A DNA stretch of 64,000 bases from Azolla caroliniana (Eukaryota > Plantae > Polypodiophyta). Position numbers and translations under genes: made by a program. The notes under the pieces were generated by a model. The model had not been told where the DNA came from and made no database searches. It was given only the letters and a program-made list of their open reading frames with translations. The number at the start of each line of letters is the position of its first letter. The stretch's first letter is position 1. The stretch lies in assembly GCA_043228905.1 (NCBI GenBank), contig JBHGNT010000008.1, positions 4,774,001 through 4,838,000 of the forward strand, given 5' to 3'. Shown piece after piece: positions 1 to 64,000 of the stretch.

Positions 1-171
1 AGTAGGGCAAAATAAATGGTAATCAAATCTAAACGAGTTTCTGTCCAAGGCAACAGGGAATAACTACATGATGTAATAGCCCCCCCCTCCTTGGCATTTA
101 AAAGGAGGGAGAGAGGGCTGAGTAGGGGATCTTGGTTTTGGAGAACGAAGTGCTGTCGGATTGGGAACCGA
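1..171 (+). repeat. Fragment of a gypsy family-A LTR
   Basis: Aligns by eye to 4920-5084 inside the LTR at 4777-5465 (CAGGGAATAACTACATGATGTAA...AAAAGGAGGGAGAGAGGG...GGAGAACGAAGTGCTGTCGGA.TGGGAACCGAG). Confidence 0.8.
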
Positions 172-591
172 GCGTGGTTCGGTTTCTTGGCCTTGAAACC
201 AAACCAAACCATTTATGTATATTAAATACCAAACCAAACTATTTAAATTTTATGAAGCCATTTAAACCGAACTGTTTAGAGCTGAACCATTTAAACCAAA
301 CCGTTTATGAAAAATTTAGAACCAAACCAAATCGTTTTATCATAAATCAAAACCAAACCAAACCTATAAACCTATAAACCTTTAAACCTTCAAAACTTTT
401 AAACCTTAAAACCATTAAACCAAACCACATACGCTGAAACCGCTAAACCGCTAAACCATCAAATTCAAAACCAAACCGGATCATAATATTTGAAACCAAA
501 CCAAACGGTTTATTTATCTTTGAACCAATAAACCGTTAAGCCATGGCTTAACGGTTTGGTTCGGTTTGAGCCGAAACTATGCCCATTGCTA
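172..591. mobile_element. Truncated non-autonomous DNA transposon (hAT-type MITE-like)
   Basis: AT-rich with many AAACC/GGTTT motifs. It has a perfect 28-bp palindrome at 530-557 and ends in TGCCCATTGCTA, resembling plant hAT-MITE TIRs. The other end and a TSD were not seen. Confidence 0.5.
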
Positions 592-725
592 AAATTTGAA
601 CCCTTGACTTCAATTTTTAGAGACAAGATACATCACCAATACATAGCTTCGTGACGTCCACCCCCACCAAACCACATGTCCTCTGGTATGTGCCAAGAGA
701 GAGTGTGAGATTTTGGCTACGGTGA

Positions 726-1197
726 TTAATCATATTCCTCCACATCCTCGTTGACCTTGCTCAAGTTCGAGGGTTCCGTCCTACTATCTTCATCGTTGAG
801 GTGATTGAGGTGAGGACCCTCGTCTTGTCTTTTCTTGAAGATCTTTACACTTTTCCCTGCAATGGGTATGGCCAACCTTGATCCGTCTAGCTCCGCGAGG
901 TGGTAGGTGGCATTGTTGTTGGCACTCGTCACCACATACGGTCCGAACCACCTTCTTGCGAACTTTCTTGTTGTCTTGTGTTGGTTGTCAAGGCTATTGT
1001 TGTAGACCAATACCCAATCTCCTTCTTCGATCTTCTTGAGACGTAGTCGATGTGTCTCGTTGAACCAAATCTTGTTATTCACTCGGGCTTCCTCCATTTC
1101 ATTCGCGCATTTTCTAGATCTTCGGGCCTTCTTTCAAGCTGCCTTATTCGCATCGCCAATAATTCTTCTTGGCTCATCTCGTTCTCCCATGGTATCG
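726..1197 (-). pseudogene. pol: Gypsy-A integrase C-terminal fragment
   Basis: ORF 726-1097 (EGDWVLVY...KFARRWFGPYVV...TYHLAELDG) is near-identical to ORF 52690-53064. Confidence 0.85.
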
Positions 1198-4100
1198 TGT
1201 TAAGGGATAATTTGTACCTAATTATGTGATTAAGTTAAGCGGAAGATTAAGTGATATGTGTGTGAAAGGAAGAGAGAGGAGAAGTTAACACTTATGAACA
1301 ACGAGACAAATGGGGGATGATTAACTATAGTAAAAAGCATCATCAAATAAAAAAATACCCACGATGAGGTATATATACATCTCATGTGCAAAGGTGCACA
1401 TGTCTGAATAGAATATAGGTACAAAGGTGTAGGTCCTATATTAAATGAACACGGGAGTGGAGGATCTACAATGTATCCCACTCAAGTACAAAATCATGTT
1501 TAAGGCTTTAAGATCAACACACTAACAAGATTCTATCTAGGTAACTACTAAATTACGTGTGTTGACTAAATGACTAAACTAAGTTGAGCTTGATATCTCA
1601 ACACGCCCCCTCAAGCTCAAGTGTGAGGTGTCCGACATTCATTTTGGCTTTCGTTGGCTTCTATCCGGTCTTCGTCGACTTCTTCGGCTTTTCCGAGGAA
1701 ATCTTGGTTCCTCCCCCTCAAGTTGGTGACGAAGGCTTGCAATGTGAAATGACCAAAGGCCGAATGTTTCCACCCATCGTGGGTCATGAGTCGTTTTGGT
1801 AGAGCTCTCGGGCTCTTGGTGAGCCGCTACCTTCATCGCGAAGGCATAATGATGGGCCATATACACATTGTAGCCGAGCCGAGTGACAGGATTCTTCTTT
1901 CTTGCCAATGTGAGCGCCTTCTTTACTCCGGGTGTCTGCATGATGGGTACACCAAAATCACTATTTAGTGAGCGAGCTGACACATCCGAATCACTGTTAT
2001 CGGGGTGATCAACTTCGTATTTGGGCATCTTGCCTTTGCCTTTGTCCAAGTTCGAACTTGGCCATGACGTGCTTTGGTCGCGTGAAGGCTCATGTGTGCC
2101 ACTTAGCTCGGTAGAGCTTGAATTGTCCTTTGGTAAAGGACTTGGCCAAATATTGTCCTCTGAGTTGACGTTCAACTCTTCCTCGGTCAGGTCAGGTGGT
2201 GCCGAATCGGGTTTGTACCATGATGCCGATTCGTCGAAGTCTACATCTTGACTGACCCAAACCGCTCAGGTCGAAGGGTTATAGCACTTGTATGCCTTCT
2301 TCTCGGATGAGTATCCTACGAGGATACATGTCTCTGACTTCGCGTTGGGCTTCTGTCGTTGTTCGTTCGAAATGTGTACACTTGCAATGCTTCCGAACAC
2401 CTTGAGGTGCGATAGGATCAACTTCCTTTCGATAAGGAACTTGTATGGAGTTAGCTTATGTACTCCGTTAGTAGTGCATCGATTCATGAGATAGATGGCC
2501 GTGGATGTCGCTCCAGCCCAATAGAAGTTCAACATGTGCTTCTCATACATCATGATGCGTGCTACCTCGAGTATTTGCCATTCTTCCTTTCGGCTACTCC
2601 ATTTTGTTGGGGTGTGTGTTGGCATGAGAATTCTCTCCGAATGCCTTCACCTTGGAGGTAGGAGATGAATTCATCAGACAAGTACTCCTTGCATCCATCC
2701 GATCGTAGGCATCAGACAAGTACTCGAATGTCAAAAGTCTAATGATGAGTCCCTTTGATTGCATCACTCAAAGCCGCTGGAGGTTGCTTGTCTCGGTTTT
2801 GTGACCTTTGGCATACATGGCCGATTTCACCTCGTTCGAATCGAGAATGAACATTCGACCGTCTCTCCGTCCCTTAGCTATGAGTTAACATCTTTCTCGA
2901 TGAAGTATCCTTCGTTGTTGAATCAAACTTGCATGCCTTGCTCCACGATTTGGCCGACCGAGACCAAATTCTTTGTTATTGTCGGCACATGCAAGAGATT
3001 CTTGATGTAAGTTTGTTTGCCTTCTTTCCCGAATGGGATATTGCGGATGTGTCGAATGGGATGTGTGGTGTCGTCTCCCGTCTCTATGAAGCCGGGTCGA
3101 TCCGGCGTTCTTAAGTCACGAAACCATTCTTGGTGTGACGTCATATGATGTGAGGTGTCGGAGTCGATGAACCACACGTCTTGCGAGTTGGAGGTGCTTG
3201 TGGAGTAGGAGGCTGTCATAGAGTTTTCTCTATGTCTCATTATGAATAGTCCACCATAGTCGTCGTATTCGGAGTTGGTTGCGTAGTTTGCGAGTTGTCG
3301 GCTTGTTGAAGCCGACTCACTTCTCTTCTTCCGACACTCCTCTTCATGATGGCCAATTTTTCTGCAATAGTTGCAAGTAATGGGCCACCTTCACCGACCT
3401 TGTTCGGCATGGAAGCTCCCCCTTCTTCCGAAGGCTCCCTGATGGCTTCCATCTTGTTGTTGAAGGTTTGGGTCGAATCAACCTCTTCTACCACCTCAAC
3501 CTTGTCCTCGGCCACCATCCGAATTTGAGAAGAACATTTTTCCTTCTGACGTCTTGGTCTTGATTCGGATGTCGTTCTCTTCAACCAATAAAATTGATTG
3601 AAGGTCGAAGAACGAAGGAGGGTTTTCCCTCACCAAGATTGCCGCCCTCAACGAGTTGAATCATTGTGCGAGGCCGCCCAAGGATACTTGAACCATCTCG
3701 TCTTTGTCGACATTTATGTTGATGGAGCCAAGCGAGTCACAAATGCTCTTGATCTTGGTGGTGTAGTCCGACACAGACATATCTTTTTGCCGAATGTTGT
3801 TCAACTCCTGCCGGAGTTGAAGTTTGTGGGCAGTCGTGTTGACGGCGAACATTTTCTTCAAGTTCTCCCACGCCTCTTTAGGCGTCTTGGCGTCTGGAAT
3901 GAGGTTAAGCATGTGGTCATGGGCACATGTTTCCAAGCAATACATTACTTGACTCGCTCCTTGCTCCCACCTTGGGTAGTTGGCGTTTGTGATGTCGGGT
4001 TTGGTTTCGAGTGTGTCGTTGATGTAGCTCCAATACCCTTGGCTGACTAGGTATTGGTTCATCTTGTACTCCCAAGATGAATAATTGCTCCAGTCTAGCT

Positions 4101-4732
4101 TTTCACTATGGAGTGAGCTACCCATTTGTGTCTTCATGTTGATTAGTGTCTTTTCATCTTTTTCTTTTCTTCCGTCGATCATGTACACGTGCTACGTAGC
4201 AACACTACGGTAGTGGATAGCCGGAATTTGTTTTCGGCGTTTTGAACACACAATCACGAAGAGTCGAGTGGGCTTAATGGATTTGCTAAACCACACACAC
4301 ACTTTGATACCATGTTAAGAATTAGGTAATTAAGAAAGGGTTAATTAGTACCTAATTATGTGATTAAGTTAAGCGGAAGATTAAGTAATATGTGTGTGTA
4401 TGTGTGTGAGACGAAGAGAGAGGGGAAGTTAACTCTTATGAACAATGAGACAAGATGGGGGATGATTAACTATAGTAAAAAGCATCATCAAATACAAAAA
4501 TACACACAATGAGGTATATATACATCCCATTTGCAAAGGTGCACATGTGTGAGTAGAATATAGGTACAAAGGTGTAAGTCCTATATTAAATGAACATAGG
4601 AGTGGAGGACTTAAGTACAAAATCCTATTTAAGGCTTTAAGGTCAACACACTCACTAGATTCTATCTAGGTAACTACTAAGTTACGTGTGTTGACTAAAT
4701 GACTAAACTAAGTTGAGCTTGATATCTCAACA
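1198..4732 (-). mobile_element. Copia family-B element, internally deleted (no RT or RNase H)
   Basis: LTRs at 4313-4732 and 1198-1603 (TG..CA); PBS TGGTATCA (iMet) at ~4303-4312; PPT at 1604-1620. Holds gag (3661-4188), protease WFIDSDTSHHMT (2923-3240) and an integrase fragment (2266-2625). Flanks share ATCG. Confidence 0.9.
1639..4188 (-). pseudogene. gag-pol: Degenerate copia gag-PR-INT remnant
   Basis: Broken ORFs homologous to 44728-48256, with stops and frameshifts. Confidence 0.85.
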
Positions 4733-6615
4733 ATCGCTACCCATGAGGTGATCGTCCTTTCGATGGGCATTACCGGTGTCATGAGGAAAACCGGCTACAA
4801 GGGGAAAAAGCACCAAAGGTGCGTGAACAACCACATGCACGGATGCACACAAGTTGTAGTATATGCTTGTAAATAACCTAGGACTAAGTTTAGGTCGGTG
4901 TGATGTAAGAACACATTAATAGGGTGAATTAAATAGTGATCAAATCGAAACGAATCTCTGTTTGAGGCGGCAGGGAATAACTACATGATGTAACAACCTC
5001 CCCTCGGCATATAAAAGGAGGGAGAGAGGGTTGAGAAGGGGATCGCGGTTTGGAGAACGAAGTGCTGTCGGACTGGGAACCGAGTGCTCAGATTTCTTAT
5101 CCTCTATTTGTGTTTCTTTGGTCGGACGCCTTTGCTCGCGTAGGAAGCCTGTGTGCTCCCGACAGAGGCTCCACATTGTATTTACATACTAGTGCACGTG
5201 TATTGTTTGCTAAGCTCGTAGCTCAACTCCTGGCTGAGTTGGTTGTAGTTTTTTTTTTTTTGATCGATTGTTGGCACCCGTTTTGTTGATCTTCTAGCGT
5301 GTTGCTCCAATCCCGGCCGAGCCGGTGGTGTCATGTATGTCTAGATATCTAACAATCTATACCCCCTACCGACTTCCTTATTCTTCTTCTTTTTCTTATG
5401 CTCCTTGGTTCGAGGCCCCCGCAGTCCCGCCTTTGTTTCGCACGCACACTCGTGAATACATGAAATAATTTGGTGAACCCAATGTGAAACAGGCGGCAGA
5501 GGAGTTTCGAAGATGAGGGGAAGTGAGCTCGCCAAAGCCATGGTGGTAGCTGTTGACCACCTCGTGAGCGCTTGTGAGGGCACGAGTGCCCTTGATAGGG
5601 CCATTGAATCGATTGTCGGCACAGTAGGCTGGTTTGATGGGAAGAACACGATGAGTTATCTTGAGACCTACCACCGGGGTCGAGATGATAATGAAGGACA
5701 TCTCGGAGGACAGACGCCTATTAGGATTCCCTCGGGTGGTTTTGCCGAGCATTCACGTAGAGGTGCTCGAGGTACAACTAGGGTGCCAAAACTGGGATGA
5801 GTTCGAGGGACTTCTCCTCAAGAGGTACGGGTTCAATGACTTGCTTCAGTTGTCGAAGCGGGAGTTTATGGAATGGGTTGAGAGCCCTAGAAAGGGGAGG
5901 AATACGTCGACGCTCCTCTAGGAGTTCGAAAGGCGATTTGCTCGGCTATCAGCTCTCGGCGCTGGACCGGACCGTGCTCGATACAAGTCGGGTCCTACTC
6001 TTCATCAAGTCGGTGGATGCGCTTGATCAGGAGAAGGTGGGTCTCCTGCTGGAGATGGATGAGGGGCTTACGGCTGATTGGGATGTGGTTAAAAGGTTTG
6101 GAACCGTTTCGACAAACGCTGTGAGTGGAGTGACGAGTGTCCGTCGGCAGTAGGCCCGACGGTGGGGAGGAAGCTTGAAGAACCGATTCCGACTCGAACA
6201 GAAGAGATGCGAAGGTGGATCGAGTCCAGCATGGTTCCGACTAACATGATCCAGAGCCCATCTGGAGGTGCGGCCCTAGATGACCTCACTAAGATGGTAC
6301 GATGTCGTGTGAATCTTCACACACTATGTAAAAAAATAATGAAATAATTATTATAGATTAGATTAGTAGCTTACTATAGAAAGATGGATATACTCAAGAG
6401 CTTCAAAATGTATTTTACTATATACAAAATGGAGAAATACATACCAACTTATGAGAAAATAAAGTTTGATTAGATAGGGAAATTAGAACTATCCCACATA
6501 GATAGGAAAGTTAAGGCCCTGGCTATATAAGCACCTTGAGCTCCCTCATTTTTCATTTGTGCTAAGAGCACTTTGGCCACTTTGTCTTGATGGATGATGG
6601 TGGCCAAATTCCTTA

Positions 6616-7310
6616 AAACCGGAAACCGGCCGGTAAGCAAAACCGGAACTGGAATCGGCAAGCAAACCGGAATCGGCAAGCAAACTGGAACCGGCCGGCA
6701 AGCAAAACCGGAACCGGAACTGGAAAGCAAACCGGAACCGGAGCCGGAAAGCAAACCGGAACCGGCCGGCAAGCAAAACCGGATCCGGAACCGGCTGGCA
6801 GGCAAAACTGGAAACCGGTCGGCAAGCGAAACCGGAACTGAAACCGGCAAGCAAACCGGAACCGGTCGGCAAGCAAAATCGGAACCGGAACTGATCGACA
6901 AGCAAAATGGAACTGGCTACCGGACGATGTTGGACGCGGACGGACGAAAGATTGCATCATGCAACAAACTAAAGTAAAGTGAAGAGAACTAAAGTAAAGG
7001 CCATGTGGACGCAAGCAACTAAAGAAGGGAGTGCATGGCCGGCAAGCAAAACCGGAACCGGAACCGGCCGGCAGGCAAAACCGGAAACCGGCCGGCAAGA
7101 GAAACCGGAACTGAAACCGGCAAGCAAACCGGAACCGGTCGGCAAGCAAAATCGGAACCGGAACTGACCGACAAGCAAAATGGAACCGGCTACCGGACGA
7201 TGTTGGACGCGGACGGACGAAAGATTGCATCATGCAACAAACTAAAGTAAAGTGAAGAGAACTAAAGTAAAGGCCATGTGGACGCAAGCAACTAAAGAAG
7301 GGAGTGCATG
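6616..7310 (+). repeat. AAACCGG(AACCGG)n/CAAGC tandem array plus a 273-bp duplication within the 5' LTR
   Basis: Visible short-unit array; CAAGCAAAATGGAAC recurs at 6899 and 7172. The counterpart array in the 3' LTR is at 9722-10060. Confidence 0.9.
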
Positions 7311-7954
7311 GAAAAAGTAAAGGTCATGTGGACAGTCACATGCAACCAAAAGAAAAAGCTAGGCAACTAAAAGTAGAGGCCATGCAACAAAAAGTGAAAA
7401 GGCTATGATCAAGAGAGAACTCCATTTTTATTCCATTATTTTTTCTACACGAAGACTCTCCATATTATTATTATTTTCTTCTCAACTCCCTTATCTTAGG
7501 GAAGCGATAACACTCAAAAACCCTAATCTTCCCTACGGAAGCCAGAATACTCATATAACCTAATCCTAATCTTCCCTACGGAAGCCATATCTCTCAAAAC
7601 CCCTAATTTTTCTTTTCTATTAATCTTAGTAAACCTAAAACTTCTAAATCCCAATCTTGGGACATATTGTAATTTCTTTTTCCTTTGTTAATGAAAATTA
7701 TTAAATTTCTTCTTTTTGTTAATTGTTAAAAATATAAACGTACACATGTGATTATCCTCTGGTCGGAGGCCCCGGGGTCCTGCCTCAAGTTCGCGTATCC
7801 TCGTCGTATTTTCGCGACATCTTTGGTGAACCCGACGTGAAACGAGGCGGTAGGAGGATATCTCATGGAGGCATATATATACAAAGAACCGAAGAGATGC
7901 AAACTATACGAGTTCGATCAATGGTTATCATCATTAAAGACCCACTAAAGTGCC

Positions 7955-9292
7955 ATGCATGCTTTCGTTGAGTTCGAGTGTCGCTTTGCACAACTCTCGG
8001 AGCGGGATCAAAGATTGGTGGGGTTGGAAAAAGTCCTAATGTTTGTGAAATCGATAGACCGGAAGGAAAGGAATGCCATTGGAATCCGACTTGAAGATGA
8101 CGATGGTGCAAATGGCCTCACAGAAGATTGGACGAAAGTGGAAAGAGTATGTCGACTTCACGATGAGAGGAAGGCAAGATTCTCATCGGTGACAACACAA
8201 CGTACTAGGGATGGTGAAAAGAGGACGGGAAGCAACTACAAACTACCACCTAAAGAAGAAAACTCGAAGAGGGAAGGTTCAACAATACTCGACATAGAAG
8301 TCTTGATGGAAGAGGCATTCGAGAATTTAAAGGCGCAAGTTGAGGCTGAAGAGAAACTTCAAAAGGAGCAAAAACTGAAGCAAATGATGAGCGAAGAAGT
8401 GAAGGCCAAAACTAACACATGCAAAGAAGAGGGAAGAATAATCGAGGATTGCTCGATTGAGAAGGTCAATGGGTACGAGGCCGATGAATTTGAAGAGATG
8501 GCCACAAATAACGAATTAGAGATGGAGGTGGCTATGGACAACACAATGAAGGAGGATGGCAAGTGTGCCGAGACTTCTTCCCCACTATTTCAAGATATTT
8601 GGGCAATGGTAGACGGGAACATATTGGTCGGTGGAGAAAGGGCCATCACCGAAGAGACATACCCGAACCAAATAAAGACCCAAGAGATGGAAGGTGGTAA
8701 TGAGGAAGTGAAGGTCAATGTTGATATATACGATGAAGAGGTCAAACAAAGCACAATGGTGCATGACAATGGCCAAGCGAGCCAAGTGAAGTCTAAGGGT
8801 ATTCCGCGAGATATGATCCCATGCTCTGACTCAAAAGGGGATTCTAGTGTGAAGATCAAACAAACGATGGTCAACTGTCACACGAGAGCATACCATGAAA
8901 AAGGTGGATGTGGGAAACATGAAATGTGGTCATCCCAGATTTTGAAAGTGAGCGTGGACTTGAAGCATGGGCTACAAGGAGTAGTCAAAGTCAATGTTCA
9001 AGTGAGGTCTAATGAAGACAAACCTAGATTGATGAAAGAAGGAAGACTAAAATGCGTTAACCATGGAGATGGTCGAAATAAAGGTAGCACTTGCATGATG
9101 CATGAAGGGTTATGCTTCGGGAAGGCAGAAGAAGACATGAAAACCAAATATGGCAATGCAAAGCTCAAACAAAGGATTTGGTGGTTTGGATGGTCTCCAT
9201 GGTTATGGTGGAAAGAATGGTCATGGTGGCATTGGAAGAAGAAAGATAAGGAACCAACGAGTTGGTTCAAGTTCAATCTCTATCATAGATAG
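7955..9292 (+). CDS. gag: Gag-derived protein with an acidic unknown region and a Trp-rich C-terminus
   Basis: 445-aa ORF. The N-terminus (EFECRFAQLSERDQRLVGLEKVLMFVKSID...LTEDWTKVERVC) is homologous to family-A gag (EFEERFARLSALERTVLDTSRVLLFVKSVD). Confidence 0.7.
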   Translation: MHAFVEFECRFAQLSERDQRLVGLEKVLMFVKSIDRKERNAIGIRLEDDDGANGLTEDWTKVERVCRLHDERKARFSSVTTQRTRDGEKRTGSNYKLPPKEENSKREGSTILDIEVLMEEAFENLKAQVEAEEKLQKEQKLKQMMSEEVKAKTNTCKEEGRIIEDCSIEKVNGYEADEFEEMATNNELEMEVAMDNTMKEDGKCAETSSPLFQDIWAMVDGNILVGGERAITEETYPNQIKTQEMEGGNEEVKVNVDIYDEEVKQSTMVHDNGQASQVKSKGIPRDMIPCSDSKGDSSVKIKQTMVNCHTRAYHEKGGCGKHEMWSSQILKVSVDLKHGLQGVVKVNVQVRSNEDKPRLMKEGRLKCVNHGDGRNKGSTCMMHEGLCFGKAEEDMKTKYGNAKLKQRIWWFGWSPWLWWKEWSWWHWKKKDKEPTSWFKFNLYHR

Positions 9293-12200
9293 TTAGCTTA
9301 TGAAGGAAAGAAAATATTACGACAACGATTAAAGATTTCAACTAGGAGGATACAACTCAATAACACAATTGGCACATACCGGTGGATGTGCAGGTTTGGT
9401 GGGGGTGAATGTCGTGTGAATCTTCACACACTATGTAAAAAAATAATGAAATAATTATTATAGATTAGATTAGTAGCTTACTATAGAAAGATGGATATAC
9501 TCAAGAGCTTCAAAATGTATTTTACTATATACAAAATGGAGAAATACATACCAACTTATGAGAAAATAAAGTTTGATTAGATAAGGAAATTAGAACTATC
9601 CCACATAGATAGGAAAGTTAAGGCCCTGGCTATATAAGCACCTTGAGCTCCCTCATTTTTCATTTGTGCTAAGAGCACTTTGGCCACTTTGTCTTGATGG
9701 ATGATGGTGGCCAAATTCCTTAAAACCGGAAACCGGCCGGTAAGCAAAACCGGAATCGGAATCGGCAAGCAAACCAGAACCGGAACCGGCAAGCAAACTG
9801 GAACCGGCCGGCAAGCAAAACCGGAACTGGAACCGAAAAGCAAACCGGAACCGGAACCGGAAAGCAAACTGGAACCGGCCAGCAAGCAAAACCGGAACCG
9901 GAACCGGCCGGTAGGCAAAACTGGAACCGGAACCGGCCGGTAGGCAAAACCGGAAACCGGCCGGCAAGCGAAACCGGAACTGAAACCGGCAAGCAAACCG
10001 GAACCGGTCGGCAAGCAAAATTGGAACCGGAACTGACCGGCAAGCAAAATGGAACCGGCTATCGGACGATGTTGGACGCGGACGGACGAAAGATTGCATC
10101 ATGCAACAAACTAAAGTAAAGTGAAGAGAACTAAAGTAAAGGCCATGTGGACGCAAGCAACTAAAGAAGGGAGTGCATGGAAAAAGTAAAGGTCATGTGG
10201 ACAGTCACATGCAACCAAAAGAAAAAGCTAGGCAACTAAAAGTAGAGGCCATGCAACAAAAAGTGAAAAGGCTATGATCAAGAGAGAACTCCATTTTTAT
10301 TCCATTATTTTTTCTACACGAAGACTCTCCATATTATTATTATTTTCTTCTCAACTCCCTTATCTTAGGGAAGCGATAACACTCAAAAACCCTAATCTTC
10401 CCTACGGAAGCCAGAATACTCATATAACCTAATCCTAATCTTCCCTACGGAAGCCATATCTCTCAAAACCCCTAATTTTTCTTTTCTATTAATCTTAGTA
10501 AACCTAAAACTTCTAAATCCCAATCTTGGGACATATTGTAATTTCTTTTTCCTTTGTTAATGAAAATTATTAAATTTCTTCTTTTTGTTAATTGTTAAAA
10601 ATATAAACGTACACATGTGATTATCCTCTGGTCGGAGGCCCCGGGGTCCTGCCTCAAGTTCGCGTATCCTCGTCGTATTTTCGCGACAACGGGATCTCCA
10701 GATTGTGCACGCCCGGAGAGACAACAGGGGACAGTCACGTGACCGGAGGCCTTTGGTCGACCAACGATGTATGTGGTGCGACGCGGTCGGCCACACTCGA
10801 AGAGATTGCACGGATTTTACCGAGGCACTTATAAGCAACATGGCGTACCTATGGAATGGGCGGGTGCACACATGTGAGACTCGGAAAGCCCTAGAATTGA
10901 ATACCGGTCGGGGCGGAATGAAGCGATTAATGGAAGAACCCTCGGCATGACAAGCCGAGGCCGTCCATTATTCGCCATCAGCCGGTATCCGGGTCCGAAG
11001 CGATGGTGGCCTGAAACCGAAGGATTTCGGGTTCTAGCCACTAGTGCTGGAAGGCCTTTGCCGAGTACGGTTGAGGAAGGAAGAAGCGGACCGCGCGGAG
11101 AAGCGGGTCCGGGAGGTCACAAGGTGGAACAATCCGGTTGAGGAAAAGACACTCTAACCAGTACGACACCTAGAGTGTGCCAAAGAAGAACGATGCCGGG
11201 ACTTTCGGTTTGCAGGATAGGTTAAAGCCGGCAGGTTACTGGCTACACACGGAAATAGAAAGAGCAACGGACTTGCGGAAAGTCCTCGAAGAACTGTTCC
11301 TTGACAGCTAGGTGGAGCTATCTTTGAGGGAAGTACTAGGGATTGCCAAGGAGTTCCATGAATCCATCGTGGACTTGGTGAAGCACAAGAGGCTCGCGAC
11401 GGAGTCGGAGAAGCCCGTGGAAGTGCGAACGGCACACCTAGATGATACGACAGTAGAAGACGAATTGGCGGAGAGCCATTACTTGAACCCGCATTGGGCA
11501 AGAGAAACTATGGAGACCCCGTTCGGATCGGGAACATCCAAGAACCGGTGGTGGCCCTGAAAGACCATGGATCCGAAATCAACCTAATGTCCATGGATTT
11601 CTACAAGAAAGGAAAATGGCTGACCAACACCAAGCACGGGTGGAAGATATGCGCAGCTACGCGCGCTACGGAGGAACTACACTGGGCGTGCCTGAATGTA
11701 CCGGTGAAGATTGGGGATGTTGAGATTGATCAACACTTTTTCGTGCAGGAGACTTCCTCACACCCAGTGATTCTCGATGAACTATACATTACGGCGGCCC
11801 ATATGGAGACCAAAGTGTTGGACGACAATTTGGCGTATGCACGGGTGAAGAGCCAGGATGGGCGTCACTCCGTCCAATTCTTGACGGTTCGTCCTAACCA
11901 CAAGCGTAACCGCGAATCTCTTGGTAGCGATGACCAAGAGGATTTTTAAAGAGGGCTATCAAGGCATGGGGCCGCAGTAGTCCGGACACCTAGGAGAAAC
12001 CCCACACATGTACCATAGGTAGGAAATTTTGGTTCTCCGACGGTGGAGGTTCTACTATAACCGGCATTAGCGGCCAGGAAAAGAGGCGGGTCGAAGAGCA
12101 TTTAAGGGCGTGCGGTGCCCTTAGCTCTGATGACGAGATTAGTAGTGTCGTGGAGGCAGTCTCATTGGACGACACCCTTGGAGAGATCGAAAGGGTAGCT

Positions 12201-12356
12201 GATGAAGGCCTAAGCGAAGACCGGGTAATTCCGGTCAGTTCCGTGGAAATGTATGAAGACAGAGAAGTACTGTAAGGAACAATACTAAGACAGAGAAGGA
12301 ATTAGTACTAAAAGATGAGGATTAGTACTAAGGGAGGTGTAGAACTCTCGAGAGAA

Positions 12357-12405
<49 letters not shown>

Positions 12406-12624
12406 TGATAACAAAAGATATATATTATGTTAAGAGAATATACAATAGTAGCTAGGAGGCTTAAGACTGGCGTTGAACCGATTTAGTTCGAAATAATGCC
12501 TTGTGCCTCCTTTTATAGTGTTCTCAGGAGTACTCTTGAAGTTTCTAGAATGTTCCAAAGAAATCTGGAATATACATCAATTTTCTATAATAAAACTTAA
12601 ATGAAAATAAAATCCTTCGTATTA

Positions 12625-12692
12625 CAACATATAGTCTAATGGTCAAAAGCTCGACCCATGTAAGATAAGGTTATGGGTTCGAGTCTTGCCAT
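12625..12692 (+). promoter_or_regulatory. tRNA-like Pol III type-2 promoter (A box plus B box) in the chromoviral LTR, antisense to the element
   Basis: A box TAGTCTAATGG at 12632-12642 and B box GGTTCGAGTC at 12676-12685, with 33-nt spacing. Recurs at ~28876-28935, ~30150-30213 and ~42690-42750. Confidence 0.55.
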
Positions 12693-12701
12693 ATCATGAC
12701 A

Positions 12702-15307
12702 CTATCCCCCTTTAAAACGACAAGTGTCACGAGTCGTTTTGGATTGAGGACCCGGTTTGTCTGGATATTGATGATGGAAGTCTTCATGAAGAGCACAAGC
12801 ATTGGTCACACACATTTTGTATTGGTTCCCAAGTATGCTTGCTAGGACTATATCCTAGCAATCGACTAGATAGTAGAGCTTGTTGCGAACAATCTTGGAA
12901 TCGAGGATGATAGCAACCTTGTACTCAGGTCCATCTTCAAGTTCGATCGAGGGTGGAGGTTGTTTAATACGACCTGGGATGATACTATCTTGATAGGGTT
13001 TGAGGAGAGAACTATGAAACACGAGATGTATCCGAAGTTGTGGAGGTAGAACGAGACGAAAAGCGACATCATTAATTTTTCTGATAATACGGAAAGGACC
13101 TAATTGCCGATAATCCAACTTCTCGCATGGGCGAGTAGTCTTGATGTGTCATCGTAGTAGCCATAACTGATCTCCAATGTTAAAACTGGATGGAAGCCGA
13201 TGACAATCCGCGTAAACCTTGTGTGTTTGTTGAGCTTGATGTAGATCAGTAGATAAATCCACTTGTACCTTATGTAACTGCTCCAAACAATCTTCTGTGC
13301 AAGGATTTGTGGGTAATTCCGAGGTTTCAAATACACACCATCGGGGGTGACAGCCCGTATAAGCATAAAATGGTGTAACCTTTGTTGATGAGTGGACACA
13401 GTTATTATATGCAAATTTGGCAAAGTGGAGAATATCCGCCCAATTATCTTTATGATAGCTTAGAAAGTACCGAAGATACTGCTCCAACGTTTGATTTGTT
13501 CGTTCTGCTTGGCCGTTTGTATGTGGGTGGTAGCTGGAGGAGAGGTTCAAGTGACCTTGAGCATTTTAAAGAGGTGCTTCCAAAAATTCGAGACGAACTG
13601 GGGTCCACAATCGTTGATGATATTATCGGGAAGGCCTTGATGCCGACATACTTCACGCATGACAGTTTCAGCGGTTTCCTCACTGGAGATTTCCTTAGTA
13701 CATGGCAGGAAATGGGCCATCTTCGTATATTGATCTACTACTGGTAAGATCGTATCGAATCCCCTTAGAGACAGGAAGATCTGTGATGAGATCTAGAGCA
13801 ATAGATTGCCACGACTTGCTTGGAATTGGTAATGGTTCTAATAAACCATATGGATGATGCCTTGGCATTTTTGCTCTGCAACATGTATACAAGTCTGAAC
13901 AAAATCTTCGACAAATTGTCGCATATGGGGCCACCAAAATGATCGTTGTACTAAATCTAATGTTTTAGTACTACCAAAATGCCCAGTTGTATATGTGTCA
14001 TGATAGTTTTGGACTACTCGAAGGCGACAAGAACCATTAGGAACATACAATAATTTCTTAAAGAATAGTAATCCATCATGACATTCTAATTGTTGATAGT
14101 TTGTACTTGTTGGTCCCAGGATTACTTGCTTTTGGTTATCGAAAGCTGGCTCGCCAAGATGTGGTGCTAGATACAAGCGCCATGATAATGGATCTGCCTT
14201 CCCTTCTTGCTTCCCCGGACGATATGTCATTTTGAAGTAGAAACGAGTGAGGAATTGGGCCCACCGAGCTTGATAGTGATTTAACACACGAGCATTCTGA
14301 AAGTAGGCAAGGTTTTTGTGATCACTGAATATGGTGACTTGATGAGAAGATCCCTCTAGAAAATGCCTCCATTGCGTAAAAGTGTCCACTATTGCTAATA
14401 GCTCCTTATCATGAATTTCATAGTTGATTTCGGCAGCGTCAAATTTACGTGAGTGGAAAATCACAGGATGGAGCTTTTTATCATCCCCTTGTTGTGACAG
14501 AATGCTACCCAACGCGAAATCTGACGCATCTGCTTCGATGATGAATGGTTTTTCCGGATCAACATGAGCTAGAATAGGAGTTGATGTAAATGTCTTCTTA
14601 AGATACTCAAAAGCCATGTCCGCTTCTTCAGTCCAAATGAACGATTGTCCCTTCCTGGTGAACTGTGTGAGAGGCAGAACAAGGTTTGAGTAATCCTGTA
14701 TAAACTTGCAATAGAAATTGGCAAAGCCTAAAAAGCATTGCACATCTCGCAATGAACACGGAATCTGCCACTCTACCACCATTTTGACCTTAGCTGGATC
14801 CATGGAGATGCCTTCCGAGGAAATGACATAGCCCAGAAATTGTACGCGGTTGTAGTCAAAACTACATTTTTCCAGCTTTGCATAAAGACCATGTTCTTGA
14901 AGTCGTTTTAGTACTAACATTACATGAGAATCATGCGCTTCTTGGGTCTTCGAATAAAACAGTAGATCATCCAAATATCCAAGAGATCTTGGAATATATC
15001 ATTTGCCATGTGCTCGAAGACTGTTGGCGCATTAGTGAGGCCAAATGGGATGACCGTATACTCGAAGTGCCCATATCTGGTGCGAAATGCGGTCTTCCAT
15101 TCATCTCCTGGTCGGATCTGTACGAGGTTATATGCTCCTCGTAAGTCGATCTTTGTGAAGAACCTTGCACCATTGATCTGTTCTAAAAGATTTGAGATAA
15201 GGGGAAGTGCGTACCTATTCTTGATGGCGACCTTATTTAAGCCACAGTAATCTACGACAAGACAATCTGATCCATCCTTTTTCTTGACGATGAAAATGGG
15301 TGCGTCG
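12702..15307 (-). pseudogene. pol: Chromoviral RT-RNase H-integrase-chromodomain (broken)
   Basis: ORFs 13838-14974 (DDLLFYS, EADASDFALG, NYEIHDKELLAIV), 13149-13550 and 12855-13118. Confidence 0.9.
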
Positions 15308-15492
15308 TGTCGAATACAAGTGTATAATGGACGTATTCACACTATCCCTTTTGTATAGCTTAAGTTTGGGCCATTTGTGTAATTAGCATAAATGGTAGTT
15401 GCCCTAAGTCGGTCACTATATAAAGTGACCTTGTAACCTTTTTGTAGGGTTGGGTTGTATTATTGTCTTATTGTAATAGAAAGACTTTTGTG

Positions 15493-15533
<41 letters not shown>

Positions 15534-18500
15534 GTGCACGATCTTGCTAACTGTCACACGCAGGTATTCAGCACTAATCGAATGCTATTTGATCTTCCGC
15601 ATTGACGACATTGTATCCAACATCTGGTATCAGAGCTTGCACAGTATTCGGTTCTTCAATCCGCTGTCGGCCGTCGTCTCAGCCTGCACAGCATTCGGTT
15701 TCCTGCGTCATTCGAAGAAGAGAGAAGAAGAAGAAAAACGAGGCTTGCATGTCATCGCGTTAGATCATCTTCGCTTGGAGTAAGCCATCAGGTTGTACTC
15801 TGTTCCTTGTGATCGTAACCGCTCGAGGTGAAATCCCCTTGTGCAACATTGACACGATCGTGCTCCACCCGGTTAAACGGCATCCGAAGAGGTCATCAAA
15901 CGCTGCTCGCCGCTCATTGTAACCACTCGGTGCAGATCGGTCTCAAGACAACAACCCCAATTCGTGCTTCATCCGGCTGATCGACATTCGGGAGGATCAG
16001 TTGGATCCGTCTCTCTCGTCGCTGCAGTCACCCGAAGCAGAATCGGTCCAAACAATCGGTTTCAATAATCGGTATTTGGCATATATATTCGGAAGCGAAC
16101 CGGGCTCACTCCGACTCGGCAACATTCGGGAAGACCAGTCGGTTCTGTCCCTCAAGTTACCGGAGTCAATTCGAGCAAGTTCAACAATACATATATCCGA
16201 AGCCGAATCGACTCGGGTTCAAATCCGACTAGAACGATATCGGGTGAGCCAACCGGCTGCACTCCAACAAGGTTCGTAGTCAACTCCGAACCGAGCTTCG
16301 TCAACCGAAACCAAATTTGATGGCATCAACATCCGGCTCGTCAGAAATGAGTCTACGAAAGTTCGATGGATCGAACTTCAACTTCTGGAAGGAGCAAATG
16401 CAGGACTATCTCATAGTCAAGGGGCAAATCGATCCCATCGAAAATGAAGAACCTCCAGAAGGATACAAACCAATTGAGTGGCAGAAGCTGGACAGAATCG
16501 TCCGCGCCACGATTCGGATGCACCTATCGGAATCGGTATACTTTACGGTGCAGTCGTGTACGACAACATTCGAACTGTGGAAAACACTGTCGGACACCTA
16601 CGAAAAGAAAGTCGCTGCAACGAAGATGTTTCTGATTCGGCGCCTCTACAACTTGCGGATGAAAGAATCCGATTCGGTTCAAGCACATCTCAATGAGTAC
16701 GAAAGCATAAGCTCCCAAATCTCATCTCAGGGGACGGCAATCGAGGATGAACTCAGAGCAATGATACTCATGAGCAGCCTTCCCTCATCATGGGAAACTT
16801 TCGTCACAACCGTGTGCAACGCGTCAACCACGGCTGTTAAATACTCCGAAGTCACGAGCGCAATCCTGACCGAAGCAGCTCGGAGAAAGTCTTTCGCCAA
16901 AGACTCAACAGACGACGCTTACGTAGTACAAGGTTCGACAGACCGATCGAACATACGAGGAAGAGATTCCTCACGGCCGCCGAACAATCAGCGAAGACGG
17001 AGCCAGTCACGGGATAATCGAATCTGCAACTATTGCAAGAAACCCGGACACATCAAAGCCGACTGCCGCGCACTCAAGAACAAGAACGACAAGTCTCAGA
17101 AATCAGACAAGAAGAGTGGCCGGCATGAGGAGATCAATTACGTCAGCTTCTCAGCCGATGTGCTACCAAACGACCCGAATATACTATCAATCGAAAATCC
17201 AGTCGGATCAGAAGTTCTGCTCACGACTGAAGAATCGAGCACATGGCTCTTGGATTCGGGCGCGTCATTTCACGTGACTCCTCATCGATCCCAATTTCGG
17301 CAATATACGATCTGTCACTCCGACTCAGTTCGAGTCGGCAACTCGCAACACTGTGACATCATTGGAATCGGCACAGTAGAGCTCAACCTTGCAGGTGGCT
17401 CTACACTTGTACTTCACAATGTCCGACATGTACCCAAGCTCTCAAGGCCATTGATCTCAGTCGGACAACTAGATGAAGACGGCATTCGTGCCGGTTTTTC
17501 TTCGGGAGGGTGGACACTCCACAGGGGGAACCTCCTGCTTGCTAGAGGACCCAAGATACACTCACTGTATCCGTTACATGTTACGCTCAGAGAGGGTAAC
17601 CTGTTTTTGGTGGATATTCCTGTGTCATCACTATGGCACAGAAGATTAGGACACCTCAGCAAGGCCGGCATTACGCATCTATCTAGAGCCGGATACATCC
17701 CCAAACTCTCCTTCTCCGACCATCAATTCTGCGAGCATTGCCAGTATGGCAAACAAGCAGCCGCATCACACCCGACATCAGCACCACGAGAAACGAGACC
17801 TCTCGATTTAGTCCACTCGGACGTCTGTGGCCCAATGCCGCATCAGTCTCTCGGCGGTGCCTTTTACTTCGTCAGTTTTATTGACGATTCGACTCGAAAG
17901 GTGTGGGCTTATCCAATTCGCACCAAAGATCGGGTCTTCTCGATCTTCTCCGATTGGCTCGCTATGGTAGAAAATCAAACCGACCGAAAACTAAAATGCT
18001 TTCGGACCGACAATGGGGGAGAGTTCAAATCAGAAGAACTCGTCAAATTCTGCCGACAACGCGGCATCCGACGTGAATTTACGGCACCACACAGTCCGGA
18101 GCAAAACGGGATTGCCGAACGCATGAATCGGACAATCCAAGAACGGATAGTTTCCATGCTCCAACACTCCGGACTGTCGGATGGCTTCTGGGCAGAGGCT
18201 CTACTCACGGCAGTACACATAATCAATATGTCGCCAAGCAGACCTCTAGGACTTCAAATTCCTCAGGAACTATGGATCGGCAGTAAGCCGAATTACGACA
18301 AGCTGAGGATCTTCGGATGCGAGGCGTACGGCCTTATTCCGAAAGATGATCGCCGAAAACTTGCACCTCGGTCCAGGAAATGCATTTTCCTTGGATATGG
18401 ATCCGACGGCGAAATGGGATACCGACTCTGGGACCTCGAACGCAGACAAATCGTTCGAAGTTCGGACGTTGTGTTCAACGAGTCGGCTATGAATCCATCA

Positions 18501-20803
18501 GTCAAAACACCGATCGAAGTCCGAAGGGTAACATTTTCCGATGTGCCGACCCTTCAAGAAGGCCCCGCTCTTAACACACGGTCAGCTTCACGGGTAGCTG
18601 AACCTTACACTACCGACTCGGACAACTCCGACTCGGTACAACCGAATGATTCGCTTTCGGACCATCCGACCTCGATACCCGATGCGACCAGTCCAATCAT
18701 ACCTCGACGATCCGAGAGACTGTCGCAACCTCCGGAGAGGTATTCTCCTGGAATTTTCTTCACCGACGCCGGCGAACCGACGTCTTACGAAGAAGCATCG
18801 ACATCTGTCGATTCCGCCACCTGGCATCTGGCGATGGAGTCGGAAATGCACTCCATTCGGGCAAACAAGACTTGGGATCTGGTCGAATTACCTAGGAACC
18901 GACGTGCTCTTCCTTGCAAGTGGGTTTATCGACTAAAAGAGACGTCTGATTCGACCACCCCAAAGTACAAGGCCAGATTAGTTGCGAAGGGCTTCCGACA
19001 AGAATATGGCGTCGACTTCGACGAGATTTTTTCACCAGTGGTGAAAATGACAACCCTTCGTTTTCTACTCGGCGTAGTGGCAGCCGACAACTTGGAGCTG
19101 ATTCAGCTAGATGTCAAAACAGCCTTCCTCCATGGTGATCTTGAAGAGGAAATTTATATGGAGCAGCCAAAAGGCTTCGTGGCAACTGGCCAAGAACATC
19201 TAGTCTGCCGACTCAGGAAGAGTCTATACGGCCTCAAACAGGCACCGCGACAATGGTACAAGAAGTTCGACGATTTCATCCAATCGATCGGCTTCTCAAA
19301 AAGCGATGAGGACCATTGTCTTTTTACCAACACAGCTCAAGATGGATCACCCATCTTCCTCATCATTTACGTGGACGACATGCTAATTTCTGGACGCCAC
19401 GCGGGCGAACTTGCCGATCTCATTCGGCAACTGCGGTTGAAGTTTGCCATGAAGGACCTCGGTCCGGCACGACACATACTTGGCATGAAGATTAGTCGGC
19501 ATCGCGATCAACGACATCTTTTTTTGTCTCAGACCGACTATATCGGACGTGTCTTGGAACGCTTCAACATGCAATCAGCCAAATCTGCTTCAACCCCGCT
19601 CCCCATGAATCTTCGGCTCTCTCAGCGAGACTGCCCGACATCCGGTCCGGAGGGGGAAGATATGAAGTCGGTACCGTATGCACCGGCAGTCGTCTCCCTT
19701 ATGTACCTGATGGTCGCGACACGACCTGATATCTCTCATGCCGTAGGAGTCGTTAGCAGATTTATGCACAATCCTGGCCGATCGCATTGGAACGCAGTCA
19801 AGCATGTGTTCAAATATTTGGCTGGCACAAAAGACCACGGCATTCTTTTCGGTCCGAACTCAACTACAGGCGTAGTCGGTTACACCGACTCGGACTTCGC
19901 CGGCTGTATAGACAGTCGGAAATCAACAACCGGATACTGCTTCAAATTCTGCTTCAAACGACCGAAGCAGAATATGTAGCTGCGTCCGACGCTGCAAAAG
20001 AAGCTTTGTGGCTCGGCCGGCTGGCGCACACGTTTCGGCAAGTCGACCATGACTCGGCTCCAATTGTCTATAGCGACAGTCAAGGTGCTGTTGCCTTGTC
20101 GAAAAATCCGGTTCACCACAACGCCTCCAAACATATCGACGTTCGATATCACTTCGTTCGGGACTGCGTCATTTCAGGGAAAATCGGTCTAGAGAAAATA
20201 TCCACAACCGACAATGTCGCAGATGGAATGACCAAGTGTCTTTCGGCAGACCGCTTTCGGTCTCTTCGGCATCAGATGGGCGTAACGACAAACCAGTCCG
20301 GTTAGAGCCGGACACAGCGCAGGATGGTTTCGGACAACCGACATCAGTTCCTTAATGATCGGCTTCAACTCTTCCGACCCGACCAGTCCGGTCTTCTGCC
20401 TTCGGACCCTGCCGACTCGAACAAAACTGATATGTTCGAGAACCTAGGTTCATACCTGTAATCTTAGATAACCCATGTATACGCCCATTACGGGGGAGTG
20501 TCGAATACAAGTGTATAATGGATGTATTCACACTATCCCTTTTGTATAGCTTAAGTTTGGGCCATTTGTGTAATTAGCATAAATGGTAGTTGCCCTAAGT
20601 CGGTCACTATATAAAGTGACCTTGTAACCTTTTTGTAGGGTTGGGTTGTATTATTGTCTTATTGTAATAGAAAGACTTTTGTGCCTCTCTCTCTCTCTCT
20701 CTCTCTCTGTCTCTGTGCACGATCTTGCTAACTGTCACACGCAGGTATTCAACACTAATCGAATGCTATTTGATCTTCCGCATTGAAGACATTGTATCCA
20801 ACA
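15308..20803 (+). mobile_element. Tnt1/Tork-like copia family-A copy 1
   Basis: LTRs 15308-15622 and 20499-20803; PBS TGGTATCAGAGC at 15625; PPT GGGGGAG; perfect TSD CGTCG. Confidence 0.97.
16317..20305 (+). pseudogene. gag-pol: Copia gag-pol polyprotein frameshifted in RNase H
   Basis: The 1220-aa ORF has CNYCKKPGHIKADC, LDSGAS, the HHCC/DDE integrase and YVDD. The RNase H tail continues in another frame (to 20305) after a deletion at ~19950. Confidence 0.93.
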
Positions 20804-21281
20804 CGTCGGCTGGAGATTTCGAATGTCGAATTAAACCATTTGCCAAATTCTCCTCTATATAGGCTCGAAGGACTTCTAGCTTGGTTGGAGACAAATTGTA
20901 GATCGGTCCCCATGGTTTTCCCGGTTGTAAATCGATGGGGCAATCATACGGTTGATGGTGAGGAAGCATATTGGCCTGTACTTTATCGAACACATCGGCA
21001 TAATGACGATACTTCTCTAGAAGTTGAACAATGGACTCCTCTTTAGTGGTGTTGGAGGGTTTTACTAATATTGCGAAGAGAAACATTTCTTCCTTGCGTC
21101 CTTCCTCACACAATTGATGTAGCAAAATGGTTGCAATCTTATGAGTAGATCAACGGGTTTGTCGACACCGTATTTCTCTTGTTCTCCAATTTATGGTTGG
21201 GTTATGTAATTCAAACCATGGTAATCCCAAAACAATGGGATGTTCTGGGATATTAATTATATTAAATGATACTACACACGC

Positions 21282-21503
21282 TAGTAAGTTATCTAGGACA
21301 ATATTAACGGGTTCTGACTCTTCTATAATATTTCCGGAAGCAATGGGACGACCATCAATGACTACTATAGAGGCTAGACACGTGACTTTTCTTAGTAAGT
21401 TATCTAGGACAATATTAACGGGTTTTGACTCTTCTATAATATTTCCGGAAGCAATGGGACGACCATCAATGACTACTACAGAGGCTAGACACGAGAGTTT
21501 TCT
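21282..21503. repeat. 111-bp tandem duplication in the chromoviral protease region
   Basis: TAGTAAGTTATCTAGGACAATATTAACGGG occurs at 21282 and 21393; it is single in copy 2 (~40802). Confidence 0.9.
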
Positions 21504-22133
21504 TAGGCAAAATTCCTATCCATGAAGCAAGAATTAGCTCCGGAATCTAGGAGTGCTGAGACATGTACTGGAGAGGTACTTTTAGTACTAACTGTTACTT
21601 GGGCTAAGAACACATTGCTAACTTGCTTAGAGGAGATGGAACCACTAATGGGCTGCACAGATCTAGGGTTGTCCAACCAAACGGCTCCTATTTTGGCTGG
21701 ACTTAATCATTTAACTCTTCTTCTAACTGACTAAGGACTTTAAATTTGTTCGATAGATTTTGGTTATTAGTACTATTAGAACTATCATATTTGTTCGATA
21801 GATTTGGGCTATAAGATATTCCTATTGAAATAGGCTCGAGTTTAGTACAATTAGAACTAGCCACTATTTCATTCACCTGTCTTCTTGGCCTATAGGGATA
21901 GTTCATTGCAATATGCCCTGGTCCATCACAATAAAGACATAGTCAATTTTCTCGGCATCGCTGCTTTTCTTCTTCCGATAATGGTCCGCGGCGACGTGTA
22001 GTGTCAATTTCCATCGGAGTTGGAGTATTCACTGAAGACACATTATATGACTCCCTTGGAAAAGGTTTTGCTACCATTGAGGTGTAGGTGGGCTCTGATC
22101 TTGCCCTTGGCATCTGGAACTGACGTTCCGAAC

Positions 22134-25100
22134 TGTTGTAGACAGGGGCCGTCAATGCGGAAGATCTAGAAGCATTCGATTAGGGTTGAGTACCTGCGTA
22201 TGACAAAATCGAAGATTGTGGACAGAGAGAGAGAGAGAGAGAGAGGCACAAAGAGTCTTTCTATTCCATAAGACAATAATACAACCATAATACAACCAAC
22301 CTTACAAAAAGGTTACAAGGTCACTATATATAGTGACCGACTTAGGGCAACTACCCTTTATGCTAATTACACAAATGGCCCAAGCTTGAGCTATACAAAA
22401 GGGATAGTGTGAATACGTCCATTATGCACTTGTATTCGACACTCCCCCGTAATGGGCGTATACATGGGTTGTCTAAGATTACAGGTATAGGCCTAGGTTC
22501 TCGGGCATATCAGTTTTGTTCGAGTCGGCAGGGTCCGAAGGCAGAAGACCGAACTGGTCGGGTCGGAAGTGTCGAAGCCGATCATTAAGGAACTGATGTC
22601 GGTTGTCGGGAACCATCCTGTGCTGTGTCCGGCTCTAACCGGACTGGTTTGTCGTTACGCCCATCTGATGCCGAAGAGACCGAAAGCGGTCTGCCGAAAG
22701 ACACTTGGTCATTCCATCTGCGAAATTGTCGGTTGTGGATATTTTCTCTAGACCGATTTTCCCTGAAATGACGCAGTCCCGAACGAAGTGATATCGAACG
22801 TCGATATGTTTGGAGGCGTTGTGGTGAACCGGATTTCTCGACAGGGCAACAACACCTTGACTGTCGCTATAGACAACTGGGGCCGAGTCATGGTCGACTT
22901 GCCGAAACGTGTGCGCCAGCCGACCGAGCCACAAAGCTTCTTTTGCAGCGTCGGACGCAGCTACATATTCTGCTTCGGTCGTTGAGGTCGCTGTGCACTC
23001 CTGAAGTTTCGACTTCCACGAAATTGCTCCATTGCCGAATTTGAAGCAGTATCCAGTTGTTGATTTCCGACTGTCTATACAGCCGGCGAAATCCGAGTCG
23101 GTGTAACCGACTACGCCTGAGGTTCGGTTCGGGCCGAAAAGAATGCCGTGGTCTTTTGTGCCAGCCAGATATTTGAACACATGCTTGACTGCGTTCCAAT
23201 GCGATCGGCCAGGATTGTGCATAAATCTGCTAACGACTCCTACGGCATGAGAGATATCAGGCCGTGTCGCGACCATCAGGTACATAAGGGAGCCGACTGC
23301 CGGTGCATACGGTACCGACTTCATATCTTCCCCCTCCGGGCCGGATGTCGGGCAGTCTCGCTGAGAGAGCCGAAGATTCATGGGGAGCGGGGTTGAAGCA
23401 GATTTGGCTGATTGCATGTTGAAGCGTTCCAAGACACGTCCGATATAGTCGGTCTGAGATAAAAAAAGATGTCGTTTATCGCGATGCCGACTAATCTTCA
23501 TGCCAAGTATGTGTCGTGCCGGACCGAGGTCCTTCATGGCAAAATTCAACCGCAGTTGCCGAATGAGATCGGCAAGTTCGCCCGCGTGGCGTCCAGAAAT
23601 TAGCATGTCGTCCACGTAGATGATGAGGAAGATGGGTGATCCATCTTGAGCTGTGTTGGTAAAAAGACAATGGTCCTCATCGCTTTTTGAGAAGCCGATC
23701 GATTGGATGAAGTCGTCGAACTTCTTGTACCATTGTCGCGGTGCCTGTTTGAGGCCGTATAGACTCTTCCTGAGTCGGCAGACTAGATGTTCTTGGCCAG
23801 GTGCCACGAAGCCTTTTGGTTGCTCCATATAAATTTCCTCTTCAAGATCACCATGGAGGAAGGCTGTTTTGACATCTAGCTGAATCAGCTCCAAGTTGTC
23901 GGCTGCCACTACGCTGAGTAGAAAACGAAGGGTTGTCATTTTCACCACTGGTGAAAAAATCTCGTCGAAGTCGACGCCATATTCTTGTCGGAAGCCCTTC
24001 GCAACTAATCTGGCCTTGTACTTTGGGGTGGTCGAATCAGACGTCTCTTTTAGTCGATAAACCCACTTGCAAGGAAGAGCACGTCGATTCTTAGGTAGTT
24101 CGACCAGATCCCAAGTTTTGTTTGCCCGAATGGAGTGCATTTCGGACTCCATCGCCAGATGCCAGGTGGCTGAATTGACAGATGTCGATGCTTCTTCGTA
24201 AGACGTCGGTTCGCCGGCGTCGGTGAAGAAAATTCCAGGAGAATACCCTTCTTGAAGGGTCGGCACATCGGAAAATGTTACCCTTCGGACTTCGATCGGT
24301 TTTTCGACTGATGGATTCATAGCCGACTCGTTGAACACAACGTCCGAACTTCGAACGATTTGTCTGCGTTCGGGGTCCCAGAGTCGGTATCCCATTTCGC
24401 CGTCAGATCCATATCCAAGGAAAATGCATTTCCTGGACCGAGGTGCAAGTTTTCGGCGATCATCTTTCGGAATAAGGGCGTACGCCTCGCATCCGAAGAT
24501 CCTCAGTTTGTCATAATTCGGCTTACTGCCGATCCATAGTTCCTGAGGAATTTGAAGTCCTAGAGGTCTACTTGGCGACATATTGATTATGTGTACTGCC
24601 GTGAGTAGAGCCTCTGCCCAGAAGCCATACGACAGTCCGGAGTGTTGGAGCATGGAAACTATCCGTTCTTGGATTGTCCGATTCATTCGTTCTGCAATCC
24701 CGTTTTGCTCCGGACTGTGTGGTGCCGTAAATTCACGTCGGATGCCGCGTTGTCGGCAGAATTTGACGAATTCGTCGGATTTGAACTCTCCCCCATTGTC
24801 GGTCCGAAAGCATTTCAGTTTTCGGTCGGTTTGATTTTCTACCATAGCGAGCCAATCTGAGAAGATCGAGAAGACCCGATCTTTGGTGCGAATCGGATAA
24901 GCCCACACCTTTCGAGTCGAATCGTCAATAAAACTGACGAAGTAAGAGGCACCGCCGAGAGACTGATGCGGCATTGGGCCACAGACGTCCGAGTGGACTA
25001 AATCGAGAGGTCTCGTGTCTCTTGGTGCTGATGTCGGGTGTGATGCGGCTGCTTGTTTGCCATACTGGCAATGTTCGCAAAATTGATGGTCGGAGAAGGA

Positions 25101-27491
25101 GAGTTTAGGGATGTATCCGGCTCTAGATAGGTGCGTAATGCCGGCCTTGTTGAGGTGTCCTAATCTTCGGTGCCATAGTGATGACACAGGAATATCCACC
25201 AAAAACAGGTTACCCTCTCTGAGCGTAACATGTAACGGATACAGTGAGTGTATCTTGGGTCCTCTAGCAAGCAGGAGGTTCCCCCTGTGGAGTGTCCACC
25301 CTCCCGAAGAAAAACCGGCACGAATGCCGTCTTCATCTAGTTGTCCGACTGAGATCAATGGCCTTGAGAGCTCGGGTACATGTCGGACATTGTGAAGTAC
25401 AAGTGTAGAGCCACCTGCAAGATTGAGCTCTACTGTGCCGATTCCAATGATGTTGCAGTGTTGCGAGTTGCCGACTCGAACTGAGTCGGAGTGACGGATC
25501 GTATATTGCCGAAATTGGGATCGATGAGGAGTCACGTGAAATGACGCGCCCGAGTCTAAGAGCCATGTGCTCGATTCTTCAGTCGTGAGCAGAACTTCTG
25601 ATCCGACTGGATTTTCGATTGATAGTATATTCGGGTCGTTTGGTAGCACATCAGCTGAGAAGCTGACGTAATTGATCTCCTCATGCCGGCCACTCTTCTT
25701 GTCTGATTTCTGAGACTTGTCGTTCTTGTTCTTGAGTGCGCGGCAGTCGGCCTTGATGTGTCCGGGTTTCTTGCAATAGTTGCAGATTCGATTATCCCGT
25801 GACTGGCTCCGTCTTCGCTGATTGTTCGGCTGCCGTGAGGAATCTCTTCCTCGTATGTTCGATCGGTCTGTCGAACCTTGTACTACATAAGCGTCGTCTG
25901 TTGAGTCTTTGGCGAAAGACTTTCTCCGAGCTGCTTCTGTCAGGATTGCGCTCGTGACTTCGGAGTATTTAACAGCCGTGGTTGACGCGTTGCACATGGT
26001 TGTGACGAAAGTTTCCCATGATGAGGGAAGGCTGGTCATGAGTATCATTGCTCTGAGTTCATCCTCGATTGTCGTCCCCTGAGATGAGATTTGGGAGCTT
26101 ATGCTTTCGTACTCATTGAGATGTGCTTGAACCGAATCGAATTCTTTCATCCGCAAGTTGTAGAGGCGCCGGATCAGAAACATCTTCGTCGCAGCGACCT
26201 TCTTTTCGTAGGTGTCCGACAGTGTTTTCCACAGTTCGAATGCTGTCGTACACGATTGCACCGTAAAGTATACCGATTCCGATAGGTGCATCCGAATCGT
26301 GGCGCGGACGATTCTGTCCAGCTTCTGCCACTCAATTGGTTTGTATCCTTCTGGAGGTTCTTCATTTTCGATGGGATCGATTTGCCCCTTGACTATGAGA
26401 TAGTCCTGCATTTGTTCCTTCCAGAAGTTGAAGTTCGATCCATCGAACTTTCGTAGACTCATTTCTGACGAGCCGGATGTTGACGCCATCAAATTTGGTT
26501 TCGGTTAACGAAGCTCGGTTCGGAGTTGACTATGAACCTTGTTGGAGTGCAGCCGGTTGGCTCACCCGATATCGTTCTAGTCGGATTTGAACCCGAGTCG
26601 GTTCGGCTTCGGATATATGTATTGTTGAACTTGCTCGAATTGACTTCGGTAACTTGAGGGACAGAACCGACTGGTCTTCCCGAATGTTGCCGAGTCGGAG
26701 TGAGCCCGGTTCGCTTCGGATATATATGCCGAATACCGATTATTGAAACCGATTGTCTGGACCGATTCTGCTTCGGGTGACTGCAGCGACGAGAGAGACG
26801 GATCCAACTGATCCTCCAGAATGTCGATCAGCCGGATGAAGCACGAATTGGGGTTGTTGTCTTGAGACCGATCTGCACCGAGTGGTTACAATGAGCGGCG
26901 AGCAGCGTTTGTTGACCTCTTCGGATGTCGTTTAACCGAGTGGAGCACGATCGTGTCAATGTTGCACAAGGGGATTTCACCTCGAGCGGTTACGATCACA
27001 AGGAACAGAGTACAACCGGCTGGCTTACTCCAAGCGAAGATGATCTAACGCGATGAGATGCAAGCCTCGTTTTTCTTCTTCTTCTCTCTTCTTCGAATGA
27101 CGCAGGAAACCGAATGCTGTGCAGGCTGAGACGACGGCCGACAGCGGATTGAAGGAACGAATACTGTGCAGGCTCTGATACCAGATGTTGTAGACAGGGG
27201 CCGTCAATGCGGAAGATCTAGAAGCATTCGATTAGGGTTGAGTACCTGCGTATGACAAAATCGAAGATTGTGGACAGAGAGAGAGAGAGAGAGAGGCACA
27301 AAGAGTCTTTCTATTCCATAAGACAATAATACAACCATAATACAACCAACCTTACAAAAAGGTTACAAGGTCACTATATATAGTGACCGACTTAGGGCAA
27401 CTACCCTTTATGCTAATTACACAAATGGCCCAAGCTTGAGCTATACAAAAGGGATAGTGTGAATACGTCCATTATGCACTTGTATTCGACA
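22134..27491 (-). mobile_element. Tnt1/Tork-like copia family-A copy 2
   Basis: LTRs 27186-27491 and 22134-22441 appear identical apart from one GA unit; iMet PBS; PPT; perfect TSD CGAAC. Confidence 0.97.
22635..26492 (-). CDS. gag-pol: Copia gag-pol polyprotein (59-aa in-frame deletion in the INT-RT linker)
   Basis: Open 1285-aa ORF with gag knuckle, PR, INT, RT (YVDD) and RNase H. Confidence 0.95.
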   Translation of the reverse strand: MMASTSGSSEMSLRKFDGSNFNFWKEQMQDYLIVKGQIDPIENEEPPEGYKPIEWQKLDRIVRATIRMHLSESVYFTVQSCTTAFELWKTLSDTYEKKVAATKMFLIRRLYNLRMKEFDSVQAHLNEYESISSQISSQGTTIEDELRAMILMTSLPSSWETFVTTMCNASTTAVKYSEVTSAILTEAARRKSFAKDSTDDAYVVQGSTDRSNIRGRDSSRQPNNQRRRSQSRDNRICNYCKKPGHIKADCRALKNKNDKSQKSDKKSGRHEEINYVSFSADVLPNDPNILSIENPVGSEVLLTTEESSTWLLDSGASFHVTPHRSQFRQYTIRHSDSVRVGNSQHCNIIGIGTVELNLAGGSTLVLHNVRHVPELSRPLISVGQLDEDGIRAGFSSGGWTLHRGNLLLARGPKIHSLYPLHVTLREGNLFLVDIPVSSLWHRRLGHLNKAGITHLSRAGYIPKLSFSDHQFCEHCQYGKQAAASHPTSAPRDTRPLDLVHSDVCGPMPHQSLGGASYFVSFIDDSTRKVWAYPIRTKDRVFSIFSDWLAMVENQTDRKLKCFRTDNGGEFKSDEFVKFCRQRGIRREFTAPHSPEQNGIAERMNRTIQERIVSMLQHSGLSYGFWAEALLTAVHIINMSPSRPLGLQIPQELWIGSKPNYDKLRIFGCEAYALIPKDDRRKLAPRSRKCIFLGYGSDGEMGYRLWDPERRQIVRSSDVVFNESAMNPSVEKPIEVRRVTFSDVPTLQEGYSPGIFFTDAGEPTSYEEASTSVNSATWHLAMESEMHSIRANKTWDLVELPKNRRALPCKWVYRLKETSDSTTPKYKARLVAKGFRQEYGVDFDEIFSPVVKMTTLRFLLSVVAADNLELIQLDVKTAFLHGDLEEEIYMEQPKGFVAPGQEHLVCRLRKSLYGLKQAPRQWYKKFDDFIQSIGFSKSDEDHCLFTNTAQDGSPIFLIIYVDDMLISGRHAGELADLIRQLRLNFAMKDLGPARHILGMKISRHRDKRHLFLSQTDYIGRVLERFNMQSAKSASTPLPMNLRLSQRDCPTSGPEGEDMKSVPYAPAVGSLMYLMVATRPDISHAVGVVSRFMHNPGRSHWNAVKHVFKYLAGTKDHGILFGPNRTSGVVGYTDSDFAGCIDSRKSTTGYCFKFGNGAISWKSKLQECTATSTTEAEYVAASDAAKEALWLGRLAHTFRQVDHDSAPVVYSDSQGVVALSRNPVHHNASKHIDVRYHFVRDCVISGKIGLEKISTTDNFADGMTKCLSADRFRSLRHQMGVTTNQSG

Positions 27492-27633
27492 CGAACGTCG
27501 TTCAAAAAGATGGTTGTTGCATCTCACCGTGCGACTGATTGCTTCTGTCAATGACTTTGGTTCTTCGGGGAAGGTCAAGAGTAAATCCTTGACATCGTTA
27601 CGTAGACCATAACGAAATTGCTCCATAAGTGCT

Positions 27634-28029
27634 TGTAAAAAGCAACGTGCGGAAGCAAGTATGAAGACCGAACAGAAGGAAGGAAACTCAGGTTTAATGG
27701 AGAGCTTGAGCTTACACGGTATACGCGGGAGAGACAGAGAGAGTGAGAGAGAAGACACAAAAAATGTATTCAACAATAATACTCAGTCTGTGTACATAAG
27801 ATGTGCTCAGTGAGCACTTTTATACAAGTCCTAGAAGGACTGACCGAAGTACTGACAGTACTTCAATGCTCATCAAGAGCTCCTACACTAACTCCCAAAT
27901 ATATTCCTCACGGAATATCTTTCCTAACGACCTCCCGGTGTACGCACTCGGCCTAATCGATCGGTCCCAACCGATCCGGTCCTCGGCTTCTTCAGCCGAA
28001 CCGGCCGATGTTGAGCTTGTCTCTCAACA
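27634..28029 (-). repeat. Solo LTR related to copia family B
   Basis: TG..CA ends and perfect TSD GTGCT. The minus-strand start TGTTGAGAGACAAGCTCAAC resembles family-B LTRs. It interrupts the chromoviral gag. Confidence 0.9.
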
Positions 28030-30215
28030 GTGCTTGGTCATCCCAGGGGATATCAGAGGCGAGTAGGCGGAAATCTGCAACGTATGTGGAGGCTGCACGA
28101 TCACCTTGACGTAATTGTTGGATTTTGTTGATTGTTGTCCTTATGCGGTCAGTATCTCCAAAATAGGCTTTAAACTCACTTAAAAACTCTTCAAAATTGT
28201 TTAGTAAAGGAGATTCCTTTTCTAACAACGGAGCGAACCATGCCAAAGCTGAGCCACTTAACAACGTGCCTACTAAACCCACTTGTGATGCATCGGTGGG
28301 AGATCGGGAAGGATGCATTTGAATGACTAATCGTACCTGATTAAGGAATCCTCTAAACTTCGATCGCGTTCCATCGAATTTCATGGGAAGGCCGATCTTG
28401 GGTTCTTTATGAACCCCTTGCGTACTGGGTCCTTGTTGTTGCATCGCAACTATGGTTGCTTCGAGCTGTTGCATGCGTAACGCTAGTTCCCCATGTTGTT
28501 GATGTGTCAGCTGCTTCTCTAAGGAGATTTGTTAAAGCTCCCCCAACAGTCGTTGATTTTCTTGTTCCAATGCAAGAAACTTCTCTTTCAAGCATTGCAA
28601 CTCCGAAAAAACGGATTAATATTCTTGAGCGCTGACAATGGCCATAGTATGAGAGAAAATAGGAATAAGAGATTAATATGAAGGGAGGGAGAAGTAAGAA
28701 GATAAAGGAAGAGAAGGAAGGAGAAAAAATCGGTTCAAAGAGCCAGGAACAGTATTAAGACAGAGAAGTACAGTCCGGAACAGTACTAAGATAGAGAAGG
28801 AATTAGTACTAAAAGATGAGGATTAGTACTATAGTAAAATTCAAATGAAAATAATATCCTTCATATTATAACATATAGTTTAATAGTCAAGAGCTTGACC
28901 CATGTAACATAAGGTCATGGGTTCGAGTTTTGCCATATCATGACACGAGGCCCCCATGGTCCCTTTGTTTCACATGCACATGCGTTAATACACGACACCA
29001 GCTTCTGACCATACATAATATCTATTGGCATATACCCTGTCATAGAACTGTGCGTAGTTCTATCGGCCCACAAGGCATAGGGCGATAGTCGTGGCCAGTT
29101 CCCGACTCGACTGTCGCATGCGCGTACGATGGCCTTGACTATTTGTCCATACCCTCACTCGATCTTCCCATTTGCTTCCGGATTGTAGGTAGTCGTAAGG
29201 GAGAGCTTGACGCCTAGTTGCTCAAAGAGCTCCATTTCTTTGTGTGCATTGAACTCCCCTCGGTCAACCACAATCTTTCCCACACATCCATATTGGCAGA
29301 CGACCTCTTCGAGGAGAAATTTCCAAATGGCTGACGTCATCTTATTTGCCAAGGCTCGTCCTTCTACCTGATTTGTCAGGTCTTCTCTTGCTAGTACCAA
29401 GTACTTTATCTGTCCCACTCCCATTGGCATCGAGACCAGATCCACCATCCATTTGAAGTGTATGGTGAGTGGGTATGTTGACCATAACTAATCACAGTGA
29501 CGAATGTTCAAATGTACTTGGAAGTTTTCACATGTGGACATGAAATGAAGTACAACTTTGTACATGCTCGGCCACCAATATGTCTCCTTTAGTTTTTTGA
29601 ACGTTGCCCATGTTCCTCTATGACCTGCCCAAGGATTCTCATGGAAGTCAGACATCAGCATCGTTTGGTCCTCTCTCTTCACCACTACTAGACGTGGCAT
29701 TCATGTCCTTCTCTTTGGGTGCCGCCAGAGGAATCCTCCCTTCAGAAAGTACTGGTAAGCTTTCTTTCAGATTCGTAGAGCCTCTGTCAGGAACAATACT
29801 AAGACAGAAGGAATTAGTACTAAAAGAAGTTTTAGTACTAAGAGAGGTGAAGAACTCTCGAGAGAAGGAAAGAGTAAGTGAGAGGGAGGGAGAGAGAGAT
29901 AGATAGAGAGAGAGAGAGAGAGAGTGATGATAAGAAAAGATATATATTACGTGAAGAGAATGTACAATAGTAGCTAGGAGGCTTAAGACTGGCGTTGAAC
30001 CGATTTGGTTCGAAATAATGCCTTGTGCCTCCTTTTATAGTGTTCTAAGGAATACTCTTGAAGTTTCTAGAATGATCTAGAGAAATCTGGAATATACATC
30101 AATTTTCTATAATAAAACATAAATGAAAATAATATTTTACGTATTATAATGTATGGTCTAATGGTCAAGAGCTTGACCCATGTAGCATAAGGTCATGGGT
30201 TTGAGTCTTGCCATA

Positions 30216-31401
30216 TCATGACACTATCCCCCCTTTAAAACAACAAGTGTTACGAGTTGTTTTGGATTGAGGACCCGGTTTGTTTGGATATTGACGATAG
30301 AAGTCTTCAAGAAGAGCACGAGCATTGGTCACATTCTCTATCGGTTCCCAAGTACGCTCACTGGGACTATATCCTAGCCAATCGACTAGATAGTAGAGCT
30401 TGTTGCGAACAATCTTGGAATCAACGATGGCGGCAACCTCGTACTTAGGTCCATCTTCAAGCTCGATCGGGGGTGGAGGCTGTGTAATACGTCCTGGGAT
30501 GGTGCTCTCTTGATAGGGTTCGCGGAGAGAACTATGAAACACCGGATGTATCCGAAGTTGCGGAGGTAGATCGAGACGAAAAGCGACATCATTAATCTTA
30601 CCTATAATACGGAAAGGACCTAATTGCCGGTAATCCAACTTCTCGCATGGGCGAGTAGTCTTAATGTGTTGTCATAGTAGCCATACTCGATCTCCAATGT
30701 TAAAACTAGATGGGAGTCGATGACGATCCACATAAACCTTGTGTGTTTGTTGAGCGTGTTGGAGATGAGTAGATAAATCGGCTTGTATCTTGCGTAACCG
30801 CTCTAAACGATCCTCTGCGCAAGGATATGTGGACAATTCTGGGGTTTCAAAGACACACCACCGGGGGTGAGCACCCGTATAAGCATAAAATGGCGTAACT
30901 TTAGTCGATGCGTGGACAGAGTTATTGTAGGCAAATTCGGCGAAGTGGAGAATATCTACCCAGTCATCCTGATGATAGCTTAGAAAGCACCGAAGATATT
31001 GCTCCAGTGTTTGATTTGTTCATTCTGCTTGGCCATCCGTTTGTGGGTGGTAGCTAGAAGAGAGGTTACACGTGACCTTGAGCATTTTAAAAAGGTGCTT
31101 CTAGAATTTCGATACGAACTGGGGTTCACGGTCGCTGATGATACTATCGGGAAGGCCATGATGTCGACATACTTCACGCATGACAATTTCAGCGGTTTCT
31201 TCACTGGATATCTCCTTAGTACATGGCAAGAAATGAGCCATCTTCATATATCGATCAACGACTGTTAGAATCGCATTGAACCCCTTAGAGACTGGAAGAT
31301 CTGTGATGAAGTCTAGAGCAATCGATTGTCACGGCTTGCTTGGAATTGGTAATGGTTCTAATAAACCATATGGATGATTGCTTGGCATTTTCGCTCTGCA
31401 A
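30216..31401 (-). pseudogene. pol: Chromoviral integrase core, GPF motif and chromodomain
   Basis: [20 protein letters not shown]...IHPVFHSS; [38 protein letters not shown]. The stop lies inside the 3' LTR. Confidence 0.9.
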
Positions 31402-32039
31402 TGTCAAGATTCGAACTTTTGACATGACCAAGTTATAATCGAGTGTTATGTGTTAACCACACATATAACATATAATCACGTATATACTTCCTCATTGTAG
31501 GTTTTAGCTAGCATCATGTGCATAATTTCTCCCTTGTATTATTTACACTTGGCACATGCATGCGTACCTACTGCCTACATGCTATATTGTATCACATGCA
31601 TGCAACAAGTATGCATGCCACTTAGTATAAATAGTTGAGTTCACCTTCAAGGAATTCAAGGTGAACAACGCCAATCATGGACATATCAATCTAGTATTCC
31701 CATTTCGCTCATCCTCTCTCCTTGATCTTCATCTCTATCTTTATGCTCTTGTGTCATTCCACGTCTTAAGTTCCTCGCGTCATCGCTCCGTCATAGCCTC
31801 ATCATCCGTGCTCCGACTTAGTCCGCATTTGGTGTGTCCGTGACAGTTTGTTCACCTTCCAACTAGAAGCATCACCTGACTCCGTCATCAGCCATGCTTC
31901 TAGAGTTACCATCATCAACATTGTTTCATTTCCTATCTACCTCGCCATTTCTATCTCCTAGTTTCTGCTCATAAACTTCATTCACTTTTAGTTCTCCTCA
32001 TCATTGTCTCTATTTTTTAGTTTCTTTCTCGTTCGTGTT

Positions 32040-32690
32040 CCCGTTCCCGGTGAGGGACGCATGGTTGCTCACTCCCATTCGTGTTCTAGTCTTCAGTGAG
32101 GACCACACATGATCGCTCACTCCAGTTATTTTTCATGTTCCACATCCCGACGAGGACCGACATGGTCGCTCATGCCCATTGCGATTCATGTTCTCGTTCT
32201 CGGTGAGGACCACACATGGTCTCTTATGCCCGTTGGTGTTCGTGTTCCAGTCTCCGGTGAGGACCACACATGGTTGCTCACTCCAACTATTGTTCATGTT
32301 CCAGATCCTGGTGAGGACCGACATGGTCGCTCATGCCCGTTGTTGTTCATGTTCCAGTTCCCGGTGAGGACCACACATGGTCGATTATTCCCGTTTGTGT
32401 TCCTGTTCCCGGTGAGGCACACATGGTCACTCACTCGTTCGTGTTCCAATTCTCGGTGAGGACAACATGGTACATGGTTGCTCACACCCGTTGGTGTTCG
32501 TGTTCCAACTCTTAGCGAGGACCGTTCCAGTTCCCGAAAAGGACCACACATGATCACTCATGCTCCTTGGTGTTCATGCTCCCCATGAGGACCGCACATG
32601 ATCGCTCACACCTGTTGATATTTGTGTTCCAGTCCTAGGTGAGGATCACACATGGTCGCTCATGCTTGTTGGTGTTGAATACCTCGTCTT
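32040..32690 (+). repeat. ~54-bp degenerate minisatellite (~12 units) inside the mini-element
   Basis: Recurring GGTGAGGACCACACATGGTCGCTCA...GTTCATGTTCCAGT units. Confidence 0.9.
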
Positions 32691-32735
32691 GTGGAAGGGT
32701 TCCTCCTTGTCTAGGATTTACAAAATACTTTGGAG

Positions 32736-35700
32736 TGTTGGAGACAAGGTCGTCTATGCGGAAGATCAAGAAGCACTCTATTGTGTTCTGAACACCTGCG
32801 TATGACAGTTTGTAGGTCGTTGCACAGAGAGAGAGAGAGAGAGAGAGTGAGAGAGAGACAGAGAGGCACAAAAGACTTCTTATTCCATAAAGCAATAATA
32901 CAACACCCAACCTTACAAAAAGGTTACAAGGTCACTATATATAGTGACCGACTTAGGGCAACTACTCTTTATGCTAATTACACAAATGGCCGAAAGGGAT
33001 AGTGTGAATACGTCCATTATACACATGTATTCGACACTCCCCCGTAATGGGCGTATACATGGGTTATCTAAGATTACAGGTATAGACTTAGGTTCTCGGA
33101 CATATCAGCTTTGTTCGAGTTGGCAGGGTCCGAAGGCAGAAGACCGAACTGGTCGGGTCGGAACAGTTGAAGCCGATCATTAAGGAACTGATGTCGGTTG
33201 TCGGGAACCATCCTGCTCTGTGTCCGGCTCTAACCGGACTGGTTTGTCGTTACGCCCATCTGATGCCGAAGAGACCGAAAACGGTCTGCCGAAAGACACT
33301 TGGTCATTCCATCTGCGACATTGTCGGTTGTGGATATTTTCTCTAGACCGATTTTCCCTGAAATGACGCAGTCCCGAACGAAGTGATATCGAACGTCGAT
33401 ATGTTTGGAGGCGTTGTGGTGAACCGGATTTTTCGACAAGGCAACAGCACCTTGACTGTCGCTGTAGACAACTGGAGCCGAGTCATGGTCGACTTGTCGA
33501 AACGTGTGCGCCAGCCGACCGAGCCACAAAGCTTCTTTTGCTGCGTCGGACGCAGCTACATATTCTGCTTCGGTCGTTGAGGTCGCTGTGCACTCCTGAA
33601 GTTTCGACTTCCACGAGATTGCTCCATTGCCGAATTTGAAGCAGTATCCGGTTGTTGATTTCCGACTGTCTATACAGCCGGCGAAGTCCGAGTCGGTGTA
33701 ACCGACTACGCCTGAGGTTCGGTTCGGACCGAAAAGAATGCCGTGGTCTTTTGTGCCAGCCAGATATCTGAACACATGCTTGACTGCGTTCCAATGCGAT
33801 CGGCCAGGATTGTGCATAAATCTGCTAACGACTCCTACGGCGTGAGAAATATCAGGCCGTGTCGCGACCATCGGGTACATAAGGGAGCCGACTGCCGGTG
33901 CATACGGTACCGACTTCATATCTTCCCCCTCCGGACCGGATGTCGGGCAGTCTCGCTGAGAGAGCCGAAGATTCATGGGGAGCGGGGTTGATGCAGATTT
34001 GGCTGATTGCATGTTGAAGCGTTCTAAGACACGTCGGATATAGTCGGTCTGAGACAAAAAAAGATGTCGTTTATCGCGATGCCGACTAATCTTCATGCCA
34101 AGGATGTGTCGTGCCGGACCGAGGTCCTTCATGGCAAACTTCAACCGCAGTTGCCGAATGAGATCGGCAAGTTGGCCCGCGTGGCGTCCAGAGATTAGCA
34201 TGTCGTCCACGTAAATGATGAGGAAGATGGGTGATCCATCTTGAGCTGTGTTGGTAAAAAGACAATGGTCCTCATCGCTTTTTGAGAAGCCGATCGATTG
34301 GATGAAGTCGTCGAACTTCTTGTACCATTGTCGCGGTGCCTGTTTGAGGCCGTATAGACTCTTCCTGAGTCGGCAGACTAGATGTTCTTGGCCAGTTGCC
34401 ACGAAGCCTTTTGGCTGCTCCATATAAATTTCCTCTTCAAGATCACCATGGAGGAATGCTGTTTTGACATCTAGCTGAATCAGCTCCAAGTTGTCGGCTG
34501 CCACTACGCCGAGTAGAAAACGGAGGGTTGTCATTTTCACCACTGGTGAAAAAATCTTGTCGAAGTCGACGCCATATTCTTGTCGGAAGCCCTTCGCAAC
34601 TAATCTGGCCTTGTACTTTGGGGTGGTCGAATCAGACGTCTCTTTTAGTCGATAAACCCACTTGCAAGGAAGAGCACGTTGGTTCCTAGGTAATTCGACC
34701 AGATCCCAAGTCTTGTTTGCCCGAATGGAGTGCATTTCCGACTCCATCGCCAGATGCCAGGTGGCTGAATCGACAGATGTCGATGCTTCTTCGTAAGACG
34801 TCGGTTCGCCGGCGTCGGTGAAGAAAATTCCAGGAGAATACCTCTCCGGAGGTTGCGACAGTCTCTCGGATCGTCGAGGTAAGATTGGACTGGTCGCATC
34901 GGGTATCGAGGTCGGATGGTCCGAAAGCGGATTGTTCTGCTGTGCCGAGTCAGGGTTGTCCGAGTCGGTAATGTAAGGTTCAGCTACCCGTGAAGCTGAC
35001 CGTGTGTTAAGAGCGGGGCCTTCTTGAAGGGTCGGCACATCGGAAAATGTTACCCTTCGGACTTCGATCGGTTTTTCGACTGATGGATTCATAGCCGACT
35101 CGTTGAACACAACGTCCGAACTTCGAACGATTTGTCTGCGTTCGGGGTCCCAGAGTCGGTATCCCATTTCGCCGTCGGATCCATATCCAAGGAAAATGCA
35201 TTTCCTGGACCGAGGTGCAAGTTTTCGGCGATCATCTTTCGGAATAAGGGCGTACGCCTCGCATCCGAAGATCCTCAGCTTCTCATAATTCGGCTTACTG
35301 CCGATCCATAGTTCCTGAGGAATTTGAAGTCCTAGAGGTCTACTTGGCGACATATTGATTATGTGTGCTGCCGTGAGTAGAGCCTCTGCCCAGAAGCCAT
35401 CCGACAGTCCGGAGTGTTGGAGCATGGAAACTATCCGTTCTTGGATTGTCCGATTCATTCGTTCTGCAATCCCGTTTTGCTCCGGACTGTGTGGTGCCGT
35501 AAATTCACGTCGGATGCCGCGTTGTCGGCAGAATTTGACGAATTCTTCGGATTTAAACTCTCCCCCATTGTCTGTTCGAAAGCATTTCAGCTTTCGGTCG
35601 GTTTGATTTTCTACCATAGCGAGCCAATCGGTGAAGATCGAGAAGACCCGATCTTTGGTGCGAATTGGATAAGCCCACACCTTTCGAGTCGAATCGTCAA

Positions 35701-38216
35701 TAAAAGTGATGAAGTAAGAGGCACCGCCGAGAGACTGATGCGGCATTGGGCCACAGACGTCCGAGTGGACCAAATCGAGAGGTCTCGTTTCTCTTGGTGC
35801 TGATGTCGGGTGTGATGCGGCTGCTTGTTTGCCATACTGGCAATGTTCGCAGAATTGATGGTCGGAGAAGGAGAGTTTGGGGATGTATCCGGCTCTAGAT
35901 AGATGCGTAATGCCGGCCTTGCTGAGGTGTCCTAATCTTCGGTGCCATAGTGATGACACAGGAATATCCACCAAAAACAGGTTACCCTCTCTGAGCGTAA
36001 CATGTAACGGATACAGGGAGTGTATCTTGGGTCCTCTAGCAAGCAGGAGGTTCCCCCTGTGGAGTGTCCACCCTCCCGAAGAAAAACCGGCACGAATGCC
36101 GTCTTCATCTAGTTGTCCGACTGAGATCAATGGCCTTGAGAGCTCGGGTACATGTCGGACATTGTGGAGTACAAGTGTAGAGCCACCTGCAAGGTTGAGC
36201 TCTACTGTGCCGATTCCGATGATGTCACAGTGTTGTGAGTTGCCGACTCGAACTGAGTCGGAGTGACGGATCGTATATTGCCGAAATTGGGATCGATGAG
36301 GAGTCACGTGAAATGACGCTCCCGAATCTAAGAGCCATGTGCTCGATTCTTCAGTCGTGAGCAGAACTTCTGATCCGACTGGATTTTCGATTGATAGTAT
36401 ATTCGGGTCGTCTGGTAGCACATCAGCTGAGAAGCTGACGTAATTGATCTCCTCATGCTGGCCACTCTTCTTGTTGTTCTTGTTCTTGAGTGCGCGGCAG
36501 TCGGCTTTGATGTGTCCGGGTTTCTTGCAATAGTTGCAGATTCGGTTATCCCGTGACTGGCTCCGTCTTCGCTGATTGTTCGGCGGCCGTGAGGAATCTC
36601 TTCCTCGTATGTTCGATCGGTCTGTCGAACCTTGTACTACGTAAGCGTCGTCTGTTGAGTCTTTGGCGAAAGACTTTCTCCGAGCTGCTTCGGTCAGGAT
36701 TGCGCTCGTGACTTCGGAGTATTTAACAGCCGTGGTTGACGCGTTGCACACGGTTGTGACGAAAGTTTCCCATGATGAGGGAAGGCTGCTCATGAGTATC
36801 ATTGCTCTGAGTTCATCCTCGATTGCCGTCCCCTGAGATGAGATTTGGGAGCTTATGCTTTCGTACTCATTGAGATGTGCTTGAACCGAATCGGATTCTT
36901 TCATCCGCAAGTTGTAGAGGCGCCGGATCAGAAACATCTTCGTTGCGGCGACCTTCTTTTCGTAAGTGTCCGACAGTGTTTTCCACAGTTCGAATGCTGT
37001 CGTACACGATTGCACCGTAAAGTATACCGATTCCGATAGGTGCATCCGAATCGTGGCGCGGACGATTCTGTCCAGCTTCTGCCACTCAATTGGTTTGTAT
37101 CCTTCTAGAGGTTCTTCATTTTCGATGGGATCGATTTGCCCCTTGACTATGAGATAGTCCTGCATTTGCTCTTTCCAGAAGTTGAAGTTCGATCCATCGA
37201 ACTTTCGTAGACTCATTTCTGACGAGCCGGATGTTGATGCCATCAAATTCGGTTTTGGTTGAAGAAGCTCAGTTCGGAGTTGACTACGAACCTTGTTGGA
37301 GTGCAGCCGGTTGGCTCACCCGATATCGTTCTAGTCGGATTTGAACCCGAGTCGGTTCGGCTTCGGAACTTGCTCGAATTGACTCCGGTAGCTTGAGGGA
37401 CAGAACCGACTGGTCTTCCCGAATGTTGCCGAGTCGGAGTGAGCCCGGTTCGCTTCGGATATATATGCCGAATACCGATTATTGAAACCGATTATCTGGA
37501 CCGATTCTGCTTCGGGTGACTGCAGCGACGAGAGAGACGGATCCAACTGATCCTCTCGAATGTCGATCAGCCGGATGAAGCACGAATTGGGGTTGTTGTC
37601 TTGAGACCGATCTGCACCGAGTGGTTACAATGAGCGGCGAGCAGCGTTTGATGACCTCTTCGGATGCCGTTTAACCGAATGGAGCACGATCGTGTCAAAG
37701 TTGCACAAGGGGATTTCACCTCGAGCGGTTACGATCACAAGGAACGGAGTACAACCTGCTAGCTTACTCCAAGCAAAAATGATCTAACGCGATGAGATGC
37801 AGGCCTCGTTTTTCTTCTTCTTCTCTCTTCTTCGAATGACGCAGGAAACCGAATGCTGAGACGACGGCCGACAGCGGGATGAAGGACCGAATACTGTGCA
37901 GGCTCTGATACCAGATGTTGGAGACAAGGTCGTCTATGCGGAAGATCAAGAAGCACTCGATTGTGTTCTGAACACCTGCGTATGACAGTTTGTAGGTCGT
38001 TGCACAGAGAGAGAGAGAGAGAGAGAGTGAGAGAGAGATAGAGAGGCACAAAAGACTTCTTATTCCATAAAGCAATAATACAACACCCAACCTTACAAAA
38101 AGGTTACAAGGTCACTATATATAGTGACCGACTTAGGGCAACTACCCTTTATGCTAATTACACAAATGGCCGAAAGGGATAGTGTGAATACGTCCATTAT
38201 ACACATGTATTCGACA
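32736..38216 (-). mobile_element. Tnt1/Tork-like copia family-A copy 3, apparently intact
   Basis: 301-bp LTRs 37916-38216 and 32736-33036 (about 3 mismatches by eye); iMet PBS; PPT; perfect TSD TGGAG. Confidence 0.97.
33230..37246 (-). CDS. gag-pol: Full-length copia gag-pol polyprotein
   Basis: Uninterrupted 1338-aa ORF in gag-PR-INT-RT-RH order with catalytic motifs present. Confidence 0.97.
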   Translation of the reverse strand: MMASTSGSSEMSLRKFDGSNFNFWKEQMQDYLIVKGQIDPIENEEPLEGYKPIEWQKLDRIVRATIRMHLSESVYFTVQSCTTAFELWKTLSDTYEKKVAATKMFLIRRLYNLRMKESDSVQAHLNEYESISSQISSQGTAIEDELRAMILMSSLPSSWETFVTTVCNASTTAVKYSEVTSAILTEAARRKSFAKDSTDDAYVVQGSTDRSNIRGRDSSRPPNNQRRRSQSRDNRICNYCKKPGHIKADCRALKNKNNKKSGQHEEINYVSFSADVLPDDPNILSIENPVGSEVLLTTEESSTWLLDSGASFHVTPHRSQFRQYTIRHSDSVRVGNSQHCDIIGIGTVELNLAGGSTLVLHNVRHVPELSRPLISVGQLDEDGIRAGFSSGGWTLHRGNLLLARGPKIHSLYPLHVTLREGNLFLVDIPVSSLWHRRLGHLSKAGITHLSRAGYIPKLSFSDHQFCEHCQYGKQAAASHPTSAPRETRPLDLVHSDVCGPMPHQSLGGASYFITFIDDSTRKVWAYPIRTKDRVFSIFTDWLAMVENQTDRKLKCFRTDNGGEFKSEEFVKFCRQRGIRREFTAPHSPEQNGIAERMNRTIQERIVSMLQHSGLSDGFWAEALLTAAHIINMSPSRPLGLQIPQELWIGSKPNYEKLRIFGCEAYALIPKDDRRKLAPRSRKCIFLGYGSDGEMGYRLWDPERRQIVRSSDVVFNESAMNPSVEKPIEVRRVTFSDVPTLQEGPALNTRSASRVAEPYITDSDNPDSAQQNNPLSDHPTSIPDATSPILPRRSERLSQPPERYSPGIFFTDAGEPTSYEEASTSVDSATWHLAMESEMHSIRANKTWDLVELPRNQRALPCKWVYRLKETSDSTTPKYKARLVAKGFRQEYGVDFDKIFSPVVKMTTLRFLLGVVAADNLELIQLDVKTAFLHGDLEEEIYMEQPKGFVATGQEHLVCRLRKSLYGLKQAPRQWYKKFDDFIQSIGFSKSDEDHCLFTNTAQDGSPIFLIIYVDDMLISGRHAGQLADLIRQLRLKFAMKDLGPARHILGMKISRHRDKRHLFLSQTDYIRRVLERFNMQSAKSASTPLPMNLRLSQRDCPTSGPEGEDMKSVPYAPAVGSLMYPMVATRPDISHAVGVVSRFMHNPGRSHWNAVKHVFRYLAGTKDHGILFGPNRTSGVVGYTDSDFAGCIDSRKSTTGYCFKFGNGAISWKSKLQECTATSTTEAEYVAASDAAKEALWLGRLAHTFRQVDHDSAPVVYSDSQGAVALSKNPVHHNASKHIDVRYHFVRDCVISGKIGLEKISTTDNVADGMTKCLSADRFRSLRHQMGVTTNQSG

Positions 38217-38742
38217 TGGAGGTGATCTAAGATTTTCATCAACAATATCCCCTAATGTCGACAAACGATTTGGGAAGGCATCGTTGGAGGGGGGATAATG
38301 TCAAGATTCAAACTTTTGACATGACCAAGTTATAATCGAGTGTTATGTGTTAACCACACATCTACCATATAATCATGTATATACTTCCTCATTGTAGGTT
38401 TTAGCTAGCATCATGTGCATAATTTCTCCCTTGTATTATTTACACTTGGCACATGCATGCGTACCTACTGCCTACATGCTCTATTGTATCACATGCGTGC
38501 AACAAGTATGCATGCCACTTAGTATAAATAGTTGAGTTCACCTTCAAGGATTTCAAGGTGAACAATGTCAATCATGGACATATCAATCTAGTATTCCCAT
38601 TTCGCCCATCCTCTCTCCTTGATCTTCATCTCTATCTTTATGCTCTTGTGTCATTCCAAGTCTTAAGTTCCTCGCGTCATCGCTCCGTCATAGCCTCATC
38701 ATCCATGCTCCGTCTTAGTCCGCATTTGGTGTGTCCGTGACA

Positions 38743-41700
38743 TGCAACATGTATCACAAGTCCGAACAAAATCTTCGACAAATTGTCGCATACGGGGCCA
38801 CCAAAATGATCGTTGTACTAAATCTAATGTTTTAGTACTACCAAAATGCCCAGCTGTATATGTGTCATGATAGTTTTGGACTACTCGAAGGTGGAAAGAA
38901 CCATTAGGAACATACAAGAGTTCATTAATGAGTAGTAAATCATCATGATATTTGAATTGTCGATAGTCCGTACCTGGTGGTTGTGATTGTGAACAAGATG
39001 CTCGAGAGGGATCAATTTGTGCTAGAATCGCTTCGGCGAAAGCATCGGTCTTCAAGTCCTCACGTATAGTATCGATAACGTGGGAATCCATTGGCATGCC
39101 AAAGACTTGTGTTGCTTGCAATCGTGTCGGTCCCAAGATTACTTGCTTTTGGTTATCAAAAGCTGGCTTGTCGGGACGTGGTGCTAGGTACGAACGCTGT
39201 GATAATGCATCTGCCTTCCCTTGGTGCTTCCCCGGATGATATGTAATTTTGAAGTCGAAATGCATGAGGAAGTGGGCCCACCGAGCTTGATGTCGATTTA
39301 ACACACGAGCGTCCTGAAAGTAGGCAAGGTTTTTGTAGTCATTGAATACGGTGACTTGATGAGACGATCCCTCTAGAAAATGCCTCCATTGCGTAAAAGA
39401 ATCCACTATTGCCAATAGCTCCTTATCATGAATTTCGTAGTTGATTTCGGCGGTGTCAAACTTGCGTGAGTGAAACGCCACAGGATGTAGCTTCTCATCA
39501 TTACCCCGTTGTGACAGAATGCTCCCCAATGCGAAATCCGATGCATCTGCTTCGATAATGAATGGTTTTTCCGGATCGACATGAGCTAGAATTGGAGCCG
39601 ATGTAAATGACTTTTTAAGACTCTCGAAACCCATGTTCTCTTCTTTAGACCAAACGAACGATTGTCCCTTCCTGGTAAGCTGTGTGAGATGCAGAACGAG
39701 CTTTGAGTAATCCTGTATGAACTTCGGGTAAAAATTGGCAAAGCCTAAAAAGCATTGCACATCTCACACCAAACGCAGAGTCTGCCACTCTACCACAATT
39801 TTGACCTTAGCTGGGTCCATGGAGATGCCTTCCGAGGAAATGACATAGCCCAGAAATTCCACCTGGTTGCACCCAAAACTACATTTTTCTAGCTTTGCAT
39901 AAAGACCATGTTCTCGAAGTCGTTTTAGTACTAACAATACATGAGAATCATGCTCTTCTTGGGTCTTCGAATAAACCAGTAGATCATCCAAATAGATGAT
40001 CAAACAAACATCCAAGAGATCTCAGAATATATCATTTGCCATGTGTTGGAAGACTGCTGGCGCATTAGTGAAGCCGAACGGCATGACTGTATACTCAAAG
40101 TGCCCATATCTGGTGCGAAACGCGGTCTTCCATTCATCTCCTGGTCGGATCCGTACGAGGTTATATGCTCCCCGTAAGTCGATCTTCGTGAAGAACTTGG
40201 CACCATTGATCCGTTCTAAAAGGCTTGAGATAAGGGGAAGTGCATACCTATTTTTGATTGTCACCTTATTCAAGCCACGGTAATCTACAACAAGACGAAG
40301 TGATCCATCCTTTTTCTTGACGAAGAAAATGGATGCGCTGGCTAGAGATTTCGAATGCCGAATGAAACCATTTTCCAAATTCTCCTCTATATAGGCTCAA
40401 AGGACTTCTAGCTCGGTTGGTGACAAATTGTAGATCAGTCCCCATGGTGGCTCTTTCCCCGGTTGTAAAGAGATGGGGCAATCATACAGTCGATGGTGAG
40501 GAAGCGTATTGGCTTGTACTTTATCGAACACATCAGCATAATAATAATACTTCTTTGGAAGTTGAACGGTGGACTCCTCTTTAATGGTGTCTACGGGCTT
40601 TATTGATATTGCGAAGAGAAACATTTCTTCCTTGCGTCCTTCTTCCCGCAACTGATGTAGCGAAATGGTTGCAATCTCATGAGTAGATCCTCGTATTTCT
40701 CTTCTCCAATCTACGTCTGGGTTAAGTAATTCGAACCATGGTAATCCTAAAACAATGGGGTGTTCTGGGATACTAAGTATATTAAATGATACTACACATG
40801 CTAGATTATCTAGGACAAGATTAACGGGCTCTGACTCTTCTATGATATTTCGGGAAGCAATGGGACGACCATAAATGACTACTACAGAGGCTGGACACAT
40901 GAGTTTTCTGAGAGATATTTGATGAGCTTGGGCAATGTTCCTATCCATGAAGCAAGAATTAGCTCCGAAATCTAGAAGTGGTAAGACATGTACTGGAGGG
41001 GTATTTTTAGTACTAATTCTTACTTGGGCTATGAACACATTGCTAACTTGCTTAGAGGAAATGGAACCACTAATGGGTTGCACAGATCTAGGGTTGTCCA
41101 ATTAAACGGCTCCTATTTTGGCTGGACTTAGTCGTTTAACTCTTCTTCTAACTGACTAAGGACATCAAATTTGTTCGCTAGAGTTGGGCTAATAGTACTA
41201 TTAGGACTATCAAATATCCCTACTGAAATAGACTCGGGTTTAGTACAATCAGAACTAGCAACTATTTGGTTTACCTGCCTTCTTGGCGTATGGGGACAAT
41301 TTACCGTGATATGCCCTGGTCCACTGCAATAAAGACATAGTCGGTTTGCTCAGCATCGTTGCTTTTCTTCTTCCGATAGCGGTCCACGACGACGTGTGGT
41401 ATCAATTTCCATCGGAGTTGGAGTACTTGCTGGAGGCGCATTATATGAATCCCTCGGAAAAGGTTTCGCTACCATTGAGGCGTAGGTAGGCTCTGATCTT
41501 GCCCTCGAAATCTGGAATTGTCGTTCCGAACGTCATTCGAAGAGGCAGTTGTTGCATCTCACTGCGCGACTGATTGCTTCTGTTAATGACTTTGGCTATT
41601 CAGGGAAGGTCAAGAGTAAATTCTTGACATCGTTGCGTAAACCATAACGAAATTGCTCCATCAATGCATGATCATCCCAAGGGATATCGGCAGTGAGTAG

Positions 41701-42245
41701 GCGAAAATCTGCAGCATATGCGGAGGTTGGACGGTCACCTTGGCGTAATTGCCGAATTTTGTTGATTGCAGTCCTTATGCTGTCAGTATCTCCAAAACAG
41801 GCCTTAAACTCACGTATAAATTCTTCATAACCTTTTCCAACAATGGAGCAAACCATGCTAACGCTGAGCCACTAAGGAGAGTGCCTACTAGTCCCACTCG
41901 TGATGCATCGGTGGGATATCGAGAAGGATGCATTTGTATCACTAAACGTACCTAATTCAAAAACCCTCTAAACTGTGATCGGGTCCCATCCAATTTCGCA
42001 GGAAGACCGATCTTGGGTTCTTTGTGAATCCCTTGAGTGCTTGATCCTTGTTGTTGTAATGATACGATAGTCACTTCGAGTTGTTGTACACGTAACTTCA
42101 GCTCCCCATGTTGTTTTTCCAGCGCTATTTGTTGAAGATCCCCCAACAAACGATGATTTTCTTGTTCTAGTGCTACAAATTTCTCTTTTAAGCATTGGAG
42201 GTCCGAGAAAACAGATTGGTATTCCGGAGCGCAAACAGTTTCCAT
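38743..42245 (-). pseudogene. gag-pol: Chromoviral gag-PR-RT-RH (broken)
   Basis: ORFs 41952-42245, 41596-41856, 40397-41101, 40022-40378 ([17 protein letters not shown]...MPFG), 39764-40015 and 38699-39760. Confidence 0.9.
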
Positions 42246-44727
42246 TTTATTTTGGAGGATAAGAGGATTAGTAAGAAGATAAAAGGAAGAGGAGGAAAGG
42301 AAGATACAGAAGGAAGAACGACGAAATCGGTTTAAACTATCAGGAACAGTACTAAGACATAAGGAATTAGTACTAAAAGAAGTTTTAGTACTAGGAGAGG
42401 TGAAGAACTCTCGAGAGAAGGAAAGAGTGAGTGAGAGGGGGGCAGAGAGAGAGAGAGAGAGTGAGTGAGTGATGATAAGAAAAGTTATATATTATGTGAA
42501 GAGAATGTATAGTAGTAGCTTGGAGGCTTAAGACTGGTGTTGAACTGATTTGGTTTGAAATAATGCCTTGTGCCTGCTTTTATAGTGTTCTAAGGAATAC
42601 TCCTGAAGTTTCTAGAATGTTCTAGAGAAATCTGGAATATACATCAATTTTCTACATAAATGAAAATAATATTCTACGTATTACAATGTATGGTCTAATG
42701 GTCAAAAGTTCGACCCATGTAGCTTAAGATCATGGGTTCGAGTCTTGCCATATCATGACAGCCTCCTCCTTCGTCCACGAAGCATCCGGCATCATTGTTC
42801 TCAAGAACCTGTCAATTAGTAACCACTCTCCTTCGTACTCCTTCTCTTTGAAGGTGTGGAGGGTTGGCGTGCCCTTGTCTTCCGTTGACAGTCGGGCTGT
42901 CTTGAAGAAGTCGAGGGTGATGTCTTCATCTTCCAAAACCATTGCACTTTCGTTCTCAAATCTTGCTCTTGACAACATGTCAGCCATGAAGTTTTTCTTT
43001 CTTGCAATGTGGTGGATCTCTGGGGTCAAAGACTTTATATAGGTGATCCACCTTAGCATAGCCAGATCTGGAGTCACACATCCTAAGATCATCCCATGGA
43101 TTGGGAGACAATCTGTCTCAATTATCATTTCCGACCCGATCAGGTAGTCCTTGTCTACCTTCACTACAGACACGATACCCCAGAGTTCTCGCTTGACTTG
43201 GGCATATCCTCGCTATCGTTCGCTAAGGACCTTCGCTCCGAACTGGATGGCATACCGTGAGTTATCTTCTCATTCTTGATTGATGACCCACCCGATTCCG
43301 GTTGGGCCCTTCTCACGAATCAAAGGGAACAAATCCCTTCAAACTGGTATCAGAGCTCGAGGTTGAAGATGGAAGGAGGTGTGAGTGGCTTCCTAGGTAT
43401 GATAGTTCTAAACTCTTAGAACTATGCAGACTGGAAGATAAAGATGGATCCATGACCAATGAGCACAAGGAGAAATGGCTAAGTGCAATGCAAGATGAGA
43501 TGGACTCCTTGCATGAGAACTACACCAATGACCTGGTAGAACTACCAAAAGGTAAGAGAGCACTCAGAAACAAATGGGTCTACGAGGTGAAGGCTAAAGA
43601 AGTCGATAACACACCTAGGTACAAAGCCTGCATTGTGGTGAAGGGGTTCCAACAGAAAAAGGGTGTCGACTTCGACGAAATATTCGCACCAGTTGTGAAG
43701 ATGATCCCCATCTGAACTGTTCTGAGCATTGCTGCAAGCATGAATTTGGAGATTGAGCAGTTGGATGTCAAGACAACAATCTTGCACGAGGAACTAGATG
43801 AAGAGATCTATATGCAGCAACTTGAAGGCTTTGTGGAGAAAGGGAAAGAGAACCTGGTATGTTGACTAAAGAAAAGCTTGTATGGGTTGAAACAAGCTCC
43901 AAGCCAATGGTATAAGAAGTTCGAGTCCTTCATGGCGGAACATAGGTTTCATAAAACACAGGTTGATCATTGTGTGTTCGTCAAAAGGTATGATGAAGGC
44001 GACTTCTTAATTCTCTTGTTATATGTGGATGACATGTTGAGTTGGAAAAGAAACAAAGAAGATCGTGAGCTTGAAGAAAGCACTAGGCAAGTCGTTTGCC
44101 ATGAAAGATCTTGGACCGACAAAGTAGATCTTAGGGATGCACATAGTTTGAGATAGAACTAAGAAAGTGTTGTGGTTTGTTGAGAATCAAGCTCAACTTG
44201 GTCTAGTGTGTGAACTCACCTTGAGAGTGAAGAGACACTCCAACGGTCAAGAGTCACCATTATGTCACCACTTTGTATTCTAGCATTTAGTATGAGTCAT
44301 AGAATCATATTCTATGACACATAACTTATGAGCGTTCACATTCCCCATGCTCCATGAGTCTTGTAGTTAATGAAGAGAGAGGGTGACTACATAAAGCACC
44401 CTCCTCCCACCTTGTAAAACGTTGAGTCTTTCTCCTTTGATTAATACACTTTTAACCTTGCGTATACTCTGTCTCTCTGTCTCTCTCTCTCTCTCTCTAT
44501 CTCTCTCACACACACACACAGTTCACACCTATTCCGCTTCACAAGAATCCATCTCTTGATTCTTTACATGGTATCAGACCGATTTGGTAGCTCGATCTAG
44601 CCCATTCGCCTCATCGTGATCGTGTGTTGTGCGCCACGCCGACGACCAAGAACCGGCTCATCGCTATTGTAGCTTCGCTACATAGCTCGCATTCGAAGAG
44701 AGAAGAAGAAGAAGAAGAATCGACATA

Positions 44728-47700
44728 ATGAATACTCAAATGGGGAGCGCTCTCCCTACTGAGAAGTTGGATCGAAAAAACTTCGCATCTTGGGAGTACA
44801 AGATGCACCAATACCTTGTCGGACAAGGCTATTGGAGCTACATCAAAGGAGCGCATGAAGACCGACCCACCAAAGCGGCTCCCGGATATGCAACATGGGA
44901 GCAAGCCACAAGCCGCGTGATGTATTGTTTGGCGACATGTGTTCACAACCACATGCTCGGTTACATTCAAGAAGCCAACACGCCGAAGGAAACGTGGGAA
45001 AATCTACGAAAGATTTTCGCCGCCAACACGACCGCGAGGAAGCTTCAACTCCGCCAAGAGTTGAACAACATTCAACAAAGGGACATGTCCATCACAACAT
45101 ACACCTTGAAGATCAAGGAGCTTTGTGACTCGCTCGGCTCAATAAGCGTAAGTATAGATGATGATGAGATGGTGCAAATATGCCTCGGCGGCCTCGCACC
45201 ATGGTTCGGCGCGATGCGAACCACCATTCTAGCACGGGAGAAATCTCCCTCCGTCTTCGAGCTCTAATCAATGCTATTGGTCAAAGAAAACCACGTGCAT
45301 ACAAGGAGCAATGAGTCGGAAGGCCACATGATCTACACGCACTCTAATGGAGGAAGAGGACGCGGACGAGCGAGAGGCCGATTCGGCCAAGGACAAGGCA
45401 GACGAGGTCCGACCTACGACAACAACTCCCAATTTCGGCCGCAAAACAGAGGCCAACGAGGAACCTTCGCAAGAAGGGGGAGCTTCCACTCCGGCCCGAG
45501 CCGTCAAAATGCAACCGAATGCGGATATTGCAGAAAGCTCGGCCACCACGAAGAAGAGTGTCGAAAGAAGATGCGTGAATCGTCTTCCACAAGCCGACAA
45601 CTCACGAATTACGTGCACAATTCCGACTACGAAGAGTATAGCGGAATGTACGGGCACAACTCCGACTACGAGGATCGTGGCAGAATGTACACATACAACT
45701 CCGACCGTGGCGGAATGTTCATGATGAAACATAGAGCAAAGTCTATGTCGGCCTCTACCTCAACTAGTGCCCTCAATCCGGAGGACGTATGGTTTGTTGA
45801 CTCCGGAGCCTCAAACCATATGACATCCCACAAAGAATGGTTTCCCGAACTTCGAGAGCCGGAGCGACCCGGTTATGTCAAAACCGGAGATGACACTACG
45901 CACCCGATTCGGCACATCGGCAATGTTCCGTTCGGCGAAAGAGGTAAGAAAACATACATTAAAAATGTCTTGCATGTACCCACCATCACAAAGAATTTGG
46001 TCTCAGTCGGCCAAATGGTTGAGCAAGGGATGCAAGTACGATTCGACCAAGAAGGGTGCTTCATCGAAAAAGAAGGCCGAATCATTGCACACGGAAGAAG
46101 AGAGGGCCGGATGTTCATTCTCAATTCGCACGAGATGAAATCCGCCATGTTCACGAAAAGCACGAAAGCCGACTCCGACATAGAGCTATGTGTTGGGAAA
46201 CAGGTCCCTCCGGATGGGAAGGGAGAAGAACAGTGCCGATGAACGAACTCGGCCGAGGCCGAAACCAGATGAGGAGGACCCGGCTACGGAGAGCCGGATG
46301 GTGTAGGCCCGGTATGAACCAGATGAGGAGTACCCAGCTACGGAGAGCCGGATGGTGCAGGCCAGGTATGAACCGGATGAGGAGTACCCGGCTACGGAGA
46401 GCCGGATGGTGCAGGCCCGGTATGAACCGGATGAGGAGTACCCGGCTACGGAGAGCCGGATGGTGCAGGCCCGGTATGAACCGGATGAAGAGACATATTC
46501 GTAAATATGTTTCTGAGAGCCTATCGAGGCTACATTTGTAAATAGCCGAAAAGTCATATTAGTATAAATATGACTTAGGGCAAACTTTTAGCAACGTTGT
46601 TGTCACTTTTCCCTTGTTGGTGCAAGAAGTAGAGAGAGTGCATAACTGTACAGAGAGAGCGAGAGAGAGACAAGGTCGTTGCCTCTGTTGTAACCGCCGC
46701 CTGTGCCGAAGATCATGAGTCCGAGGTCGTTGCCTCTGTGAACTCACTGTTTTGTACATTCATACATAGTGACAGTTTGCAGCCTGTGGGCTGCCGTGGT
46801 TTTTTCCCCTAGTTTGGGGTTTTTCCACGTTAACCTCCTGTGTACCATTTCTCTTCTTTGTGTCGTGTTCTATTTCCTGTTTTCTGTGTATGAAAAGAAT
46901 CTCGGTTGTGGCCGAGTCTTGCACATAAGGAACGACGAGTTCTCGTCACTATGGCATAAGCGAATCTGCCACATCAATCTCAACAAACTCAAAGCAATGA
47001 AATCGAAAGGAGTCGTCATCGGACTCCCGACATTCAAAGAGAAGGAGATTGAAGGTATATGTGAAGCGTGCCAATTCAGCAAGCAACACCGACACCCATT
47101 TCCGAAGGAGCGGAATGTGATCAAAGGCATACTCGACGTAATTCATTCCGATGTATGGGGTTTGGCTCAAACGACGACATTCGGCGGATGCCGATATTAC
47201 GTGCTCTTCATCGACGACTTTTCTAGGCACACTTGGATCTATCCGATGCGGCAAAAGAGCAAAGTGTTCAGACACTTCCAAAATTTCAAGAATGAAGTCA
47301 AGAAAGCCACGGGCCAACATGTACGATGCCTTCGATCGGGTGGCGGCAAGGAGTACTTCTCGGACGATTTCACGACGTATCTCCGAAAGGAAGGAATTCG
47401 GCGAGAATTCACTTGCCGACACACTCCGCAACAAAACGGAGTAGCCGAGCGCAAAATTCGGCACATCCTCGAAGTAGCGCGGGCCATGATGAACGAGAAG
47501 CATATGCCCAAGTCATATTGGACCAAAGCGGCAAATACGGCCGTCTACCTAATGAACCGGTGCACAACATCCGGCGTGCACGAGGTCACTTTGCACGAAA
47601 GATTCTTCGGAAAGAAGCCGAACCTATCACATGTTCGGATATTCGGCTCCATTGCGTACGTGCACATACTCGATGAGAAGCGTCAAAAGCTCGACCTGAA

Positions 47701-49771
47701 GTCGGAGAAATGTATCCTCGTAGGATACTCACTGGAGCAAAAGGGGTACAAGTGCTACAACCCCTCAACTCGAAAATCTCGGGTAAGTCGAGATGTCTTC
47801 TTTGACGAGTCTGCATCGTGGTACGCACCAGAGACAACTTCGACTCCAACCCCGCTCAACCCGGAATCAACCGAACAAGAGATAGAGGATGAAGATCACC
47901 TTACGCACATGTTCGAAGTAAGTCTGATCACGACCCGACTGAGCGGACCTCAAGAGCCTTTGAGCGATCAAAGCACATCACGGCCTAGCCCGAAGATGGC
48001 GGAATACGAAGAAGATCGCTTCACCGACGATGAATCAACTCACTCACTCGACAGTGAGTTTAGCAGTTTCGAGGTACCAATCGGAGCAAAGAAAGCCCTC
48101 ATCTCTGCAAATGAAAAGCTCCGCCGATCCACTCGTGAAAAGAACCCCGTAAGCAGATTCGGCTACAACGATTATATGGCGTACCATTACGCCTTTATGA
48201 TGAAGGTAGCGACAGTACGGGAGCCGGAAACCTTTTCGGAAGCCGTGAAGGAATGAACGAAGCAATGAACGAGGAGATGCAGGCACTACGGAAGAACGAG
48301 ACGTGGGATCTCGTTCCCACCTCACCACACAAAAAGGCGATTGGATGCAGATGGATCTACAAGGTGAAGTATAACGCTGATGGCTCTGTAAACCTCTACA
48401 AAGCTCGACTCGTAGCAAAAGGTTATGCTCAAATGCATGGCGTCGACTACGAAGAGACCTTTGCCCCGGTGGCAAAGATGACGACGGTGCGGAACGTAAT
48501 TGCAATTGCCGCGGCGAAAGGGTGGCACCTCCATCAAATGGACGTCAAGAACACCTTTGTACAAGGCGAATTAGGAGAGGAGGTGTACATGATCCAACCA
48601 CCCGGCTTCAACTCGAGCACCCATCCGAAAGCGGTTTGCCGACTCAAGAAGCCACTCTACGGCCTCAAGCAAGCACCGCGTGCTTGGCATTCGAAGATAA
48701 CGCAATATCTTCATCAAATCGGCTTCCGTATGTCAAAATCAGACAATTCTCTCTACATACGAAGCGATTCCACAAGTCCGATCGTCATCATCTTATATGT
48801 GGATGACCTAGTCATTGGAGGTAAACATCTCGTCGAAATCAATAAGGTCAAATCCCTCCTTTCCGACAAGTTCGAGATGACGGACATGAAGGAGCTCCAC
48901 TACTTCCTCGGCATCGAGGTAATTCGGACTCCGGCCGGAATCATGATCTCTCAACAGCACTACATCCTCAACTTGTTATACAAGTTCGGGATGGTTGCGT
49001 GCAACCCCGCTCGATCGCAATCTCAAACTAGATGTGAACTCCGGCACCAAAGCGTGTGAGCCGACTCAGTATCGGCAACTCATCGGGAGTCTCATCTACC
49101 TCATGATCACACGACCCGATCTCAGTTATCAGGTCGGTCTCCTTAGCCAATTCATGCAAACACCGTGTGATACTCACTTGGATTGCGCTAAGCGAGTTCT
49201 ACGATACGTGAGCAACACAATAGATTGCGGCATCCTCTACAAGACCGCGATGCCAATACGCCTTGAGGGGTACACAGACGCCGATTGGGCCGGCTACAAA
49301 GCTGATAGAAGATCAACGTCCGGATTTGTTTTCTCCCTCGGCAGCGGAGCAATATCTTGGAGTAGCAAGAAGCAGCCCATCGTCGCTCTTTCGAGTACAG
49401 AGGCGGAATACAACGTCGCAGTCGTAGCTGCGTGTGAAGCCGTATGGCTCAAGAGGATTTTGAAGGATCTGGGCATACCCATCAAGGATCCAACTTCCCT
49501 TTACTGCGACAACATGAGCAATATCTATCTGGCTTGGAACCCGGTGTTCCACGCGCGGACAAAGCACATCGAAGTGCACTATCACTTCATCCGAGAGCGC
49601 GTTCCGGCTGGCGATGTCGACCTACAACACATTAGCACCAATCTTCAAACGACCGACATCTTCACTAAAGCCTTAGGAGCCGACAAGCTATGGCAATTCA
49701 TGACCAATCTCGGATTGACGATCCCTAACCTGCCAAGCTTGAGGGGGAGTACTGAAGACACTACGCAATAA
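44728..49771 (+). pseudogene. gag-pol: Copia gag-pol with stops, frameshifts and a solo-LTR insertion
   Basis: ORFs 44728-45267, 45271-46190 (CGYCRKLGHHEEEC, VDSGAS), 46949-48256 (INT), 48253-49059 (RT, YVDD) and 48995-49771 (RH). Confidence 0.92.
46191..46948 (+). repeat. Solo LTR containing a 54-bp x4 tandem repeat
   Basis: TG..CA ends and perfect TSD CTATG; removal restores DIELWHKRICH. The repeat is at ~46262-46490. Confidence 0.9.
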
Positions 49772-50418
49772 CGCGTAGATTCCGCAACCGCATTACGCAA
49801 TAACGCGTGGATTCCGCAACCACGCAACAAAGCCGCGAAGAAAGACGCAAGCCGAAGCACAGACTTCGTAACTACGCACAACGCAAGCTGGAGCACGGAT
49901 TCCACAACTCCGCATACATGCGAGTCGACACGAGTCAACACGGACTCCAGAACACGAGTTGAAGCGGATTTCGGATACCGTCTGAACCCGACCCGACTTG
50001 AGCTTGAAGGGGCGTGTTGAGAATCAAGCTCAACTTGCTCTAGTGTGTGAACTCACCTTGAGAGTGAAGAGACACTCCAACGGTCAAGAGTCACCATTAC
50101 GTCACCACTTTGTATTCAAGCATTTAGTATGAGTCATAGAATCATATTCTATGACACATAACTTATGAGCTTTCACATTCCCCATGCTCCATGAGTCTTG
50201 TAGTTAATGAAGAGAGAGGGTGAATACATAAAGCACCCTCCTCCCACCTTGTAAAACGTTGAGTCTTTCTCCTTTGATTAATACACTTTTAACCTTGCGT
50301 ATACTCTGTGTCTCTCTCTCTATCTCACACACACACACACACACAGAGTTCACACCTATTCCGCTTCACAAGAATCCATCTCTTGATTCTTTACATGGTT
50401 ATCACAAGAGAAATATGT

Positions 50419-50994
50419 TGCCGCGGTTTTCCACAGGGATGTGTCGAAACGGGGCAGGACCACAGGGGTCTCGGACCAATGAGCCGATGGGAGTAGGAAG
50501 GACTGTGTCGGAGTCCGGATGGCTTCACCGGATCCGTTTCCCAGACGCGTGCCCGATCCAGAACGATTCCCCGATATCGGCCGGTTCGCATACAGGACTG
50601 AGGGAGTGAACTACTCCGGACAGGATGCCAGACAACAATGATAAGCCAATGAGCACGCAGACACGGAAACCCACACAACATAAAGAAGAAGGAACAACAC
50701 AATAATTCCCGTACACAAGGAAAGGCTCGACAAAATACTAACGATTATCAAAGAAGAAGGGACTACAACCGGACTCATCTGGCGACAAATCTGCGAGCTG
50801 CACACACCCACACATGCACGGAATGATGAACCTCTAGTCGGGAGCACACAGCTTCCAATGCGAATAGAGGCTTCAACATCTTCCTGGAATTAGTACAATG
50901 CACAATGCACAGAGAGGGGAGAGAGAGGTTGGCACTCAAATCGAAAACGCTTCGTCCTTCCAATCCTCGATCCTTAAAATAGGCTTAAGTCACA
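50419..50994 (-). repeat. Truncated gypsy family-A LTR
   Basis: The reverse complement carries the family-A U5 end motif (GACCCCTGTGGTCCTGCCCCGTTTCGAC...CCGCGGCA). The right boundary is approximate. Confidence 0.7.
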
Positions 50995-52689
50995 ACTGTA
51001 GAAGTCTGTGGCTTTGTCGACCACAGAGGCAACGTAATGGCAGAGGTAGAGGCCAGCAAAGAGCTAATCTGGATGAGAAATTTTCTCAATGAGTTGGGGA
51101 TAAGCAAAGGGAGTTCTTGCTTCATTGTGACTGCCAAAGTGCCCTACATCTAGCAAAGAATGTTGCGTACCACTCCCGAACCAAGCACACATAGAGAAGG
51201 TATCACTGGTTGCGGGAGAAAGTGGAAGAAGAAGAGTTTACCCTTGTGAAGATCTACACTGACGAAAATGGATCCGACATGTTGACAAAGAACCTACTAA
51301 TGGACAGACTCAAAGTATGTCCCTCCTATTGAAACAACCAACCGGTCGGGCCGAGTACCGACAATCGAAGACATGAGGAGCCGACAATAGGAGAGTCCAA
51401 GTCAAAGACATGACCAACTAGTTGGGCCGACTGGATAGTCGATGCTGAAGTTGACTAGTCCACCTGTTGGCTGAATATCTATCACTATTATAATAGGAAT
51501 GACAGTAGCAGTGGCTACATTTATAAATAATCCCATACAGGATATAAGTATAAATATACTTAGGGCAAACATAGAGAGTGTAGAACTGAACAGTTGTGAG
51601 CCTCTGTAGTTAAGATTTGATAGTGAAGAGAGAGTATGTGAGCCGGTGTCGTGAAGATTACGGGACATAGTGAGAAACTGGGGAATATCGGAGGAATTGG
51701 CAAGGTGCACCATGTGCACCCACTCTTGTAAACTTGTATGGCGGAATGGGGGGGGCGCCTTTATGATGCCGAGCGGCAATAAAGTCGGGATGGATGATCC
51801 CATGTATCACGGGATTTATCCCACATAGCCACGAGGCCCTCACCTTGTTCTATAAAAGGGAGGGCGCACTTCTTGTAAATGGTTCCCACCTGTTGTCCCA
51901 AACAATTTCGTTCCTCATTGTTCCCCTTTGTGGGTTCCATTTTTGGTGTTAATAAACTTCTGTGTATAACGTTGTCGAGGTATTCCTCGCGGATGCGTGG
52001 AACGAGGCGGGACCTCGGGGGTCTTGTACCGAAGAGCAAGAGAGGAAAGGAGAAGGGAAGAGACCCACTAGGTGCGAGCGTAGATTCACAGGGACACGGC
52101 CCTTCGACACAAAGATGTGAGTGCGACAGCGACACAGAGGGACACGAATGTATGTAAAATATATATAAACAAGACAAACAACAAGAAGCACGAAGTCGGT
52201 TACAACCGGACAGGTCAGCGAACAGATGCCGATGCCTGTTCATAAACGCACAGAAAGGAAGGAGTAGGTTGGAGGTGCTGCCGGAAGCACTCGGGCATTC
52301 CTCAGAGCAGCGCGAGCCTCCCGAAACCTGCACAGAAAGGAGCTACAGAGTATGGAAGAGAGAGAAGCCTTCGGCCCGCAATCCAACAGCACTTCGTCCT
52401 CTCTATACGCGATCCCCTCCTCCTCCTCGTCTCCCTCCTTTTATAGGCAAGAAGGGAGCCGTTTCCTATTAACTTCCTACCTACCGAATCTACCTACCTA
52501 GGATCTCCCATGTCCCTAATTCTCTCCTATGTACAACACACGGCGTGCGTGCATGAAGAGCCGGTTCCTATGCTCCGGCGCACCGATTCCGCTCGTGGAC
52601 GGTTTTCTTCACGACATCTGCCCCCACCTAACCGCGCATCCACCGATATGCGCCAAATTGAGTTGGGACGGAGAAAACCGGTCCAGCCT

Positions 52690-55600
52690 TCATTCCCCGC
52701 CCGTCGGTTCTTCCTCGGTTTCGGATCGTTCGTCGTTCTGGTCCAGGTTAACCGGATCCGGCTCGTCATCGTGACGCTTCTTGAACGCTTTGATCCGCTT
52801 CCCAGCTACCGGTATCGCCACTCTCGTGCCGTCGAGTTCCGCCAGATGGTAGGTCCCGTTGTTGTTGGCGCTTTGTACCACGTAAGGCCCGAACCACCTT
52901 CTTGCGAACTTCCGTGTCGCTCGGTGCTGGTTGTTGAGGCTGCTGTCGTAGACTAGCACCCAGTCGCCTTCCTCGATCTTCTTCGGTCGGAGCCGGTGCG
53001 TTCGGTCGAACCGGGCTTTGTTCCTCATCCTTGCTTCCGGACGCTTTTCCGCAGCCTGCTCCACGTCCTCCGGTCTTCGCTCGAGCTATCATATACGCGC
53101 CGCCAGCAGTTCCTCCCGGCTCATCTCGTCTCTCCAGTCCACGGTTGCCCACGAGGAGATCGTACGTTCCATCGGCATGATCGGCTTCTGCCCAAACATG
53201 AGCTCTGCCGGCATGAATCCGGTTACCGAACTGTGCGTAGTTCGGTCCGCCCACAACGCGTAAGGCAACAGCCGCGGCCAGTTCCCGACTTGACCTCCGC
53301 ATGCCCGAACTAATGCCTTGACGACCGGCCCGTGTCCGCACTCCACCTTCCCATTCGCCTCCGGATTGTATGCAGTGGTGAGCGAGAGCTTGACTCCTAG
53401 CCCGTTGAACAGCTCCTCGGCCTCTTCGGCGTCCAACTCCCCGCGATCAGCCACGATCTTCCCGACGCACCCGTACCGGCATATCACGTCCTCGAGCAGG
53501 AACCGACATACGGCTGTAGTCGTTTTGTTCTGAAGGGCCCGACCTTCCACCTGGTTCGTCAGATCTTCCCGAGCAAGGACCAGATACCGCATCTGTCCTA
53601 CTCCCATCGGCATCGTCACCAGGTCTACCATCCATTTGAAGTGGATGGTCGGAGGGTACGTACGGTGAAGCCCGTCCCGATGTCGGACTATGGAGTGCAT
53701 CTGACAGCTCTCGCAAGTTGTCACGAACCGATGCACGTCCCGGTACAGTCCCGGCCACCAATACATCCCTTTTATCTTCTCGAACGTGGCCCACGTTCCA
53801 CGTTGTCCAGCCTAAGGGCTGTCGTGGTAGGCCGTCAGCCGCTCCTCCTGTTCTTCCTTCATCGCCACCACCCAGAGCGGGACGCCGTTCCTCTTCTTCG
53901 GGTGCTTCCATAAGTATCCGTCCCGGAGAAAGAATCGGTATGCTTTCTTCCGGATCCGGTTGGTCTCGTCCCTCATCCATGACGCATCCGGCGTCATTGT
54001 CCTCAAAAATCCACCGATTTGGAGCCACTCGCCGTCGTACTTGCTCTCGTCGAAGTTGTTAAGTGCCGGAGTGCTCGTCCCATCGGTCGTCACGTACGCT
54101 GCCTTGAAGAAGTCCACGCCGACTTCTTCGTCCTCCGAAACCATGCCGCCCTCGCCATCAAACCTCGCCCTCGAAAGCATGTCGGCCATGGCGTTGTCCT
54201 TTCCGGAAATGTGCCGTATTTCCGGGTCCAGGGACTTGATGTACACTATCCACCGGAGCATCGTCAGGTCCGGTGTCGCGCATCCGGAAACCATGCCGAG
54301 AATCGACAGGCAATCCGTCTCGATAATCACTTCTGTCCCGATCAGGTAGTCTTTGTCGGCCTTTACTGCCGAAACGATACCCCAGAGTTCGCGTTTAACC
54401 TGGGCGTACCCTCGCTGTCACTCACTGAGGACCTTTGCGCCGAATCGGATCGGGAACCGGGTGTCGTCCTCGTCTTCTTGGTTGACGACCCATCCGATCT
54501 CAGTCGGACTCGTATCCACCGTTATGTATACCGGGGTAACCTTCTCGTAGACATCCTTCCGGAGCGCCGGTGCTGCCGCAAGAGCTTCCTTCAGCTTCCG
54601 GACCGACTCCGTGTGCTCGTCTCGCCACTCGAATTTTTGCCCTTTCTTCAGCATCCCGTATAGCGGCTCCGCAACGTGGGCGTAATGCGGGATCCATATG
54701 TGGTAGAATGCGCATGCCCCCAGGAACCTCCGAACTTCCGTAACCGAGCTACAGTCGGTCTTCATCGCGGAGATGGCTTCTACTTTTGCCGGAGACGGCT
54801 TCCGGCCATACGGTCCACATAGGTGTCCGACCAGCAGGATTTCTGATTGCTCGAAGGCCGATTTCTCCCCGGAGAAGGTGAGCCTCGCATCCTCTAGCCT
54901 TTGTAGCACCTTCTCGCAGTCGTCGATGTGTGTTGCCATGAATCGCCGGCATCCATCCGGCCCGAGTGTCTCGTCCTTCTCTTCCACCGGGCACCCTTTG
55001 ATAGGGATGTCGTCCAGAAACGGCATGGTGATGTCCGGGATGCAATCCCTCAGTACCTTGTTCATTGCATTCACCATGTGGGCCACCGAGTTGGTCCCTC
55101 CTTGCGGCAAGGTACACATTCGCACTAGGCCGAGGGGGGTTCGCATCGTCGTAATGTCTCTGCTCTCCACGGCTAGCTGGAACTGGTCGTACCCCGAGTA
55201 CAGATCACCGACCGAGTAAATCGACCTTTTGGCGAAGGCCTCCGCGAACTCGTCTATGGTCGGTCTGATTCCTGCGTTCTGAATGGTCACTCTGTTGATC
55301 GGCTGCAGGTCCTGAATGAAGCGCAATGTCCCGTTTTTCTTTGGTACGGTAAACCATCGGTTCGAGTATGGCGCGCTCGACGGTTTGAGAATACCCATAT
55401 CGACTTTCTGCCTCAGTAGCTCCATCAACTCCGGGATGTGAGCTCTTGGTACTGGAATCGGCTTGAGATTCCACGGCACATGCGGTACCGTGAATATCAC
55501 CATCGGCTCCACGATCATCGGATCTACGCACCCGATCTCTTCCGGTGAGAATGCGAAGGCCTTTCCGTGCCTTCCGAGCATTCTCCGAAACCGGTCTTCC

Positions 55601-56187
55601 TCCGCCGGCAGTAGGAACCCGCCCCCACCGATCTTGAGCTCCCGGAGCGTCCCGTCGGTGAAGGTGTGTCCTATGCAGGCCGGATCTCGTAAACTGGGGT
55701 CCGACGCAACCCCTCTGATTCGGGACTCGCTGCCCTCCGGTAAGGGTGCCGCGACTGGCCTTACCTTCCGGTCCACAGTCTTGTACTTCGTGCTAACTCG
55801 GGCCGTCCGATCCGACCCGAGCCCCCGACTGAAGTTCGCGATGACTTCGTACATCTCTTCGGAACATACCGGTATCGTCTGGTTTTCGTTAAGGTCTTCT
55901 CCGGCTACCTTCCTCAGCATTCCCAAGGTGTCGTCGAAGGAGACCGCCTCCACGGCTCCGCTGATTTCCTCGTCCGGGCCGAGAACTCCGCACGCTCGAA
56001 GTCGCTCCTCCGCCCTTGCCCTTTCTCGGCCAACGATGCCGACTATCATACACCCTCCGTTGTTGGAGAAGCAGAATTTTCTACCTATCTTACAAGGTTT
56101 CATCGGTTTCAGTTCTATCATACAGATGTGGGGTCTTTCCCGAGTGTCCGGACTGTCTCGGCCCCACGTCTTGGCAGCCCTCTCTAA
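52690..56187 (-). pseudogene. pol: Gypsy-A pol (RT-RNase H-integrase) with a few premature stops
   Basis: ORFs 54418-56121 (LRFIQDL, DLYSGYDQ, LPQG, FLDD), 53812-54330, 53089-53766 and 52690-53064 all lie in one frame. Confidence 0.92.
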
Positions 56188-58294
56188 AAATCCTCTCGGT
56201 TCTCGCCACCGAGGGATTCGCGGTTTCGCTCGTGCTTCGGCCGCACCGTCAAAAATTGGACCGAATGGCGCCCGTCCTGGCTCTTGACCCTCGCGTAGGC
56301 CAAACCGTTGTCCAGCACTTTGGTCTCCATTCGTGCCGCTGTGATGTATGGTTCCCCTAATATGACCGGATGCGAGGACGTCTCCTGCACGAAGAAGTGC
56401 TGGTCAATCTCGACGTCGCCGATCTTGACACGCACATTCGGGCAGGCCCCGTGCAGTTCCTCGGTGGCGCGCGTCGCCGCCCGTATCTTCCACCCGTGCT
56501 TGGTGTTGATCGGCCATTTTCCCCTTTTGTAGAAGTCCATGGACATCAGGTTTATTTTCCAACCGTGGTCCACCAGTGCCACCACCGGTTCCTGAACATC
56601 TCCGATCTTTACTGGGGTCTCTGTAGTCGCTCGGGCCCAGTGCGGCCTTGAATAGTGGCTCTCCGCCCACTCATCTTCCAGCGCCATGTCGTCGATGTGC
56701 GTCATCCGCAGCTCCACCGGTCTTTCCGGTTCCGTCTCCGTCGACAGCCTCTTCCGTTTCACCAGGTCCACAATGGAGTCGTGGAACTCCTTCTTGGCGA
56801 TCCCTAGCACCTCTCGCAATGATAGCTCCACCTTGCTGTCAAGGATCCGTTCCTCTAGGACCTTTCGTAGGTCCGTAGTCCTTTCTATTTCCGTCCCCAG
56901 TCGGTATCCGCCCTTCCTGGGGTTATCTTGCGAGCTGGACCCACCGGCATCGTTCCGTCATTGCCCGAATTGGGTCTCGTACCGTTGTGAGGGCCCGGCC
57001 GCTCCGGCTTTCCCCACTCGTTTGTCTTCTACCAGAGCCTCGTAGTTCCGGCAGGCGGCTTCTACGAATCCCGTCTTCTCCTCGACCGGATCGCTCCACC
57101 CGGTTATTTCCCGGACCCTTCTCTCAGCGCGTCCGTTTCATCTTTCCTTAGCCTCGCGCCGACAAGACCTTCCAGCATTGCCGACCAGAATTCGTCTTTG
57201 CCCTCCTTTCGGGCCTCGCTGCCCCCGACCCGAATGCCGGCCGACGCCGAGTAGTGGATGGCCTCCACGTGTCGGGCCGCTGCCTCTTCCATCAGTCTCT
57301 TCATTCCTCCTCGCCCGTCATTTCGGTTTAGGGCCCTTCTGGTGTCGCCGGCGTGCACCCGGCCTTCCCACAGGTACACCACCTGGTTCCTCAACGCTTC
57401 TGTGAAATCGCCGCAATCCTTCCGGATGTGGCCGACCTTGTCGCACCACATGCACCTGTTCCCTGCTACCGGCCGTCGGTCACGAGCCGTTTCGCCGCCT
57501 TCCCTTCGAGTCTGGGCGATCTGGAGATCCTTTATTGCCCGCGTCAACTCCTCCAGCGCTGCTCCTCCGGACGAGCCACTGACCATGCCAGTCGAAGCCG
57601 GACCGGTTTCTAGCCATTCCCGGGTTTCTTCCCTTCGCCCTTGTGGTGCCGGTTCAAGCCTCCTTGCTGTGACAGAGCCCGCACCAGCCGCCCCGTTGTC
57701 AACCCATTCTCGCCGTTTGTCGAAACGGCCATAGACTCTCTTAACCGCAGCCCAGTCGATCGTCTGCCCGTCTTCGGTTTCCAGCAAGGAGCCGACTTGA
57801 TCCCAGTCCCAATCGTCCACCGACTTGACGAACAGTAGGACCCGGCTCGTATCCAGAACGGTTCGCTCAAGCGCCGAAAGGCGCGCAAAGCGTTCTTCGA
57901 ACTCCCGGAGGAGTGCCGACACGTTTCTTCCCTTGCCGGGGGACTCCACCCATTCCATGAAGTCTCGTTTCGAAAGCCGGAGCACGTTGTCCAGCCCGTA
58001 TTTTTCCAGGAGTCGGCCTTCGAACTCCTCCCAGGTACGACTCTCCGCCCGCACCTCGAGCACCTCCGCATGGATGCTCGGCATCGCCACTCGAGGAAAC
58101 CCGGCAAGACGCCTCTCTTCCGGAATGTCCTGCATCAGCATTTCTGCCCCGTAGGACGCCAAATACTTCGTGGCATCCTTTCCGCTGAACCGGCCGATCG
58201 TACCGACAATCGCCTCAATGGCTCTGTCGAGGGCGCCGGAGCCCTCGCGTGCGCTCAATATCCGATCCACGACCGAAGGCCATGGCCTCCGCAA
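56184..58294 (-). pseudogene. gag: Gypsy-A gag-protease (disrupted)
   Basis: ORF 57104-58294 has the CMWCDKVGHIRKDC knuckle. ORF 56184-56831 has ALVDHG...VILGEPY aspartic-protease-like motifs. Confidence 0.88.
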
Positions 58295-58332
58295 GATCCA
58301 ACCCTTTCATCTTCTGCTCTTCTGCCGCCTCT

Positions 58333-58350
58333 TTCACGTCGGGTTCACCA
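58333..58350 (-). promoter_or_regulatory. Primer-binding site complementary to the tRNA-Trp 3' end
   Basis: TGGTGAACCCGACGTGAA is the reverse complement of ...TTCACGTCGGGTTCACCA, the plant cytosolic tRNA-Trp 3' end as I recall it. Also at 5471, 7824 and 60800. Confidence 0.8.
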
Positions 58351-59999
58351 AGATGTCGAGGTATTCCTCGCGGATGCGTGGAACGAGGCGGGACCTCGGG
58401 GGTCTTGTACCGAAGAGCAAGAGAGGAAAGGAGAAGGGAAGAGACCCACTAGGTGTGAGCGTAGATTCACAGGGACACGGCCCTTCGACACAAAGACGCG
58501 AGTGCGACAGCGACACAGAGGGACACGAATGTATGTAAAATATATATAAACAAGACAAACAACAAGAAGCACGAAGTCGGTTACAACCGGACAGGCCGGC
58601 AAACAGATGCCGATGCCTGTTCGTAAACGCATAGAAAGGAAGGAGTAGGTTGGAGGTGCTGCAGGAAGCACTCGGGCATTCCTTAGAGCAGCGCGAGCCT
58701 CCCGAAACCTGCACAGAAAGGAGCTACAGAGTATGGAAGAGAGAGAAGCCTTCGGCCCGCAATCCGACAGCACTTCGTCCTCTCTATACACGATCCCCTC
58801 CTCCTCCTCGTCTCCCTCCTTTTATAGGCAAGAAGGGAGCCGTTTCCTATTAACTTCCTACCTACCGAATCTACCTACCTAGGATCTCCCATGTCCGTAA
58901 TTGTCTCCTATGTACAACACACGGCGTGCGTGCATGAAGAGCCGGTTCCTATTACCTGGCGCACCGATTCCGCTCGTGGACGGTTTTCTTCACGACAACG
59001 TCTATTTCTGTCTTCTTTTCATCTTGGTGTGGGTGTTGTCTCTATTTTTCTGTTAGGGTTTCGGTACCATCTGTGTGCGTGCATAGGTGGTGTGTTTGGT
59101 TGTGGCAGGTGGCATGCGGGCTGTCCGCGGCTCCCCTGAGCTCATGTTTGTTGGTTCTAAATGCTCCATGGTCCGGTATGTCTGTGTATGTGGGTGTTGG
59201 CTTTTGTCGTTTGCGAAGAGTGCTTACACTAGGTGGTTCGTTGGCAGGTTCCCCTCCTTGGCGCGCAAGACCCAACTCAGTTCTGTGAGCCCGTGCGCTC
59301 CCTAAAGGCGGCTTGGCTTAGGAGGCGGTCGTTCTGGAAGAGGCGTGCCTTGCAGAGGGTCTTGTCGCACGAACGAGCCTGAGAGCTCCCCGACCGGCCC
59401 TAGGATGCAGGCTCCCTCTTCCTCTACATGTGGAACTAGCGTCGCAGTGAGCGTCGTGTGTGTATGTGTGTGTGTGTGTTTCCAGTTAGTGTAGGATATG
59501 AGAGAGGGTTCCTGCGTGGTCGGCGGTGTAGAGGTGTCGGTCATATGCGGGTGTGTATGTGTGTGTGTGTGCGGGGGCGAGGATAACTGGCCGTCTCCTG
59601 AGCCTCTTTTGGGGCCCTTGTACATACGGGTGAAAGGGGCGGCAAGGACGAAGACGCACTCTCTCACTTCCTGTGTGGTTACTGGTCGCGTCTAGAGAGT
59701 ATCTGGGATCAAACCAGTCGGCAATGCGGCAAGCTTCGGAGGATTCGGGTTCCCGGCAACTCCTCCCTTCCTAGTCCATGACCCCGGTGGTCCCGCCCGG
59801 GTCCAACATGCAAGCGCGGATTATCACGACACCAGAAGGTGAGAGCTGTGCCATAACCTAGTGACGCTTGACGCCAAGAGCCATGTGTGGCTGATACACT
59901 CCGCATGGAGAGTGTTGTATTATGATCTCATCTTGTATTCTTTTGTTTATAGTGAAATCTTTGTTCTCCCGTGGTTTTCCCCATTTTGTGTTTCCACGT

Positions 60000-62510
60000 T
60001 GTCGTGAAGATTCCAGGCCATCGGGGGAAACGTCGCCAAATGCATGGGAATGTGGGTGTGCACAAGTGCACCCCCTTTCTTTTTTCTGTACTAATTTATG
60101 TAAGTACTAGGTGTCGGTAGGTTTTGTGAATTGCTAGGAAGTTAGGCCCACTATTAGAGGATTTGATATTGCGTGGGTTGGGACACGGAAACAAAGGTGA
60201 GATAGTGAGAGCACATCAAGAAGAGAATCTAGGAGAGAATATCGAGGAGTCATTAAACCTGATGTAAAGACTACTCCTTGTGCTATAAAGGGGGCGGCCT
60301 CAGCCTGTTTGAGGGATCGTTCTTTTGTCTTTCTTGAGAAGCGGAGGACGCTACAAAACAGGAAGAAGTAGCTCACTCACTCGTTCTCTTCTGACCCTCT
60401 ACGAACAAACCTTGGGAGGAACCCTCGGCTCGCGTCAAACACCCACGCGCTCCCGGCCAGAGGTTCCCTTTTTTTTCTGTGTGTTTGCTCTAGAGCTCGA
60501 AGCCCTATTCCCGGCTCTAACCGGTTGTATTCCATGCGTTTCACACCCGCGTCCTAACTACTATTGACAATCTATTCCGTTGTTTTACATTTTTCCCTTG
60601 TGTCATTCTCGTGTTGTTATTCTCTCGTACTGCATTGAGTAAACTTACGACCACCTCCTTCCTACTCCTCTTTGTTTGATTCACGGTGTTTGTGTATACA
60701 CGACTCGCGGACCTCTTCCTCCTTTCTCGATTCCTTGGTTCAAGACCCGTGTGGTCCTGCCCCATTTCTACGCATCCACGCGGAATACCGCGACATATTT
60801 GGTGAACCTAGCGTGAAACAGTGGTGGCAAAGGAATCGGAAGATGAGAGGGAGCGAACTCGCCGAAGCGATGGCGGTGGCTGTAGACCGCCTGGTTAGCG
60901 CTCGTGATGGCACGAGGGCCTTTGACAGGGCCATAGAGGCAACAGTCGACAAGATAGACCGGTTCGGTGGGAAAGATGCCATGAGTTACGTTGACGCCTA
61001 CAAGTCCGCGATGCAGATGAGGAACATTCTGGAGGATAAGACGATTGACCGGGTTTCCTCGGGTCGTGACGCCAAGCATCCATGTGCAAGTGCTCGAAGT
61101 ACAAGCGGGCGGCCGCAATTGGCCGGACTTCACGGAGCATATTCTCGAATGGTACAGCTTCGATGACTCGCCTCGGCTGTCGAAGAAGGCTTTCATGGAT
61201 TGGGTTGATAGCTCTGGCAAAGGTCAGAACGCATCGGCGCTCCTTCAGGAGTTTGAGTCGCGGTTCGCACGGCTCTCCACACTGGACTGGATTATGCTTG
61301 ACATGAGCAAGGTCCTACTCTTTGTTAAGTCGTTCGACTTGCTAGACCGCGATAATGTGGGTTTCCTTTTAGAGACGAACAACAGACTCACAATTGACTG
61401 GACCGTGGTCAAAGGGGTGTGTGGCCGAAGTAACAAGCGTAGAGACCGGAAAGAAAAGGAGTCCTCAACAGTCGGACTGATTGTCGAAACGAGGCCCGAG
61501 TTGGCGTCAACCCGAATGGAAGAAACGAGAAGGTGGCTCGAGTCAGGCTTGTCCCCGACGAACGTAGTCGCGGGACCATCCGGGGGCGCGGCTCTAGAAG
61601 AGCCACGCGACTGGCGGTAGCCGGCCAACCAAAGGTGCATATGGCGTGATGCCCTTGGCCATGCCCAAAGAGATTGTGCAGACTTCGACGAAGCACTCAG
61701 GAGCAACATGGTGTACCTTTGGAATGGTAGGGTGCACGCAAGCAACACACGGAGAATGCTCGAAGTAAACCTTGGATGAGGCGGCATGAAGAGGTTGATG
61801 GAGGAGGCTGCGACGCGGCACGTCGAGGCCATCCACTACTTGGCCTCAACCGGCATTCACGTAGGTGGAAAGGCGGCTAACGCCGATACAAACCCCGGGT
61901 TTTGGCCAGAGGTACTGGAAACCTTCTCCGAAAGGAGGCTGAAGAAGGAAGAAGTTGACCACGCGGAAAAACAAGTACGTGATGTCACTGGATGGGACGA
62001 CCTGGTTGAGGAAAGTACCGACTTTGTGGAAGCCTCGTGCCAAAACTACAAGGTTCTGGTCAACAATAAGCGGGCCGGAAAGACCGGAGGAGTGGGCCCT
62101 TCGGGGAGGTATGACACCTGGAGCGGACCCATTCAAGAGAAGGAGAAGGCCAAGGTTCCGAATCTCTGGTTAAGCTCGGAAATAGAGAAAACAACGGACC
62201 TATGAAAGGTCCTAGAGGAACGAATCCTCGATAGTCGTGTAGAACTCACACTGAGAGAAGTGCTAGGCATAGCAAGGAGAGAGTTCCAAGATAGCATTGT
62301 GGATCTCGTAAAAAGGAAGCGTCTCGCGATGGAGCCGGAACCAGAGAAGCCGGTCGAAGAAAGGGTAGCGCTGCTCGACGAAGTGGCCACGGAGGACGAG
62401 CTTGCGGAAAGCCACTATACAAGGCCGCAATGGGTAAGAGCAACGACAGAAACCCCGGTTCATATCGGGGATGTGAAGAAACTAGTGGTGGCGTTGATCG
62501 ACCACGAATA
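60000..62510 (+). mobile_element. 5' part of another gypsy family-A element (LTR, PBS, decayed gag-PR)
   Basis: LTR 60000-60795 (TGTCGTGAAG..CGACA); PBS at 60800; gag fragments 60843-62510 ending at ALIDHE. Confidence 0.88.
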
Positions 62511-64000
62511 ACACCGGGACATTTGAAACAGGTAATATGTCGCATTTTGAGAACTGTCCATCAAAAAATGACACAAATTAGGGTGATTCACAAAAAGGGG
62601 TGCCGCATGCGTAAAGGAATTTTAAAAATGACCCAAAAATATATTGATTTTTAACATGTACGGAAATTTAGGTGTTCAAAAAAATGCCTAAATAATGGAC
62701 ATGCCAAACTTACAAATGAATGTCCAAAATGACTAACCCCAATATTTATAGAAATTCTGAATCCAAATCTTGATGTGCAATACAATATTTATAGTTAACG
62801 TATCAAGACAATCATTTTTCAAGTTTATGTCATCATCTTCATACCCATTAGATGAACTAGTACGAGTTTATGAGGTCTCATCCTCATCATCAATGGCAAC
62901 TAATGCATTGTGTTGATCCAATTGCAATCCAACCTCATCGAGTTTATGAGTCATGCTTCTTGTTTGTCTTTGTGTTGTGTCTGAAGCCACATTCCAGATC
63001 CTCTTTTAGTATCTTCATTGTGGTCTGTCACAGATAACTTGTTTTGGTCAAAGATAAGTCATACACTAATATATAAACATTATCCAATGTAAGAGTAGAT
63101 GTGCTTGATGCATCTTTCCTCCTCACTTTTTGGTTATGATATTTCATTATGTACTTTCCATTTACAAGATTAGGTTATGTGAGAGAAGCTTTCTACCAAA
63201 ATCATTAGAATCTAAAAAATGTCTTAAAGATGTTTTCCATTTTTCTTAGATTCTCATAGTAAGCCTTTGATGTCGTACAGAAATCCGATTCATTCCATCT
63301 AGATTTGACGCAACATGTCGAATTTTACTCTATACATCTAGAATTGGATATAATGCATCAGATTCCTGTTAGTCTTGGAATTTTTTTAAAAATTTCCATT
63401 AAAAAAATACTCTTGCATTTTAATGCATTGCATTGAATTCTAGCTACATAGACTAAAATATGATACATTGCATGGATTTCCCGAAAATACATAAATAAAT
63501 ACAAATTGAAAAAATAAAACATTTTCCAATAAATAAATAAATAAACATTTTTTATTTTACTCGTAAATAAATAAATAAAAATTGAAAAATTAGATTTCAA
63601 TGGAAATCCAATTCTGTGCATCGGATTCAATTGAAAATCCAATTTCTCTTATTTTTTTGAAAATTTTCTTATTTCTTGAATTGTTTTTGAATTTGTTTTT
63701 ATTTTTCCCATAAAAAAATAAATAAAAATTGAAAAAATGGATTTTCAACGGAAATCCGATGCACTGCATTGGATTTTGGTTGAAAGTCCACTTTTACGTA
63801 TTTTTTTCCAAATTTGCTTTTTTTTTTTAATTTTTTTGAATTTTTTTGAATTTTTTCTATAAAAAATAAATAAATATTGAAAAAATAGATTTTCAATGGA
63901 AATCCGATGCACTGCATCGGATTTCCATAGAAAATCCACTTTTTCTTATTTTTTTCCAAATTTTCATAGTTTTTAGAATTTTTTTGGTATTTTGTTTGTC
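62511..64000. other. AT-rich unassigned sequence, possibly a DNA transposon, with a palindromic ~148-bp repeat at its right end
   Basis: Abrupt drop in GC that truncates the gypsy protease. No convincing ORF. Palindromic units at ~63591, 63738 and 63886. Confidence 0.4.

What the first reader, a model, noticed from the sequence alone, without database searches (positions are those of the whole stretch)
4773..60003. Gypsy family A inserts at CG-centred 4-bp target sites (6 of 6 scorable junctions)
Seen target sites: 4777/28997 CCGG-CCAG; 6303/10688 ACGA-ACGG; 51647/59831 CCGG-CCAG; 51973/58997 ACGT-ACGT; 60000 preceded by ACGT; 50419 preceded by ATGT. The 4-bp length is supported by host reading-frame restoration in two cases. 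All mismatches are transitions expected from methyl-C deamination. Established: most plant LTR elements make 5-bp TSDs with weak sequence bias, as nearly all other elements here do. Inference: this integrase has a 4-bp stagger and prefers (A/C)CG(G/T), possibly methylated CpG, which would offer a chromodomain-free route into heterochromatin.
Basis: partly seen in the sequence, partly recalled or inferred. Interest (0 to 1): 0.75.

Follow-up and report, generated by a model that had tools for sequence, protein, structure and literature searches.

The report
Phygy retrotransposons inserting at NCGN sites
These plant jumping genes do insert into four-base sites with CG in the middle, but they are very likely Phygy retrotransposons, whose NCGN target preference was published in 2019, and whether the CG has to be methylated is untested.

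Summary
The pattern is real but already published. Four family A insertions have both ends in the window; all four fit a 4-bp duplication best and have central CG in at least one copy. Two further junctions are one-sided, and one reads ATGT, so '6 of 6' is overstated. Outside the window, 18 of 19 LTR ends that face host DNA are followed by NCGN against a 3.6% CG background; contigs from three other samples agree. Family A is a short non-chromovirus Ty3/gypsy lineage with no chromodomain or extra RNase H and with Physcomitrium relatives. Neumann et al. 2019 list Phygy as 'TSD 4 bp (100%) (NCGN), PBS tRNA-Trp'. Most likely mechanism (inferred): a foamy-virus-like integrase cuts 4 bp apart, kinks the DNA at the central step and reads C-G directly; methylation then mutates the duplicated CG. 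Methyl-CpG targeting is neither shown nor excluded (about 20%). I could not run an RT tree against REXdb references.

The parts
4773..4776 (+). left TSD copy CCGG
4777..28997 (+). old family A element in a family A integrase: 5' LTR 4777-~5465, PBS core 5471, gag/protease pieces to ~12260, pol and most of the 3' LTR lost, last 52 bp of the 3' LTR at 28946-28997; nested insertions inside
   Evidence: flanks contiguous on paralogue with overlap 4
28998..29001 (+). right TSD copy CCAG
6299..6302 (+). left TSD copy ACGA
6303..10688 (+). young non-autonomous family A element: LTRs 6303-7819 and 9410-10688 (99% alike outside a tandem-repeat tract), PBS core 7824, one 447-aa frame with weak gag similarity, no pol
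10689..10692 (+). right TSD copy ACGG
   Evidence: overlap 4 on paralogue
50415..50418 (+). ATGT, one-sided flank in a copia RT frame; not scorable as a TSD
50419..50990 (-). truncated family A LTR (U5 end only, terminus TGCC); other end lost; right border approximate
51643..51646 (+). left TSD copy CCGG
51647..59831 (+). probable solo LTR (about 1.15 kb) split by the 51973 element; only its two ends align to other family A LTRs
59832..59835 (+). right TSD copy CCAG
51969..51972 (+). left TSD copy ACGT
51973..58997 (-). full-length family A element, 7025 bp: LTRs 58354-58997 and 51973-52616 (97.2%), PBS core from 58350, gag, DUF4100/protease region, pol 56166-~52690 in one frame with in-frame stops, RT-RH-INT, no chromodomain, PPT
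58998..59001 (+). right TSD copy ACGT
59996..59999 (+). ACGT, one-sided flank
60000..64000 (+). family A element: 5' LTR 60000-60795, PBS core 60800, gag region; no 3' LTR seen before the window ends
813..43305 (-). oldest family A host element; integrase in pieces 813-1197, 4733-4776, 28998-29785, 42761-43305

Best explanation
Family A is very likely a set of Phygy-clade Ty3/gypsy retrotransposons; their insertions are flanked by 4-bp CG-centred duplications, which likely arise because the integrase cuts the two target strands 4 bp apart, bends the DNA at the central step and reads the C-G pair directly, with no predicted need for methylation. Shown: 4-bp duplication; not-T,C,G,not-A target with ACGT commonest; integrase ending in an SH3-like domain and a short acidic tail, with no chromodomain; a pol-less element (6303) with the same termini and TSD. 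From the literature: 4-bp-stagger retroviral intasomes favour a bendable pyrimidine-purine step at the centre and disfavour T at the first and A at the last base (PMC4422553). Inferred: CG is chosen over TA, CA and TG by base contacts, possibly from the conserved basic loop before the GPY motif; the pol-less element borrows the integrase; after insertion the TSD is methylated with the element and its CG decays to CA or TG. Identity as Phygy about 0.9; methylation-independent readout about 0.7 given that.
For: Window: 4 of 4 two-sided sites best at 4 bp with CG in at least one copy; overlap 4 on a paralogue for 2 of 2 testable sites. Outside: 18 of 19 host-facing LTR ends NCGN, 1 ACAT, background CG 3.6%, p = 2e-25; position 1 never T, position 4 never A; 3 of 3 left flanks found are NCGN and L008 is ACGT/ACGT. 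Contigs of 3 samples laid on one LTR end extend into the flank to the C or A and stop there (listed loose ends 10, 10, 15 at 51969 and 5, 5, 4 at 51970; none listed at 51971-72), as a toy NCGN model predicts and a random-flank model does not. Phygy table row: 186 elements, 4 bp (100%) (NCGN), tRNA-Trp 81%, no extra domain. Eleven Physcomitrium patens proteins match the gag/protease region at 48-56%. No Chromo or aRH hit in 5 relatives at E <= 0.1, while family B scores Chromo at 9e-15. Closest solved integrase is PFV. General YR does not explain it: CA+TG are 14% and TA 6.7% of background steps but 1 of 19 centres.
Against: No RT tree against REXdb references was possible (MOESM3 too large). 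The full-length copy is 7025 bp, below the P. patens Phygy range of 7656-9968 bp. That the PBS matches tRNA-Trp is recalled; my attempts to confirm it found nothing. Only 1 of 4 window TSDs is perfect, and L006 has GCGT/ACGT. The overlap test has about 1 bp noise. The toy model did not reproduce the second depth ratio (observed 23-45, simulated 6-8), and 10 loose-end rows were not shown. The 19 outside loci are short-read metagenome contigs and may be one plant species. Nothing here measures methylation before insertion.
Confidence: 0.65

Rival explanations
1. The integrase itself prefers methylated CpG, giving a chromodomain-free route into heterochromatin.
For: CG centre is nearly strict; all six window insertions lie in other elements; CG-context decay shows the region is or was methylated; Phygy domains are reported enriched at liverwort centromeres (PMC12885004); an MBD-carrying copia sets a precedent (PMC6673714).
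Against: No MBD, SRA or chromo domain in Pfam scans or among listed fold matches. The window was TE-dense anyway and all other families nest too. TG/CA, which mimic methyl-CG for some readers (recalled), are not used (1 of 19), and both window CCAG copies face a CCGG copy. Only 4 of 19 outside flanks match window TEs within 40 bases of the junction (lower bound) and flank CpG o/e is 0.80. PFV and HIV local preferences are largely chromatin-independent (PMC4422553).
Confidence: 0.2
2. A host CG- or methyl-CG-binding protein tethers the intasome and positions the cut.
For: Tethering is common for retroelements (established knowledge); the acidic C-terminal tail of 40-91 residues after GPY/F is free for partners.
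Against: The tail is not conserved in 55 relatives; a tether sets a region, not the exact central two bases of a symmetric site (inference).
Confidence: 0.08
3. Family A belongs to another 4-bp lineage: TatI (4 bp, tRNA-Trp), Selgy or Galadriel.
For: TatI shares TSD length and primer type; no reference tree was run.
Against: TatI has aRH in 100% and Galadriel a chromodomain in 98%; neither is found, and pol aligns to a relative in one unbroken 1150-column match. Selgy uses tRNA-Ala and averages 5 kb. Only Phygy is reported with NCGN.
Confidence: 0.05
4. Chance or misplaced LTR borders in a CG-rich nest.
For: Small window sample; window CG frequency 5.6%; two junctions are one-sided.
Against: 18 of 19 outside; only 1 of 6 chance pattern matches had a central CG; internal LTR borders lack NCGN.
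Confidence: 0.02

Closest known systems
Phygy clade, non-chromovirus Ty3/gypsy (Neumann et al. 2019, PMC6317226; passages, section 9 and supplement MOESM5 read)
   Same: 4-bp TSD, NCGN preference, no chromodomain, no aRH, no extra ORF, coding region fills the interior, Trp-type PBS (tRNA identity recalled), Physcomitrium homologues.
   Different: Host is apparently not P. patens (gag/protease 48-56% identical); full-length copy shorter than the published range; a pol-less derivative; outer bases refined to not-T and not-A.
Jedlicka et al. 2019 (PMC6911290; passages read)
   Same: 4-bp TSD most common in Phygy; 4-bp TSDs have GC-rich central dinucleotides; Phygy nests in Tcn1.
   Different: Pooled logos, no mechanism for CG.
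Prototype foamy virus and gammaretrovirus intasomes (PMC4422553; passages read)
   Same: 4-bp stagger, central pyrimidine-purine step, T and A disfavoured at the outer TSD bases; closest solved integrase by sequence.
   Different: Their preference is weak and for any YR; here it is nearly strict CG. The residue aligned with PFV Ala188 is a conserved Glu.
CopiaMBD of arthropods (PMC6673714; abstract read)
   Different: Uses a captured MBD and biases regions; family A has no such domain and its bias is at the cut site.
TatI (PMC6317226 supplement MOESM5)
   Same: 4-bp TSD, tRNA-Trp primer.
   Different: Has aRH, about 9.1 kb, no NCGN reported.

Membership tests
Phygy | Ty3/gypsy order PROT-RT-RH-INT between LTRs | tested here: met
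Phygy | 4-bp TSD | tested here: met
   4 of 4 two-sided sites; overlap test; L008
Phygy | NCGN target | tested here: met
   18 of 19 outside, 5 of 6 in window
Phygy | No chromodomain | tested here: met
   family B is the positive control
Phygy | No aRH and no extra ORF; polyprotein fills the interior | tested here: met
   no positive control for aRH was run
Phygy | PBS complementary to tRNA-Trp | tested here: inconclusive
   One conserved PBS at 4 window LTRs and 7 outside loci; its match to plant tRNA-Trp is recalled, no tRNA gene was found to confirm it
Phygy | Length 7656-9968 bp as in P. patens (descriptive; the paper calls size relatively insignificant for classification) | tested here: inconclusive
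   7025 bp with 644-bp LTRs
Phygy | Phylogenetic placement in the Phygy clade of RT/RH/INT trees | not testable with these tools
   REXdb FASTA too large; indirect: P. patens proteins at 48-56%
TatI | aRH domain | tested here: not met
Galadriel / Tcn1 chromoviruses | C-terminal chromodomain | tested here: not met
Selgy | tRNA-Ala PBS, 4.4-6.7 kb | tested here: inconclusive
   Length above range; primer identity only recalled
Methyl-CpG-targeting retrotransposon (CopiaMBD type) | Encoded methyl-CpG-binding domain | tested here: not met
Methyl-CpG-targeting retrotransposon (CopiaMBD type) | Preference for methylated targets | not testable with these tools
   no methylome or empty-site data

The most novel reading that the evidence does not exclude
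The Phygy integrase active site, or its SH3-like C-terminal loop, recognises a symmetrically methylated CpG at the centre of the cut, so the element finds silenced DNA without a chromodomain, MBD or host tether: an integrase that reads an epigenetic DNA mark at the insertion site itself.
Probability: 0.2. Interest if true: 0.75.

Novelty: already known. Interest (0 to 1): 0.2.

Why it matters
As an observation it re-finds a published rule and extends it to a host that is apparently not P. patens, with a slightly sharper motif. The open part is why: Neumann et al. single out Phygy as the one plant lineage with a sequence preference, and my searches (mostly listings) found no paper on its mechanism or on a methylation requirement. 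The family is high-copy with young members, so the question is testable. If methyl-CpG were required it would be a new targeting route; if not, it is a rare nearly strict dinucleotide-specific LTR integrase.

Tried and rejected
No whole genome is held, so a genome-wide TSD logo was not possible. The first read-laying on the whole LTR listed no loose ends at the termini. A PBS pattern and a tRNA-end pattern found nothing in viral contigs or genomes; a 14-base pattern gave at least 120 prokaryotic matches, 80 listed, and 0 of the 60 scanned held a tRNA; a paper search for the PBS string gave 0. Of 32 metagenome loci I dropped 6 as chance matches (upstream identity 0.33-0.50) and 7 as PBS-side ends before counting 19; L028 was mislabelled PBS and corrected. 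Ten protein clusters gave no organism names. A copia search did not narrow the host. The integrase C-terminal model (pLDDT 77) had no fold match at E <= 0.001; top rows were Tudor domains and Ty3, RSV, MMTV and PFV integrases, all SH3-like barrels, so I do not read this as a methyl reader. GingerRoot (PMC6839031, 6-bp TSD) and the Cryptococcus preprint (10.1101/2025.05.19.654958) were read in passages and are irrelevant. PMC7466625 passages do not mention Phygy or TSDs. Earlier scan findings by words and by sequence: none. MOESM1 of PMC6317226, with per-element TSDs, could not be read and may already hold the outer-base refinement.
Full report
Setting. The window is a nest of LTR retrotransposons. 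It holds copia elements, a chromodomain-bearing Gypsy family (family B; Chromo E = 9e-15) and family A. Family A ends read TGTCG...CGACA, and four of its LTRs are followed by the same primer-binding core. No whole genome is held. Named relatives of family A proteins come from Riccia, Adiantum and Physcomitrium, so the host is probably a non-seed land plant; I did not determine which.

Checking the junctions. All cited coordinates are correct. Four insertions have both ends: CCGG/CCAG twice, ACGA/ACGG and ACGT/ACGT. A 4-bp duplication matches 3, 3, 3 and 4 of 4 bases; 5-bp and 6-bp alternatives match at most 2. For the two sites inside family A coding sequence I placed each flank separately on the uninterrupted paralogue in 51973-58997. 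Both gave an overlap of 4; for 6303 the 24-base flank and a more distant paralogue failed. Five control insertions gave 5, 5, 5-or-6, 6 and 4, so the test is good to about 1 bp. This also shows that 4777 and 28997 are the two ends of one insertion, although only 52 bp of its 3' LTR survive.

The two one-sided junctions are weaker. At 60000 the flank is ACGT and the other end is not in the window. At 50419 a truncated LTR end with a mutated terminus follows ATGT. The fair count is 4 of 4 two-sided sites and a literal CG at 5 of 6 sites (p = 1.8e-5 at the highest local CG frequency, post hoc). Of eight other elements, six have perfect 5-bp TSDs, copia 1198-4732 has ATCG/ATCG and one is rearranged.

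Independent sites. A pattern for the conserved U5 end found 32 metagenome loci. Six were chance matches (upstream identity 0.33-0.50; 1 of 6 with central CG) and seven face a PBS. The other 19 face host DNA: ACGT 9, ACGC 3, CCGT 3, ACGG, GCGT, GCGG, ACAT. That is 18 of 19 with central CG against 3.6% background (p = 2e-25), with no T at position 1 and no A at position 4. Three loci also show the left flank, all NCGN; L008 is ACGT/ACGT and L006 GCGT/ACGT. These are short-read contigs and may come from one species. Separately, contigs of three samples laid on the 51973 end pile up at the C and A of the flank, with none listed at the G or T (10 rows not shown). Depth falls only 1.6-1.8-fold from the inner to the outer two TSD bases. 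A toy model gives 1.3-2.3 for NCGN flanks, 6-11 for random flanks and 1.8-6.1 for any-YR flanks; no model reproduced the next drop of 23-45-fold.

What family A is. The 7025-bp copy has 97.2% identical LTRs, a DUF4100/protease region, and RT, RNase H and integrase. Its pol aligns to a full-length relative in one match of 1150 columns at 77%. Five relatives show no chromodomain and no second RNase H at E <= 0.1. The integrase ends 40-91 residues after the GPY/F motif in 55 relatives, in an unconserved acidic tail. Eleven P. patens proteins match the gag/protease region at 48-56%. Neumann et al. [quoted passage not shown] Their table gives 186 elements, TSD 4 bp (100%) (NCGN), tRNA-Trp primer 81%, no extra domain, 7656-9968 bp. 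Jedlicka et al. 2019 also report 4-bp TSDs as most common in Phygy (PMC6911290). TatI shares TSD length and primer but has aRH. I could not run the reference tree, and the tRNA-Trp identity of the PBS is recalled, not confirmed.

How it likely works. The closest solved integrase is that of prototype foamy virus. Intasomes with a 4-bp stagger bend the target sharply at the centre, favour a pyrimidine-purine step there and disfavour T and A at the outer TSD bases (PMC4422553). Family A has the same outer-base rule, so the same geometry is a sound inference. Bending alone does not explain CG: CA, TG and TA together are about six times as common in the flanks but make 1 of 19 centres. Some base-specific contact is needed. 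Candidates, untested, are a conserved basic loop just before GPY, in the domain where PFV Arg329 contacts target DNA, and a conserved Glu aligned with PFV Ala188 (numbering offset inferred). The pol-less element at 6303 shares termini, PBS and the 3' cis motif and the same TSD, so it likely uses the same integrase in trans. After insertion the duplicated CG decays: 9 of 13 transitions between the 51973 LTRs are in CG context (p = 0.0014), and both CCAG copies face an intact CCGG.

Methylation. Nothing here shows the target was methylated before insertion. No methyl-reader domain was found. Flank CpG o/e is 0.80, and 4 of 19 flanks match window TEs within 40 bases of the junction, a lower bound. 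The idea has a precedent in CopiaMBD (PMC6673714), and Phygy is reported enriched at liverwort centromeres (PMC12885004). My searches found no test of it for Phygy. I put it at about 20%.

Verdict. Real, well supported and already known as the Phygy NCGN rule. Interest 0.2; 0.75 if methyl-CpG recognition at the cut site were shown.

Noticed in passing
window 1198-4732: Copia element with an apparent 4-bp TSD (ATCG/ATCG; paralogue overlap 4). A 5-bp TSD that lost one base is not excluded. Lineage not determined.
   Followed up: partly
window 6303-10688: Young non-autonomous family A element: long LTRs with GC-rich tandem repeats, one 447-aa frame with no Pfam hit and weak gag similarity, no pol.
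   Followed up: partly
run X2, table 5c: One contig joins an LTR end to an LTR start through 8 bases, CCGCGCGG, which reads as two NCGN words back to back; perhaps two insertions side by side in a CG run.
   Followed up: no
window 53092-53811 (-) and 55 relatives: Integrase has a conserved DRGEL motif; the Glu aligns with PFV Ala188, a position described as neutral and compact across retroviruses.
   Followed up: partly
window 29786-42760 and 12271-28945: Family B chromovirus (Tcn1-like by its moss-type features, label not tested) inserted into family A; 5-bp TSD GCCTC at the first; the second borders a deletion that removed pol and most of the 3' LTR of the 4777 element.
   Followed up: partly
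window 15308-20803, 22134-27491, 32736-38216: Three closely related young copia copies (LTRs 99-100% identical) with long open frames of 1243-1361 aa.
   Followed up: no
window 31402-38742: LTR element (97% LTR identity, TSD TGCAA) whose short interior is a tandem array of about 53-bp units with no listed long frame of its own.
   Followed up: no
window 173-600: AT-rich stretch of many AAACC motifs with inverted-repeat-like ends, possibly a small DNA transposon.
   Followed up: no
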